Shown here in pieces: positions 1-64,000 of a stretch of DNA of 64,000 bases. The notes under the pieces are model-generated. The model was not told the DNA's origin. It saw nothing but the letters and a program-made list of their open reading frames with translations, and did no database searches. This stretch comes from Heterodontus francisci. Lineage: Eukaryota. The translations under genes were made by a program, and so were the position numbers. Numbering within the stretch: position 1 is the first letter of the stretch; each line of letters begins with the position of its first letter. Location: positions 682,001-746,000 of the forward strand of contig NW_027140825.1 of assembly GCF_036365525.1 (NCBI RefSeq). Direction: 5' to 3'.

Positions 1-2
1 AG

Positions 3-297
3 ATGTGAACTCACAGACTATCCACCAGACTCCCGCCGCTGTCTCCAAATATTCTGGGGAGAAGGTGAAGCTGAAATGCACTGTGCAGGGCAGCAGTAAC
101 CCTGAGATGTTCTGGTACAGACAATACCCGGGGAAGGAGACTAGTTTATGTTTTATTCCACGGATACTAATCACATAAATCCGGAGGAGGCGTTGGAGGG
201 TTTCACCGCCGAGAGACCGAGCAACTCCGACTTCAACCTGGAGTCCTCCAGCCTCCGGGAGAATCACTGGGCCGTGTATTTCTGTGCCTGGAGTCTT
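3..297 (+). pseudogene. TRBV: TCR beta V segment V1 (CAWS family A), V exon only; 1-nt frameshift at ~140-147
   Basis: AG acceptor 1-2; VNSQTIHQTP...KLKCTV...WYRQYPGK, then shifted frame ...AVYFCAWSL. 8 nt versus 9 nt between AAGGAG and ATG compared with paralog V2. 23-RSS: CACAGTG 298-304, nonamer ACAACAACA 328-336. Leader is upstream of the window. Confidence 0.9.
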
Positions 298-734
298 CAC
301 AGTGACTCAGAGAGATGGAGAAGTTCAACAACAACACCAAAGGCAGCAGGAAACACCTGTGGAGGATAAAACAGCTCGGAGCCTCGAACTTCTTTCGTTT
401 TGCAGAGAGAAAGTGTTTATGATAACAAGAAGAGATGGGTTTGAGTGGTAGTGAGAGATTAGATATACAGGTAATGGAGAATGCGCAAAGAACAATTAAC
501 AAGAATAACACCAGATCTGAGGTTGTAACTATCAGGAAGAATTAACTATAAAACGACTGAGTTTTACTGCACTGACACTGAGTTTTCTTCCTCTATATTG
601 TTAACGGAGGGTGCTCCAGGACCATGAATACACAATGGCCTGCAAAACATTTAATAGGAAAACAGAAAGAGGCAGAGGTCATCCAGCCCTCCAGCTTCAT
701 ACACATGGACAGGAGAAGGACATTCATCACCTTA

Positions 735-1310
735 GAGAGGGATACACACACACAGTGAGAGAGACAAAGAGAGGGAGACCGAGTGTGAGAGAGGGTCAGA
801 ACGAGATTTAGAGGAAAACTGACAGAGACAACAGACTGAAAAAGAGAGACTGAGACAGAGAGACTGAGACAGAGAGGGGAACAGAGAGACTGAGACAGAG
901 AGACTGAGAGAAAAAGTCTGAGAGAAAGAGAGAATGATACTGAGAGAATGAGACCAAGAAACTGAAACAGAGAAGAGGACAGAGAGGGAGACAGAGACGG
1001 TGACAGAGAGGAGGACAGAGAAAGGGACCAAGAAAGGTTGAGAGAGAGCGAGAGCGATAGAAAGAGAGAACAAAGATCCAGAGAACTGAGAGAGAAAACA
1101 AGAAAGACCGAGCGACAGAGACTGAGAGAAAAAAAAGAAAACACAGATGAAGAGACTGAGACATATTGGCAGACAGACAGACAGACACACACACACACAC
1201 ACACACACACAAAGAAAGAGAGAGGGACAGAAAGACAAAGAGCAGTAAAACAGAGAGGGACAGTGAACTAAAGACAGAGCGAGTGAAAAACACACACACA
1301 CACGCACAGC
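735..1310. repeat. (GA)/(GACA)/(CA)-rich low-complexity tract; similar tracts at ~1585-1790 and ~2920-3430
   Basis: Direct inspection; source of the spurious S/L-rich ORFs. Confidence 0.95.
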
Positions 1311-1752
1311 TTTGTATTCGTGCCCATTCATCTTCCAGCTCATTGAATTAGAATATCCGTGATCTCAGGATAGTAACTGTCAGGGAAGAATAACAATGAA
1401 AGGAGTGGGGCTGTTATAGACTGACACTGTGTATATTTTCACCACAGGGATAGCTGAGGACGCTCGAGGACCATGTGATGCACAATGGCTTTGAGAAGGA
1501 GTTCATAGGATAACTCAAACAGTGGGAGATCATACAGTCCTCCAGGTTGATATACATGACCAGGAGAAGGACACCCACCTCCTTAGAGAGAAAGAGAGAT
1601 AGAGGGAGAGACAAAGAGAGAGACTGAGAGAGAGAGAGACCTAGTGTGTGTGCGAGAGAGAGAGACTGAGATAAAGAGACTGAAACCTATAGGGAGGTAG
1701 AGAATGAGAGACAGAGACAGAGCGAAAGAAAGAAACAGCGCAGGTAAGAGAC

Positions 1753-1794
<42 letters not shown>

Positions 1795-1961
1795 TGGGAC
1801 ATTGGCAACCAACTCGATTCTCATTTGTTGATGAGTTGATCACTTCCTAATGCTCTCCCTGTTCCTCCCAATGATTTGTAAAGAGTGGGTTGGTTATTAA
1901 CAACACTCATCATTCCTGCTCTCTCCCCTTTGCAGATTCAGAGGGCAGCTTAAAGGAAAAG

Positions 1962-2483
1962 ATGTATCTGTTACAGACTCTGATCACCCTGTTTCACCGT
2001 AAGGGATTTTATTGAAACAATAATTCCGCTTAACATTTCTTTAGGATATGTTTTTATTTATTTCGTTCTCTCCTTCTCTCTCTTTCTCTCTCCCTCCTGG
2101 ACTGATTTTCTCTCTCTCTCCTCTTTCTCCCCACTGGACTGAAGTTGTCTGTTTACTGATCTCCTCCTCTCCCTGTCTCTTTCCGAGATGTGAACTCACA
2201 GACTATAAACCAGACTCCCGCCACTGTCGCCAACTTTTCTGGGGAGCAGGTGAAGCTGAAATGCACCGTGGATGGTACCAGCAACCCTTACATGTACTGG
2301 TACAGACAATACTCGGGGAAGGAGCCGCAGCTGATGTTTTACTCCCTAACTGCACAAAGGGTGAACTCAGAACGTTAGGTGGAGAGTTTCACTGCCGAGA
2401 GACCGAGTAACTCCAAGTTCAACCTGGAGTCCTCCAGCCTGTAGGAGAATCACTCGGCCGTGTATGTCTGTGCCTGGAGTCTT
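1962..2483 (+). pseudogene. TRBV: TCR beta V segment V2 (CAWS family A); two in-frame stops
   Basis: Leader 1962-1998 (MYLLQTLITLFH, GTAAG donor); V exon 2188-2483 with TAG at 2376-2378 and 2442-2444; ends AVYVCAWSL; consensus 23-RSS CACAGTG 2484-2490 and ACAAAAACC 2514-2522. Confidence 0.92.
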
Positions 2484-3618
2484 CACAGTGACTCAGAGAG
2501 ATGGAGCAGTTCAACAAAAACCCCAAAGGCAGCAGGAAACACCTGTGGAGGATAATATCGTTCGGTGCCTCGACCTCCTGTTCCCTTATGCAGAGTGAAA
2601 GTGTTTGTTACAATAAAAAGAGTTGAGTTATGGTTGTAGTGACACACTAGATTTACAGGTACTGCCGAGGGTGCAATGAACGATTAATAAAGATGTCACG
2701 AGATCTCAGAATGTAACTATCAGGAATCAATGACAATAATCTGGGTTTTTATGCACTGACCCTGTGTTTACCTTCTCCACAGGGACAGCAGAGGGGGATC
2801 CAGGACCATGGAACGGACAATGGCTTTGAGAAGGATTCAGTGAGAAAACTGAAAGAGCAGGAGATCCATGTAGATCCAGCTTGATACACATCAACAGGAC
2901 AAGGACACCTACTTCGATAGAGAGAGAAAGAGCGTGTATGTGTGTGACAGAGAGATCTGGTGAGAGAGAGAGAAAACGACAGATAGAGTTAAAGAGACTG
3001 AGATAGAGAGGGAGACAGAAATCGAGGCAAAGACAGCGAGACAGCAAGAGAGAGAGAGAGAGTGCGACACTGAGAGAGAGAAGGAGAGAAAGAGAGACTG
3101 AGACAAAGAGCCTGCGACATCTAGGGAGATAGATCTAGAGAGAGACAAAGACAGGGAAAGAACTAAAGAGAAAGCGAGAGTAAGAGAAAGGGAGAGTCAG
3201 AAAGAAGGAGAGAGTGGGAGACAGAACCCTGGATACACGATGAGAGAGAGAGAAAGACAGAGAGAGAAAGAGAGTAAAAATAGACTGAGATAGCGAGAGA
3301 GAGTAGGAGAGAGTGGAAGACAGAACCCTTGACACATGAGGTGACAGACACAGGAAGAGAGAGCAAAAGAGCTGAAGGTAAAAAGATATACGTATATATA
3401 TATATATATATATATATATGGAGAGAGAGAAGGAGATTGGCAACGAATTCGATTGTTATTTGTTGACCTGGGGAATGGGCGTCTCCAACATTGTATCACT
3501 TCCTGACGTTCTTCATGTTGCTCCCAATGATTTGTAAAGAGTGAATTTGGACCCTCACAAGACTCGAAGCTCCTGATCTCACTCCTGTGTCTATTAAGGG
3601 AACAGGTCGATGTGAAAG

Positions 3619-3655
3619 ATGCATCAGTTACTGGTTCTGATAATCCTGTTTCATT
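3619..3655 (+). pseudogene. Orphan V leader exon (family A) with no following V exon
   Basis: MHQLLVLIILFH + GTAAG, homologous to the V2 leader; intron homology (ctgtttactgatctcctcctctct) stops at ~3760 and no V exon follows. Confidence 0.75.
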
Positions 3656-5348
3656 GTAAGTGAGTGTGAAATACAAAGATTATCGTTAATAACTTTCCTT
3701 TACTCTCCCTGTCTCCCTTTCATTCCCAGAAGTTCCCTGTTTACTGATCTCCTCCTCTCTCCATCAGAGTCTGGAACACACTTTAACAGTGACCTGGGAA
3801 CACAAGGAGAACATTCATCACCTCGAAAACACTCCGCCCTTCAATGAGTTCATGACTTATCAATAACTTTCTGTCGCTCCCTCTCTCCATCCCTCTGTCT
3901 CCATTCCTCTCTAACCATCCCTCTGTCTCCATCCCTCTCTCTCCATCCCACTCTCTCCATCTCTCTCGCTCCCTCTCTCTATTCCCCACTCTACCACTGG
4001 CTGCAAAGCTGGCGTAAAATGGTAGAATGCGAATTAACATTCCTGTCTTTTACAGGAGCAGTGACTGTCTCTCCATGCAGCTCGCTATTTCTCTACCTGT
4101 CTGACTTTCCCTCCAACTCTCTATTTCTCTACCTCTCTCGATATCAATCTATCTCTCTCCCTGGTGATCTATCTCTCTGTCTCTCTATCTATCCAACTCT
4201 ATCTTTGGGTGATTACACTTTGTATGAACTAATTAAACATGCTGCACCAATATAATGAATGACCATCTTTTCCGGGATTTTCTATACATTGACCAGTAGA
4301 TGATGTGGTTTGTCATCAATTATCTATCAAAATCTTTTATCATCTTCAATATCTGTATCACATCTACCATTAACCTTCTCTGCTCTCAGGAGAGAAACCC
4401 CCAGCTTCTCCAGTCTCTCCACAGTAATTGAGCTCCCTCATCCCTGGTACCAGTCTTGTTAATCTCCCTCTAACCTTCACTACACAGAGGCGAACAACCC
4501 CCCAATGAACAGGAACTAACTCAGCTCGGAACCCTTAACCATCTGAGCGCTGTTTCACACTGTTGAAAGGCGAGATCCCTCTCCAGATAACTTCATCTCT
4601 GGGACACCTGCCTCCTGACAGCGAGTTCAGAAGAGCACAAGTGTCCTTCTTGAATAATGGTACAACATTCGCTGTCCTCCAGTCCTCTGAGACCACTCCT
4701 GTGGCCAGAGAGAATTGAAAATTTGTGTCAGAGGCCCTGAAATCTCCTCCCTTGCCTCACATAACAGCCTGGGATATGTCTCATCCGGGCTGCGGTCTTA
4801 TCCACTTTTAAGACTGCTAAAACAGCTAATACTCCTCCCTTTAAAAGCTAATATGTTCAAGTATATCACAACCCCCCTCCCTGATATCTACACCTACATC
4901 ATCCTTCTCCATAGTGAACATAGTGAAATATGCCGTTCTTACACGGTCTGGCCTATATGTGCCTCCAGACCAACAGCAATGTTGTTGACTATTAACTGCC
5001 CTGCAGGCATTCCCGAAGATGGTTCACCACCACCAACTCAAGGGCAATAAGGGATGGGCACACTCTCCAGGTACAGAGGGTTGTTTCCCTGAATTCTACT
5101 CTATCAAATCCCTTCCTGAAATGTGAACACCTCTATTCAATCTCCCCCTATCCTCCTGTGTTGTATCATTCTACAACATTGCTATGTAAAGTAATGGGGT
5201 GCAGCAGAGTGTCACAGTAAGTGACTGCCAATCACAATGACAACCGGATGCTGGGTATTTAATTGGATACAATATAGAAACCGCCTGCAAGTGCGTTGTT
5301 GAAAACTTCACACGTTCACACATCGAGTTAGTATCGAATGAAGAAATC

Positions 5349-6182
5349 ATGTTGCATGAGGTTCTCTGTCTAATCTTGATGGCTGCACTCTTCCCACGTA
5401 AGTCAAAGTCAGAAACTGTGTCGAATAATGTATTGTAATGTCAGCGGTGATTCTGTTCCATAACACTGCTGTGTCAGAGTCTCACTCCAGAACACTTGAG
5501 CTCAAAGTCAAAACTAACACCCCAGGTGTCAGGGCTGAGGGAGTGCTGGACTGTCGCAGAGGCAGTACTGCGGGTGTGCTGCACTGTCGCAGAGGCAGTA
5601 CTGAGGGTGTGCTGCACTGTCGCAGAGGCAGTACTGAGGGAGTGCAGCACTGTCACAGAGGCAGTACTGAGGGAGTGCTGCACTGTTGCGGAGGCAGTAC
5701 TGAGGGAGTGCCGCACTGTCGCAGAGGCAGTACTGAGGGAGTAACTACATTGGTTGCAAAGCCCTTTCTGATGTCCTGAGGTCCTGAACGGCGATATATT
5801 AATGTAAGCCCTCTCTTTCTTGCAATGCAGCCCCTCTTCCAATCCATTATTGACTGAAATAATAATCTAATCGATGTTCCGCCCCACAGGAATACTCTCC
5901 TCCTATGTGGAACAGTCACCCTCCATCCTATCGATTTCCGCAGGAGAGTCGACAACACTCAGATGCACGCTGAAGAATACTGGCTATACATTCATGTACT
6001 GGTACAGTAACAACCGGACAGGGCACTGGAAGCTCTGTTCTATTCTGCTGGAACAGGGTTTGTCACCAATTACACATCCGAGTCATTTAAGGCAGACAGA
6101 GCCAGCAATACACTGTTTACTTTGGCACTGAGAGACGCCGCTCCATCTCACACCGCTGTCTATTTCTGCGCTTGTAGTATCG
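5349..6182 (+). pseudogene. TRBV: TCR beta V segment V3 (CACS family B); 1-nt deletion at ~6008
   Basis: Leader 5349-5397 (MLHEVLCLILMAALFP); V exon 5890-6182; TGGTACAGTAACAACC versus TGGTACAGACAACAACC in V4; RSS CACAGTG 6183-6189, 23 bp, GCAAAAACC 6213-6221. Confidence 0.9.
5535..5742. repeat. 33-bp minisatellite in the V3 intron
   Basis: Unit CTGAGGGAGTGCTGCACTGTCGCAGAGGCAGTA, ~6 copies. Confidence 0.9.
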
Positions 6183-6954
6183 CACAGTGTTTGAGAAAGC
6201 GGATCCGCAGCTGCAAAAACCTGCAGCGGATGAACGGGAGTTCAGTGCTCATCTTCAACTGGCAGGGGGCAGCAGTAGATTGAAGCTGATTGTTCAGATC
6301 TATCTGTCCACCTGATTGTTCATCTCTCTGTCTCTCTATCTATCTATCTCTTTACCTGGTTATCCATCTCTGTCTCTCTATCTATCTAACTCTATCGTTA
6401 GGTAATTACAGTTTGTGAGAACTAATTAAACAGACTGCAGTAATGTAATGAATGACCATCTTTTCATAGATTTTCTATATATTGACCAGTAGATGATGTG
6501 GTTAGTCATCAATTATCTATCAAAATCCTCTATGATCTTCAATATCTGTATCACATCTGCCATTAACCTTCTCTGCTCTGAGGGCAGAAACCCCCAGCTT
6601 CTCCAGTCTCTCCACAGTAACTGAAGTCCCTCATCCCTGGTACCAGTCTTGTTAATCTCCCTCTAACCTTCACTACACAGAGGTGAACAACTCCCCAATG
6701 CACAGAAACTATCTCAGCTCAGAACCCTGAACCATCTGAGCGCTGTTTCACACTGTTCAAAGGCGAAACCCCTCTCCAGATAACTTCATCTCTGGGACAC
6801 CTGCCTCCTGACAGCGAGTTCAGAAGCTGCTGAAAACTCTTTACCCACTTTCACCTCAGACTCGAGTCACATTTAATCTGTTCTTCAAAGAAACCAGCAG
6901 TTCAGACCAGTGAACAATTTAACCATTTAACTCCCATTCACCACGGAGGTTCGG

Positions 6955-7305
6955 CAGCAGAGCAGTTATGTTACTGGGCTAGTAATCCAGAGGCCTGGAC
7001 TAATGATCCCCAGACTTGAGTTCAATTCCCACCGGGGCAGAAATGCAATTTAAATTCAATTAATTAAATAAATAAAAATTTGTCATGGAAAGTATGAGTA
7101 ATCCTGAACATGGAGTGTCTTAAAAACCCAACGTCTTCATTGATTACCTTCAGGGAAGGAAATCTGCCATTCTTACCCGGTCTGGCCTATATGTGACTGC
7201 AGACCCACAGCAATGAGGTTGACTGTTAACTGCCCTCTGATATGGCCCAGCAGGTATTCCCGAAGATGGTTCACCATCACCTCCTCAGGGGCAATAAGGG
7301 ATGGG
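6955..7305 (+). mobile_element. Shark-type tRNA-derived SINE (HE1-like); related copies at ~20845-21260, ~33910-34200 and elsewhere
   Basis: Recurrent ttactgggctagtaatccagagg...gagttcaattcccacc (B-box-like) and gggcaataagggatgggca tail found at several sites in the window. Confidence 0.65.
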
Positions 7306-7595
7306 CACACTCTCTGGGTATAGAGGGTTGCTTCCCTGAATTGTACTCTATCAAATCCCTTTCTGAAATGTGAACACCTCTATTCAATGTCCCCCTATCC
7401 TCCTGTGTTGTATCATTCTACAACATTGCTATGTAAAGTAATGGGGTGGAGCAGAGTGTCACAGTAAGTGACTGCCAATCACAATGACAACCGGATGCTG
7501 GGTATTTGATTGGATACAATAAAGAAACCGCCTGCAAGTGTGTTGTTGAAAACTCCACACGTTCACACATCGAGTTAGTATCGAATGAAGAAATC

Positions 7596-8462
7596 ATGTT
7601 GCACGAAGTTCTCTGTCTAATCTTGATGCCTGCCCTGTTCCCACGTAAGTCAAAGTCAGAAACAGAGTCGAATAATGTATTGTAATGTTAGGGGTGATTC
7701 TGTCCGGAACACTCCTGTGTCTGAGTCTCACTCCAGAACACTTGAGCTCAAAGTCAAGGCTCACAAACCACGTGTCAGGACTGAGGGAGTGCTGCACTGT
7801 CGCAGAGGCAGTACTGAGGGAGTGCTGCACTTTCACAGAGGCAGTACTGAGGGAGTGCTGCACTGTCACAGAGGCAGTACTGAGGGAGTGCTGCACTGTC
7901 GCAGAGGCAGTACAGAGTGAGTTCTGCACTGTCGCAGAGGCAGTACTGAGGGACTGCTGCACTGTCGCAGAGGCAGTACTGAGGGACTGCTGCACTGTCG
8001 AATAGGCAGTACTGATGGAGTAACTGCATTTGTTGCAAAGCACTTTCTGATGTCCGGAGGTCCTGAACGGCGCTATATTAATGTAAGCCCTTTCTTTCTT
8101 GCAATGCAGCCCCTGCTCCAATCCACTATTGACTGAAATAATAATCTAATCGATGTTCCATTCCACAGGAATACTCTCCTCCTATGTGGAACAGTCACCC
8201 TCGATCCTATCGATTGCAGCAGGAGAGTCGACAACACTGAGATGCACGCTGACCAATACTGCCAATTCCTATATGTACTGGTACAGACAACAACCAGACA
8301 GGGCACTGGAAGCTCTGTTCTATTCTGCTACAGAAGGGTCTGTTACCAATTACACGTCCGAGTCATTTAAGGCAGTCAGAGCCAGCGATACGCTGTTTAC
8401 TTTGGCACTGAGAGACGCCGCTCCATCTCACACCGCTGTCTATTTCTGCGCTTGTAGTATTG
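7596..8462 (+). CDS. TRBV: TCR beta V segment V4 (CACS family B), open reading frame
   Basis: Leader 7596-7644; V exon 8169-8462 (YVEQSP...LRCTL...WYRQQP...AVYFCACSI); RSS CACAGTG 8463-8469, 23 bp, GCAAAAACC 8493-8501. Confidence 0.95.
7781..8022. repeat. 33-bp minisatellite in the V4 intron
   Basis: Same unit, ~7 copies. Confidence 0.9.
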
Positions 8463-8519
8463 CACAGTGTTTGAGAAAGCGGATACTCAGCTGCAAAAAC
8501 CTGCAGCGGATGAACAGGA

Positions 8520-9112
8520 GTTCAGTGCTCATCTTCCAACGGCAGAGGGGCAGCAGTAGATTGAATCTCAGTGCTCATCTTCCAACGGCAGAGGGGCAGC
8601 AGTAGATTGAATCTCAGTTATCATCTTCCACCGGCAGGGGGCAGCAGTAGATTGAATCTCAGTTATCATCTTCCACCGGCAGGGGGCAGCAGTAGATTGA
8701 ATCTCAGTTATCATCTTCCAACGGCAGAGGGGCAGCAGTAGATTGAATCTCAGTTATCATCTTCCACCGGCAGGGGGCAGCAGTAGATTGAATCTCAGTG
8801 CTCATCTTCCCCCTGCAGGGGGCAGCAGTGGATTGAATCTCAGTGCTCAACTTCCACCGGCAGGAGGCAGCAGCAGATTGAATCTCAGTGCTCATCCTCC
8901 ACCGGCAGGGAGCAGCAGTTGATTGAATCTCAGTGCTCATCTTCCACCGGCAGGGGGCAGCAGTAGATTGAATCTCAGTGCTCATCTTCCACCGGCAGGG
9001 GGCAGCAGTAGATTGAATCTCAGTGCTCATCTTCCACCGGCAGGGGGCAGCAGTAGATTGAATCTCAGTGCTCATCTTCCACCGGCAGGGGGCAGCAGTA
9101 GACTGACTGCTC
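8520..9112. repeat. 45-bp minisatellite (13 units) directly after the V4 RSS
   Basis: Unit GATTGAATCTCAGTGCTCATCTTCCACCGGCAGGGGGCAGCAGTA; single copy after V3 (~6241-6284). Confidence 0.95.
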
Positions 9113-9494
9113 ATTTTCTGCAACCAGTTCATGGAATCATCTTGGATAACAGAACAGAAGGAGACCATTCGGCCCATCTCCCCCGTACTGGCTTATTTGA
9201 AAGAACTGTCCAGTTTATGCTCTTCCCCCCTGCTACTTCCCCATAGCCATGCACATTGATTCCATTCACGTGTGCAATCCATTGCCTTTTGAATGTTCAT
9301 GTTCAAGGTGCTTCCAACACCCTTTCAGACAGTGCTAGCCACATCATAACAACTCGCTGCTTAAACAAATCATCACATCTCCCCCCTCCCCCCACTTATT
9401 CATCTGCCAGTTACATTTAATCAATGTCTCCTGGTTGCCTTCTGCCGAAAGAAGCAGCTTCTGTTCATTTATAGTTTTAAAATAATTATTTATT

Positions 9495-10040
9495 GAGATG
9501 TGAGCATCGCTGACCAGTCCAACATTTGCTATCCATCCCAAATTGCCCTTGAGAAGGTGGTGGTGAGCTGCCTTCTTGAACCACTGCAGTCCATGTGGGG
9601 TAGGTCCACCCACGGTCCTGTTAGGAATGGAGTTCCAGGATTTTGAATCAACGACAGCTAAGGAACGGCGATATAGTTCCAAGTCAGGATGGCATGTGGC
9701 TTGAAGGAGAACCTGCAGTTGGTGATGTTCCCGTGCATCTGCTGTCCTTGTCCTTCTAGGTGTTGGAGGTCGTGGTTTTGGAAGGTGTTGTCGAAGGAGC
9801 CTTGGTGCATTGCTGCAGTGCATTTTCTATATAGTACACACTGCTGCCACTGTGCGTCGGTGGTGGAGGGGTGAATGTTTGTGAATGGGGTGCCAATCAA
9901 GCGGGCTGTTTTGTCCTGGATGGTATCGAGCTTCTTCAGTGTTGTTGGAGCCACACTCTAGTGGAGAGTATTCCAACACACTCCTGACTTGTACCTTATA
10001 GATGGTGGACAGGCTTTGGGGAGTCAGGAGGTGAGGTACT
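9495..10040 (-). mobile_element. LINE 3' fragment (CR1/L2-like) sharing its tail with the SINEs
   Basis: APTTLKKLDTIQDKTARLIG and WNSIP-type RT C-terminal motifs on the - strand. Confidence 0.7.
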
Positions 10041-11307
10041 CAAGACTCAACGTGCGCTGCCTGAGTGGGTAGAACTGTCCTCTCTGAGTTAGAAGGACCC
10101 ACTCCACAGACTGGAGCCAAGAAAAAGGCTGACACTTTAGTGCCAAAAAACTGCAGGTAAGTCAAAACAAATCCACCGAGCAAAAATGTCGTACCGAAAT
10201 GCATGTTTCATACTATTTTCCCTGATTAAGCAGAATTAACACACACAATTTTGAATGCAACACAAACGCAACAAATTGATGCTCAACCCTTTATAAAAAG
10301 CCTGTTTTGGCTTCAACCGGTGTGCTACGTCCACTTCTGTACATGACATTGTTGGGAGGATGCAGAGGGTGCAAAGGAGATTTACAAGGAGGTGACCGGG
10401 CGTGAGGGATTTCAGCTATGTGGAGGTGTGGGAGAAGCTGTTCATTGTAACACACAAGGTTCCAAAAAGTCCCAGAACCCTATCCAGAAGGTTAGGGGTG
10501 CGATGCTGGACCACACCACTGCTCATTCAATCCACACACATTGGAATGTTTCCCATTCCATCCATGGTCTCCTCACTTCATGTCAAGTGCATCTATGGAA
10601 TAGTTAACTTGTCACCCCACTCCTGGTCTAACCTTTAACATTTCCATTGTTACCGAGTCCTGATGGATATTTAAGAAAGAAAGTGAACATTTACTCTTGT
10701 AACATCTCAGCTTTTCTGAAATGACCCTCCCAGCAATGCACACATCCCATCACTGAATACATTCAGATACAATTGGAAGAGAACAAGCTTGATAATGATG
10801 GTGGAGTGAGCATCTTTTCATGGTTATGAGGCTGCTGAGGGTGAGGCTGACACAGATGCTGGCGGTCGGGAGGAGGGTGACAATGTGGCCTCAGATGGTA
10901 ATGATGAGTGTGAGGATGGTGTCAGGATGAATGTGGTTATGATCAGGGGAGTATTGAAGGTATTGATGATCCCAACACACCCGCTCATTTAATCACCTCT
11001 CCACCACAGAAGATAGTTTAAATCACATTTGCTCCCTTCCCTTCTGCAACTATCAAAGACATGAAACAGAACTGCAGGCCCAGAAACCGATGAGCTGAGG
11101 GTCAAACATTGGTCCCTCCCCAGAAATGACGAGTCCTCGGTGAGCCCATGAGCAAAGAAAGAAAGCTTGGCTCCGCATAGGCAAGTGTTGAAGATGATGG
11201 AGACGGAAGCTATAAATTCCAGTCAGTACCCAGAACTTTGGGGTACTCGACAATACAAGTGCTCAGTCATTTCATATAAAACCACACGGATCCTTCACCC
11301 TCCAGAG

Positions 11308-11928
11308 ATGGCTGTGTCTCAGCTCTGGGTTGTGTTGTTGGTGTTAACCGGTAAGGAGGTGCCTGAACTGTGAGGTTACAATGATGTACATGTGTCTCTG
11401 CTTCTCAGTCTCTGGCTGTCTTTGTCTCTCTCCTTCTCCCTCCATATTTCGTTCTCTGTCTCTCATCTCTCTCTCTCTGCCTCTCTGCCTCTAACTGGTC
11501 CCCACCGCTCTCTCTCTATCTCTGTCTGTCTGCCCACTTCTACCTCTTCTTGTTGGTAACGATATGGACATTGTCCCTGGGTTTATCTCTCTATTTCTCT
11601 CTCTCTCTCTCTCCCTCTCTGTTTTACAGATGTGGGGGCTGTGTTGATCCAACAGACTCCCGCTTCCATATCCCATTCCCCAGGCTCTCCAGTCAGGATC
11701 CAATGTATTTACACAGAAGCAACAGCAGGCTCCTATTTCTACTGGTACCGATGGCATCTGGACCGTGAGCCTCAGGACCTATTCTATTCCAGCTACGCCG
11801 GAACGGTCAACCCCTCAGGTGAGGTGGACGGTTTCACCGCCAGGAGACCCGAAAGCACCCATTTTTACCTGGAGTCCTCCAGCCTGTGGGTGAATCAATC
11901 AGCCGTGTATTACTGTGCCTGGAGTCAG
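11308..11928 (+). CDS. TRBV: TCR beta V segment V5 (CAWS family C), open
   Basis: Leader 11308-11350 (MAVSQLWVVLLVLT); V exon 11630-11928 (IQCIY...WYRWH...AVYYCAWSQ); RSS CACAGTG 11929-11935, 23 bp, GCAAAAACT 11959-11967. Confidence 0.95.
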
Positions 11929-14039
11929 CACAGTGATTCAGAAAGGCGCCGGAGTTCAGCAAAAACTCTAGACATTGTCAGAGCTCACTTGTGGGAGATA
12001 GACCTGTCTATCTGGGGTGTCATTCTAACACTCTGACGATCTGTCAGTTTCTATGTCTACTGTTGAATGAACTGGCTCTTTGACAGAGTTGTCTGACCAG
12101 TTCCCATTCACTGACCAGTTCTCCATTACATTAAGAAATCTCCCCTTCATCTACTTCTCCAATTGACATCTGGAAGTTACGATTGGATGGTCTTCCACCG
12201 CCCTTTCAGTCAGTGTCCTCCACATGATAACAATTCACTGAGGAGAAAGATTCCACTCATCTCCCACTCTGGTTCCTTTCCCAATTACCTTCAATTCTTG
12301 GTCCCTGGTTTATCGACCCTCCTGACAGTAGATACGACCCTCTGGATACAGTTTCTCTATCAAGACACTTCTGACAACATCTTTAAAATCTCCCCTTACC
12401 CTCATTACTCTAATGGACACAAGTCTATACAAATAGGAAATGGTTGATCTTGGAACCTTTAATCATGTCCCTGATGATTCATAAAGTGCAAAGGCGAAAC
12501 ACCTCTCCAGATCCGTCTCTGACTGGAACACCTGCCTCCAGACGGCAGCTTCAGCATCTGTTCAAAACTGTTAACCCACTTGTCTCTCAGTCTCTCGGTG
12601 TCTTTTGAAGAATTTTCACAATGACTGGAGTTCAGTGCGGTGAAGAACTTAACCCTTTAGCTCCCGTTTAGTACAAGTGGGGGAAGAGGGGGGGGGGGAG
12701 GTGTGGGCGGGGAAATGAAACTGTCTTGGCCCTGAAACAAGGCAGCAGGTTGATGGATCTTATTGGATCATAGAATCATGCAGGACAAATCCAGGCCATT
12801 CAGCCCATCGATCCTGGCCTGGCTGTTCGAAAGAGCGACCTCCTCCCATCTCTCTTCATCCTACCCTATCAACAGATTCTCCTATTCCTTTCTCACTCAT
12901 GTATTTATTGAGCTCCCCCCTTAACAGTATTGTCTCTATTCGACCTCAACCCATTCCAGTTGGTCGCTAATTCCACATTCTGACCGCTCCCTTGGTTAAA
13001 GAACCTCCTTCTGAATTCCCAATTGGATTTATTAAGGACAACCTTACATTTATGATCCCTCGTTTTCATCTTCCCTGTCCAATTACTCCCACTCCCTGTT
13101 CTTTCTGAATATCCCTGCACTTGATCTTGCAGCTTGTCTGCCTCCTTCCCGACATTACAACAGTGACTGCACTTCAAAATGTATTTGACTGATTGCGGAT
13201 TGAGTGAAGCAGAGAGCTGTCGGGCCGAATGGCGCGGAAGAGTGCATTAACTTCCATCTGGTTCTATGCCACAAGCGCAAACGGGAGTCGAGTAGGATAA
13301 TAAAGCCAATGACTGATACAATTTTAGAGTCTGAGACTGAAACGCCTGCAGAATCGGTGCTTGCAGTTGCACGTGGAGCCACTAGGTGCCAGTGTTACTC
13401 TACTGTCGCCGCTGCCCAGAACATGCTCAGACAGAGTGAGCTTTCCCCACAGCAGCTCTGCAGGTCAACTTGGCTGCTTCTGAAATGTTTCACTTCTCAA
13501 CTATTTCACACAAAATATTCTGGCAATGTCAAACAAATCAATGATTTGATATCAGGTAGATGATCTTTAAATCTGATCCTTTTGGGGTCATTAAGTGACA
13601 TTAATATCAGTCCAACCTTGAAATAGTTGCAGCCAGATGCCAGTTTGTAGATTTCCAGTTTCTATTTTACAATTACATAGTCCCAGGTGTTTGTAGGAAA
13701 CTAGGAGAGAGCCTGAATGTCCATCCTGACTTTAGCACAACTCCCACATGTATCGTGCCAAGTGTAAAGTAACATTTGCCCCCCATGTTCCCTGTTTCCT
13801 GGTGGAAAACGGCAGATCTGGTGCTCACTTCATGTGATCAAGTGAGGGACAGTTTTCAGAACAGAAGGCTTCACAATGACATGTTGTGATATCCTCACAC
13901 CGCTGGTGGAGGTGCTGTATTAATCAGGTCTGTTCTTTGAGGAGGTGAAACTCAGTATGTTGAGGTTTTAACAGCGGGTTTGCTTTTGCAGAATGGTGCA
14001 AAATAATAAATTAACCCGGAAGCTGGAGAGAGTTCACCT

Positions 14040-14650
14040 TCTTAGGCAGTTCCCCCTGCATTGAGGATGACTTGCTTCCACTCCGGTTCAATGGGTTCTG
14101 AGATGGCTGATGAGTCCAGTGTATGATCTGCAGACTCTGTCGCATGAGGGGCAGGCGGTGCTTTGAGGATCAGGCAGGTGAGTAGTTTTCAGGTTTGTGC
14201 GCTCCCTCCGATGCCTCGGCCTTACCTCTGCATGTTCCTTAAGTTCCTCGAGGTGTCCAATGCCTTCCCGTATGTCCTTTCTCCAACTGGGATGTTCAGG
14301 AGCCATGTTCTCCCAGGAGTCAATGCGGATGTTTCATCTCTCCAGGGATGCTGTGAGGACATCTCTAAAACGTTTCCGCTGTCCTCCTGGGAGTCTCCTG
14401 ACACGGCTAAGTTCTGAGTAGAACTGCTTCTTTGGGGAGTCTGGTGGCAGGAATGTGAATGACATGTCCCAGCCAGTGGAGCTGGTTTTGGGTGACTCGA
14501 ACCCTGACACTAGACAGATTGGTTTGGGAGAGGACGATGCTGTTGGACTACCTGTTTTGCCACTGGATTTGGAGGTTAATGCGGAGGCACCTCTGGTGTT
14601 ACTTCTCTTGTGCTTTGAGGTGTCGACTGTAGGTTCTCCAAGGTAAGGTC
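14040..14650 (-). mobile_element. RTE-clade LINE 3' fragment
   Basis: WRKDIREG...CPSCDRVCRSYTGLISHLRTH C-terminal zinc-finger-like motif. Confidence 0.75.
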
Positions 14651-15923
14651 AATGTGGAGGTGCATTTATTTACAGTGACTGACAGGACAAAGCAGTTCAG
14701 AGTTATCCACTGTCTAGACAAAGAACCACATACAGACTGACCTCAAACTCACGTAATTTTTCCACGAACTCAAAGAGCAGGGCCTGATCCACAGTTTTAT
14801 CATCATGTACCTGGGTTCCAAAATTGGAATTTGCACATGTTTGGCCTCCAACCTCCTTGGTTAAAACACACTGGGTGCACTGTGAACATTTCAGGACTCC
14901 TCATTCCTTGGTTAGACTTCATTTGGAGAACTGTGCACTGTTCCATTCTCATTATACATTGGTTAGATCACAACTGGAGCACTGAGCACAGTTCTGGCGT
15001 CTACATACATTGGTTAGACCACATTTAGATCACGGTATAATTATACATAACAGTAGAGATCGAACAGGCAGGGGTCCTTCTCTAGAAATGAGGGGTGCCC
15101 AGATAAGAAGTCTTTAATATTATTAATAGGTTTGATAGGATAGTCGTAGAGAAGATATTTTCACTTGAGGCCCAAGACCAGAACTATAAGGTATAAAATA
15201 CTCAGTACAAATCCAGACGTGAATTCAGGACAAACTTCATTACCCAGAGATTGGTGAGAATGGGGAACGAACCACCATAGGCAGTGGTGGAGGCAAATAG
15301 TATTCAGTGGGATACTAGTAGACATACGAGGCAGAAAGGATTGACAGGAGATGCTGAGAAGATGAGATAAAGAGGGATGAAAGGATGTATCTGTGGAACA
15401 TCAACACCTGTATAGATCCGTTCACCTGATGCTGTGTTCTATATTGTCTGCAATTCTATATAGTCAACGTCAGTATCTGAAAGAGGGGAGAAAGTTGGAA
15501 AGCCGATCTGGAACTTCCCAAGGAGTTCTACAGCCAATGAAGTGCTTCTGTTGAATTTCAGGCATGTTGGTCTTTATTGCAAGGGGGATGGGAGTACAAG
15601 AATAAGGAAGTCGTATTACACTTGTATTGGGTCTTGGTGAGAACACACCTGTAGTACTAGGTGCACATATTTGGAGAGAGCTCCGAATGATCGGGCTGCA
15701 GATGTCAATGACACAGAACTGCAGTTCCAGAAAGCGATTACCAGGAGTCTAACATTGGTCCCTCCCCGGAAATGAAAGAAAACTGGGTCCCGCTTATCCG
15801 AATGATAAAGTGATGGAGAAGGAAGCTGTGAATTTCAGTCAGTGCCCAGAACTTTGAGATACTCGACAATAAAAGTGCTCAGTCATTTCATATAAAACCA
15901 CACGGATCCTTCACCCTCCAGAG

Positions 15924-16537
15924 ATGTCTTTGTCTCAGCTCTGGGTTGTGTTGTTGGTGTTAACGGGTAAGGAGGTGTCTGAACTGTGAGGTGACAATGA
16001 TGTACATGTGTCTCTGCTTCTCAGTCTCTGTCTGTCTTTGTCTCTCTCCTTCTCCCTCTATAATTCTTTCTCTGTCTCTCATTCTCTCTCTATCTCTCTC
16101 TCTGCCTTTATCTCTGCCTCCAACTGGTCCCCACCTCTCTCTTTATCTCTCTGTCTGCCCGCCTCTACCTCTTCTTGTTGATATCTTTATTGACATTGTC
16201 CTTGGGTTTATCTCCCTCGTTCCCTCTCTGTTTTACAGAAGTGGGGGCCGTGTTGATCCAACAGACTCCTGCTTCCATATCCCATTCCCCAGGATCTCCA
16301 GTCAGGATCCAGTGTATTTACACTGAAGCAACTGCTACGTCCTATTTCTACTGGTACCGGTGGCATCCGGACCGTGAGCCCGAGAATCTTTTCTATTCCT
16401 ACCCCGCCGGAACGGTCAACCCCGCCGGTGAGGTGGACGGTTTCACCGCTAGGATACCCGACAACACCCATTTTTACCTGGAGTCCTCCAGCCTGTTGGC
16501 GAATCAATCAGCCGTGCATTACTGTGCCTGGAGTCAG
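15924..16537 (+). CDS. TRBV: TCR beta V segment V6 (CAWS family C), open; AVHYC variant
   Basis: Leader 15924-15966; V exon 16239-16537; RSS CACAGTG 16538-16544, 23 bp, GCAAAAACT 16568-16576. Confidence 0.93.
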
Positions 16538-19449
16538 CACAGTGACTCAGAAAGGCGCCGGAGTTCAGCAAAAACTCTAAACATTGGCAGAACTCACTTA
16601 TGGGAGATAGACCTGTCTATCTGGGCTGTCATTCTATCACTCTGACTATCTGTCAGTTTCTATGTCTACTGTTGAATGAACTGGCTCTTTGACAGAGTTG
16701 TCTAACTAGTTCCCATTCACTGACTAGTTCTCCATTGCACTAATAAATCTCCCCTTCATCTACTTCTCCAATTGACATCTGGAAGTTACTATTGGATGGT
16801 CTTCCACCGCCCTTTCAGTCAGTGCCCTCCACATGATAACAATTCACTGAGGAGAAAGATTCCACTCATCTCCCACTCTGGTTCCTTTCCCAATTACCTT
16901 CAATTCTTGGTTCCTGGTTTATCGACCCTCCTGACAGTAGATACAGCCATCTGGATACAGTTTCTCTATCAAGACACTTCTGACCACATCTTTCAAATCT
17001 CCCCTTACCCTCATTACTCTAATGGACACAAGTCCATACAAATAGGAAATGGTTGATCTTGGAACCTTTAATCATGTCTCTGATGATTCAGACAGTGCAA
17101 AGGCGAAACACCTCTCCAGATCCGTCTCTGACTGGAACACCTGCCTCCAGACGGCGGCTTCAGCATCTGTTCAAAACTGTTAACCCATTTGTCTCTCAGT
17201 CTCTCGGGGTCTTTTGAAGAATTTTCACAGTGACTGGAGTTCAGTGCGGTGAAGAACTTAACCCTTTAACTCCCGTTTAGCACAAGGGGGGAAATGAAAC
17301 TGGCTTGGCCCTGAAACAAGGCAGCAGGTTGACGGGTCTTATTGGATCACAGAATAATGCAGGATAGATCCAGGCCATTCAGCCCAACGATCCTGGCCTG
17401 GCTGTTCGAAAGAGCGACCTCCTCCCATCTCTCTCTATCTTGCACCATCAGCAGATTCTTCTATTCCTTTCTCACTCATGTATTTAATCAGCTCCCCCCT
17501 TAACTGCATCGTCTCTATTCGATCTCAACCCATTCCATTTGGTCGCCAATTCTACATTCTCAACGTTCCCTGGGTTAAAGAACCTCCTCCTGAATTCCCA
17601 ATTGGATTTATTAAGGACTACCTTACATTTATGATCCCTGGTTTTCACCCTCCCTGTCCAATTACTCCCACTCCCTTTTCTTTATGAATAACGCTGCACT
17701 TGATCTTGCAGCTTGTCTGCCTCCTTACCGACATGACAACAGTGCACTTCAATATGTATTTGACTGGCTGAGGCTTGAGTGAAGCAGGGAGCTGTCAGGC
17801 CGAATGGCGCGGATCTGTGCACTAACTTCCATCTAGTTCTGTGCCACAAGCGCCAAAACGAGTCGAGTAGGAGAAGATAACTAATGACTGAAACAGGTTC
17901 AGGGTCTGACACTGAAACGCCTGCAGAATCGGTGCTTGCAGTTGCAGCTGGAGCCACTAGGTGCCAGTGTTACTCCACTGCAGCCGCTGCCGAGAACATG
18001 CTCAGACAGAGTGAGCTTTCCCCACAGCAGCTCCACAGGTCAACTTGGCTGCTTCTGAAATTTTTCACTTCTCACCTATTTCACACAATATATTCCGGCA
18101 ATGCGAAAAAAAAACTCAATGATTTGATATCCCGTAGATGAGCCTTTAATATGATTGTTTAGGGGGCATTAAGTGACATTTATATCATTCCAACCTTGAA
18201 ATATTTGCACCCAGATGCCAGTTTGTAGATTTCCAGGTTCTATTTTACAATTACTTTCTCCCAGGTGTTTGTAGGAAACTAGGAGAGAGCCTGAATTTCC
18301 ATCGTGACTTTAGCACAACTCCCACATCTATCGTGCCAAGTCTAAAGTAACATTCCCCCCGCCCCCCACTCCCGTGCTCCCTGTTTCCAGGTGGAATAAC
18401 GGGAGATCTGGTGCTCACTTCATGTGATCAAGTGAGAGACAGTTTTCAGAACAGAAGGCTTCACACTGACATGTTGTGATATCCTCACTGCGCTGGTGGA
18501 GGGGCTGTATTAATCAGGTCTGTTCATTGAGGAGGTGAAACTCAGTTTGTTGAGGTTTTCAGAGCGGGTTTGGACGGATGATTTCCTTCCCGAAAAGACA
18601 TGAGTGAGCCAGCTGGGTGTCAGGACACCTTAACTGAGACTAGTTTTCAATTGCAGATTTTCTGATGAAATAATTGCATTTATTCATTAATTGAATTTAA
18701 ATTCCACCATCTGACCTGGTGGGATTCTAACGCATGTCCCCTGGAGATTCACCCCCGCCTCTGGTACACCAGCTCAGTGACATGACAACTACACCACCAT
18801 CTGCCCCAGGCTAGTCTGGAACGTGGGGCCATCGGGCCGAATAGCCTGAATCTGTGCTGCAATTTCTATCTAATTCGATGTCACTAGCGTCACCAGCTGA
18901 AGCAATGGATAAAAAATGGGAAGACGGAGCAATTTCAAAGCATGTCTTCATAATGCCTATTTTATGAATTGCACTTTGCAAATCTCAGGTGCCTGTAGTT
19001 ACACATTACAGCCACGAGATGGGGATGGAGCTCCACCGCAGCCTGAGTCCCACTTGCTTCTGGAGAGACTGAGCGAGCAATGCAGCAGTGACTTGACCCA
19101 TCTACCTAATAGTCAATTCCACTAACTCTGAAACAGATTAAAATTATAACCATTCCACACAAAATAGACAACTGGATTTCCCCAAGTCTGCTCGTTCATA
19201 GTGACTGGTTTGACCAACACTTGTGATATACTAAAACAGATGATCTGAAGGAAGTAAAGAGGGGAAGCAAAGTCAGAAAACAGTGAAAGAAAAATGGAGA
19301 AGGAGGAATTTTATATAAAGAAGCACATATTCAGGGATGTGCACATCACTGACAAGGTCAAAATTCATTACCTATGCCGAATTGCCCTGAACTGAATGAC
19401 TTGCTAGCCCATCTCAGAGGCAGTTAACAGTGAACTACATTGCTATCAG

Positions 19450-20200
19450 GTGATTCATTTTGGCAGAAGGGAGACAGAGAGGAAATACAGACTTAATGAC
19501 ACAGGCCTGAAGAGTGTTCAAGGACAGAGGGACCTGGGGGTTAATGTGCATAGATCTTTGAAGGTGGCAGGACATATGGAGAGAGAGGTTCACAAAGCTT
19601 ATGGGATCTCGAGATTTATAAATAGAGGTGTAGAGTTCAAAAGCAGAGAGATTGAGCGAAACATTTATAAGGCTCTTGTTCGGCCCCAACTTGAGTATTG
19701 AGTCCAGTTCTGGTCACTACACTTGAGGAAGGTTGTAGGGTCCTTGAGAGGGTGTAAAGGAGATGGATTGGGATGGTTCCAGGGATGAGAGATTTTAGCT
19801 GCATGATTCGGTTGTTGAAGCTGGGGTTGTTCTCCTTGGAGCAAAGGAAATTGAGGGGAGATTTGATAGAAGTGTACAAAATGAAGAGAGGTTTAGGTAA
19901 AGTAGACAATGAAAAGCTGTTCCCATGAGCTGATGGGTACAAGGGCTCGGGGACACAGATGTACGGTTTTGGGCAAGAGATACAGGGGTGAGGTGAGGAA
20001 TATCTTGTTTACGCAGTGAGGTGTAATGACCTGGAACTCACTGCCTACCAGGGTGGTGGAATCAGAGAGAATGAATGATTTCAATATGAAAATAGACAGG
20101 AACTTGGAGAGAAATAAACTTGCTTGAGGAATGGGACAAACTGGATTTCTGTACAGAGAGCCCGCATGGACTCGAAGGGCCGAACAGGCTCCTTCTCTGC
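19450..20200 (+). mobile_element. CR1-like LINE fragment
   Basis: HFGR...RDLGV...YKALVRPQLEY motifs, decayed. Confidence 0.85.
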
Positions 20201-21574
20201 TGTTCTGCCCCCGTACCCCGCCCCCAACAAGAGGAAGCAGTTTATCTCTATCTACCCTGTCAACCCATTCAATCGTTTTAAACACCTCAGTCAGATCACC
20301 GTTTAATCTTCTCTACCTGAGGGAATAAAGAACAAGCAATGTAAACATGTTGGGTGTTGCATTTCCTTCACACTTGATTGACTGATCAAAGATATTTTCA
20401 GATTCTCCGACCACAGGAAATCGATCATAGAATCAGAGACTGGTTACAGTATAGAAGGAGGCCATTCGGCCCATCGAGTCCATGCTAGCTCTCTGCAAGA
20501 TCAACCCAGCTAGTGCAACTCCTCCTATCTCCCCTGTTCATTCAATTTGTCGCCTTAACCACCTGTAAGTTCCTCTGCACTGTTTCCTTTGCATGCTGTT
20601 GTGGAAGGACTTTGTCAGCACAATACAGCAACAGAATCGCATTGTACAGAGAGACACAGAGACAGGAAAGGCACCGTCAGGATGTGTGGTTATCAGAGTG
20701 CAGCTGTAAATGTTTCAACATGTTCCCGGATGCAGCAAGAAAGAGAAACAGCCTGTTCTGTGGGTTTACCCTACACACATTTGTATTTTTCCACTCCTAG
20801 GGCTGAGGCAAAACAGTAGGTTAAAGGGTAAGGTAGCAAAGTGTTATGTTACTGGGCTAGTAATATAAGGGCCTGGGCTGATATCCTGGAGATGTGAATT
20901 CAAATCCCAGCATGCTAGATTATTTCTATTCCCTTCATTAGATAAAGCTGGAATTGATGAAAAGCTGCTCTCAGTCACGGTGAACATTAACCTACTGTCT
21001 TGGACTAAAACCTCATCTGTCACAGAGAGAAGGATACCTGCCATCCTTATCCGGTCTGGCTGAAGAGGTGACTCCAGTCCCACAACAATATGGTTGATTC
21101 TTAAAGGGCCCTCTGAATTGGCCGGGCAAGACAGTCGCTCGTACAAAAGCTGTGATGGGCACAGACAGCAATGGGGGTGGGCTCATCGCCGCCTTCTCAA
21201 GGGCAGTGAGGTGGTGGGCACTGAATGCTGCACATCAGAGGCACAACCACATCCTGTGACTGAAAGCAGATAGAGAGATTCAGAAAGAAAATAGAATAGA
21301 GGCCTCAACACGGGTGTTTTTACACTGCGTGGCCATTCCCCACTCCCAGACACATCATCTGGCCTGTTTCAATCTTTCCCCTCACTGCTCCGTTGCTAAC
21401 CCCAGCCTCCTCCATTCACGCGATACATGCACAGTCACTTGGGGGAGCTGCCATCCAGCATCCCTCATTAACATTCCCCAGTAACCCTCCATCCTAAACT
21501 CCCACAAAATGCTCATGTGCCTGCTGTGTTATTTCTACCAGCTTCACCAATCCCTTTCCACTCTCAATATGTTG

Positions 21575-22248
21575 AGGGTTTTCTCCTGCTGAGGTTGTTG
21601 TAGAATTTTTTGGTGTTTTTCTCAGACTGAAATTGTTGTTTTATTTGTTGGTGCCTTCTTCTGATTGAAGTTGTTGTTGAAATTGTTGCTGTTTTTCACC
21701 TGTTGAGGTTGTTGTTGAATTTGTTGGTGTTTATCTCCTGCTGAAGTTGTTGTTCAATTTGTTGCTGTTTTTCACCTGCTGAAGTTGTTGCTGCATTTGA
21801 TGGTGTTTTTCACCTGTTGAGGTTGTTGTTGAATTTTGTGGTGACTTTTCCTGCTGAAGTTGTTGCTGCGTTTGTTGGTGTTTTTCATCTGTTGAGGTTG
21901 TTGTTGAATTTGTTGGTGTTTTTCTCCTGCTGAAATTGTTGATTTTGTTTCCTGCTAATGTCGTTGAATTTATTGGTGTTTTTCACCTGCTGAGGTTTCT
22001 GTTGAATTAGTTGGTGTTTATCACCTGTTGAAGTTGTTGTTGAATGTTCTGGTGCTTTTTCCTGCTGAGGTTGTTGTTGAGTTTGTTGGTGTTTTTCACC
22101 TGGTGAGGTTGTTGTTGAGTTTGTTGGTGTTTTTCTCCTGTTGAAATTGTTGTTGAAATTGTTGATTTATTTTCCTGCTAATGTTGTTGAATTTATTGGT
22201 GTTTTTCACCTGCTGAGGCTTTTGTTGATTATTTTGGTGTTTTTCTCA
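21575..22248. repeat. ~38-bp GT-rich minisatellite
   Basis: Unit GTTGTTGTTGAATTTGTTGGTGTTTTTCACCTGCTGAG, roughly 17 degenerate copies. Confidence 0.9.
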
Positions 22249-22729
22249 TGAGCTGATGGTACAAGGACGAGGGGACATAGGTTCTTTTGCCCATGATTTC
22301 AAATCTGTGCCCCTCTGGTTACCGACCCTCCTGTCACTGCAAACAGTGTCTCATTACTTACCCTATCAAAACCCCTCATGGTTCTGAACACCTCTATTGA
22401 ATCTCCTCTTCACCTTCTCTGTGAAGAGGAAGACAGTCCTAACTCTTCCAAACTCTCCAAATAATCTACACCTCCACACATTGCACCCTTCAGGGGATTC
22501 CCGAACCTCTGGAATTGCTTGCACATTGCAAGTCATTGCTGTCCATTCAATATTCTTCACAACTAAGGAGGAACAATGTGCTTTGCATTGAGAAACAAGA
22601 GGTTCTATTGGACGGTCATGCAGTGACGGCATCTCCGCACTTCAACACCAGAGGAGGCGCAGAGGGAGGTAGAGAGGTCTGCAGAGTGTGACAAGGGGGC
22701 TGAGATAGGAGGCTTCAAATTCCCACATC

Positions 22730-22775
22730 ATGCTGTGTACTGTTTACCTACACCTGCTGTTTCTGCTGCTCCCAG
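22730..22775 (+). pseudogene. Extra/orphan V leader exon (family D)
   Basis: MLCTVYLHLLFLLLP + GT donor, same peptide as the V7/V8 leaders; ~100 bp of intron homology follows but no V exon of its own. Confidence 0.8.
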
Positions 22776-23556
22776 GTTACTGCTCCTATTTGGAGGGTAT
22801 TTCGGGCCCCGGTTAATCAGCTTTGAACATCAGCAACTCTTGTTGATATGAAAAGGTTCCAATCAGTTAAATCCTTCAGAGCTTTGGTCTTGCTATTGAT
22901 TTCGAGCAGGTTCATTTCTGTGCAGCGGACACCGAGCCTCCAGACATTCTCTGGTTCTTTGATGAATCACCTTCAATCCGTGTCCCATGTTTACTGACCC
23001 TTCTACCATTGCAAACAGATTCTCCTTATTTACTCTATCAAAACCCTTCCTGATTTTGAACCTCTATATCAAATCTCCTCTTAACCTTCTCTGCTGTCAG
23101 GAGTACAGTCCCAGTTTCTACATTACTAATACAGCTGTCCTATGATGGTGAAGGTTTATACAGAGAGGCCTGGCTTAACTATCCACTCACTGACCACCTG
23201 AAATGCTGATTGGTGAAATGAGTTCTCCCCCATGAGTTTCTACAGTTACTTCACATCAGATATCCCTCTATAAAGCACAGATTTGTCAAGCGTTCCAATC
23301 TTTCTGAACATCCCCAAACCCTGCAATAGATGGGACTTTGCAAGTCAGTCCTGTGTCATTCTAATTCTTACATTCAGACATTGGAAAGGAGGATCTGATT
23401 TGCTTGGATACACAAGGGTCGTTCTATTGGTTGCCCTTGCAATAACGTCACTTGCACCCTAGATGACAAAGACATGTGCAGGACCAATAGGACTGCAGTG
23501 TGTGTGAGAGCGGGACGAAGCTGGAAGGCTGAGAGCACGGTTCACATTCCTGCATC

Positions 23557-24724
23557 ATGCTGTGTACTGTTTACCTCCATCTACTGTTTCTGCTGCTCCC
23601 AGGTTACTGCTCATACTTGTAGGGAAATCCGGGCCCGGATTAATCTGCTTCTGGACAACATCAATTCTCATTGTTGCAGAAAGTCTTCAAACAGTTCGAT
23701 CACTTGGAGGATTCTTCACTGTTTGAAGCAGTGAATTGTTCTGCTCTGGAATACATTGTCTGAAAGCCGGGTGGATGCAATTGCAACCTTTTCTTTAAAA
23801 AAAAAGAGAGACCTGGATAAATTCCTGAATGGGCAATATTTGCAGGAATCTGGGTAAAGAGCAGGGGAGTTGGAATATTTGCAAAGGTTCTTCAAAGAGC
23901 TAGCACAGTCGCGATTGGCCGAAGGGCTTCCTGCTGAGCTGTATCATTCTCTGGCTCTGTAAATGCCTTTCTTTTGGGTCCTAATTGTTTCTTACTCTGT
24001 TCAATAATAAATGTAACTTGCCTTGTTCGCCCTGCCCATTACCTGAAGGTTGGCCAGTCCTAGGCAGCTGATTTTGGGCACATTGCCCACAATATCAATG
24101 AGCTGACCCAGTCAGTGTCGCTGGACTGGCGGACGGTGCAAGGACATTGCAATAGAGCCAGTGTTGGCGGCGGGGAAAGTGGGCAAGCTGGCTGACTTTT
24201 GTCCTCCCCAGCAATGGACACTGAGGCCAAGTGCAGCGATTTGGGCGCAGCTGCAGGTGTGCCCAGCGGATACTGAGCCTCCAGAGATGACCGGTCTGTA
24301 TGTTTGTTCAGTGAACTGATGGACTGTGGCGTGCATCGCAATTTTAAACATTAAGTATCTCTCTGTCCTTACTGTGCCTATTTAAATGTTTGATCCGATC
24401 TGTTTCTCATGTTCCTCCACAGCCCGGTCCAGGAGTGCCCTCCTTACTCAGTGGGGGAACCGGTTGATGGTCGCAGAGGGGACAACTGCGGAAATGCACT
24501 GTTTCCAGAATGACACCGGCGAGAGTTACATGTACTGGTATCGCCAGCAGAGCGGAGCAGGGTTACAGCTCATAGTGACCTCGATTGGTACATCTGATCC
24601 CAGGCCTGAAGAGGGTTTCAAGGAGAGATTTAAAGTCACCAGACCCGATTTTAAATCCTGCAGCCTGAAAATACTGAGGGTGGATCAGACTGACAGGGCG
24701 GTGTATTACTGTGCTGCTAGTGAT
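23557..24724 (+). CDS. TRBV: TCR beta V segment V7 (CAAS family D), open
   Basis: Leader 23557-23602; V exon 24423-24724 (LLTQWGN...MHCFQ...WYRQQ...AVYYCAASD); RSS CACAGTG 24725-24731, 23 bp, TCAAAAACA 24755-24763. Confidence 0.95.
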
Positions 24725-24854
24725 CACAGTGATTCAAACAGGTGCAGGGCTGGGTCAAAAACATACCACCCTCTTATACTGTGAGCTGTTAGAGAGGAAA
24801 AGTCAAGTAGGGAAACATGGAAACACAGAAAATAGGAGCAGGAGAATTCCACAG

Positions 24855-25950
24855 GTTCACCACCCTCTGAGTGTAGACATTTCTCCTCATCTCTGCTGTA
24901 AATGACATCCCCTGTATTCTGAGACTGTGACCCCTGGTTCTGGACTCTCCAGCCATCGGGAACATCCTTCCTGCTTCTAGCCTGTATAGTCCTGTTAGAA
25001 TGTTAGAGGTTTCTACGAGATTCCCTCTCATTCTTTTAAACTCTAGTTAATTTAGGCCGAGTCGGCCCAATCTCTCCTCATACGTCAATCCTGCCATCCC
25101 AGGAATCAGCCTAGTAAATCTTCTTTGTACTCCCTCCATGGCAAGAACATCCTTTCTCAGATAATGAGACCAAAACTGCACACAATACTCCAGATCTGAT
25201 CTCACCAAGGCTCTGTATAACTGCAGTAAGAAATCCTTGCTCCTGTACTCAAATCCTCCTGCAACGAAGGCCAACATACCATTCGCCTTCCTAATTGCTT
25301 TCTGCACCTGAATGCTTGCTTTCAGCAACTGGGGTACAAGGATCCCCAGGTCTCACTGAACCTCCCCTTTCCCAGTCGATCACCATTCAGTTACTCATTG
25401 CCTTTCTGTTTTTACAACCAAAGTGGATAACCTCACATTTATCCGCATTATACTGCATCTACCATGCATTTTCCCACTCACCCAACTTGTCCAAATCATA
25501 TTGGAGTCTTTTTGCATCCTGCTCACAGCTCACATTACCCCCAGCTTTGTGTCATCTGCAGACAGGGAAATGTTACATTTAGTTCCCTCACCCAAGTCAT
25601 TAATATGCATTGTGAATAGCTGGGGCCCAAGCACTGATCCCTGTGATACCCCACTAGTCACTGCCTGCCTCCTGGAAAAAAGACCCACTTATTCCTACTC
25701 TCTGTTTCCTGTCTGTCAACCAATTTTCATTCCATGCCAGTATATTACCGCAATCCCACGTTCTGTAATATTGCACACTTACCTCTTATGTGGGACCTTA
25801 TTAAAAGCTTTCTGAAAATCCAAATACACCAGATCCACTGGTTCTCCCTTATCTATTCTACTTGTTAAGTCCTCAAACAACTCCAGTAGATTTGTTAAGC
25901 ATGATTTCCCTTTCGCAAACAAATGCTGACTTGGTCCAATCCTGTTTATA
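24855..25950 (-). mobile_element. CR1-like LINE RT fragment
   Basis: KANGMLAF...LYRALVRSDLEYCVQFWS...EGVQRRFTRLIPGM. Confidence 0.88.
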
Positions 25951-26849
25951 CTTTCCAGGAGAGATCATAAAGACAACTGTTCCTGGATGGAGCTTTGGGA
26001 AGTTTTCCAAACCCAGCAGAATGTGGAATATTCCAATAGATTCTAAGTGCTCCCTGAATGACAGTTCAATATCCAAAGACTCATTTCAGTACTTTCCAAA
26101 GCAGAGGAAATAATCTCCAGAGAAGTTGAAAATCATACAGAACAGTAGAGGCTATTCGGCCCGTTGTTCCTGTGCCAACATTTTGAAAGATCTACTTGTT
26201 TCATCCCACTCTACACTCTATCCTCAATGGGTGGCAGATATTTCCTGTTCAAATATACATCCCAATCTCTTTTGAAAGTGACTGTTGAATCTGCTTCCAC
26301 CATCCTTTCAGGCAGAGCATTCCTGATCAGAATAACTCACCAAGTGAAAGAAAAAAATTCCTAATCTTCCCTGTTGCTCTATTAAGAATTCTTTAATTCT
26401 TGTCCTCTCTTTACCGCCCCTTCTGCCACTGCAAACAGTTTCCCCTTAATTACTCTATCTAAACCCTTCCTGATTTTGAACCTCTATCAAATCCCCTCTT
26501 AACCTTCTCTGCTCCTCCGGAGGACAGTTCCAGGTTCTGCATTACTAACACTGCTGTCCTATGATGGGAAAAGTTTAGAAAGGGTCCCCTGGTTTGACTA
26601 TCCGCTCACTGGTCTTCTGAGATACCGAGTGGTGAAATGAGGTCTCCCCCGGGAGATTCTACAATCAATTCAGGTGAGATATCTCTCTATAAAACACATA
26701 TATGTCAACCATTCAAATCTTTATGAACATCCCCAAACATTGCAATAGATGGGACTTTGCAAGTCAATCCTGTGTAATTCTAATTCTTACACCCACAAAT
26801 ATGAAAGAACCATCTGCTTTGTTGGATACACAAGGAAGGTTGCCCTTGC

Positions 26850-26900
26850 AATGACGTCACTTCCGCATTGCTTCACAAAAGCAGGCTGTGCACCAATAGG
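26850..26900 (+). promoter_or_regulatory. V8 promoter: CRE-type element, ETS-like motif and CCAAT box
   Basis: TGACGTCA 26852-26859 running into CACTTCCG, CCAAT ~26893, ~110 bp upstream of ATG. V7 has TAACGTCA at the equivalent place. A CRE-containing decamer is a known Vbeta promoter element. Confidence 0.6.
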
Positions 26901-26965
26901 ACTGCAGTGTGTGTGAGAGCTGGACCAAGCTGGAAGGTTGAAAGAAGGGTTCACATTCCTGCATC

Positions 26966-27627
26966 ATGCTGTGTACTGTTTACCTCCATCTACTGTTTCT
27001 GCTGCTCCCAGGTTACTGTTCCTACTTGGAGGGAAATTCAGGCCCCAGTTAATCAGCTTTGAGACACAATTCCTGTTGATATCGAAGGGCTCCAATCAGT
27101 TAGAGATTTACTGGTTTGGTTTTACTGTTGAGGACAAGTGTCGTTATTTAGCGCCACTGCAGTTGTGCCCAGCGATTCTGGGAATCAGCACATGACCCCT
27201 GTGCTGGGGCGTCAGCGGGTTGATCGACTGTAGTGTGCATCGGGAGGTTTACCATTAAAGCTCTCTCTCTCTCCTCATTGTGTCTGTTCTCTTTGACCCG
27301 ATCTGTTTCTCATGTTCCTCCACAGCCCGGTCCAGGAGCGCTCTCGTTACCCAGTGGGGGAACCGGCTGACGGTCGCAGAGGGGAAAACGGTGGAAATGC
27401 ACTGTTTCCAGAATGACACCAGCGAGAGCTACATGTACTGGTATCGCCAGCAGAGCGGAGCAGGGTTACAGCTCATAGTGACCTCGATTGGCACCTCTGA
27501 TTCCAGGCCTGAAGAGGGTTTCAAGGAGAGATTTAAAGCCACCAGACCCGATCTTAAAACCTGCAGCCTGAAAATACTGAGGGTGGATCAGACTGACAGG
27601 GCGGTGTATTACTGTGCTGCTAGTGAT
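26966..27627 (+). CDS. TRBV: TCR beta V segment V8 (CAAS family D), open; most D-proximal V
   Basis: Leader 26966-27011; V exon 27326-27627; RSS CACAGTG 27628-27634, 23 bp, TCAAAAACA 27658-27666. Confidence 0.95.
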
Positions 27628-28174
27628 CACAGTGATTCAAACAGGTGCAGGGCTGGGTCAAAAACATACCACCCTCTTATACTGTGAGTGTTAGAGAGAA
27701 AAACTCAAGTAAGCAGAGCTCATAAAGTCAGCTGTTCATTGATGAAACTTTGCAGAGTTTTCCATCAACTTTCAGAGTGTAGATATTTCCTGTTCAAATA
27801 TATTTCCCAATCTCCTTTCTAAGTTACTGTTGAATCTGCTTCCTCCATCCTTTCAGGCATCGCATTCCTGATCAGAATAACTCAACAAGTTAAAAGAAAA
27901 ATCTCTTCGTCTGTGCTGGTATTGTCTGTGTGAGTCTGCATCTCTATCTTTCAGCTTGCAAACAGCTCTCAAAGTGATAAATGGATGGCTTGGTTCTGCT
28001 GAAAGACAGAGCCATCAAAGTCCGGAAGGATAGATACATCTTATTATCTTAGAATATCACCCTGTACCGTTTAAACCGACCATTGTTGTGTTTATCACAA
28101 ATTTTACCCAATCTTGATCATCCGGTTAGCAATCAAGTTACTGCCACTTATCATCGACATTCCTAATCACAGAA

Positions 28175-28810
28175 TCAGAAAATTGGTACAGTACAGGTGG
28201 CCATTCGGCCCATTGTGTCTGAACCGGCCCTCCGAATGAGCAATTCACTCAGTCCCATTCCCTTGCATTCTACCCGTAACCCTGCACATTCTTCCTTTTC
28301 ATAATTCCCTTTTGAATGCCCCGATTGCACCTGCCTGCACCATGCTCTCTGGGCCTGCACTCCAGACATTAACCATCCACTTTGTGAAACAATTTTTTCC
28401 TCATGTCACTTTTACTTCTGTTTCCAATTAGTTTAAATCTGTGCCCTCTCATTGTCCATCCTTTCACGAGTGGGAGCAGTTTCTCTCTATCTGTTCTGTC
28501 CCGACACCTCATGATTTTGACTCCCTCTATCAAACCACCTCTCAGCCTTCTCTTCTCCAAGGAAAACAATCCCAACTTCTCCAAATTATCATCATAACTG
28601 AGGTCCCTCACCCGTGGAACCATTCTCCTGAATCTTTTCCTCACTCTCTCCAATGCTTTCATTTCTTTCCTCAAGTGCAGCTCCCAGAACTGGACACAAT
28701 ACTCCAGCTGAGGCTGAACTAGTGTCTTGTACAAGTTCAACTTATTTCCTTGCTCTTGTACTCTATGCCCCTTTTAATAAAGCCCAGGATACTGTATGCT
28801 TTATTAACTG
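28175..28810 (-). mobile_element. CR1-like LINE fragment
   Basis: LYKTLVQPQLEYCVQFW...LGLFSLEKRRLRG. Confidence 0.88.
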
Positions 28811-30839
28811 CTGTCCAGTGCCAATCATGAATAATGTTTGTGGTTAATCTGCGTCTCAGTATCTTTTTATTGACAAACCGCTAACGTATCCATCTCATTT
28901 TCAGAAATTATATTTGGATATCCCTAGGTAGAGCAATCCCCACCTTCTTGGAACGCACTGTCTCATAACTGCGTTCAATTCAGGTACTTTGGCCTGAGGA
29001 AGGCGCAGCAGGAACTCCCAGGCGCTGGGGCCAGGCTTTCAGCTGAAACTTGGGCCAACTGGTGGAGGGTCCATCGAGCTGACTGAGACTGTCATTGGTG
29101 TCACACTGAGTCTCAACAATAAGGTTTATCCAGCATCTCTCAGCTCTGTACTCTCTGAATTAAACTGTGTTGAGTTCTAGCACTAAGCTAAACAGGGCAC
29201 TGGTATGGAAGGCTGTATTCTGAAGAGGAAGGCTTAGGAATGCAGGATTTGCCAGATGCCAAAAAAAGCCAGGACACCTCGTTCATCTTCTGACATCCTT
29301 GTCGACCAATAATGTCGTTGTTGATGATGGTAGCCTTTGTAACAGTAGTTGTTCTGTTCGAGGACGGGTATTCCAGCAATGATGCTCAGCATAAAGCTGC
29401 TGGATTGGTGGAAAGTGCCACCTGGTTCAGTAATATCCTTTAGGGAAGAAATTTTGCCTCCCTCACCCAATCTGGACTCTCAGTGACTCCAGACCCCGGC
29501 AGCAGTGCTGTTCACCCTTCACTGTCCTGAGGAATGGGCCTCGTCAGCCACGGAGTTGCATTCAAGAAGAAGTCTGCTCAAGAGTGGTCAGACTTGGGAA
29601 TAAACGTGGTCCTCGCCAGCCCTCATCCCGTAACAGAACAGAAATAAAACAATTGCGGTGACTTGATCTATAACAGGGCCCAGGCATGAGGCGGGGAATG
29701 TACCAAAATGCCAGGCCCAAAGTCCCTGTGCCTCCCAAGCAGGCAGCTCTTGTCACATGTCATGTCTCAACTTAATCATCGACTGCATCCCAAGAAAGTT
29801 CCTCACTGAAGGAAATCTATCAAATCTGGATATGGATGGATCAATACCACGGGACAAACACAGTCTTAGGGCCCCTATTGAAAAAAGAATGACTGGTGTC
29901 TCATTGACATACTTCCACATGTCATGGTAAATCTCTTCAACACTGACCTGTTCAGATGATAACCAGCCTGCTCTTGACAGAATTCCCTGGCGTTCTGGGA
30001 GGAATTTGTCCCAGGGCAGTTCCTACTCCAACACAGCCATATAAGTAGGGTTTGCTTGACTGGAACCCTGTCTGCAGTGAGAATGCACCCATAGAGATAA
30101 CAGATAAGGCTCACCGACTCCCAATAGCTTTGTTGTCACGTTTCATATGCCAAAGGGTGGAGAATAGTTTTACTTTTCTTAAATAAAGGAAATGATGTCA
30201 AGTTGTTCCTTTCTGATCTGTCCACATTGTAGCATCACAGAAAGATTCAACACAAAGGAGATCATACCGCCTCTGCTTGCTTTTGTGAAAATATCTATCC
30301 AGTTAGTCCCACTTTCCTGCCCTTTTGCCCTAGTCCTGGAAATCTTCTGCTCCAAGGATCTATCCAATTCCCTTTTGAAAGCTGAATCCCATTCCACTGC
30401 CCTTTCAGGTGATGTGTTCCAGATCATTAATACCCGTCCCAGTCAGAATCTTTCTCCTCGTCCCGCTTCTGCTTCTTTTGCCACTGACCCTAAATCAGCG
30501 CCTTCCTGGTTAACGACCTTCCTGCCTCAGAAAACAGCTTCTCCCTGTTCAATTTATCAAAACCCTTCCTGATTTCCAACACAACCTTCCTCTGGGTCCC
30601 TTAACCTTCTCTGCTCTGATTATAATTCATTCCGATCACCTGGAAATTGCACTGAAATCGATAAACTTCCCTTATCAAGATCTGGTTTGGCCTGCAACTG
30701 GCTTCAGGGTTTGCCATGACGAGACTTCATGGTCAAGTGAAACACGGGTTAGACCGAAAGAGAAAGATAATATTTTAGACGGTATGTGCTGTGATGACAC
30801 AATGATCTGACACTGCAAACACGCAGGAACCACTTACAT

Positions 30840-31520
30840 CAGAACATTAGAAAATAGGAGCAGGAGTAAGCCATTCGGCCCGCCGTGTCTGCTCCTCCAC
30901 ATAATGAAGATCTTGAGGATCTGCTACCTTCACTCCACTTTCCCGCCATATTCCTACATCCCTGGATTCCCTTGGTGCCTAAAATCTATGGATCTCATGT
31001 CTTCAATTTTCTCAATGACTGAGAATTCCACAGCTCTCTGAATTCCAAAGAGTCATAACCCTCTGAGTGAAGACATTCGTCCTCATCTAAGTACGATAGA
31101 CGACCCCTTATCCTGAAGATTCGACCCCTTATTTCTAGGCTCTCCAGCCAGGGGGGAAACAGCCTCTCAGCGTGTCCCCTGTCAAACCCTCTCATCATCT
31201 TGTACGTTTCAAATGGATCACCTCTGATTCTTCCAGAGAATAACAGCCCATTCGACTCAATTTCTCCTCATAGGGCAGCCTTCTCCTCCGAGGAACCAAT
31301 TGAGTGAACCTTCGTTGCAACCTCCTCTAAGGCAAATACATGCTTCCGTAGATAAGGAGAGCAACACTCTACACAACACTAAAGGTGTGTTGTTACCAAA
31401 GTCCTAACTAGCTGCAGAAAGATTTCCTTACTCTTATGTTTCAAAGCTAACATGTTACTCGCCTTCCTAATTCCTTGCTGTACCTTGATGTAAAATTGCT
31501 CTGATTCATATACACGGGTC
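30840..31520 (-). mobile_element. CR1-like LINE fragment
   Basis: IRKASNML...LQLVRTLV and RGFDR motifs, decayed. Confidence 0.7.
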
Positions 31521-32699
31521 CCTCTTTCAGTATCAATAATGAGAAGAATGTTGTCATTGAAATTACTCACCCTGTTTCTCGACCACTTTTGCTGCAGCCC
31601 CAGATATTTTCAAATTGGACTGGAGTTCCCGACATCTACAACAGGCCATCATTTCTTTTCTTTAGCTTTTATGAAGTGGAAGACTTTTAATGGGCTCCTG
31701 ACGGTAAGATGTCCTCCAGCCTTTACGGATTCGAGATGCTGTGCACATTTCCAACCTCCATTATGCCAGTGGAGTCGAAAGTGAGTTCCTTAGCTGATGT
31801 GTTCTCTGATGATTGAAGCAAAATTGCAGGGACGCAGATCAGAAGCCTTTTCCACGTGCCAACAAGATAGTAACCCTTTACTTGCAGGGTCCAAGATCGA
31901 GCAGCGTGATAAAACTGCCGGTCGGCACCCTGTCTCGAAATTCCAATGTGAGGTGAATGCACATAACCAGGAATGAATTCCAACTGATGCATCTTAGATC
32001 CAATAGTGTTAGTGGAGGGGTTGCGGGGGTGGGGAGTTTCGCTCCATTTGTCACGATCTGGTCATCTTCGCACATGGCAATAAATAATCCGACATCTCAC
32101 TGAAAGTAGGTAGCATTGATCATACTCGGACTGCGACTCCTTTACGTCAGATGGATGATCCAAATGATGAATGGTGATGAAAATTCCCTCTGCGGCCGCC
32201 AGAGGGCGCGATCACTCGCTGAATGGAAATTCATTGTCTCTCCATCTGATCGAATCCTATTTGCAGCCACAAGTTCTGCGGAGAACTGCGCCATCTCCTG
32301 GTGGAAACTGAGAATGACCAGACAATCTGTTTTAGTTAAGTTGGTTTAGGGATGTCTATTGCCCCAGATAATCCTCCAGAATGCTCCTGTTATTCTCCGA
32401 AATAGTGGCTATGGGATCATTCCCGTCTGCAGTCGGGACCTCGTTTTAACATCTCAGCCAAAATAAAGAGAGTACCTCGGTGCTACACCTCCACACGGTG
32501 CAGCACTTTCTCTGTCCTGCACTGGGAGTGTCAGCCTAGATTTTATGCTTAAATCATGGTGCGGGGACTTAAACCCACAAACCTCTGACTCAGTGCCGAG
32601 GTACTCCCCACTAAACCACGGCTGATGTATAAAGACACATCAGAGGAAGTGGTCAGTCATACAGGGTGCTTTGAGGTTCTCCCATCTGTAGCGATGACG

Positions 32700-33900
32700 A
32701 ATGCTACACCGCCTTTTGAAACAACCAGCACTCTGTGGACTAATCAGAAAACCAAGAGTCGGATACACACTTTTTGATGAGGTAACAGAGAGGGTTAATG
32801 AGGGTATTGCGGTTGATGTGGTGTACATGAACTTCAAAAAAAGCGTTTGATAAAGTACTACATAACAGGCTTGTCAGCAAAGATAAAGCTTATGCAATAA
32901 AAGGGGCATTATCAACATGGATACAAAGTTACAGGGAACATAGTAGTGGTAAACGGTTGTTGTTCAGACTAGAGGAAGGTATATAGTGCGGTTCTCCAGG
33001 GACCACTGTTTTTCTTGATCGATATTAATGACCTAGACTTGGGTGGGCAGGGCACAATTTCAAACTTTGCAGATGACACAAAACGTGGAAGTATTGTGAA
33101 CCGTGAGGAGGATGGTGATAGATTTTAAGAGGATGTAGAATGACTGGTGGAATGGGCGGGCAAATTGCAGATGCAGTTTATTACATAAAGGTGTGAAGTC
33201 TTTCATTTTGGTAGTGAAAACGAGGAGAGACAATCTCAAATAAAGGATACAATTCTAAAGGTGGTGCAGGAACAGAGGGACCTGGGTGTATATCAGTGTA
33301 AATTACTCAAGATGACAGGGCAAGTTGAGGAAGTGGTTAATCAGGCAGACTGAATCCTGGGCTTTATCAATGGAGGCATCAAATTTAAAAAAAAAACAAA
33401 GAGGTTACAGGGAACCTCGACATAACACGGGTTCCACCTCAACTGGAATATTACACCCAATTCTGGATACCACACTTTAAGAAGGATGTCAAGGGTGCAG
33501 AAAAGATTTAAGAGATTGGTTCCAGGGATGAGGGGCTTCTGTTACGTGGATAGATTGGAGAAGCTGGGGTTGTTCGCCATAGAGAAGAGAAACTTGAGAG
33601 GAGATTTGACAGAGTTGTGCAAAATCATGAGGGACCCAGACAGAGTAGATCTGTTCTCAGTGGCAGAAGGGTGGAGAACCAGGGGACACCAGTTTAAAGT
33701 AAATGGCTAAAAAAACAAACAAACAAACAAAGGTGACAGGGGGAATTCCTCTTCTACACAGAGAGGGTTAGGATCTGCGACGCACTGCCTGACAGTGCGA
33801 TGCTGGTAGTGTCAATCGAGGTCCTGGATAACTATCTGAAGAGAAACAAAAATTTACAGGGCTACGGGGAAAAGGCCAGGGAATTGGACAAGCTGAGCTG
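32700..33900 (+). mobile_element. CR1-like LINE RT fragment
   Basis: FADDTK (tttgcagatgacacaaaa ~33066), VQKRFKRLVPGM...LEKLGLF. Confidence 0.88.
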
Positions 33901-34638
33901 TTAACCTGGTGGTGATGTTACTGGACCAGTAATCCAACAGCCCGGGCTAGCGCTTTGGTAATCGTGAGTTCAAACCCCACCACAGCCGGCAGAAGAGTTT
34001 AAGTTCAATTGATTGAGGTAAAGTACCAGTGACATGAATTATGACCATGAAACGACCTGATTGTTGTTTAAACCCCCTCTGGTTCTCTAATGTCCCACAG
34101 GAGAACATTTGACCTACTTACCCCCTTACAACCTGAGTCCTGGTCCACACCAATGTAGTTATCACTTCACTGTTCTCCCAATGCCACTCAGTTGCATCAA
34201 GCGACGACAGGCAAGTGCTCAAAATTGGAGCAACAAAACACGAAATCCCGGTCGTGACAAATTCCAGTAATTTTTCTGTGACGAGTTTAGTTCTGTGTCT
34301 ACCCGTGGAAGAAATGTAAAGCGAAACTGCTGGCAGAGTCAGTTTCTGGAGGACATGCTCCAAGTCCCGGACCTCCTGTTCACAGGTCAGCACGATCGTG
34401 TAATTAGACAGCAGCGACTTTCATTTAGATAGTGACTTCACCGTCAGTCGAGAAAACGGCCGGAAAACGGTCCGGTTTGGAGGAGAGAGAGGTGGAGAGG
34501 GTTAGGGAGGGAATTGCAGAGCTGAGGCCGCTGTGAGAGGAAGGAACGGCCAAGAAATGAAGAATCGATCAGGATTAGTGGAGCAATAGCGCCACCTACC
34601 GCCCATCAATCGCCAATGCAGCCAACACTTGGTTAATT

Positions 34639-35220
34639 CAGTACTGAGGGAGTGCTGCACTGTTGGAGGATCAGTGCTGAGGGAGTGCTGCACTGGCAGA
34701 CGGCCAGTACTGAGGGAGTGCTGCAATGTCGGAGGGTCAGTACTGAGGGAGTGCTGCACTGTCGGAGGGTCAGTACTGAGGGACCACTGCACTTTCGGAG
34801 GATCAGTACTGAGGAAGTGCTGCACTGTCAGAGGGTCGGAACTGGGGGAGTGCTGCACTGTCAGGGGGCCATTACTGATGAAGCACTGCACTATCAGAGG
34901 GTCAGTACTGAGGGAATGCTGCACTGTCAGAGTGTCAGTACTGAGGGAGTGCTGCACTGTCAGAGTGTCAGTACTGAGGGAGTGCTGCACTGTCAGAGGG
35001 TCAGTACTGAGGGAGTGCTGCACTGTCAACTGGTCAGTACTGAGGGAGTGCTGCACTGTCAGAGTGTCAGTACTGAGGGAGTGCTGCACTGTCAGAGTGT
35101 CAGTACTGAGGGAGTGCTGCACTGTCAGAGGGTCAGTACTGAGGGAGTGCTGCACTGTCAGAGGGTCAGTACTGAGGGAGTGCTGCACTGTCAACTGGTC
35201 AGTACTGAGGGTTTGCTGCA
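34639..35220. repeat. 33-bp minisatellite (~17 copies)
   Basis: Unit CAGTACTGAGGGAGTGCTGCACTGTCAGAGGGT, related to the V3/V4 intron repeat. Confidence 0.95.
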
Positions 35221-36424
35221 TTTTCGCCTGAGATGTTAAACCAGCGGCTTGTCTGCCTTCTCAGGTGAGACGCACTATATCCCTTGGACTGTGTCCTGAG
35301 GCAAATAGCAAAGCAACAGGCCATTCGGCCCAACACATTCATGCTGGTGTTTGTCCTGCACACGAGCTTCCTCGCTCTCGTCTTCATCTCACCCCATCAG
35401 TAGATCCTTCAAAATCTTCCTCCTCCCATTTGTTTATCCAGATTCCCTCTTGATTACATCTCCACTATTCGTCTTATCCCACTCCCTACATCCTCTCACT
35501 CTCTGGGTTAAGAAGTTTCTCTTGAATTCCGATTTTATTTATTAGTGACTATCTTCTATTGGTGGTTCCTAGTTCCTGACTCCCCCACAAGTGAAAACAT
35601 CTTTTGCACGTCTATCCTATCAAAAACCCTTTCATAATCTTAAATCCTTCCATCAGATCACCCCCTCAGCCTTCTCTTTACAGCCCTTCCTGATCATTAT
35701 AACCTCTCAGTTCTGATATCATCCTTGTCATTACTTTTTTGCCCCTTCTCCTGTATCTCTATATCTCTTAAAATGTGAAAAGTGCTCCAACTGTGGTCTA
35801 AGCAAGATTCTATACAAGTTTAACATGACTTCTCATAGCTCCGTTATGTTGGGGGAACTTTTAGAAGAAGCAATGGATTCCTGCTTTGTGCCATGTTTGC
35901 AACAGGACAAAGGGAAATGTACTTACTTTGATGTCTCCATAATCGCCTTCCTTTGAAAATGTTTTGTGTCTATATCCCAATTCAACGTCCAGCTTTATTG
36001 TTAGACATTTTTGGAACCTCTTCAACCCAGAACCTCGCGTTACCTTCATCTGAAGAGCAAGCAGCAGAAGAACAGAACAAAAGAGTAAAACCCTCAATGT
36101 TATAGTTGAGGACCAGGTGCATGGGTGATGGGTGTTGGTGTGCAGACAGATCAGCTGAAATGATAACAGCACTGCGCACATCAACAGAACACCTGGGAAC
36201 TTGCACATCCCTGGTTTGGCAGACCTGGGACTCTGAGTGATAGGTTAAGAGATTGCAGTGTGCACGATTTTGTGTATACATTAAGTGCGTTCTGTTTGAG
36301 GACCCGTAGCTGGTGCCTCCTGAGATCCTGAAGGTTGTAGAGGGACAATGCAGGTAAAGAAAAGGGTAAGGACGGAGTCAGGGATTGGGAAAAGGGGTGC
36401 AACAGAGGGACGGAATTGAGAGGG

Positions 36425-36656
36425 NNNNNNNNNNNNNNNNNNNNNNNNNNNNNNNNNNNNNNNNNNNNNNNNNNNNNNNNNNNNNNNNNNNNNNNNNNNN
36501 NNNNNNNNNNNNNNNNNNNNNNNNNNNNNNNNNNNNNNNNNNNNNNNNNNNNNNNNNNNNNNNNNNNNNNNNNNNNNNNNNNNNNNNNNNNNNNNNNNNN
36601 NNNNNNNNNNNNNNNNNNNNNNNNNNNNNNNNNNNNNNNNNNNNNNNNNNNNNNNN
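36425..36656. other. Assembly gap (N run)
   Basis: 232 Ns. Confidence 1.
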
Positions 36657-36927
36657 ATGCCCTCCTCCTGTTCCGGTGTAACAGGTTCAAGAGGGGCTGA
36701 AGGGCCTCCTCCTGTTTCCGTGTAACATGCTCGAGAGGGGCTGAATGTCCTCCTCCTGTTCCTGTGTAACAGGCTCGAGAGGGGCTGAACGTACTCCTCC
36801 TGTTCCTGCGTAGCAGGCTGGAGAGGGGCTGAATGTCCTCCTCCTGTTCCTGTGTAACAGACTGCATTGGGGCTGTATGTCCTCCTCCTGATCCTGTGAA
36901 ACAGATTTGAGAGGGGCTGAATGGCCT
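36657..36927. repeat. ~44-bp tandem repeat (retroelement-tail-like); shorter copy at ~46050-46200
   Basis: Unit CCTCCTCCTGTTCCTGTGTAACAGGCTCGAGAGGGGCTGAATGT. Confidence 0.85.
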
Positions 36928-37070
36928 TTAATTGTGCTCCAAATGTCTAACGAAAGTTCAGCACCTGAGTCTCAACTGCCGTCACCAGGTGAAACCCTCG
37001 GGAGCCGTTTAAGCGGCGGGGACTTGTACGTTTTGCTTTCCTCTTTTTTGTATGAGTGTCTATCACTGTG

Positions 37071-37083
37071 GGGACAGCAGGGA
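37071..37083 (+). CDS. TRBD: TCR beta D segment D1 (GGGACAGCAGGGA)
   Basis: 5' 12-RSS: CTTTTTTGT 37043-37051, 12 bp, CACTGTG 37064-37070. 3' 23-RSS: CACGGTG 37084-37090, 23 bp, ACAAAAACC 37114-37122. Open in all 3 frames. Confidence 0.95.
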
Positions 37084-37608
37084 CACGGTGATAAAATCCA
37101 ATGCAACCTCCGTACAAAAACCTCACTCTGCACACCTGGTGGAGGATGAGCAGAAGAGCAGTGACAACAGAGTAAACGAGTCAACATGACCCTGGATTAT
37201 AACGGGAACTGGGCCCTTTTCATTATAAAGTTGTCTCAGAATGGTCCAGCTTTATAACCTAGAATGTTCCTCTGGAAAAGAGAATAACTGTGTGTCATTT
37301 GTGTGGAAACTGGTTACTCTTTAACCCTTAAACCCCACCCTGGTGTCCAGGGACCAATATTGATCCCTCAACCAACATCACAAAGAATAATCTGCTCATT
37401 AATCTCACTGCTGTTTGATGGGACTTCCTTGGTACAATATCAGTTGCTGCGTCTCCCTGTGGTGACCACTTCCTAAACAAACTGCTTCATTGGCTGTAAG
37501 CTGCTTTGTGTGTCCTGATTGTCTTGACCAGTGCTTCCTAAATGCTGAGCAGGTCACTTTTAGCAATCTGTTTCTGACCGGGTTGATGTAACGTGATCTG
37601 CTGACGTG

Positions 37609-37659
37609 CTACCAACACACCACTCAACTTCGGGACCGGTACCAAACTGACGGTGTTAG
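37609..37659 (+). CDS. TRBJ: J1.1 TNTPLNFGTGTKLTVL
   Basis: FGXG motif, GTAAG donor, 12-RSS GGTTGATGT / TGACGTG 37602-37608. Confidence 0.9.
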
Positions 37660-37901
37660 GTAAGATAATGGGGCGTTTTTTCCCCCACTCCCTTCATGTC
37701 CAGCTGTTTGCATTCCAAGCTTATTCCCCCCAACCCTCCGCGGGCGGTTTAAAAAGTCAGGCTGATGGCACTCGCCCTTCTTTCTGGTTTGCAAAGACCA
37801 GTCCAATATGACCCTGGCCTCTAAACCACCCCATCCTGTCTCGTTCAGTTACAAGGGGAACATCTCCCGGGTCTGTTCATGACTGAGTTTAGAGCATCGT
37901 G

Positions 37902-37949
37902 CAACAGACATAGCTGACTTCGGCGATGGGACCAAGTTGACAGTGTTGG
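37902..37949 (+). CDS. TRBJ: J1.2 TDIADFGDGTKLTVL
   Basis: FGXG, GTAAG donor, weak RSS (heptamer CATCGTG 37895-37901). Confidence 0.85.
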
Positions 37950-38612
37950 GTAAGGCGACTATGTATTTCTGTTCCTCCTATCCATCAGAATCTATGTTTA
38001 CATGCGGTTAAAAAATCACCAGGAGTAATGTTCAGATATTAGATACATAAAGGGGTTATATCATGAGGACTGGTTACTCAGACTAAGCTGACAGTCCCTC
38101 GAATATCGAACATTAAGGGCTGATATAATGGAGGGGTTTGAGGTGTTGGATAGATAGAGAGAGAAACTGCTTCCTCAGGTTGGTGAGGGTGGGGGTGGGG
38201 GGGGGGAAGGTTCCCAGAACAGTTTAAATTATCACCTTTCGGGGATGATATCAGGAAGCACTTCTTCACACAAAGGGTAGTGGAAATCAGGAACTCTCTC
38301 CCCCTCTTCATCTTCCCAAAACAATCTGTTGAGACTGGGGGTCAATTGTTAAATTCATATCCAAGATTGATAGAGCTGTGTAAAACAGAAGTATTGAGGG
38401 TTACAGAACAAAGACAGGATGATGGAGTGAAGATTCAGATCAACCCTGATCTAACTGAATGGTGGAACAGGCTCCAAGGGCTGAACGGCCACCTTCTGTC
38501 CCCATGTTTCTACGGCCTTCACCGGTCATTGACATGATATAAATTTCAATGGAACAGACTTAACAATCTAGAGGCATTGAGGGGGATTTTGTGACAGCCC
38601 CATACCAGTGTG

Positions 38613-38662
38613 CTCCTATAGCGAAGCATATTTCGGAGATGGGACCAAACTGGTGGTTTTAG
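38613..38662 (+). CDS. TRBJ: J1.3 SYSEAYFGDGTKLVVL
   Basis: FGXG, GTGAG donor, heptamer CAGTGTG 38606-38612, nonamer-like GGATTTTGT upstream. Confidence 0.92.
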
Positions 38663-40170
38663 GTGAGTGAATGCATTCCTAATACTGGAAAAGTTGATTC
38701 AATTTGGGAATTCACGTGAGGTGGTCGAGGGAGTGAAACCATAAGAATTTGGTGAATTTGTATCGTCTCTTCAGGTTACGAAGGGAGACCTGCAACTGTC
38801 GAATTCGTTTCACTGTAGGGAAGGGGTTTGAGTGGATACATAAGGGAGGGTCTCTAAAAGAAACAGAACGAACAGCAATGTAGATACAAATAGAATGATT
38901 GCGCTTGTGAGAGAAGAACAAGAGGACACAGGCATAGAACGAAAAATGTCAGATTGCATCGTTCAGTATGCAGTTCTGGTCTGCATATTATAAAATAAAT
39001 GATGTAGAGGCTCTGGATAAGGTAAATCAGAACAGATTAACAACTGTGCTGCCCAAACTGGGAAGTTGTAACTATTGGGGAATGTCGGACAGACTGGGGC
39101 TCCTTTCTCGAGAGCAGTGAAGTTTGAGGGGTGACCTGGTCGAGGTCTGCACGATTTTGAAAGCGGGTTCGATAGGGTAGACACACGGAAGTTTTTTCCA
39201 CTTGTGGGGAGACCAGAACGGGGGGATCATAAATGTCAGATAGTCAGTAATAAATTCAATGGGGAATTCAGGAGAAATTTCTTTACCCAGACAGTGGTGC
39301 GAATGTGGAACTCACTACCACAAGGAGTGGGTTTAAAAAAGTAGATTGGATAAAAAAAAATGGATTAAATGAAGGGGATGAGAGGAGTCTCAATGGAGTG
39401 CAAACACTGGAATGGAGCAGATGGGCTGAATGGCCTGTTTGTGTGTTGTAAATTCTATGTAATTCTATATATTCCCTCTTGGCCTCGAGCAGCAATGGAT
39501 GAAACCATTTTGAGACACACTATTTTCAAGTTACTAATCGAACTGGTGAGCTGTCCATATCCAGTGGACAATGAGGTGTCAAGGGCCTCATGACCTTTCC
39601 TCATTCACCAGGATAATACCGGTATTAAAAGAATTTAATTTCTGACGATGTGTTGTTTAAAGTAGGGTTGCAGTAAATTGAGAATTGGAGATTCAGGAGT
39701 GATCCAATTGATGTGTTTAAGATAATGATAGGATCTGATATTTCCTCTGGTGTGATGGGTCCAGAACAAGAGAGCAAAACCTTAAACTGATAGCTAGACC
39801 ATTCAGGAATGATGTCAAGAAGGACTTGTTTACAAAATGCCCCGTGGAATCCAGAAATCTCTCCCACAGAAAGCTGAGGGGGTCAATTGAAAATTTCAAA
39901 TGTGTGGTTGATTATTTTTTGATCGGCAAAGATGCTAAAGGTTATGGAACCAAGAAGGCAGGTCGAAGGCGTTAAGGTACAAATGATTAATAATCTAATT
40001 AAATGTCGGAATAAGCACGAAGGGCTGAATGGTCTACTCCTGTTCCCCAGTTGCTATGTTCCTTTGGACAAAAGTTCCTTATACTTGTCGGTTCTCCCTT
40101 ATTATGAGGGGCTCCTTTGGAAAAGGACTCAAAGACAGGTGATGTTTTAATACATGAGTTTATCATTGTG

Positions 40171-40220
40171 CTCTGGTGAGATTTATTATTTCGGAGCTGG
40201 GACGAAACTCACTGTTTTAG
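40171..40220 (+). CDS. TRBJ: J1.4 SGEIYYFGAGTKLTVL
   Basis: FGXG, GTAAG donor, CATTGTG 40164-40170, 12 bp, TGTTTTAAT. Confidence 0.92.
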
Positions 40221-40431
40221 GTAAGATTATGTTTGCACATGTAGATATTTATATATGTAAACATCTCTTTTCATCTGTAAGTCTTTCTATTTCTTTATCT
40301 ATCAATGTACCTATCTATTTGTTGGTCTGTGGATCCATCTGTCTGTCTGTTTGTCCATCTATCTATCTATTTGTCTGTCCATAGATCTGTCTACCCATCG
40401 TTGTATTTTGGTATTGTTGTTTAGTTCAGTG

Positions 40432-40488
40432 CGGGCGGGTATACCAACCTGCTACATTTTGGGGACGGGTCCACGTTGACGATTTTGG
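40432..40488 (+). CDS. TRBJ: J1.5 GGYTNLLHFGDGSTLTIL
   Basis: FGXG, GTGAG donor, degenerate RSS (TTCAGTG / TATTTTGGT); 5' boundary approximate. Confidence 0.8.
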
Positions 40489-40832
40489 GTGAGTTCAGTT
40501 TCTTTGTTTTCAATGAAGCAAGGGTCACCTGTAAACATCTTGCAAGAAGGATTGAATGAATAATTGGGAGGGACTTAGAGAAAATCTCCTATTGTCAGGA
40601 CTGCCACGGTGGATAACTGACTAAAAGGTCCACATTTAGACGGGGCAGGCAGTCTTGGGAATTCTGAGAGTTATAACTGCAAACTGCCTGGTTAGTCCAC
40701 GAGTTTACATTAACTTACAGTTAGCTTGCGTTAACCAGAGGTCACTATCAAATATTAAGGAATGGCCCAGTGAGTTTCTTTTCTTCCAGAAGAGAGTTGG
40801 GGAATGTTTTTGTGATGTGAGGTGATGATGTG

Positions 40833-40890
40833 GGAGCAGGGAGTATTCAACCTATGTATTTTGGAGATGGCACTAAATTAACTGTCCAGG
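40833..40890 (+). CDS. TRBJ: J1.6 GAGSIQPMYFGDGTKLTVQ
   Basis: FGXG, GTAAG donor, TGTTTTTGT 40805-40813, 12 bp, TGATGTG. Confidence 0.9.
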
Positions 40891-41630
40891 GTAAGTGAGA
40901 TGTTAGTCAAAATACGTCTCTTACTAGCATTGAAAACGTCGACTAGTTTACTCTCTTCAATTTAAAGAAAGGCGAGAGAATGTGAAAACAGGCAAAAGAG
41001 TAAGCATTGCATTGAAGAAGCAAGAATGTAAATAGCTAAATGTAGGAGATTGGAGGAGGGCTGGTGAGAGAGGAATTTGCAACCAGAGATCATGGCTGAT
41101 CTGATGTTGGCCTCGATCCCTCTTTCCTACCTGTTCTCCATAATCCTTGGCTCCGCTCTCTATCTCAGTTTGAATGCATTCACGGGCTCAGTCTCCACAG
41201 CGCTCTGGAGGAGGGAATTCCAAAGATTCACGACTCCCTGATGGAAGACATTCCTTCTCCACTCCGTCCTAAATGAGCGACCCCTCATTCTGAAACTGTG
41301 CCCTTTAATTCTACATGGGAACATTCTCTCAGCCTTTACCCTGTCAAGCGCCCTCAGAATCTTAGAATTTCCCAGAAGATCATCTCCCATTCTTCTTAAC
41401 TCCAGATGGAGAGCAAACATCAGACAAAACTGGAGGGAGATGGGAAATTAGATTTAAAACAGTGAAAAAGAGACAGAGACAAGGAGATCAATTGTAACAG
41501 AATATAAGATAAAGAGCAATAGGGTGGAATAATGAATATAACACAAGGCAAAATGTTCCAACTATGTTCATTAACTATTGTGTATCGAGTTGAAGAAACG
41601 CGAGTTCTGATACAAAAGTGTAACATTGCG

Positions 41631-41682
41631 TCAGGCAACGATGGTTATACTTTTGGGGGTAATTCAAAACTCATGGTTTTAG
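41631..41682 (+). pseudogene. TRBJ: J1.7 SGNDGYTFGGNSKLMVL (open but probably non-functional)
   Basis: FGGN instead of FGXG; heptamer CATTGCG has lost the essential GTG; donor intact; paralog of J2.7. Confidence 0.75.
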
Positions 41683-43901
41683 GTAAGTGAGATAGAATCG
41701 AATTAGCTCTTTAAAGGAAAGTGGAATCAGAGGGATGTCTAGTTGAAATTTAAAATTATTCAAACCTAGTTGTGGATCTGAGGACCTTATATAGAAACAT
41801 ACACCTTGTATTTGTGTTCAGACTCCATGCATTACTTCCGAGCCCCATATGGAATATTTCCTGAAACAAACTAGAGACGTATTGTGCATGTGGAAATCGA
41901 CATGTGATAAGTACCTTGGATATCAGAGGTTGAATGGCCTAATCCAGTCCCTAATGTAGCTAAATCGGCGTAATGCGAGTTGATGATAGGAGTGAGGTAC
42001 AGGGACAAATACGTGACAATCAAGAAATTTAGAATAAAGAGTTGAGGAAGCTGGAAAGTACCTTCGTTAAAGAAGGATTGACGAGGAGTTGAGCAAGGGA
42101 GTTAAGCTGAACCTCGATGAATCGCTGGTTAGGTCCCAGCTGGAGAATTGTGGGTGTCACATGTTAGGATGGATGTCAAGGCCTTAGAGTGGTTGCACGA
42201 ATGATTTATTCGACTGGTTCCAGCGATGAGGGTCTTCAGTTGCGTCTAGAGACTAGAGCAGAGAAAGTTAAGGGGGGATTTGACAGAGGTGTCCAAAGCA
42301 ATGAAGGCTTTGGACACAGTACATGCTCAGAAACAATTTCCAATGCTCGAAGCGTTGGTAAACAAAGGGCACAGAGTTAAGGTAATTGACAAAATAAACA
42401 GGGGTGATATGAAGAATAAAACAATTATGCGGTGTGTTGTTATCTGGAATGCGCTGCCTGAAAGGGTGGTGCAAACAGACTCAATACTAACTTTCAAAAG
42501 GGGGACTGGACAATTACTTGAAGGGGAAATTATTTCTACTGGTGGATGGGTCAATAAACAAAGGTCAGATATTTAAAATCATTGACAAAAGATCTACAAG
42601 GACAATTACTAGATTCCTTTTCACTCAGAGTTGTCAGAATTTGGGACACTCTAACTGAAGCAGAATGCTGACTCTATGTTTAAATAGAAGTTACAGGAAC
42701 ATAGGATCATCGGTACACAGGAGCAGGAGTAGTCCATTCGGCCCCTCGAGTCTGTTCTGCCAATCAATGCGATCATGACTGATCAGTGACCTAACTCTAT
42801 ATACCCCCATTGCCCCATAATCCCTTAATAGCTGTGGTTAACAACAATCTATCAATTTGAGATTTAAAATTGACAATTGTTCCAGCAGAAGAGAGTTCCA
42901 AACTTCTACCATCCTTTATGTGAAAAGATGTTTTCTAATTTCATGCCTGAAAAGTTCTGGCTCTAATTCTTAAACTCTGTCCCGGAGATCTAGACTGCAC
43001 AACCAATGGAGATCGTTTCTCTCCATCTACATCATGCATTCCCCTTAATATCTTGAAAACTTTGCTCAAACCACCCTTTAACCTTCTCTTTTCCAAAGAA
43101 TAGGAAATGTCGAATCTTTCCTTGCAATTTAACCCTTGGCGTCCAAGAATCAGTCTGTTTAATCTACACTACACTTCCCCCAAGACCAGCATATCCTTCC
43201 TAATGTCTGGTGCCCATAAATGCTCAGAGGAACTCCAGATGTGGTGTAACCAGGGCTTTGTATAGCTGAAACACGACTTCTACTTCATTCTACCTATTAA
43301 CTATTTTGCTTTACTCGTAACTGCTTTCTGAAATAGCCACGCAGTTGTCAAGGGCAACTAGGGATGGGTAACAAATGCTGGCCTTGTCAGTGACGCCCAC
43401 ATCCCATGAATGAGCTAAAAAAAATGGCCTCAACCTCCTCCAGCCCCATACAACCCTCCCTATCCCTGTAACCTCATCCAGCCCCCTACCACCCTCTCTA
43501 TGTCTGTAACCACCTCCAGCCCCCTACCACCCTCCCTATTTCTGTAACCTCCTCCAGCCTCTACAACACTCCCTATCTCTGTAACCTCCTCCAGCCTCTA
43601 CAACTCTCCGAGATCTTTGTGATCCTGAAATTCTGGACTGTCCGATTTTCATCGATCCACCATTGAGAGCTGTGCACGTAACCACTCAGCTCTGCACCTT
43701 TCTTTCCATCCACCTTGACGATACTAACATACATGTTCCTTTTGCATGTCGGAACCCACTGGAAGGGCTGAACAGTCTATTTTTGTTCCCGTGCTGCTGT
43801 CAGCCAATGTTCCTGTACTTGTATGTTCTCCATTGTTGTGAAAGGCTCTCTTGGGATAGAACCACAGAGAGGTGTGAGGTTTTATTCAGGGAGTTAGCTT
43901 T

Positions 43902-43946
43902 TGCTCTGCTGATATTAATACTTCGGAACTGGATCTAAGATTTAGG
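43902..43946 (+). pseudogene. TRBJ: J1.8 relic (J4-like)
   Basis: gatattaatacttcggaactggatctaag...tttag aligns to J2.4 with deletions; heptamer and donor destroyed; flanks homologous to ~49370-49640. Confidence 0.65.
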
Positions 43947-44104
43947 CAATATCCCATCTACATAAATGTGCAAATATCCATTGTTCGATCGATCCACAAT
44001 GTATCTGTGCATCCATCCATGTGTTTAGATATCGATACATTACTTGCTTGAGGCTGTACCTGTCTACCCAACGCTGTGTTTTGGTACTGTTGTTTAGTAT
44101 AGTG

Positions 44105-44161
44105 TAGGCGGGAACGCCCAGCCTCTACATTTTGGGGAAGGCTCGACTCTAACAGTTTTGG
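44105..44161 (+). CDS. TRBJ: J1.9 GGNAQPLHFGEGSTLTVL (J5-like)
   Basis: FGXG, TGTTTTGGT 44077-44085, 12 bp, TATAGTG; weak GTGTGT donor. Confidence 0.75.
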
Positions 44162-44682
44162 GTGTGTTAGATGTTTATTCGATTAAGCCAGGATGGCTGG
44201 GTTCCTATTGCCTGTGTCATGCAGATGTTCCGTCCATGGATCTCTGCTCCTTTACTCCAGCAGGAGAGATGAGAATGACAAGGGAAGAACGTAGGTAAGG
44301 CGGTTTCCCGTTACTTTAGTCAGACCAAGACGATAGCCGAACCCCTGCTGTTGACCTTGCTCTGAATCACACGTGAGCCATCTCGCTAACCGAACTAATC
44401 GGTCCCCATCCTGCATGCACAACTTACTTAATAATTATGACGAACTCCAAGTAAAATTGTCCAGTATTGTCAGAGCTGTATCTGTGGACATCTGACTAAC
44501 TGGTCCATACATTGATGCAGAGCCAGTATTGGGAATGTTTCCAGTGTTAATTGCCAACAACCCCGGTTAGTTTATGAGTTTACTTTGGCCAATGACACTC
44601 AAAGGCCAATATCAAATATTAATGATCGGGACAATGCAAATTAGCAGGACGCTATTGAGGAATGTTGTGACATGGTGATGTG

Positions 44683-44740
44683 GGAGCAGGAAGTAACCAT
44701 CCATCATATTTTGTAGATGCCACGAAGTTAACGTTCCTGG
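44683..44740 (+). pseudogene. TRBJ: J1.10 GAGSNHPSYFVDATKLTFL (J6-like)
   Basis: FVDA replaces FGDG; RSS nonamer removed by a small deletion relative to J2.6. Confidence 0.75.
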
Positions 44741-46367
44741 GTGAGTAGAATATTGGTCGAAATATATCAGTGGGCTCAATCAGCACTGAAACTGTTGGGC
44801 AGTTTGCTCCCTTCCGTTTGAAGAAAGGGGAGAGAACATGAAATTTGGAAAATTAAACAGTAAGCATTGCAGTAAAGCAGCAAAGGTTAAAACAATTAAA
44901 CATAGAGGAAAGGCGAGGTGGAGAGTGGAAGAAGGCTAGGGAGGCAACCATATACAGAGAGACACAGATTGGGAGCAAAATACAGACAAAAATGAACAGG
45001 AAAAGTCATTGTTAATTCGTGCTGGGATGCATTTATTGCCCACCCACAATTGACTTCTGAGTGGTTTGCTAGGCCATGATTTTATTTTTGTCATGGGATG
45101 TTTGCACCGCTGGAAAGGCCAGCATTTGTTGCCCATCCCTAATGGCCCTTGAACTGAGTGCTTTGCAATTTCAGAGGGCAGTTAACAGTCAACTGCATGC
45201 TGCAGGTTTGGAGTCCCATATAGGATGGTAGATGGGTTTTTACGACAATCAACGACAGTTTCATGGCACCCTGACAGATTTTTATAAATCGGTTCAATTT
45301 AAATCCCATCTGCGGCCATTTGAATTCACACAACCAGAACACTAGCCCGGGCTGCTGGATTACAGGCCCAGCAACATTATCATTTTGCTGGCGTCACGCC
45401 TGCGTTCAATGTGTTTTAGGTATTTCCACAGTGTTGTTAAGGAAGGAGTTCCTTTTTTGACCCATTTTCTCAGAGGGCGGATTATTCATTTTCAAACATT
45501 GCTCGAATCCCCCGAGAAATGTGTCATGAAGCCAGTGGTGATACTGAACACGAGCCTCCTCTCCCCACCCCCACTACACCATCTAAACTTCTATTCCTTT
45601 CTCCCTCATGTCAGGTGCATGGCGATGGGGGTTGGTGTGCAATGAGATCTGCAGGAATGATAACAGCACCGCACACATCAACACGACACCTGGGAAACTT
45701 GCACTAGTTTGGCAGATATGGGTCTCTCTGAGTGATAAGATAAGAGATAGCAGTGTGAACGATTTACTGTCTAGAGTAAGTGGCTTCTGTTTGAGGTCCC
45801 GTGGCCGGTATGTCCTGAGGTCCTGCACGTTGTAGAAGGTAGAATGTGGGTTATGAAGCGGGTAAGTGATGGGGGAAGGGGAAGGGGAGAAGGGGTGCAA
45901 CAGAGAGATGGAATGGAGAGAGAGAAAGCAAGAGAGAAAGCAAGCAAGAAAAAAAAGCATGAAAGGAAGGAAGGGAGGAAGGACGGAAGGACGGAAGGGA
46001 AGGAAGGAAGGAAGGAAGTAGAGGAAAGGAAGGAGGCTTGAGTGGATGAATGGGCCTGTTCCTGTGTAAGCAGCTCAAGAGGGGCTGAATGGGATTCCTC
46101 TTCTTCCTGTATAACAAGGTCTAGAGGGGCTGAATGGCCTCCTGCTGCACCTGTGTAGCAGGCTGACAAGGGGCGGAATGGCCACCTCCTGTTCCTGCTA
46201 ACAGTTTTGAGACGGAATGAACGGCCTTTAATTATGGTCCAAAGGACTAAAAAACTTTCAGCAGCTCAATCGAAACTGACTTCACCAAGTGAAGCCCTCG
46301 GGAGTCTTTGAAGAAGCAGGGCCTTGCAAAATTCGCGTTCTTTTTTGTATGAGTGTCTATCACCGTG

Positions 46368-46380
46368 GGGACAGGGGGGA
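46368..46380 (+). CDS. TRBD: TCR beta D segment D2 (GGGACAGGGGGGA)
   Basis: 5' 12-RSS: CTTTTTTGT 46340-46348, CACCGTG 46361-46367. 3' 23-RSS: CACTGTG 46381-46387, ACAAAAACC 46411-46419. Core nearly identical to the widely conserved Dbeta GGGACAGGGGGC. Confidence 0.96.
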
Positions 46381-46900
46381 CACTGTGATAGAATCCAATG
46401 CAGCCTCCGTACAAAAACCTCGCTCTACACACCTCGAGGAAGATCAGCAGAAGAGCAGTGGCAACAGAGTAAACGAATAAACATCTCCTCTGGATTATGG
46501 CGGGAGCTGGGCCCTTTCAATCTTGTAGATGCCTCAGAATGGTCCAGCTTTATAACCTAGAGCATTCCTCTGGAAAAGAGAATAACTGTGTTATTTGTGT
46601 GAAAACTGGTTACTCTTCTACCCCTGAAACACCACCCCGGTGTCTTGGGACCAATATTGATGCTCAACCAACATCACAATGATCTGCTCATTAATCTCAC
46701 TGCTGTTTGATGGGACTTCCTTGGTCCAATATCAGTTGCTCTGTCTCCCTGTGGTGACCACTTCCTAAACAAACTGCTTCATTGGCTGTAAGCTGCTTTG
46801 TGTGTCCTGATTGTCTTGACCAGTGCTTCCTAAATGCTGAGCAGGTCACTTTTAGCAAACTGTTTTCGACCGGGTTCGTGTAACATGATTTGCTGATGTG

Positions 46901-46951
46901 CGACAACAGCACCACTCAATTTCGGGACCGGCACCAAACTGACGGTGTTAG
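46901..46951 (+). CDS. TRBJ: J2.1 TTAPLNFGTGTKLTVL
   Basis: FGXG, GTAAG donor, GGTTCGTGT, 12 bp, TGATGTG. Confidence 0.9.
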
Positions 46952-47310
46952 GTAAGATAAAGGGGTCTTTTGTTCTCTCTACCTTCATGTCTAGCTGTGT
47001 GCATTCCAAGCTTACTGCCCCCCCCCCTCCTCCCCGGACAGTTTAACGAGTTAGGCAGCCGGTTAGATCTGTCTCATGACCGCCGAGAATTGCCCCTAAT
47101 TTCCCTCCTGCCACAAGCATCCGTTTGTCACTTTGGCGCGGTGTTTCTCTCCCCGGGACGACACTGGCCCTTCCTTCTGGTTCGCAAAGACCAGTCCAAC
47201 GGGACGCCCGCTTGGTGATGTGTTCCACGGTAAACCGCCCGGCACAGACCCGTTCAGCTGCAAGGGTAACAGTTCCCGGGCCAGTTCATGACTGGGTTTA
47301 GGCCACTGTG

Positions 47311-47358
47311 CAGGAAACATAGCTTACTTCGGCGACGGGACCAAGTTAACAGTTTTCG
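47311..47358 (+). CDS. TRBJ: J2.2 GNIAYFGDGTKLTVF
   Basis: FGXG, GTAAG donor, CACTGTG 47304-47310. Confidence 0.92.
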
Positions 47359-47938
47359 GTAAGGGACTCTGTTCTTCCTATCAGATCAACATCTAGGTTT
47401 ATATGCGGGGAGTAAGTTCAGATATTAGATGCAGAAAGGGGTTAAATCATGAGGACTTGGTTACTCAGACTAAGCTGACAGTCCCTTGAATCGAGATCAT
47501 TAAAGGGTCTGATATAATCGAGGTGCTTGAGGTGTTGGATCGATAGAGAGAAACTGCTTCTTCAGGTTGGGGGGAGTCCAGAACAATTTAAATTCGAGCC
47601 GTTCAGGGGTGATATCAGGAACTCTCCCCGCACCCCCCACAACAAAATAATATGCTGTTGAGGCTGGGCATCGATTGATAAGTTCAAATTCAAGATTGTT
47701 AGATTTTTGTTAAACAGAAGTATTGACAGTTACAGAACCAAGGTGGGATGATGGAGTTAAGATTCAGAACAACCCTGATCTAACTGCATGGTGGAAGAGG
47801 CTCGAAGGGCTGAACAGCCACCTCCTGTCCCCCTGTTCCAACACCCTTTACGGGCCATTGAAACAGTCAGAACTTCAATGGAATAGACTTAACAATCTAG
47901 ACTAGAGGGGGATTTTGCGACAGCCCCATACCATTGTG

Positions 47939-47988
47939 TAATGCTAGAGAAGCATATTTCGGAGATGGGACCAAACTGGTGGTTTTAG
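47939..47988 (+). CDS. TRBJ: J2.3 NAREAYFGDGTKLVVL
   Basis: FGXG, GTGAG donor, CATTGTG 47932-47938. Confidence 0.92.
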
Positions 47989-49529
47989 GTGAGTGAATGC
48001 ATTCCTAATGCTGGAAAAGTTAATTCAATTTGGGAATTCACGTGGGGTGGTCCAGGGAGTGAAAATATGGGAATTTGGTGAATTGATTTCGACTCTTGAG
48101 CTGCCAAAGGGAGACCTACAACTGCTGAATTCACGTCACTGGATGGAAAGGGGTTTGAGTGGGGACATAAGGTAGGGTCTCTAAAATAAACAGTGTAAAC
48201 AGCAATTGCAGCTGCAAATGAGAACAGAACAAGAGGACACAGGCACAGAACGAAAACTGTCAGATTCAATTCTTCAGTATGCCGTTATGGACTGCATATG
48301 ATTAAAAAAGCAGAGGCTCTGGATAGAGCAAAACAAAACATATTTACAAGTGAGCTCCCAAAACTGAGAGAATATAACCACAGGAAAGAATGAAGAGGCT
48401 GGTGCTGTTTTCTCTAGAAAAGAGAAGGCTGAAGGGAATAACCTGATCGAGGTATTTAAAATTATGACAGAGGCAAGATGATTCTACTTGTTGGGGAGAC
48501 CAGAACCAGGGGACCATCAATATAAGACAGTTACTAATAAATCCAATATGGAATTCAGGAGAAGCCTTTTCAACCAGAGAGTGGCGAGAATGTGGACCTC
48601 GCTACCACAGGGAGTGGGCTGAGGCGAATAGCAGAGATGTATTTAAGAGGGAAGCTGGATAAACATATGGGGGAGAAAGGAATAAAAGGACCTATTGATG
48701 GGGTGAGATGAAGAGGGTGTGAGAAGGATAATGTGTAGCATTTAATCGGCTAGGATGTAGTGGGCTGAATGGCCTGGTTCGGTGCTGAAGTGTCGATATG
48801 ATTTGATGTATTCCCCATTAACCTGAAGCGTTTAAATGGATGAGAAATATCAAAAGGGATTTTTTAAATTTGTGAATGGAGACTGGGTGTAGAATGCACA
48901 TTGAACGGCCTGGGAAACGTGAGCTGAAAGTCCAGGGCAGATTGCGAATGATCTTTCCTCATTTACCAGAATCATGCCGGAATTAAATTGTGGGGGCAGG
49001 TTGCTTAGAGATGTTGAGCATTGGAGATTAAGGATTGATCCAACTGATGTGTTTAAGATAATGAGAGGATTCGATAGGGCAGATAGAGCTGCAATTTACG
49101 CGGGTGTCAGAGCCCAGAACAAGGGTGAGGGTGGAGGGGAGCATTAGCTTAACATTAAAGCTTGGCCGTTCAGGGGTGATGCCAGAAAGGACATAACTGA
49201 ACAAACGGTGGTGGAAATCTGGGCCTCTCTCCCCTATGAAACTGCTGAGGCCACAGGGTCAATTGTCACTTCCCAATCTGAGAATAATAGAGCCTTGTTA
49301 GGAAAAGGGTTTGGAACACAAACAGGCTGATGGGGTTACAATACAGATGAGTCATGACCTCACTGAATGTCAGAACAAGCTCGATGGGCTGAATGGCCTA
49401 CTCCAGCGACAGCATTTCTATGTTCCTTTGTGCCAATACTCCTGGAGGTTCTTTCTAGTTGTGAAAGGCTCCTTCAGGACATGAATCAGAGAGAGGTGAG
49501 AGGTTTTGATGCAGGGATTTAGCTCTGTG

Positions 49530-49579
49530 CTCTTCTGATATTTACTACTTCGGAGCTGGTACCAAGTTAACTGTTTTAG
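49530..49579 (+). CDS. TRBJ: J2.4 SSDIYYFGAGTKLTVL
   Basis: FGXG, GTACG donor, GGTTTTGAT, 12 bp, CTCTGTG. Confidence 0.92.
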
Positions 49580-49734
49580 GTACGTTACCGTCTATATAAA
49601 CATCTATTGTTCCATCATCCATAATGTATCGGTCTGTGTATCCATCTTTATGTTTATCTATCGACATAGCTACTTTTCTGTCGGTGTATATGTCTATCCA
49701 AAGGTGTGTTTTGGTAATGTTGTTTAGTATAGTG

Positions 49735-49791
49735 CAGGCGGGAGCTACCAGCCTTTACATTTTGGAGAACGTTCGGCTCTAATAGTATTGG
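49735..49791 (+). CDS. TRBJ: J2.5 GGSYQPLHFGERSALIVL (non-canonical FGER, open)
   Basis: Paralog of J1.5/J1.9; TATAGTG heptamer; GTGAG donor; second Gly lost. Confidence 0.7.
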
Positions 49792-50341
49792 GTGAGTTAG
49801 ACTTTCATTCAATGAAGCCAGGGATGCTGGGTTCATCTTGTCTGTGCAGGCTGGTGGTCATCTGATGGACTGGCTCTCTGCTCCTTTTCACCAGCAGGAG
49901 AGAGAAGCATGAATGGGGAGGAGTGTCTATGAGGAGGCTTCCCCTTGCCTTCCCCAGACACAGTGAGAAATGAATCCGTTCTGTAAGCATTGTTCTAACT
50001 GGCACGTTCGCCAACTGAGCTATCTGGTCCCCAACTTGTGTGTAGAAGTTAATTAATAATTATGAAGAACTCCATGTAAAATCTTCCTGTATTATAAGCA
50101 CTGTATCTGTGGACATCTAACAGATTCACAGATGGATGGATAGACGGTACTGTGAATGTTGCTAGCTTTAATGGTCAAGCCCCCCCTCCCCCACCTCCCC
50201 ACCCGGTTATTTTATGGGTATACTTTGTTGTATGGTCAGCTCATGTTAGTCAAAGGGCAATATCAAATATTAATGAGATGGACACTGAAAACTGGCAGGG
50301 CGCAATTGAGGAATGTTTTTGTGTTGTGACATAATGATGTG

Positions 50342-50399
50342 GGAGCAGGAAATAACCAGCCATCATATTTCGGAGATGGCACTAAGTTAACAATCCTGG
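50342..50399 (+). CDS. TRBJ: J2.6 GAGNNQPSYFGDGTKLTIL
   Basis: FGXG, GTGAG donor, TGTTTTTGT, 12 bp, TGATGTG. Confidence 0.92.
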
Positions 50400-50831
50400 G
50401 TGAGTGAGATATTTGTCGAACCATATCATTGGTCTCAGTAAGTATTAAAACTGTCAGCAAGTTTTCTCCCGTCAATTTGAAGAAAGGAGAGAGAAGGTAA
50501 ACTTGAGAAAAAACAAAGAGTAATGAAGCAACAGTTAAAAAAACTAAACATAGGGGAATGGCGAGGTGCAAACGGAAGAAGGCTAGGGAGACAAACCATA
50601 TCTACAGAGAAACAGATTGGGAGCTAAATGCAGGCAAAAGGGGATTGAAAATTAGAGAGAAAAAGATGGGAGAGGTGGAGACAAAGACAAAAAAAATGAC
50701 AAAACGAGGTAAAGACTGAAAGGGCGGGATAATAAATGCAACCCAATACAAAATGATGCAACTGCACTTAATTAACCGGTGTGCAGAGAGTTAAAGATTC
50801 CCTCACTCTGTTACAACTGTGTAACATTGTG

Positions 50832-50883
50832 TCAGGGAGCAACGACTACACATTTGGCGATGGCACAAACCTCGTGGTTTTAG
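50832..50883 (+). CDS. TRBJ: J2.7 SGSNDYTFGDGTNLVVL
   Basis: FGXG, GTAAC donor, CATTGTG 50825-50831, weak nonamer. Confidence 0.88.
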
Positions 50884-51239
50884 GTAACTGATTAACGTGG
50901 CGTCAGTCAGAATCATTCCGCACGGTCTGATATGGTATAGTCTGATTGAAATTTACAAGATTAATATATGAAGATAACGCTAATCATATTTCCTATTCAG
51001 GTGCCACCTGTTTCTTAACAATGACCGATTGTGTGTGTGGAAATCAACAAGTGATAGCTGTCTGGGAAATCAGACTCTGAATGACCTCCCCCTGTCCCTA
51101 ATGTTACTCCAGCGGTTTAATGCGAGGAGTGAGTTAGAGAGAGAGCTAGGTCAAAAAAAGGGTTAATATGTTTGAAATGACCAGTTGATGATGCTGGAAC
51201 AGACCATCATTGGTGAAGGATTCACAAGGAGTTCCGTAA

Positions 51240-51790
51240 GGAAGTGAGGATTAACATTTACAAATCACTGGTTAGGTCCCAGCTGGAGCATTGTGTGCAG
51301 TTCTGGGTACCACACTTTATGAAGGCCTTAGATAGGGAGCAGAAATGATTCACCAGAATGGTACCAGAGATGAGGGGCCTCAGATAGTTGTAGAGACTGG
51401 AGAACCTGGAATTATTCTGCTTTCAACAGAGAAGGTTAAAGGGAGATTGAAAAGAGGTGTTCAAATTAATGAAGGTTTTGGATAGAGTTAATAATCAGAA
51501 ACAGTCTCCATTGGTAGAAGGGTCGGTAACCAGAGGACACAGGTTTTGAGGCAATTGACAAAAAGGACCAGAGGCGGGATGAAGAGACATTCTCCCACAA
51601 AGGTAGTTACTGTGATCGGGAAGGCACATCTGAACTGGTGGTGGAAGTTGGTTCAGTCGTGACTTTCAAAATGGAAATTGATAGATACTCGAAGGGAAAT
51701 ATCCAGGACTATGTTAAAACCCTTTCATGAAGTCAGCAGAGGTCCTATGGGCCGAATGGTCTCCCCTTCAGTAATGTATATTTCTGATTC
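51240..51790 (+). mobile_element. CR1-like LINE fragment
   Basis: YKSLVRSQLEHCVQFW-type sequence; a related copy lies at ~42050-42540. Confidence 0.75.
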
Positions 51791-51945
51791 TATGACCTTG
51801 CTCGTGAGCCACAAATGTAAATTAGGAGATATATAAATTAAGGAGATGTGATCTACAAACCCTTTCGAGGACAGGGTCCAAGTGTGATATAGGCAAGACC
51901 TGCACCTCGCCTTATGAAGTTTTGTTACAAGGGTCTCTCATTGTG

Positions 51946-51995
51946 TTCTGGCAATCAATATTACTTCGGAAGCGTTACCAAGTTAGTAGTGGCAG
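51946..51995 (+). CDS. TRBJ: J2.8 SGNQYYFGSVTKLVVA (non-canonical FGSV, open)
   Basis: AGTTTTGTT, 12 bp, CATTGTG; GTGAG donor. Confidence 0.8.
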
Positions 51996-52297
51996 GTGAG
52001 TCCAGGAATGTTAGGCCAATTCTGAGAATGCATGTTGTCTGAAATGGTCGGAAAGATGCTTAAGGCTCCGGGTTCATTGGAGAAAGACATTTTTCCAATG
52101 CATTTAAGACACAAACAGAGACAGAGAGAGAGAGAAGGAGAAAGACTGATTCTTGAACTGGATCTGTGTTTAAAGAAGGGAAAATTTCTCCCATTTAGCT
52201 GATCATGGACAAACAAACAAGAGCTGTATTATTCACTCAAATATTCGGCAACCTTTCAGGGACCAGTATAGTTTAGTAACAGGGCTGAAACACTGTG

Positions 52298-52350
52298 TTC
52301 TGGAAGCTACGAGTATTTCTTCGGTGACGGGACAAAACTGACTGTGTTGG
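52298..52350 (+). CDS. TRBJ: J2.9 SGSYEYFFGDGTKLTVL
   Basis: FGXG, CACTGTG 52291-52297, GTGAG donor. Confidence 0.93.
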
Positions 52351-53407
52351 GTGAGTTGGACGTTCTTTGAAAAAAAAATGATTGTAGCTCACGCTGTTTC
52401 TGAGTTTCAGTTTGCAACTGAAATGTTGCATTGACAAATAACAAAAAAATTTCAGGCAGCATTTCCAATGTGCATAAAAGGCAGAATACATGGAAAATAC
52501 TAAGATGCACAGGGAAATACATTTTTTTAATTCGTTCGTGGCATGTGGACCAGAATTTATTGCCCATCCCTAATTGCCCTCTGAGTGGTCTGCTAGCTCA
52601 TTTTTTTTCATCAGATATGGGCGTCGCTGGCAAGGCCAAGTTTTGCTGCCCAACCCTAATTGCTCTTGGACTGGGTGGTTTGCTGTTTCAGAAGGCAGTT
52701 GAGAGTCAACTGAAGTCTGAAGTCACTTATATGACAACAGGCGGGGTTTTCTGACAATTGACGATAGTTTCATGCAGTTAAACCAGACTTTCATTTATCA
52801 GTTGAAGTTTAATTCCTCTAGCTACCCCCGGGATTTGAACCAGAACATTACTAGCACAGTGACATTATCACTTTGCAACCATCGCCCCTGCACTCAATGG
52901 GGTGTAGGTCTTTCCGCAGTCCTGTCAGGGAGGGAGTTGCAGATTTGTGAACCGTTTTCTCAGAGGGCAGATTATTTGTTTCCAAAAAATGCTGTCATCG
53001 TTCTTCCCCCAGAATGAGTGAAATAAAACATCATAATTACATTTAATTATATAGAATTTACAGTGTGTCAGCAAGCCAGTGGTGAAACTGCACACGAGCC
53101 TCCTCTCACCCTTACTTCATCTAATCTTCTATTCCTTTCTCTCCCATGTCTTTTTCCAATTTACTCCTTGAAAGCATCTCCAAAATCCATCTCAACCCAT
53201 TCCCTGTGGTAGTGCATTCCACATTATTACCACTATCTGAGAAACGAACTTCCCTTTCTATTCCTCACAATGATTTTCTAATTAACATTATAATGCCCTT
53301 AACATAAAGAGTCAAATCTCCAGTGCATTCTGTGTGAGGTTTTGCATCAGTGCACCAGCTTCATTGCTCTTCGACCTGTAGTTATACTATTGTCATGTAA
53401 CATTGTG

Positions 53408-53460
53408 TACAGGAAATACTCTGTATTACTTCGGTGACGGGACAAAATTGATTGTTTTAG
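53408..53460 (+). CDS. TRBJ: J2.10 TGNTLYYFGDGTKLIVL
   Basis: FGXG, CATTGTG 53401-53407, GTGAG donor. Confidence 0.92.
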
Positions 53461-53968
53461 GTGAGCACAGAACTGAAGCTTTTGTTGTTTTCGTTAATGA
53501 GGATCCTTGAGATTCTCAGACGAAATTAGATGCTCTAAAATACATCATGTTCTCGGTCACAGGATCACCTCGCCGATTTATATTGGCAGCCGGACCTGCA
53601 ATATCTTGGTTTAAACATCTTTCACCTTTGTTTTCAACTCACCCCAAGGCCTCGCTGTCTCCCTGTCCCTGCAACGTCCTCCGGCCCCTACAAACCTCCC
53701 TATCCCTGTAACCGCCTCCAGCCTCTATAACTCTCCTTATCCCTGTAACATCCTCCAATCCCGACAAATCTCGCTGTCTCTGTAACCTCCACCAGGCCCT
53801 ATAACTAACCTTTTGTTCTCCTGTCCAATATCTAGGGTGCATTGCCGCTGTCTTTACATCACACATTAATAGTATGTAAATCTACAATTTGAGTACATCA
53901 TTTCGAAGACGGTGCATTTTAGCATTTCTAACTTGATGGGAGTTTTAACACTGACAGGCATCACTGTG

Positions 53969-54021
53969 CTCAAATAACTACGATTATACTTTTGGCGATG
54001 GGACCAAGTTAGTAGTTTTCG
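53969..54021 (+). CDS. TRBJ: J2.11 SNNYDYTFGDGTKLVVF
   Basis: FGXG, AGTTTTAAC, 12 bp, CACTGTG; GTAGG donor. Confidence 0.93.
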
Positions 54022-54691
54022 GTAGGTGAACGGTTACACCATTGTATTCATTTTACAGTTTAATTGCTATTATGTTGCCTCCAATGGGGAGTGGCGAGGG
54101 TTTAGTTAATGATTTGACCCAATCTCCAGCCTGCCTTTAAAAGAGATTAATTTGCTTCTCTTTTAGAGTAACACTATTGTTAAATTGTTCCATTCACTAT
54201 CTACTGGGATAGTCAAACTTGATAAAGCCATTTGTTGGTCTATTGTTATATTCTGTGATTGCCCACAACTCTCCATTATTCTAGTTATCAATGGGAATAT
54301 TAAGAATCTCATTGTAGCTTTTTATGTGAAACTAAAGCCGTACTGGGATGTCGAACATCAGATATTTTGATGGAAAACCCTCTGATTTCACCTCTCGCAG
54401 AGGAATTCGTAGTAAAAGTACATGATAATAATTGATTGTAAAAGATCTCTGGAACTCCCTCTTCAACAAAAAGCTGTGAATCCTGGAGGGCGATTAGACC
54501 TGACAAAATTGAGATGGAAATAACTTTGTTTGGGGAGGTTATCGAGGGATATCGAGATCAGAATGGTAAATGAAGTGAGGTACAGATCAGCCTTTGAATA
54601 GAGGAGCAGGATAGAGGGGCTGAATGGCCGCCTCCTGGTGCAATAGGTTGTCTGGAGGGTAATAGTTTTGTAATGGGAGTGTAACACTGTG

Positions 54692-54747
54692 TTATGGAAA
54701 GACCGAACCATTATATTTTGGCCAAGGGACCAAGCTCACAGTTTTGG
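54692..54747 (+). CDS. TRBJ: J2.12 YGKTEPLYFGQGTKLTVL
   Basis: FGXG, AGTTTTGTA, 12 bp, CACTGTG; GTATG donor. Confidence 0.93.
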
Positions 54748-54819
54748 GTATGTAAATGTTAAAGACTTTGTTTGTCTAACTAGTCCTTGAAGCGGCCAAC
54801 ACTCCCAGCTTATACACAC

Positions 54820-55300
54820 TACTGAGTCAGCGGCGCTTGAGATGGCTTGGCCATGTGAGCCGCATGGAAGATTGCAGGATCCCCAAAGACACATTGTACA
54901 GCGAGCTCGCCACTGGTATCAGACCCACTGGCTGTCCATGTCTCCGCTATAATGACGTCTGCAAACGCGACATGAAATCGTGTGACATTGATCACAAGTC
55001 GTGGGAGTCAGTTGCCAGCGTTCGCCAGAGCTGGCGGGCAGCCATAAAGACACGGCTAAATTGTGGCGAGTCGAAGAGACTTAGTAGTTGGCAGGAAAAA
55101 AGACAGAGGCGCAAGGGGAGAGCCAACTGTGCAACAGCCCCGACAAACAAATTTCTCTGCAGCACCTGTGGAAGAGCCTGTCACTCCAGAATTGGCCTTT
55201 ATAGCCACTCCAGGTGCTGCTTCACAAACCACTGACCACCTCCAGGCGCGTATCCATTGTCTCTCGAGATAAGTAGGCCCAAAAGAAAGAAAAGAAAGAA
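54820..55300 (+). mobile_element. RTE-clade LINE 3' fragment
   Basis: RWLGHVSRMEDCRIPKDTLYSEL...CSTCGRACHSRIGLYSH. Confidence 0.85.
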
Positions 55301-55929
55301 GAAGGGATAGTCTATCATCATATTCTGCAGTTTCCCATTACTGTCCAATTTTCGAATTATCAACCAGCACATCGACAATCTTATTATCCTTTCAAAAATA
55401 TAGAAAATGCTGTGTGACATTAAACCGACAGAGAAGTGCATTGGGTTGTCTAACGTAGAATGTTATGGTGGAAATGCCTTCTTGTGATTGGCTGAATTGT
55501 TTTGGAATTGGGAGACATTCCTCAGGCTCTTTTCTCAGGAGGGTTATTGGGTGGAGTAGAATCCAGGATAGACATGGCTGTAAAGACATGACCCTAATAC
55601 TTTTGTCAATCCATACTTTATGGGCTTGCAGCCAAAATTAAGTCAACAATTCTGAGCTTTTGCCGCATAAAATTGTTAACCTCACACTAATTAATAAAAA
55701 TGACCACTTCGATTTTGTTTTAGAAGATTGTGCTTTGCCTTCATCCGTATAAAATTCAATCCCATTCTTAAACAGAGTTTGTTCAGCTTGTTATGATTAA
55801 CGTCCTGAAGCAGTGATCTTCTGGAATGAATGCTCACTGTTGATAATGGGACAGACTTCTAAAAAAAACAGTTGATGGAAATAATTAGACAAATATGCAT
55901 GTTGGACACAAGAATACCACTCTGCCCAT

Positions 55930-56445
55930 CTTACTAGAGTCGGCTGTTGGGAAATGTTCTCCAATTCGCCTCCCTCACCCCTTTTCTTTCTATACAGCCC
56001 TGCAATTTTCGCCTTTTTGAACTATGATCCAATTCTTTTTTGAAGTTCAATATGCAATCAGTATCTATCACACTTTCAGGTAATGCATTCCATATCACAA
56101 CAAGTCGTTGTGTAAAGAAATGGCCCCCTCAATAAACATCTGGATCTTTTGCCAATTGCCTTAAATCTATGTTCTCTGGTTGTGAAATCTCCGGCCAGTG
56201 GAATCAGTCTCCCCCTACTGATTCTAACAAAGCCCTTCATGGCTTTGAAATCAACTATTAAATCTCTCCTTCACCTTCTCTGGGAGAACAATCCCACCTT
56301 CTCCAGTCTGTCCACATAACTGAGTCCCTCATTTCTAGGACCATTCCAGTAAATCTCTCTCTGCACGCTCTCCAAGACCTTGACATCCTTCCAAAAGTGT
56401 GGTGCCCTGAATTGGGCACGAGACTCCAGCTCAGGCCTAACTGAG
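55930..56445 (-). mobile_element. CR1-like LINE fragment
   Basis: Reverse-strand homology to the other CR1 3' ends in the window. Confidence 0.65.
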
Positions 56446-56482
56446 GGCCCTGGTAGTTTTACAACTGGCCTGTGACATTGTG

Positions 56483-56531
56483 TTCAGCTGGGACCTCGAT
56501 CTCTTACTTTGGCTCTGGGATTACGTTCTAG
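56483..56531 (+). pseudogene. TRBJ: J2.13 SAGTSISYFGSGITF* (deletion after FGSG, in-frame TAG)
   Basis: Good RSS (AGTTTTACA, 12 bp, CATTGTG) but shortened 3' end gives TAG at 56529-56531. Confidence 0.82.
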
Positions 56532-57088
56532 GTAGGTAAACAAGAATAGATCTCAATATTCAAATTTTATTCGCTCTAAGTGTTCATTCATTGCTTCGTA
56601 ATTCTGCCAAAACTCACAAACCTGGCCACATACTGGAAAACTTGAGTAAATTTGTATCCCAAGATGCACAATTTTTCAAAGACAACGTTACCAGACTTCT
56701 CTGTGTCTACCCTCTGGAACCCCCCAACCCTTTCATAATCTTAGACGCCTCTTTCAGGTCACCTCTAAGCCTTCTCTTATCTATCATAATGGCTATTCAG
56801 TCTTTCCTGATAGGTAAATATGTATGAAGACGAGAACTGTGCACAGTGATCCAAGTGTGGTCTAACCGAGGGATATGGAGACCAGAACTGTGCACAGAGC
56901 TCCAAGAACGTCTAAGCAAATTTTACCATAATTTCTCTGCTTTAAAATGGAATGGTGGAGAAAAGGACAGACAAATCTACACATTGCTATTGGTTGAATT
57001 ATAATTGTTCAAAGGTGTCAGAGCATTCGATGAAGTATCGTGTAATCATTGGTCCCCAGCAGTTTTAATACTGCTTTGTAACACTGTG

Positions 57089-57144
57089 TTCTGGAAACAG
57101 CACACCTCTCCGCTTTGGCGATGGGACAAGATTAACAGTTCTGG
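57089..57144 (+). CDS. TRBJ: J2.14 SGNSTPLRFGDGTRLTVL
   Basis: FGXG, AGTTTTAAT, 12 bp, CACTGTG; GTATG donor. Confidence 0.93.
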
Positions 57145-57750
57145 GTATGTAAAACCGAGCGATTAATCTTCACCAATGTAAAAGCAGAGAGGCAAGGCTC
57201 AACTAGTAGTGATTATCTTAAAGGCTGAACTCAGGAAGGGCCACTGTCGAGTTCATAACAGATGCAAACCCGAGTCAACGATTTTGAAAGGACTCCAATC
57301 AAACACAAGAAGCCACAAAGGACCATTCATCCCTTGAGCCTCTTACACCATTCACTTAAATCATGGCTGAGTTTTATCTTAGCTCCAGCTACCGTCTTTG
57401 GTCCCATAACCTTTAACACACTTACCCAACAAAAATGATTGAATGTAATAAACAAAGACTAGATCTAGTCAAGGTTGTAGAAGATTAGATACTAAATGGC
57501 AAACTCACCTAGTCTTCCTTCAAGAAAATAACTAAATTGAGTGCATAAGGAATTGACTTACATTTATGATGAAACACTATTTCAAATCAGAATTCAAAGT
57601 GAGAGGTACGTGGCAATGTCCAAACAGTTTAACAATTTCACTACTTGCTTTCTTGGCATACTAAATAAATATAGGGAACAAGCTACTGCATTGGCAGTCT
57701 ACGGGAACTGTTAGGCAATCCTAGTTTTCTGATAGGAATGTAGCATTGTG

Positions 57751-57802
57751 GATGTAACTACTAACTTTCATTTTGGCCCCGGTTCCAAATTAACAGTGTT
57801 GG
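57751..57802 (+). CDS. TRBJ: J2.15 DVTTNFHFGPGSKLTVL
   Basis: FGXG, AGTTTTCTG, 12 bp, CATTGTG; GTAAG donor. Confidence 0.92.
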
Positions 57803-58819
57803 GTAAGTTTTAAAAAATGTAACGTTTTGAGTGCGTCAATTAAGTTAGTTGTATATTTACCCATGGCATTGCACTCCAGTACATAACTGCACAGTGCTGT
57901 ATGTCTGACCCTGCTACCCAGATTTCCCTCGTTGCCCCACTTATTACCAAATTATCGTAATAATTATTATATTTATTTCGCAATATTTCAGCAAGATGTA
58001 TTCTGAAAACAAGTAGGATAAAGCAGAGAAGATTAAGTGGTGGTGGGAGGATTGATACCAGGGAGAAAGGATTTCAGCTTTGTAGAGAGACTGGAAAAGC
58101 TGAATATTGTTCTCCTTGGAGCAGAGAAGGTTAAAGAAGATTTGCCAGTGTGGTACCAGGGATGAATGACTTCAATTGTGTGGAGATACTGGAGAAACTG
58201 GGGTTGTTCTCCTCAGAGAAGAGAAGGTTAAGGTGGGAATTAATATCATATTCAAAATGTCCAAAATCATATGTTTTGTAATAGAGTAAATAAGAATAAC
58301 TCATTTCTGCTGGGAGAAGGGTCGGTAAGCAAAGAGAACAGATTTGTGATTGGCAAAAGAAACAAAGAGGGAGATGAGTATTTGCTTTTACACAGCCAAT
58401 TGTTGTGATGTGGAATGCACTGCCTGAAAATAGCTCAAACAATGCATTTGATGCATACTTGAAGGCTAACAAATGTAGGGTTATGGTGAAACAGCAAGAA
58501 GCTCTGGGTGTTCGCAGAAGATTGAGCAACCTGAAGGCTTAATTCTAATTGGTATCCTCTGATGCAGTGCGACATCGTACTTGTCTGCATCTTTAATATT
58601 GACTAATATCCAATAATAACAGCAAACAAAGCACAGGGCTTCCTTTGCAGGGGATCAGCTAGCATTCCAAAGCAGAGAAGTTACATGAAACTTATATAGA
58701 ACTTTGGTTAGATTGTTGCAATTACAATGAATTTCGATGTAAAATCCCCAGCACCAACTCCATCCATCTGGAGGGGAGAGACACTCTTGTTAGTTTTCGT
58801 GTAGGGTTGCAGCATGGTG

Positions 58820-58870
58820 CTTCAGGATATGAACAGTATTCTGGAGGGGGCACGAAGCTAAGCGTTTCGG
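58820..58870 (+). CDS. TRBJ: J2.16 SGYEQYSGGGTKLSVS (Phe to Ser, open)
   Basis: AGTTTTCGT, 12 bp, CATGGTG; GTGAG donor; SGGG in place of FGXG. Confidence 0.8.
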
Positions 58871-60429
58871 GTGAGTAGCTGACAGTACAAGAGGTCTCAG
58901 TTAATGATGGATGGACCAAGGTCTGCTGTTGTTATACGGATGCAGTTCTCTAATTGTGGGGAGGGATTTTAGCAGATGAACACGAGGATTCATTTCACGT
59001 GTAGGGGACATTTACGCGGGATTCGTGCATAGTTCTGTCAGTGAGGCGGTGGCTCCTTATTTCTGTAACTTCCTCTGGACCTAAAAGAAACCATGATGAT
59101 TTCTCTGTGCTCCTCCAATTCTGGCCTCTTGTGCATCCTCCCCTCCCTCGAACCCACCATTGGCGGCTGTGCCTTCAGCTGCCTGAGCCCTAAACCCTGG
59201 AATTCCCTCCTTAAACACCTCTGCTTCTCTCCCTCTCTCCTTCTTTAAGAAGCATCTTAGAACCTACTTCTTTGACAGGTCACCTGTCCCTAATATCTAC
59301 TTCGATAACTCGGTATCAAGTTGCTGTCTGAGTTGCTCTGATGGCGTGATTTTTCACTGCATCAACGGTGCTAGTTAAATGCAATTTTTTTGTTGTTATT
59401 AATCACCAGGTAGGCCTCGCCTTGAGTATTGTGACCAATTCGTGGCTAACACACTTTAGGAAGGATGTCAAGGCCATAGAGAGGGTGCAGAAGATGTTTA
59501 CTAGAATGGTACCAGACATGGGGAGGTTTCACTTGTGTTTAGAAATGGGAGAAGCTGGGATTGTTCTCCTTAGAGCAGAGAAGGCGAAGGGGAGATCAAT
59601 GTTGTTTCAGTAAACTTATTCTTAAAATAAAGACACATTCGCAAGTAACCAGGAAAAGCAGACAAAATATAAAGGGAAAATTAATTGAAGACAAACAACA
59701 GCGTGGCGAATCCCAGAGGGAGGAAGTCCCAATAAAAGTACAATTGTTAAGACCAAAATTAAACTTGTGTTCAGCCCCTTTGGAAACAGGTAGATTTTGG
59801 ACAGCAACGTGCGCAAGGCATTTTCTTGTATTGCAGCAAAGGTACCAAACTAACTAGTTCTAGGTAAAGACGCACCATTGTCAAACTGCATCTGTCAATT
59901 GCAGCTCAACTGGTTGAGAAAGAGACCAGTTCTCAAAATGCTGCTTGGGTTTAAGTATTTCAGTGAAGTTACACAATGGTAACACTCTTACCTCCGAGTC
60001 AAAAGAAAAAGCGAATTCCACATTGTCACTATTCTCTGGGTGAAGAGACGTCTCCTGAAATCTCCAATGGTTCAATATTCAGAACAGAAATATAACAAGA
60101 TTAGGCATCAGTCATTGTGTTAATGATTTTATCATTTTAATATTCATGGAATTCTCACAGAGTCTTGACTGTAAACCCAAACCTGTTCAGGTATTTCTTT
60201 CGCAATATTACGCTCATAGAGCTTGAGAGTTGAAGAACTGACTGTGGAGTGTAGTCACTGTTGTAATGTAGGGAAAGATTTCAGCCAAAATGCGCACAGC
60301 AAGATCCCACAAGCATCATTGCACTAAATGACCAGATAACCGGAAATGGTGGATGTGAAGTGTTGAATGAGGGATAAATATTGGCTCGGACACACTCCCC
60401 TTATTTTCTTTGAGCCAATACATTGTTTC

Positions 60430-61180
60430 TCAAACGGTACAATTTTAAATTGGGTGCAGGAACAGAGAAACCAGGGGGATGTATGTTCATAAATCTATGA
60501 AGTTGGCAGGGCAGGTTCAAAAGGCTATCAAAAGGCACACTGAATCCTTTTGGCTCTGTAAACAGAGGCACAGAGGGCAAAAGCAAAGCTGTTATCATGA
60601 ACATTTATAAAACACTGTTTAGGCCTCAGTAGCAGCATTGTGTTCCATTTTGGTGCCACCCTTTGGAAAACAGGTTAAGTCCCCAGAGAGAATGCAGAGT
60701 AGATTGACTGGAATGGTTCCAGAGTTAAGGAAATTCAGAAATCGTGAAGGGATTGTAGAAGCTGGGATTGTTCTCCTTAGAGCAGAGAAGGTACAGGGAA
60801 AATTTTAATCGAGGTGCTGAAACTCAGGAAGGCTTTCGATAGAGTTAAAAGGGAGAAACCTTTTTTTCCAGTGGTAGGAGGTTCGGTAACCAGAAGGACA
60901 CAGATTTAAGGTCGTTGGCAAAAAAAAAGGGGGGATGAGGAAATATTTTGTTTAAACAGCGATTTGTTGTGATTTGGAATGTAATGCCTGACATGGTGCT
61001 GAAAGCAGATTCAATAGTAGCTTCACTTCAAAAGTAGCTTTCAAAAGGGAAATAGAGAGAGTTTGAAGGTACATAGTTTACTGGGTTATGTGAGAAGAAC
61101 AGGGTGGGGAGTAGGATTAATTGGCTAGTTCTACCAAAGAGCTGGAATTCACACAACAGGCCGAATGGTCCCCTCCTTTC
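60430..61180 (+). mobile_element. CR1-like LINE fragment
   Basis: IYKTLFRPQ-type and LFSLEQR-type sequence, decayed. Confidence 0.7.
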
Positions 61181-61249
61181 ATGTGTGAGTTTACGGTAGC
61201 ACTAATTATTAAATATTACATTTGGGGGAAGAGACAAGAGTAGGATTAG

Positions 61250-61830
61250 AATCATAATACAGCACAGAGGGGGGCCATTCAGCCCATCGAGTCCATGCCA
61301 GCTCTCTGTCTGGCAATCCAATCAGTCCCACTCCCTCGCTCTATCCCTGTGGCCCTGCAAGTTAATTTGCCTCAAGTGTCCATCCAATTTCCTTCTGAAA
61401 TCATTCATTGTCTCTGCTTCCACCACCCTTGTAGGCAGCGAGTTCCAGGTCATTACCACACGTGGCTTAAAAGTGTCCCTCCTCACATCCCCCTGCATCT
61501 TTTGCACAGCACCAGAAATCCGTCTCTTCTGGTCCTTGTACCAACAACTAATAGGTGACGCATTTCTTTGTCTACCTTATCCAAATCCGTCATAGTCTTG
61601 GACACTTCTATCAAATCTCCCCTCAATCTCCTTTGCTCCAAGCAGAACAATCCCAGCTTCTCCAACCTAACCTTGTAGCTAAAATCCTTCATCCCTGGAA
61701 CCATTCTGTTAAATATCCTCTGTACCCTCTCAAGGACACTCACAACCTTCCTCAAATGTGGTAATCAGAAGTGGCTGCAAAACTCTAGTTGTTTCCGAAC
61801 CAGAGCTTTAGAAATGTTCCCCATAACTTC
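61250..61830 (-). mobile_element. CR1-like LINE fragment
   Basis: LERVQRIFNRMVPGM...LGLFCLEQRRLRGDLIE. Confidence 0.85.
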
Positions 61831-62077
61831 CCTGATAGGAAAGGGCTCTAGATAATGGGACATGGTGAGTGATAGCCTGGTTATTGAGAACAGGCTGGCC
61901 CAGAGTTCAGGGTAACACTTTTCAGATAGACAGGAGAAACTCTTTCATAATGAGACAGACTTGTACTTCACTCAATGACGAAGAGGTTCAGATGATCAGT
62001 TTCTGCCACTTTGGGTTAAAATGTACAAAAGCAGGTCGAGGTTGCAAACTGATTCTACGTTTTATGACTGATCGGTG

Positions 62078-62130
62078 TTTGGGAAACAGAGAGGTTTATT
62101 CTGGAGTTGGCACAAAATTAACTGCTCTGG
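62078..62130 (+). pseudogene. J-like relic GNREVYSGVGTKLTAL, no GT donor, 93 nt upstream of C exon 1
   Basis: GXGTKLT motif; resembles J2.16 (tattctggag..ggcac.aa..ta); preceded by ATCGGTG; CT where the GT donor should be. Confidence 0.6.
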
Positions 62131-62223
62131 CTAGAATTGAAAGGTTGATATTGTTTGGTGGTTTAAAATTCTCAAGACGGGTTTCATACTCATCCATATT
62201 GTCTTCATTTACTTTTCCTGCAG

Positions 62224-62574
62224 GCGAAAACGATACGATTAGGCCTGCCAAAGTTACTGTCTTTGAGCCCTCTCCCGAAGAGATTAGAGAAAAGAAAAAA
62301 GCCACTGTGGTCTGCCTCGTCAGCGACTTCTACCCCGACAACATCAAGATCCACTGGCTTGTCGATGGCAAGGAGAAAGATGCCAATGACACGAACATTC
62401 ACACTGATCTCAATGCCATCCTATCAAAAGAAAATACATCTTACAGCATTAGCAGCCGGCTGAGATTCGACGCCCTAGATTGGGCTCGGTCCAAGAACGT
62501 TGAGTGCAGAGTAGATCTCTACACTAACGAATCAGTGCCGACAACAAGCAGTTCAACATTAGCTGTCAAAGCAG
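62224..62574 (+). CDS. TRBC: TCR beta constant region exon 1 (Ig C1-set domain)
   Basis: Polypyrimidine/CAG acceptor ending 62223; PAKVTVFEPSPEEIREKKKATVVCLVSDFYPDNIKIHW...YSISSRLR...W...ECRV, typical of Cbeta; phase-1 GTAGG donor. Confidence 0.97.
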
Positions 62575-62893
62575 GTAGGCACACTAGTGAGACCAATACC
62601 ATTTTATTTCAGCTTCAAAGAAATCAAAAGTTGCATTTATATAGCACCTGTGCTCTTATGAAAGTACGAATAAGCAAGTAGATGTATCAGTAAGTCAATA
62701 AATAAATAAATAATTCATGAAATAGAACAATATTGTCGTGTAAAGGGGAAGATATGGTTAAACACTCAATTAAAATGACTCTCAATATATTAGACTACAG
62801 TGCGGGACTCAATTGTGATAATCTACATTTACACAGTAATTTCATAAAATATTCTGATGCTGAATGTTTATTGATTTCTCTTTCTTTTCCCAG

Positions 62894-62914
62894 AAATGTG
62901 CGGTATAAGTAAAG
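62894..62914 (+). CDS. TRBC: TCR beta constant exon 2 (hinge, EMCGISK, interchain Cys)
   Basis: Strong pyrimidine tract + CAG; 21-nt phase-1 exon with CG motif like the short mammalian Cbeta hinge exon; GTGAA donor. Confidence 0.85.
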
Positions 62915-62939
62915 GTGAATATCTATCTGCTTCTATCTG

Positions 62940-63490
62940 TATCTGGTCTCCACACTTTGTAAAGGAGGTGAAGGTCCTTGAGAGGGTGCAGAGGAGATTT
63001 ACCACAATGGTTCCAGAGATGAGGAATTTTAGCTACAAAGTTACATTGGAGAACCTGGGTTGTTCTCCTTGGAGAACAGGAGATTGAGGGGCTATTTGAC
63101 AGAGTTGTACAAGATTATGACAGGTTGACAATAGGTAGACAAAGAAAAGTTGTCCCCATGAGTTGCTGGCATAAGGATTGGGGGGGGGGGGGGTCACAGT
63201 TTTCAGGCTTTGGGAAAAAGATGCACTGGGGGGGGGCGGGGGGGGATGTGAGGCAGAAGTGTTTTATGCAGCGAGTGGTAATGACCTGGAAGTCACTGTC
63301 TACGAGGGTGGTGGAAATGGAGATAATGAATGATTTCATAAGGAAACTGGACGTACTGTTGAGGGTAATTAACTTGCAGGGCAATGGAGATGGAATTGGA
63401 GAGCTGGACTGATTGGATTGCTCTGTAGAGATCCTGCATGGACTCGATGGGCCGAATGACCTCTTTCTGTGCTGTAATGACTCCATGACT
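62940..63490 (+). mobile_element. CR1-like LINE fragment in C intron 2
   Basis: WSPHFVKEVKVLERVQRRFTTMVP. Confidence 0.85.
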
Positions 63491-64000
63491 CAAAAAATAT
63501 TCACCAATAATTCTGGAATTATTACTGTGTCAGACACTTCATGTATATTCTCATTTCAACATTTCCAAGCTGTAGTTTTACAGTTATACATACTATCATG
63601 CACAACGAGTTTATGAGAAAACTCCTCTGGGAGGGAAAGGCCGTTGGAATTTCGAGACCAGCCGAGTCGAATGATATAACCTCACGGTCCTCTTGGGTTC
63701 ACGACCTCAGGGAAATATGTTGCCCTGTGATGAGGGAGAGGGGACGCCTGGGGATGGGAGGGGAGGGAGCTGTGTACACTTGTCTTAAAACGTACAATTC
63801 CTTGGGAGTTCATAGTGTGAATCTGGCGTGGAGATAAAAGGGACAGTTCCACTTCCCAGAGGTTAAATTAGTTTAACACATCATCTCAAAGAAGGTTCCT
63901 CCAAAGTTGCAGTGCAGCACACACGCTGTCTACTGGCACTGGGAGAGTCAGTCTGGATTATGGGGTTCATGTCTTTGGACTGGGTCTTGAACCCACAATC

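What the first reader, a model, noticed from the sequence alone, without database searches (positions are those of the whole stretch)
32190..32305. Pair of oppositely oriented CTCF-like motifs in the V-D gap (candidate intergenic control element)
Seen: in a non-repetitive, CpG-richer patch, CCGCCAGAGGGCGC (+, 32196-32209, exact core match) and CCAGGAGATGGCGC (- strand, 32288-32301, one mismatch) lie ~90 bp apart, 4.7 kb upstream of D1. Established: CTCF elements between V and D/J regions (Igh IGCR1, Igk Cer/Sis, Tcrb 5'PC) regulate rearrangement order and V usage in mouse. Inference: an analogous boundary in a cartilaginous fish would imply deep conservation or convergence of loop-based control.
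Basis: partly seen in the sequence, partly recalled or inferred. Interest (0 to 1): 0.7.

Follow-up and report, generated by a model that had tools for sequence, protein, structure and literature searches.

The report
CTCF pair in repeated TCR-beta units
Two strong matches to the binding site of the genome-folding protein CTCF face each other between the V and D gene pieces of a shark T-cell receptor beta unit that this genome assembly repeats 23 times, and they likely fence each unit off much as similar sites do in mice, although binding and function are untested.

Summary
Both motifs are real: 32193-32211 (+) and 32286-32304 (-), 4.8 kb before D1 of a TCR-beta V(n)-D1-J-D2-J-C unit. Site 1 fits a strict CTCF core that occurs once per ~600 kb in this genome and 16 times more often than its reversed control. 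The element is not a dispersed repeat. It occurs at 23 places, each paired with a D1; 22 have a V upstream and 21 a C downstream. Site 1 is intact in 23 of 23 copies. Site 2 is intact in 19 and deleted in one 4-copy lineage. Constraint is modest (P about 0.01-0.05) because the copies are only up to 9% diverged. The pair faces inward, whereas IGCR1 faces outward. The wider layout (forward V sites, reverse sites before D1 and behind C) resembles mouse Tcrb. No other species, binding or looping could be tested. This scan already noted the same element on paralogous copies (e1-9986377, e1-9833928). Verdict: a likely CTCF boundary, a new variant of a known kind; its best value is the natural deletion series among the units.

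The parts
32193..32211 (+). Site 1: forward CTCF-type motif, pointing toward D-J-C
   Evidence: 20.8 bits; strict core match; present in 23 of 23 units, 22 identical and one C>T that costs 0.7 bits
32286..32304 (-). Site 2: reverse CTCF-type motif, pointing toward the V genes; 93 bp start to start from site 1
   Evidence: 16.9 bits; identical in 19 of 23 units, destroyed by a 13-bp deletion in 4 related units
31520..32310 (.). Block without dispersed repeats that holds both sites; copied with the TRB unit
   Evidence: 23 full-length matches and no dispersed matches over this part among the candidates scored: 40 of 336, 23 of 23, 40 of 273
34587..34605 (-). Site 3: further reverse CTCF-type motif, 2.5 kb before D1
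   Evidence: 16.9 bits; intact in 16 of 23 units, weakened to 9.3-10.3 bits in 6, lost in 1
27328..27666 (+). Most D-proximal TRBV exon with its 23-RSS
   Evidence: Open V-set frame ending CAASD; RSS at 27628; a member of this family lies 4.2-5.3 kb upstream of 22 of 23 elements
37043..37122 (+). TRBD1 (37071-37083) with 12-RSS and 23-RSS
   Evidence: 23 D1-type matches in the genome
46368..46380 (+). TRBD2 with 12- and 23-RSS; J segments follow both D segments
   Evidence: 16 J-like frames plus further J at 51945, 57750, 58819
62226..62585 (+). TRBC Ig-domain exon
   Evidence: C1-set; the best single-domain PDB matches are TCR beta chains; 21 matches in the genome
8522..9106 (+). 45-bp tandem array of forward CTCF-type motifs just behind a V RSS (likely partner sites for sites 2 and 3)
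   Evidence: 12.9 copies; 10 hits of 13.0-19.5 bits; all 14 hits of 12 bits or more upstream of site 1 are forward

Best explanation
The pair is likely a CTCF-bound two-way loop boundary between the V array and the D-J-C part of each repeated TCR-beta unit. Shown: the motifs, their strands, their fixed V-D position in 23 units, forward motifs beside V genes, and reverse motifs before D1 and 7.5 kb behind the C exon. Inferred, from mouse Tcrb and Igh: site 2 (with site 3) would stop cohesin arriving from the V side and anchor loops to the forward V sites, holding many V genes near D1 and damping overuse of the nearest V. Site 1 would stop cohesin extruding upstream from the D-J-C side and pair with the reverse site behind C, closing a loop of about 37 kb that keeps the enhancer and the RAG centre within their own unit. 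Because the two sites face each other, the two loops would overlap by about 90 bp instead of abutting as at IGCR1. Site 1 looks like the indispensable half.
For: Motif strength beyond shuffles and genome background. All 3 non-array hits of 16.9 bits or more in 64 kb lie in the 9.4-kb V-D gap. One element per D1, 23 of 23. Across 18 of the 23 copies (5 identical or short ones dropped), the two sites have 1 variable column of 38 against 15.6% background (binomial P 0.013; 2.3% of window pairs at that spacing are as quiet), while the 73 columns between them have 19. The one substitution is among the 12 mildest of 57 possible. None of 5 CpGs in the sites changed, against 45 of 75 background CpGs (P 0.01). 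For scale, D1 with its RSSs, known to be functional, shows 5 variable columns of 80 against 11.7 expected. The strand pattern matches mouse Tcrb (PMC10772921, PMC5859386, passages). Skates have inward-facing CTCF sites at TAD borders and the cohesin genes (PMC10115646, passages).
Against: Site 2 is deleted, and site 3 weakened, in 4 related units that keep intact D1 signals and 99%-identical C exons. Counting that deletion as a change raises P to 0.052 (8% of window pairs). Each site alone is unremarkable: 15% and 6% of 19-column windows are as quiet, and 3 of the 50-column windows elsewhere are quieter than the one over site 1. The copies are at most 9% diverged, related, and possibly homogenised by conversion. 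The inward order is the reverse of IGCR1 and of Tcrb CBE1/CBE2. CpG retention could reflect low germline methylation for another reason. The weight matrix and consensus are recalled.
Confidence: 0.55

Rival explanations
1. The sites are real CTCF sites, but only site 1 matters (a one-way anchor for the D-J-C loop), or they have a general chromatin role with little effect on V(D)J choice.
For: Site 1 is kept in 23 of 23 units while sites 2 and 3 are lost or weakened in 4 and 7 of 23. In mouse, single deletions of 5'PC or CBE1 change V usage only moderately (bioRxiv 10.1101/2024.10.13.618029, section 6). A V-D gap of 9 kb with about 10 nearby V genes needs less folding than a megabase locus (inference).
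Against: Site 2 has no substitution at all in 19 units. The loss is one event in one lineage, and redundancy among many units could tolerate it.
Confidence: 0.2
2. The motifs arose by chance in one ancestral spacer and were multiplied passively by recent segmental duplication of the whole unit; they are unbound or neutral.
For: The whole V-D spacer, repeats included, is copied at 90-100% identity, so 23 copies are not 23 independent cases. Constraint is borderline once the deletion is counted. No cross-species support was obtained.
Against: Strict-core matches are 16-fold enriched over control in this genome, 0.016 are expected in this gap, three strong sites cluster here, and CpGs in the sites are untouched.
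Confidence: 0.17
3. The block is mainly a promoter or enhancer of a non-coding germline transcript in the V-D gap, and the CTCF motifs serve it (keeping it unmethylated or ending the transcript).
For: CpG-rich patch. Contigs of run X5, which is only guessed to be RNA and also covers the V exon, cover 31518-32270.
Against: One sample, contigs only, no strand, DNA carry-over not excluded. A CRE-like word and an E-box upstream of site 1 vary among the paralogs (motif names recalled). This role would not exclude a boundary role.
Confidence: 0.07
4. The two motifs are the ends of a decayed inverted-repeat transposon or a hairpin.
For: Opposite strands; 10 of 14 core letters alike (sequence).
Against: No inverted repeat joins the two sites, folding is no better than shuffles (z -0.46), and there are no dispersed copies.
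Confidence: 0.01

Closest known systems
Mouse Tcrb DJ-flanking CBEs (5'PC, CBE1, CBE2, CBE3)
   Same: Same receptor locus. V-side sites point to D-J-C; reverse sites lie a few kb upstream of D1 and downstream of C; one forward site lies in the V-D gap (PMC10772921, PMC5859386, bioRxiv 10.1101/2024.10.13.618029; passages and sections 3 and 6).
   Different: In mouse the forward CBE2 lies between CBE1 and D1 (outward pair) and 5'PC is 27 kb away across trypsinogen genes. Here the forward site comes first, 93 bp before a reverse site; the gap is 9 kb; the unit is repeated 23 times in the assembly. No sequence homology was tested or claimed. Binding is unshown.
Mouse Igh IGCR1
   Same: Two opposite-strand CBEs between the last V and the first D, with forward RSS-adjacent sites on V genes (PMC6439775, PMC11153149; passages).
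   Different: IGCR1 is divergent; this pair is convergent. Different locus.
Mouse Igk Cer/Sis
   Same: CBEs between V and J; Sis has one site in each orientation (PMC5859386, passage).
   Different: Four sites in two elements, no D segment; both Cer sites face V.
Multi-unit TRB loci of salmonids; cluster-type IgH of sharks
   Same: Several V-D-J-C units, some in opposite orientation (PMC10464911, passages); miniclusters (PMC6795676, PMC12227049, passages).
   Different: Salmonids have 3-4 units, against 23 D1 and 21 C matches here. Shark IgH clusters have one V and one J, whereas these units have many V, two D and about 19 J. A 2019 review calls shark TCR loci translocons. Older reports of several TCR-beta clusters in horned shark are recalled only; the paper was not held.

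Membership tests
CTCF-binding element | Core motif beyond chance | tested here: met
   (matrix and consensus recalled)
CTCF-binding element | Bound by CTCF and cohesin in vivo | not testable with these tools
   No ChIP, CUT&RUN or ATAC run among the 13 runs listed
CTCF-binding element | Sequence under constraint | tested here: inconclusive
   Among paralogs P 0.013 without and 0.052 with the deletion; CpG P 0.01; no other species available
CTCF-binding element | Upstream motif for zinc fingers 9-11 (optional) | tested here: inconclusive
   By eye only: a partial ATTC word 5-6 bp upstream of both sites; consensus recalled, not scored
IGCR1-type element | Lies between the last V and the first D | tested here: met
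IGCR1-type element | Two CBEs in divergent orientation | tested here: not met
   Forward then reverse here; divergent in IGCR1
IGCR1-type element | Blocks premature V-to-D joining and proximal V overuse | not testable with these tools
   needs repertoire or editing data
Tcrb DJ-flanking CBE set | V-side sites forward; reverse sites upstream of D1 and downstream of C | tested here: met
   14 of 14 hits of 12 bits or more upstream of site 1 in the window are forward, 10 of them in one array; sites 2 and 3 are reverse; a reverse site lies behind C in 19 of 19 units examined, of 21
Tcrb DJ-flanking CBE set | Reverse CBE1 followed by forward CBE2 nearest D1 | tested here: not met
   The only forward hit near D1 (36979) scores 11.3 bits and has 5 variable columns of 19
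Tcrb DJ-flanking CBE set | Loop anchors and enhancer insulation | not testable with these tools
   needs Micro-C, 4C or deletion
Dispersed repeat or transposon end | Copies outside the locus or terminal inverted repeats | tested here: not met
TRB locus | V-23, 12-D-23, 12-J signals; G-rich D; C domain closest to TCR beta | tested here: met
   (six multi-domain Ig chains rank above the TCR beta chains by summed score)

The most novel reading that the evidence does not exclude
This shark builds TCR-beta from a multi-megabase field of hundreds of V genes and some 17-23 D-J-C units, and each unit is a self-contained CTCF module: an inward-facing pair before D1 and a reverse site behind C confine RAG to its own unit. 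CTCF boundaries would then be what makes a cluster-type T-cell receptor locus workable, loop control of V(D)J joining would be as old as jawed vertebrates, and the four units lacking site 2 would be a ready-made knockout.
Probability: 0.3. Interest if true: 0.75.

Novelty: new variant of a known kind. Interest (0 to 1): 0.5.

Why it matters
CTCF control of V(D)J joining is known from mouse; my searches listed no paper on it in a cartilaginous fish. If these sites are bound, loop-based control of TCR-beta assembly is either ancestral to jawed vertebrates or was reinvented with a different site order. The repeated units make this testable without gene editing: 19 units with both sites and 4 without site 2 sit in one animal, so long-read repertoire data could show directly whether the site shapes V choice. 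The many units also raise the open question of how allelic exclusion and unit choice work with some twenty TCR-beta recombination centres.

Tried and rejected
Cross-species conservation: the genome search holds no relatives for this genome; the look-up of look-alike stretches found 0 windows; the only other organism listed among 13 runs (X6, share 0.05) matched through repeats and has no cover over 31468-32299, which is no evidence either way. No RNA holder is on record; X7 and X8 (guessed RNA) have no cover over the block, also no evidence. Rfam: one sub-threshold hit (E 0.17, 23.5 of 47 bits), taken as chance. No frame with more than 112 residues between stops in 31300-32500; these frames were not searched further. 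Hairpin or transposon ends rejected. The idea that the 4 units lacking site 2 are dead is not supported at D1 or the C exon; their J segments and expression were not checked. The reverse site behind C is identical in 19 of 19 units, but 16 of these are 98-100% identical there anyway, so the test is weak. In one search the D1 control holds 19 of 23 units (14 distinct): the 4-copy lineage was missed by the anchor pattern.

Full report
Observation. With a CTCF matrix recalled from memory, the 19-mers score 20.8 and 16.9 bits; 60 block-wise dinucleotide shuffles of the window give 0.05 hits at 20 or more and 0.18 at 17 or more. A better yardstick is the genome itself: the strict core consensus (recalled) has 10,088 matches in 6.01 Gb against 616 for the reversed control, one per 596 kb, so 0.016 are expected in a 9.4-kb gap. 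A forward core followed 60-90 bp later by a relaxed reverse core has 19 matches in the genome, all copies of this element, control 0.

Locus. The window holds eight V exons with 23-RSSs, some broken, then D1 (37071) and D2 (46368) with 12- and 23-RSSs, about 19 J segments and a C exon at 62226. The C exon is a C1-set domain whose best single-domain PDB matches are TCR beta chains. The element lies 4.6 kb after the last V RSS and 4.8 kb before D1. Earlier notes of this scan call the genome horn shark; I did not check that.

The unit is repeated. The 163 bp around the sites match 23 places, 23 of 23 candidates, on six contigs. D1 matches 23 places as well (40 of 44 candidates scored, the other 17 being D2-type), the C exon 21 and the proximal V family 33. 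Every element has a D1 4.4-17.9 kb downstream, 22 of 23 have the V 4.2-5.3 kb upstream and 21 of 23 a C 25-46 kb downstream; the three gaps are at contig ends. Over 2.35 kb the 23 copies give 17 distinct sequences, up to 9% apart. Some identical copies may be duplicated haplotypes, but single contigs carry up to six copies in both orientations. One V family alone has 641 first-look candidates, 40 scored.

Constraint among paralogs. Site 1 is present in 23 of 23 copies, with one C>T costing 0.7 bits. Site 2 is identical in 19 and removed by a 13-bp deletion in four related copies. In an alignment of 18 copies (five identical or short ones dropped; 3,855 columns), the sites have 1 variable column of 38 against 15.6% background (P 0.013), and the 73 columns between them have 19. 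Counting the deletion gives P 0.052. None of 5 CpGs in the sites changed, against 45 of 75 outside (P 0.01). D1 with its RSSs, as a positive control in 19 copies, has 5 variable columns of 80 against 11.7 expected, so the sites look at least as quiet as known functional DNA. Against this, each site alone is matched by 15% and 6% of windows, quieter stretches exist elsewhere in the spacer, the copies are not independent, and the four units without site 2 keep intact D1 signals. The evidence for selection is suggestive, not firm.

Wider layout. All 14 hits of 12 bits or more upstream of site 1 in the window are forward, 10 of them in one 45-bp array behind a V RSS. A third reverse site lies at 34587 (intact in 16 of 23), and a reverse 18.6-bit site lies 7.5 kb behind the C exon (G000:C779:751762) in 19 of 19 units examined. 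Mouse Tcrb has 18 forward V sites facing reverse 5'PC, CBE1 and CBE3, plus a forward CBE2 between CBE1 and D1 (PMC10772921 and bioRxiv 10.1101/2024.10.13.618029, passages). Deleting those sites shifts usage to proximal V genes and lets the enhancer spill over (same preprint, section 6 and passages). IGCR1 is a divergent pair (PMC6439775, passages). Skates show inward-facing CTCF sites at TAD borders (PMC10115646, passages).

Mechanism, inferred. Site 2 and site 3 would anchor loops to the forward V sites. Site 1 would pair with the reverse site behind C and enclose D1-J-D2-J-C in about 37 kb. Together they would form a two-way barrier, with the loops overlapping by about 90 bp. I put this at 0.55; real sites with only site 1 or a general role mattering at 0.2; passive passengers at 0.17; a promoter or enhancer role at 0.07. 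It works like the Tcrb DJ-flanking sites and like IGCR1 in position, but it fails the divergent-orientation test and should not be filed as IGCR1.

Limits. No other species could be examined, so deep conservation versus convergence is open. Binding, looping and effects on recombination are untested. Part of the window's V-D gap reads N.

Novelty. Five of my paper searches on shark TCR-beta organisation and two on CTCF in sharks listed no description of this element; the library lacks most subscription journals. A 2019 review calls shark TCR loci translocons (PMC6795676, passage); salmonids have 3-4 TRB units (PMC10464911, passages); early reports of several TCR-beta clusters in horned shark are recalled, not read. 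This scan already noted the same element on paralogous copies and the repeated units; those notes are not independent support. New here are the count of 23 elements paired with 23 D1, the paralog test and the four-unit deletion of site 2.

Noticed in passing
G000 contigs C407, C761, C779, C1317, C1675, C2233: 23 D1 and 21 C matches in both orientations among hundreds of V candidates over about 8 Mb: a many-unit TRB locus, far more than the 3-4 units of salmonids. Haplotype duplication is not excluded for the identical copies.
   Followed up: partly
L029-L032 (C2233:795029, C761:575928, C407:1254738, C407:1087152): One lineage of four units has lost site 2, weakened site 3, carries a 44-bp tandem repeat expanded to about 10-13 kb before D1, and has a D1 with one changed base but intact signals.
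   Followed up: partly
window 31518-32270: Contigs of run X5 (guessed RNA, one sample, no strand) cover this repeat-free block; their eight listed differences from the window match paralogs L023, L025, L026 and L028 at 8 of 8 places. A weak hint of a non-coding transcript across the element.
   Followed up: partly
window 8522-9106; single copy near 6256: 45-bp tandem array of forward CTCF-type motifs starting about 20 bp behind the nonamer of a V RSS, like RSS-adjacent sites of mouse proximal VH genes.
   Followed up: partly
L036 (G000:C779:776825-780781): An inverted V about 36 kb behind the C exon, followed in its own direction by a 45-bp array of six CTCF-type motifs (12.9-19.2 bits); either a TRBV30-like inverted V or the edge of the next, inverted V array.
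   Followed up: no
L061 (about G000:C779:663544 and 665790-666890): A forward site followed by an array of about 20 reverse CTCF-type motifs (51-53-bp period) some 11 kb upstream of the first V RSS found in the 20 kb before the window; it may mark the upstream edge of this unit.
   Followed up: no
G000 genome-wide: CCACTAGGTGGCGC and close variants make up a large share of the first 100 strict-core matches listed, suggesting a repeat family that spreads CTCF sites in this genome.
   Followed up: no
window 37071-58900: Two D-J clusters share one C exon (D1-J-D2-J-C), unlike the mammalian D-J-C-D-J-C layout; at least two J segments have an altered FGXG motif (51945, 58819).
   Followed up: no

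What the first reader, a model, noticed from the sequence alone, without database searches (positions are those of the whole stretch)
37043..62914. Two D-J clusters feeding a single constant gene (D1-J10-D2-J16-C)
Seen: two complete 12/23-flanked D segments, each followed by a J series, with no C exon or C remnant between 41700 and 46340. Established: mammalian TRB duplications are of whole D-J-C cassettes. Inference: both clusters splice to one Cbeta; D1 can join J segments of either cluster and D2 only downstream ones; a failed D1-J1 join could be replaced by V to D2-J2 without changing C. I cannot tell whether this layout is already published for this species.
Basis: partly seen in the sequence, partly recalled or inferred. 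Interest (0 to 1): 0.8.

Follow-up and report, generated by a model that had tools for sequence, protein, structure and literature searches.

The report
Shark TCR-beta: two D-J clusters, one C
In the horn shark T-cell receptor beta locus an old copy of the D-plus-J block sits in front of a second D-J block with no constant gene between them, and J segments of the first block are spliced across the second block onto the one constant gene, a modest but real variation on the usual vertebrate layout.

Summary
The window carries V segments, then D1 (37043-37122), 10 J-like segments, D2 (46340-46419), 16 J-like segments plus 2 J remnants, and one C-beta gene (exon 1 at 62224-62574), all on the + strand.

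No C exon lies elsewhere in the window. tblastn, a four-sequence C-beta HMM on six-frame pieces, nhmmer, and Pfam on 9 ORFs of the inter-cluster stretch were all blank.

The two D-J blocks are 73% identical overall, so they are old paralogues, not haplotypes. At least two duplication layers are visible.

Contigs from four runs of one sample show J1.1, J1.2 and J1.3 followed, exactly at their splice donors, by the first 20-24 letters of C exon 1. The contigs carry non-germline sequence upstream of J. Cluster 1 is therefore rearranged, transcribed and spliced over cluster 2.

Not shown:
- D1-to-J2 or D1-D2 joins, and second-chance rearrangement.
- That no identical C is missing from the assembly.
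- What lies beyond base 64000.

My paper searches found no shark TRB D-J-C map. A skink locus with 3 D, 6 J and 1 C is the closest published case. This scan already noted the same layout on another piece of this genome (s1-874195).

Verdict: a new variant of a known kind, of moderate interest.

The parts
37043..37122 (+). D1: 5' nonamer, 12-letter spacer, heptamer (37064-37070), 13-letter core (37071-37083), heptamer (37084-37090), 23-letter spacer, nonamer (37114-37122)
37609..37659 (+). J1.1 (FGTGTKLTVL, donor gtaag); seen spliced to C exon 1
   Evidence: loose end at 37660 in X1 and X2 record 9
37902..37949 (+). J1.2 (FGDGTKLTVL); seen spliced to C exon 1 in 2 contigs
   Evidence: loose end at 37950
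38613..38662 (+). J1.3 (FGDGTKLVVL); spliced to C exon 1. Its last 40 letters are identical to J2.3; one contig covers 2 discriminating letters
   Evidence: loose end at 38663 and X3 record 22
40171..40220 (+). J1.4 (FGAGTKLTVL), intact by sequence; not seen spliced
   Evidence: depth 0 in bin 40200-40399
40432..40488 (+). J1.5 (FGDGSTLTIL), intact by sequence
40833..40890 (+). J1.6 (FGDGTKLTVQ), intact by sequence
41631..41682 (+). J1.7: FGGNS instead of FGxG, heptamer CATTGCG; probably unusable
43906..43945 (+). J1.8: pseudogene (FGTGSKI then a stop, no heptamer, no donor); closest to J2.4
44105..44161 (+). J1.9 (FGEGSTLTVL, donor gtgtg); closest to J2.5 (86%)
44683..44740 (+). J1.10: FVDA instead of FGxG, open frame but non-canonical; closest to J2.6 (83%)
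46340..46419 (+). D2: same build as D1, core 46368-46380
46901..46951 (+). J2.1 (FGTGTKLTVL)
47311..47358 (+). J2.2 (FGDGTKLTVF)
47939..47988 (+). J2.3 (FGDGTKLVVL)
49530..49579 (+). J2.4 (FGAGTKLTVL)
49735..49791 (+). J2.5 (FGERSALIVL, non-canonical)
50342..50399 (+). J2.6 (FGDGTKLTIL)
50832..50883 (+). J2.7 (FGDGTNLVVL)
51946..51995 (+). J2.8 (FGSVTKLVVA, non-canonical)
52298..52350 (+). J2.9 (FGDGTKLTVL)
53408..53460 (+). J2.10 (FGDGTKLIVL)
53969..54021 (+). J2.11 (FGDGTKLVVF)
54692..54747 (+). J2.12 (FGQGTKLTVL)
56483..56535 (+). J2.13: pseudogene (FGSGITF then a stop)
57089..57144 (+). J2.14 (FGDGTRLTVL)
57751..57802 (+). J2.15 (FGPGSKLTVL)
58820..58870 (+). J2.16 (SGGGTKLSVS, F replaced by S; non-canonical)
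59812..59863 (+). J remnant (no FGxG)
62078..62128 (+). J remnant without a donor, about 100 bases 5' of C exon 1
62224..62574 (+). C-beta exon 1 (C1-set Ig domain), acceptor cag|G at 62224
   Evidence: (runs hold 42-67% of its sampled words)
62894..62914 (+). C-beta exon 2 (short hinge, reads EMCGISK with the split codon); membrane exon not in the window
   Evidence: by eye, compared with P0001-P0003 printed
36114..42394 (+). Duplicated block A (D1, J1.1-J1.7), collinear with 45612-51563
43835..44991 (+). Third copy of the J4-J6 block (J1.8-J1.10), closer to 49458-50639 than to 39990-41030
45612..51563 (+). Duplicated block A' (D2, J2.1-J2.7)

Best explanation
This is the working 3' part of a horn shark TCR-beta (TRB) locus. 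Its order is V segments, D1, ten J-like segments, D2, sixteen J-like segments, then one C-beta gene, all in one orientation.

An old tandem duplication copied the D segment and its first J segments without a constant gene. An older duplication of a J4-J7 block lies underneath it.

Shown: cluster-1 J segments are used. After V(D)J joining to J1.1, J1.2 or J1.3, the primary transcript runs through the rest of cluster 1 and all of cluster 2 (an intron of about 24.6 kb for J1.1). The J donor is then spliced to C exon 1 at 62224.

Inferred from the 12/23 rule and deletional joining:
- D1 can join any J of either cluster.
- D2 can join only J2.x.
- D1's 23-signal can also join D2's 12-signal, giving a V-D-D-J chain.
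- An allele with a failed V-D1-J1 join still has D2-J2 for a second attempt, and ends with the same constant region.
For: Anatomy:
- Two D elements with 12/23 signals, against 0.00 expected by chance.
- 23 J pattern matches on one strand, against 0.01 expected, plus 3 seen by paralogy.
- 8 V segments with 23-signals on the + strand upstream; the 3 V exons scanned hit V-set.
- C exon 1 is a C1-set domain (2.4e-19). It is 56-62% identical to the three shark C-beta proteins found, one of them named TCR beta chain-like by NCBI. Many solved TCR beta chains are among its matches.

No second C: searches are all blank outside 62224-62574.

Old paralogy, not haplotypes:
- 3748 of 5107 aligned columns are identical (73%), with 1146 gap columns.
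- Collinear blastn blocks run at 64-84% identity.

Use of cluster 1:
- In X1, loose ends lie directly behind 37660 (1 contig), 37950 (2 contigs) and 38663 (2 contigs). They read the letters of window 62225-62248.
- X2 record 9 (201 letters) lies on 37613-37660 only, with 2 other letters. The paralogue J2.1 would give 6.
- X3 record 22 lies on 38618-38663 with 0 other letters. J2.3 would give 2.
- J1.2 differs from J2.2 at 8 of 49 places, so a 95% threshold separates them.
- These contigs continue 69-198 letters beyond the J on the 5' side without fitting the germline flank. That is what a V(D)J junction gives.

I did not check it.
Against: - The runs are only guessed to be RNA, and all four come from one sample. 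The exact donor-to-exon junctions are my reason to call them cDNA.
- The junction evidence is 20-24 letters of C exon 1. A second C with the same start, missing from the assembly or beyond base 64000, would look the same.
- Only 3 of 7 intact-looking cluster-1 J segments were seen spliced. Bin 40200-40399 has depth 0 in all runs, so J1.4 was not seen. 153 loose ends were not printed.
- X1 also has unspliced contigs over 39.5-42.8 kb with 0-5% other letters. The sample therefore holds a diverged allele or paralogous copy, and some transcripts may come from that copy.
- No read was laid on 43000-46400, so the cluster 1 to cluster 2 joint of the assembly is not checked by reads.
- Use of cluster 2 and of D2 was not tested.
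- The membrane exon of C is outside the window.
Confidence: 0.8

Rival explanations
1. Assembly error: a C-beta gene, or a whole D-J-C cassette end, really lies between the clusters and was lost by a collapse. The true layout would then be the ordinary D-J-C, D-J-C.
For: In mammals the two C genes have nearly identical first exons (recalled). The 24 letters seen behind J1.x would therefore not tell two such genes apart. No reads were laid on 43000-46400. Repeats and a third J4-J6 copy lie there, which is the kind of sequence where collapses happen.
Against: The sequence from 36657 to 64000 has no N. Both flanks of the joint are collinear with their paralogues. No trace of any C exon was found by four kinds of search.
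Confidence: 0.07
2. Cluster 1 is a decaying relic. It is still occasionally rearranged but contributes little, and the locus works in effect as one D-J-C unit (D2, J2.x, C).
For: 3 of 10 cluster-1 J segments are defective. Only J1.1-J1.3 were seen spliced. This genome holds several dead D-J or D-J-C relics according to earlier notes.
Against: D1 keeps both signals; 27 of 28 and 36 of 39 letters are identical to D2's signals. J1.1-J1.6 and J1.9 keep the FGxG motif, a GTG heptamer end and a donor. The D to J1 interval is the best conserved part of the block, at 91-93%. Spliced J1.1-J1.3 contigs occur in X1-X3, which are runs of one sample.
Confidence: 0.08
3. The spliced J1-type contigs come from a paralogous TRB copy elsewhere in the genome whose layout differs. 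They would then say nothing about this locus.
For: Most laid contigs are 95-99% alike rather than 99% or more (56 versus 253 in X1). Unspliced contigs carry up to 5% other letters. Earlier notes list TRB pieces on other scaffolds.
Against: X3 record 22 fits J1.3 with 0 other letters, and X1 record 8 fits 42591-42836 with 0. The only other D-J/D-J piece noted is said to have the same layout.
Confidence: 0.05

Closest known systems
Tetrapod TRB loci with tandem D-J-C cassettes (2 in human and mouse, 3 in sheep and pig, 5 in axolotl, 6 in the newt Pleurodeles waltl)
   Same: V segments lie upstream. Each D has a 5' 12-signal and a 3' 23-signal. J segments have 12-signals and FGxG. There are two D-J clusters in tandem, so a second rearrangement attempt on one allele is possible. 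Passages read in PMC10464911, PMC12529555 and PMC12698447.
   Different: There every D-J cluster has its own C. Here no C lies between the clusters, and J1.x is spliced over cluster 2 to the single downstream C.
Skink (Tiliqua rugosa) TRB: three TRBD, six TRBJ, a single TRBC (PMC11754216)
   Same: More than one D serves one constant gene, and the conserved G-rich D core is present. The paper quotes GGGACAGGGGGC. D2 here reads GGGACAGGGGGGA.
   Different: The passages I read do not say whether the skink D and J segments are interleaved; the figure and supplements are not held. The shark has 26 J-like segments in two paralogous blocks.
Zebrafish, catfish and duck TRB: one D followed by (J)n-C1-(J)n-C2 (PMC5278385; abstract of PMC8656973)
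   Same: It departs from the D-J-C cassette rule through a partial duplication of the D-J-C region (listing).
   Different: It is the mirror case. There the J-C part was duplicated without D. Here the D-J part was duplicated without C.
TCR delta and IgH translocon D-J regions (several D segments, several J segments, one C) - recalled, not from a call
   Same: Several D segments feed one constant region, and D-D joining is possible under the 12/23 rule.
   Different: There the D segments lie together upstream of all the J segments. Here D2 lies downstream of ten J segments.

Membership tests
TCR beta (TRB) locus, D-J-C region | D segment flanked by a 5' 12-spacer signal and a 3' 23-spacer signal, with the conserved G-rich core | tested here: met
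   Two such elements, against 0.00 expected. The cores read GGGACAGCAGGGA and GGGACAGGGGGGA. The conserved TRBD core quoted in PMC11754216 is GGGACAGGGGGC.
TCR beta (TRB) locus, D-J-C region | J segments with a 12-spacer signal, the FGxG motif and a splice donor | tested here: met
   23 pattern matches against 0.01 expected. Many heptamers keep only the GTG end and many nonamers are weak.
TCR beta (TRB) locus, D-J-C region | Constant exon is a C1-set domain most like TCR beta constant regions | tested here: met
   Pfam C1-set at 2.4e-19. It is 56-62% identical to three shark C-beta proteins. Solved TCR beta chains make up most of the 60 rows shown, although the five best rows are Ig or UrIg chains.
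TCR beta (TRB) locus, D-J-C region | V segments with 23-spacer signals upstream, in the same orientation | tested here: met
   8 V ends with CACAGTG-23-nonamer on the + strand. V-set Pfam hits for the 3 V exons scanned, of 8.
TCR beta (TRB) locus, D-J-C region | Rearranged transcripts with J spliced to C | tested here: met
   Loose ends behind the J1.1, J1.2 and J1.3 donors read the start of C exon 1. The contigs do not fit the germline flank 5' of J. All runs are from one sample, and the runs are RNA only by guess.
Tandem D-J-C cassette organisation (mammal and urodele type) | Each D-J cluster is followed by its own C gene | tested here: not met
   No C exon between J1.10 and D2 or anywhere else in the window except at 62224.
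Single-D, two-C organisation (zebrafish, duck type) | One D, and two J-C units | tested here: not met
   Two D segments and one C in the window. What lies beyond base 64000 was not seen.
Multi-D, single-C TRB (skink type) | Several D segments and one C | tested here: met
   Two D segments and one C within the window. Whether the skink D segments are interleaved with its J segments cannot be read from the held text.

The most novel reading that the evidence does not exclude
Elasmobranch TRB gained the 'second chance' architecture by duplicating only the recombining part (D, its conserved D-to-J1 control stretch, and J segments) and never the constant gene. If so, the benefit of two D-J clusters lies in rearrangement opportunity, not in C diversity.

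Because no C lies between them, D1-D2 joins would give ordinary transcripts. V-D1-D2-J2 chains with long CDR3 would then be a regular part of the shark beta repertoire.

The 600-base D-to-J1 stretch, kept at 86-93% identity in both copies, would be a duplicated germline promoter or recombination-centre element.
Probability: 0.3. Interest if true: 0.55.

Novelty: new variant of a known kind. Interest (0 to 1): 0.4.

Why it matters
Textbook TRB loci expand by copying whole D-J-C cassettes, so the gain from a second D-J cluster cannot be separated from the gain from a second constant gene. Here the two are uncoupled in a cartilaginous fish, and both clusters end in one C. This offers a natural test of whether secondary V-to-DJ rearrangement alone is the selected benefit.

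It also predicts repertoire signatures that are easy to test:
- The D1 core with J1.x only.
- Both D cores with J2.x.
- D1-D2 tandem joins.

It also gives a germline D and J reference for horn shark TRB repertoire work.

Tried and rejected
Uncollapsed haplotype: rejected. The blocks are 73% identical with many indels, and blastn blocks run at 64-84%.

Hidden C remnant: I looked with the window's own exon, three shark C-beta proteins including their membrane parts, a four-sequence profile on six-frame pieces and nhmmer, and Pfam on 9 ORFs. Nothing was found.

Published horn shark cDNAs: I hoped to read J-C junctions from them, but the word search gave only 3 proteins among 10 candidates, none from Heterodontus. 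Longer chains fall outside that tool's length window, so this blank says little.

Joints (38269-38304 to 39878-40019, and others): I read these as contigs of a dispersed repeat family laid on two copies. They have short sides of 20-23 letters, foreign letters between the sides and very high depths. I do not read them as splicing.

The 44986-45503 to 52499-52993 match is a dispersed repeat with partial copies elsewhere in the window, so I did not use it as evidence of paralogy.

Literature: nine searches gave no paper describing a shark TRB D-J-C region or a D-J/D-J-C layout.
- I read passages of PMC5931798, PMC11754216, PMC6795676, PMC5278385, PMC10464911, PMC12529555, PMC12227049 and PMC12698447.
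- For PMC8656973, PMC2806336, PMC10513440 and PMC11971796 I saw only listings and abstract starts.
- Hawke et al. 1996 (horned shark TCRB cDNAs, about 18 J; recalled) and Rast and Litman 1994 are not held.
- Supplements are closed. Supplementary Table 6 and Figure 1A of the skink paper may show the order of its D and J segments.

The spliced J-C model was not joined. I searched C exon 1 alone.

Full report
WHAT IS THERE. The window has one N run, 36425-36656. Upstream of it lie eight V segments on the + strand, each ending in CACAGTG, a 23-letter spacer and a nonamer. Their exons translate to typical V-beta-like domains, and the 3 of 8 that I scanned hit Pfam V-set.

About 390 bases 3' of the N run lies D1 at 37043-37122: nonamer, 12-letter spacer, heptamer, a 13-letter G-rich core, heptamer, 23-letter spacer, then a perfect ACAAAAACC nonamer. 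D2 at 46340-46419 has the same build. A 78-letter pattern of this build matches only these two places, with 0.00 expected in 100 shuffles. A looser regex on both strands finds no third D.

A degenerate J pattern (FGxG through the donor, up to 3 mismatches) gives 23 matches against 0.01 expected. All are on the + strand between 37629 and 58875. Three further J-like elements show up by paralogy (43922, 49761, 56508). Two remnants lie at 59812-59863 and 62078-62128.

By sequence, 7 of the 10 cluster-1 J segments look usable:
- Usable: J1.1-J1.6 and J1.9.
- J1.7 reads FGGNS with a CATTGCG heptamer.
- J1.8 has a stop and no donor.
- J1.10 reads FVDA.

In cluster 2, 12 are canonical, 3 are open but non-canonical, and 1 has a stop. 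Many J signals keep only the GTG end of the heptamer and have weak nonamers.

THE CONSTANT GENE. Exon 1 runs from 62224 to 62574 (acceptor cag|G) and exon 2 from 62894 to 62914.
- Exon 1 is a C1-set domain (Pfam 2.4e-19).
- It is 56-62% identical to the only three proteins the word search returned. Two are from Scyliorhinus torazame. One is from Mustelus asterias and is named 'T cell receptor beta chain ... like' by NCBI.
- Solved TCR beta chains dominate its matches in the structure bank, although the five best rows are Ig or UrIg chains, as expected for a C1-set domain.
- The membrane exon of the shark relatives finds nothing in the window, so it lies beyond 64000.

I searched exon 1 alone and did not build or search a joined J-C or exon1-exon2 model.

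NO C BETWEEN THE CLUSTERS.
- tblastn of exon 1 against the whole window returns only itself; the next hit has E 1.4 and lies elsewhere.
- tblastn of the three shark proteins returns only 62238-62573, plus J hits from the J part of P0002.
- A profile of four C-beta exon-1 sequences, run against 2754 six-frame pieces, returns the real exon at 6e-63 and then 0.34 at 20307. None of the 20 best rows printed lies in 41700-46340.
- nhmmer with the exon DNA returns itself only at E below 1.
- None of the 9 ORFs of 70 aa or more that overlap 41700-46340 has an Ig-domain hit.

NATURE OF THE DUPLICATION. Self-blastn shows 36114-42394 collinear with 45612-51563 at 64-84% identity, and 43835-44991 matching 49458-50639 at 72%. 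A global alignment of 36657-42400 with 45955-51570 has 3748 of 5107 aligned columns identical (73%) and 1146 gap columns. This rules out two haplotypes of one cluster.

Identity is uneven along the block:
- 86-93% from D to J1 (37057-37656).
- 78-87% up to 39056.
- 56-73% beyond.

The three copies of the J4-J6 block are not equidistant. Over the 835 columns ungapped in all three, 49440-50640 and 43740-44995 are 78.6% identical, while 39990-41030 is 68% identical to each of them. The best matches of single J segments agree: J1.1/2.1, J1.2/2.2, J1.3/2.3, J1.8/2.4, J1.9/2.5 and J1.10/2.6.

My reading (inference) is that there are two layers. The older one is a duplication of a J4-J7 block. The younger one is a tandem duplication that carried the D, J1-J3 and a J4-J6 block, followed by loss of one block from the second copy. 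Gene conversion of the D-J3 part is an alternative that I cannot exclude.

The N run sits where copy 2 has a GA-rich low-complexity stretch (45920-46055). I did not fill it or look it up.

IS CLUSTER 1 USED? Four runs (X1-X4) from one sample and one study hold 42-67% of the sampled words of C exon 1. All are kept as Logan contigs, and X1-X4 are marked RNA only by a guess. With runs of 116-160 million letters, such a share fits expressed RNA better than shotgun DNA (inference).

I laid X1-X4 on 37000-42999. In X1, loose ends lie directly behind 37660 (1 contig), 37950 (2 contigs) and 38663 (2 contigs). Each place is one base past the last coding base of J1.1, J1.2 and J1.3. The loose ends read 20-24 letters identical to window 62225-62248, that is C exon 1 from its second base; the first base is the shared G.

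Pieces listed in table 8:
- X2 record 9, 201 letters, lies only on 37613-37660 with 2 other letters.
- X2 record 15, 186 letters, lies on 38623-38663.
- X3 record 22, 313 letters, lies on 38618-38663 with 0 other letters.

These contigs run on for tens to nearly 200 letters 5' of the J without fitting the germline flank. The J1.1 piece starts 4 bases inside the coding end. Both are what a trimmed V(D)J junction looks like (inference).

Discrimination from the paralogues:
- J2.1 laid in place of J1.1 would give 6 mismatches in 48.
- J2.2 differs from J1.2 at 8 of 49 places.
- J2.3 is identical to J1.3 over its last 40 letters, but would give 2 mismatches in record 22.

Use of J1.2 is therefore firm, use of J1.1 is good, and use of J1.3 is likely.

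Against, or not shown:
- No spliced contig was seen for J1.4-J1.7, and bin 40200-40399 has depth 0 in all runs.
- 153 loose ends were not printed.
- X1 also holds unspliced contigs over 39554-42836 with 0 to 5% other letters. These could be intron RNA of transcripts running from a joined J1.x to C, or germline transcripts, or DNA, and partly come from a diverged allele or copy.

HOW IT MOST LIKELY WORKS.
- Shown: the order of the parts, the absence of a C between the clusters in this assembly, and the splicing of J1.1-J1.3 to an exon that begins like the one at 62224.
- Inferred from the 12/23 rule and deletional joining (established for TRB): D1 can join J segments of both clusters, and D2 only J2.x.
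- Inferred: D1 can join D2. Such D1-D2 joins are reported in mammals (PMC10513440, abstract start only).
- Inferred: after a non-productive V-D1-J1.x join, an upstream V can still join a D2-J2.x join, which deletes the first attempt.
- Unlike in mammals, the chain ends in the same C whichever cluster is used.
- 'D2 only downstream' need not be absolute. A paper reports rare D2-J1 joins in mammals (PMC11971796, title and abstract start only).

COMPARISON WITH WHAT IS KNOWN.
- Passages I read state that tetrapod TRB loci expand by D-J-C units: one in Xenopus, two in human and mouse, three in sheep and pig, five in axolotl, six in the newt (PMC12529555, PMC12698447, PMC10464911).
- Duck, zebrafish and catfish have one D and two C genes (PMC5278385; abstract of PMC8656973).
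- The skink Tiliqua rugosa has three D, six J and one C (PMC11754216). It is the closest published case I found. The held text does not give the order of its D and J segments, and figures and supplements are not available here.
- Nine searches found no paper on a shark TRB D-J-C region.
- The classic horned shark cDNA papers are not held. From memory they reported about 18 J-beta, which would fit use of both clusters, but I could not check this.

EARLIER NOTES OF THIS SCAN.
- The species name (horn shark) comes from note s1-872524, not from my own test.
- Note s1-874195 reports the same 'D-J/D-J without C' layout on another piece of this genome. Its follow-up also found no paper for it. It is a lead, not independent support, because that piece may be the other haplotype.
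- Notes s1-872523, s1-872816 and s1-873855 place a second, very divergent and broken C-beta cassette tail-to-tail with the working C. If the same holds here it would lie beyond base 64000. I did not test it.

VERDICT. The key inference, that cluster-1 J segments are spliced to the single downstream C, is supported by junction contigs from one sample. The recombination consequences remain inference. This is a new variant of a known kind of locus, of moderate interest, and the scan had already seen the same layout on other DNA of the same genome.

Noticed in passing
37257-37656 and 46555-46948: The stretch between D and the first J is the best conserved part of the duplicated block (91-93% identity against about 72% for non-feature columns). 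By eye it holds TGTGGT next to CTTCC motifs, which I recall as RUNX-like and ETS-like sites. It is a candidate germline promoter or control element kept in both copies; recent gene conversion is the alternative.
   Followed up: partly
39990-41030, 43740-44995, 49440-50640: There are three copies of a J4-J6 block with unequal distances: 78.6% between the second and third listed, and 68% from the first to each of them. The locus therefore grew in at least two duplication layers.
   Followed up: yes
36425-36656: This is the only N run of the window, 232 letters long and about 390 bases 5' of D1. The matching place in copy 2 (45920-46055) is a GA-rich low-complexity stretch. I did not fill it or look it up.
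   Followed up: no
39554-42836: Run X1 holds eight unspliced contigs that tile this J-region 'intron', with 0 to 5% other letters. They could be pre-mRNA or germline transcription through cluster 1, or DNA, and partly come from a diverged allele or copy.
   Followed up: no
54837-55235: A 132-aa open frame lies between J2.12 and J2.13. It ends in a Cys/His-rich tail and has no Pfam hit. By eye it looks like the 3' end of a retroelement ORF.
   Followed up: partly
62078-62128: A J-like remnant without FGxG or a donor lies only about 100 bases 5' of C exon 1. A second remnant is at 59812-59863.
   Followed up: partly
145-27627: The eight V segments come in four neighbouring pairs with near-identical ends (V ends at 297/2483, 6182/8462, 11928/16537 and 24724/27627). 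This points to recent tandem V duplications. The V ending at 2483 has only a short open frame.
   Followed up: partly
38246-38305 and 39878-40019: Many high-depth contigs join these places with foreign letters in between (tables 5 and 5c). I read this as a dispersed repeat family expressed or present in many copies, not as splicing of this locus.
   Followed up: no
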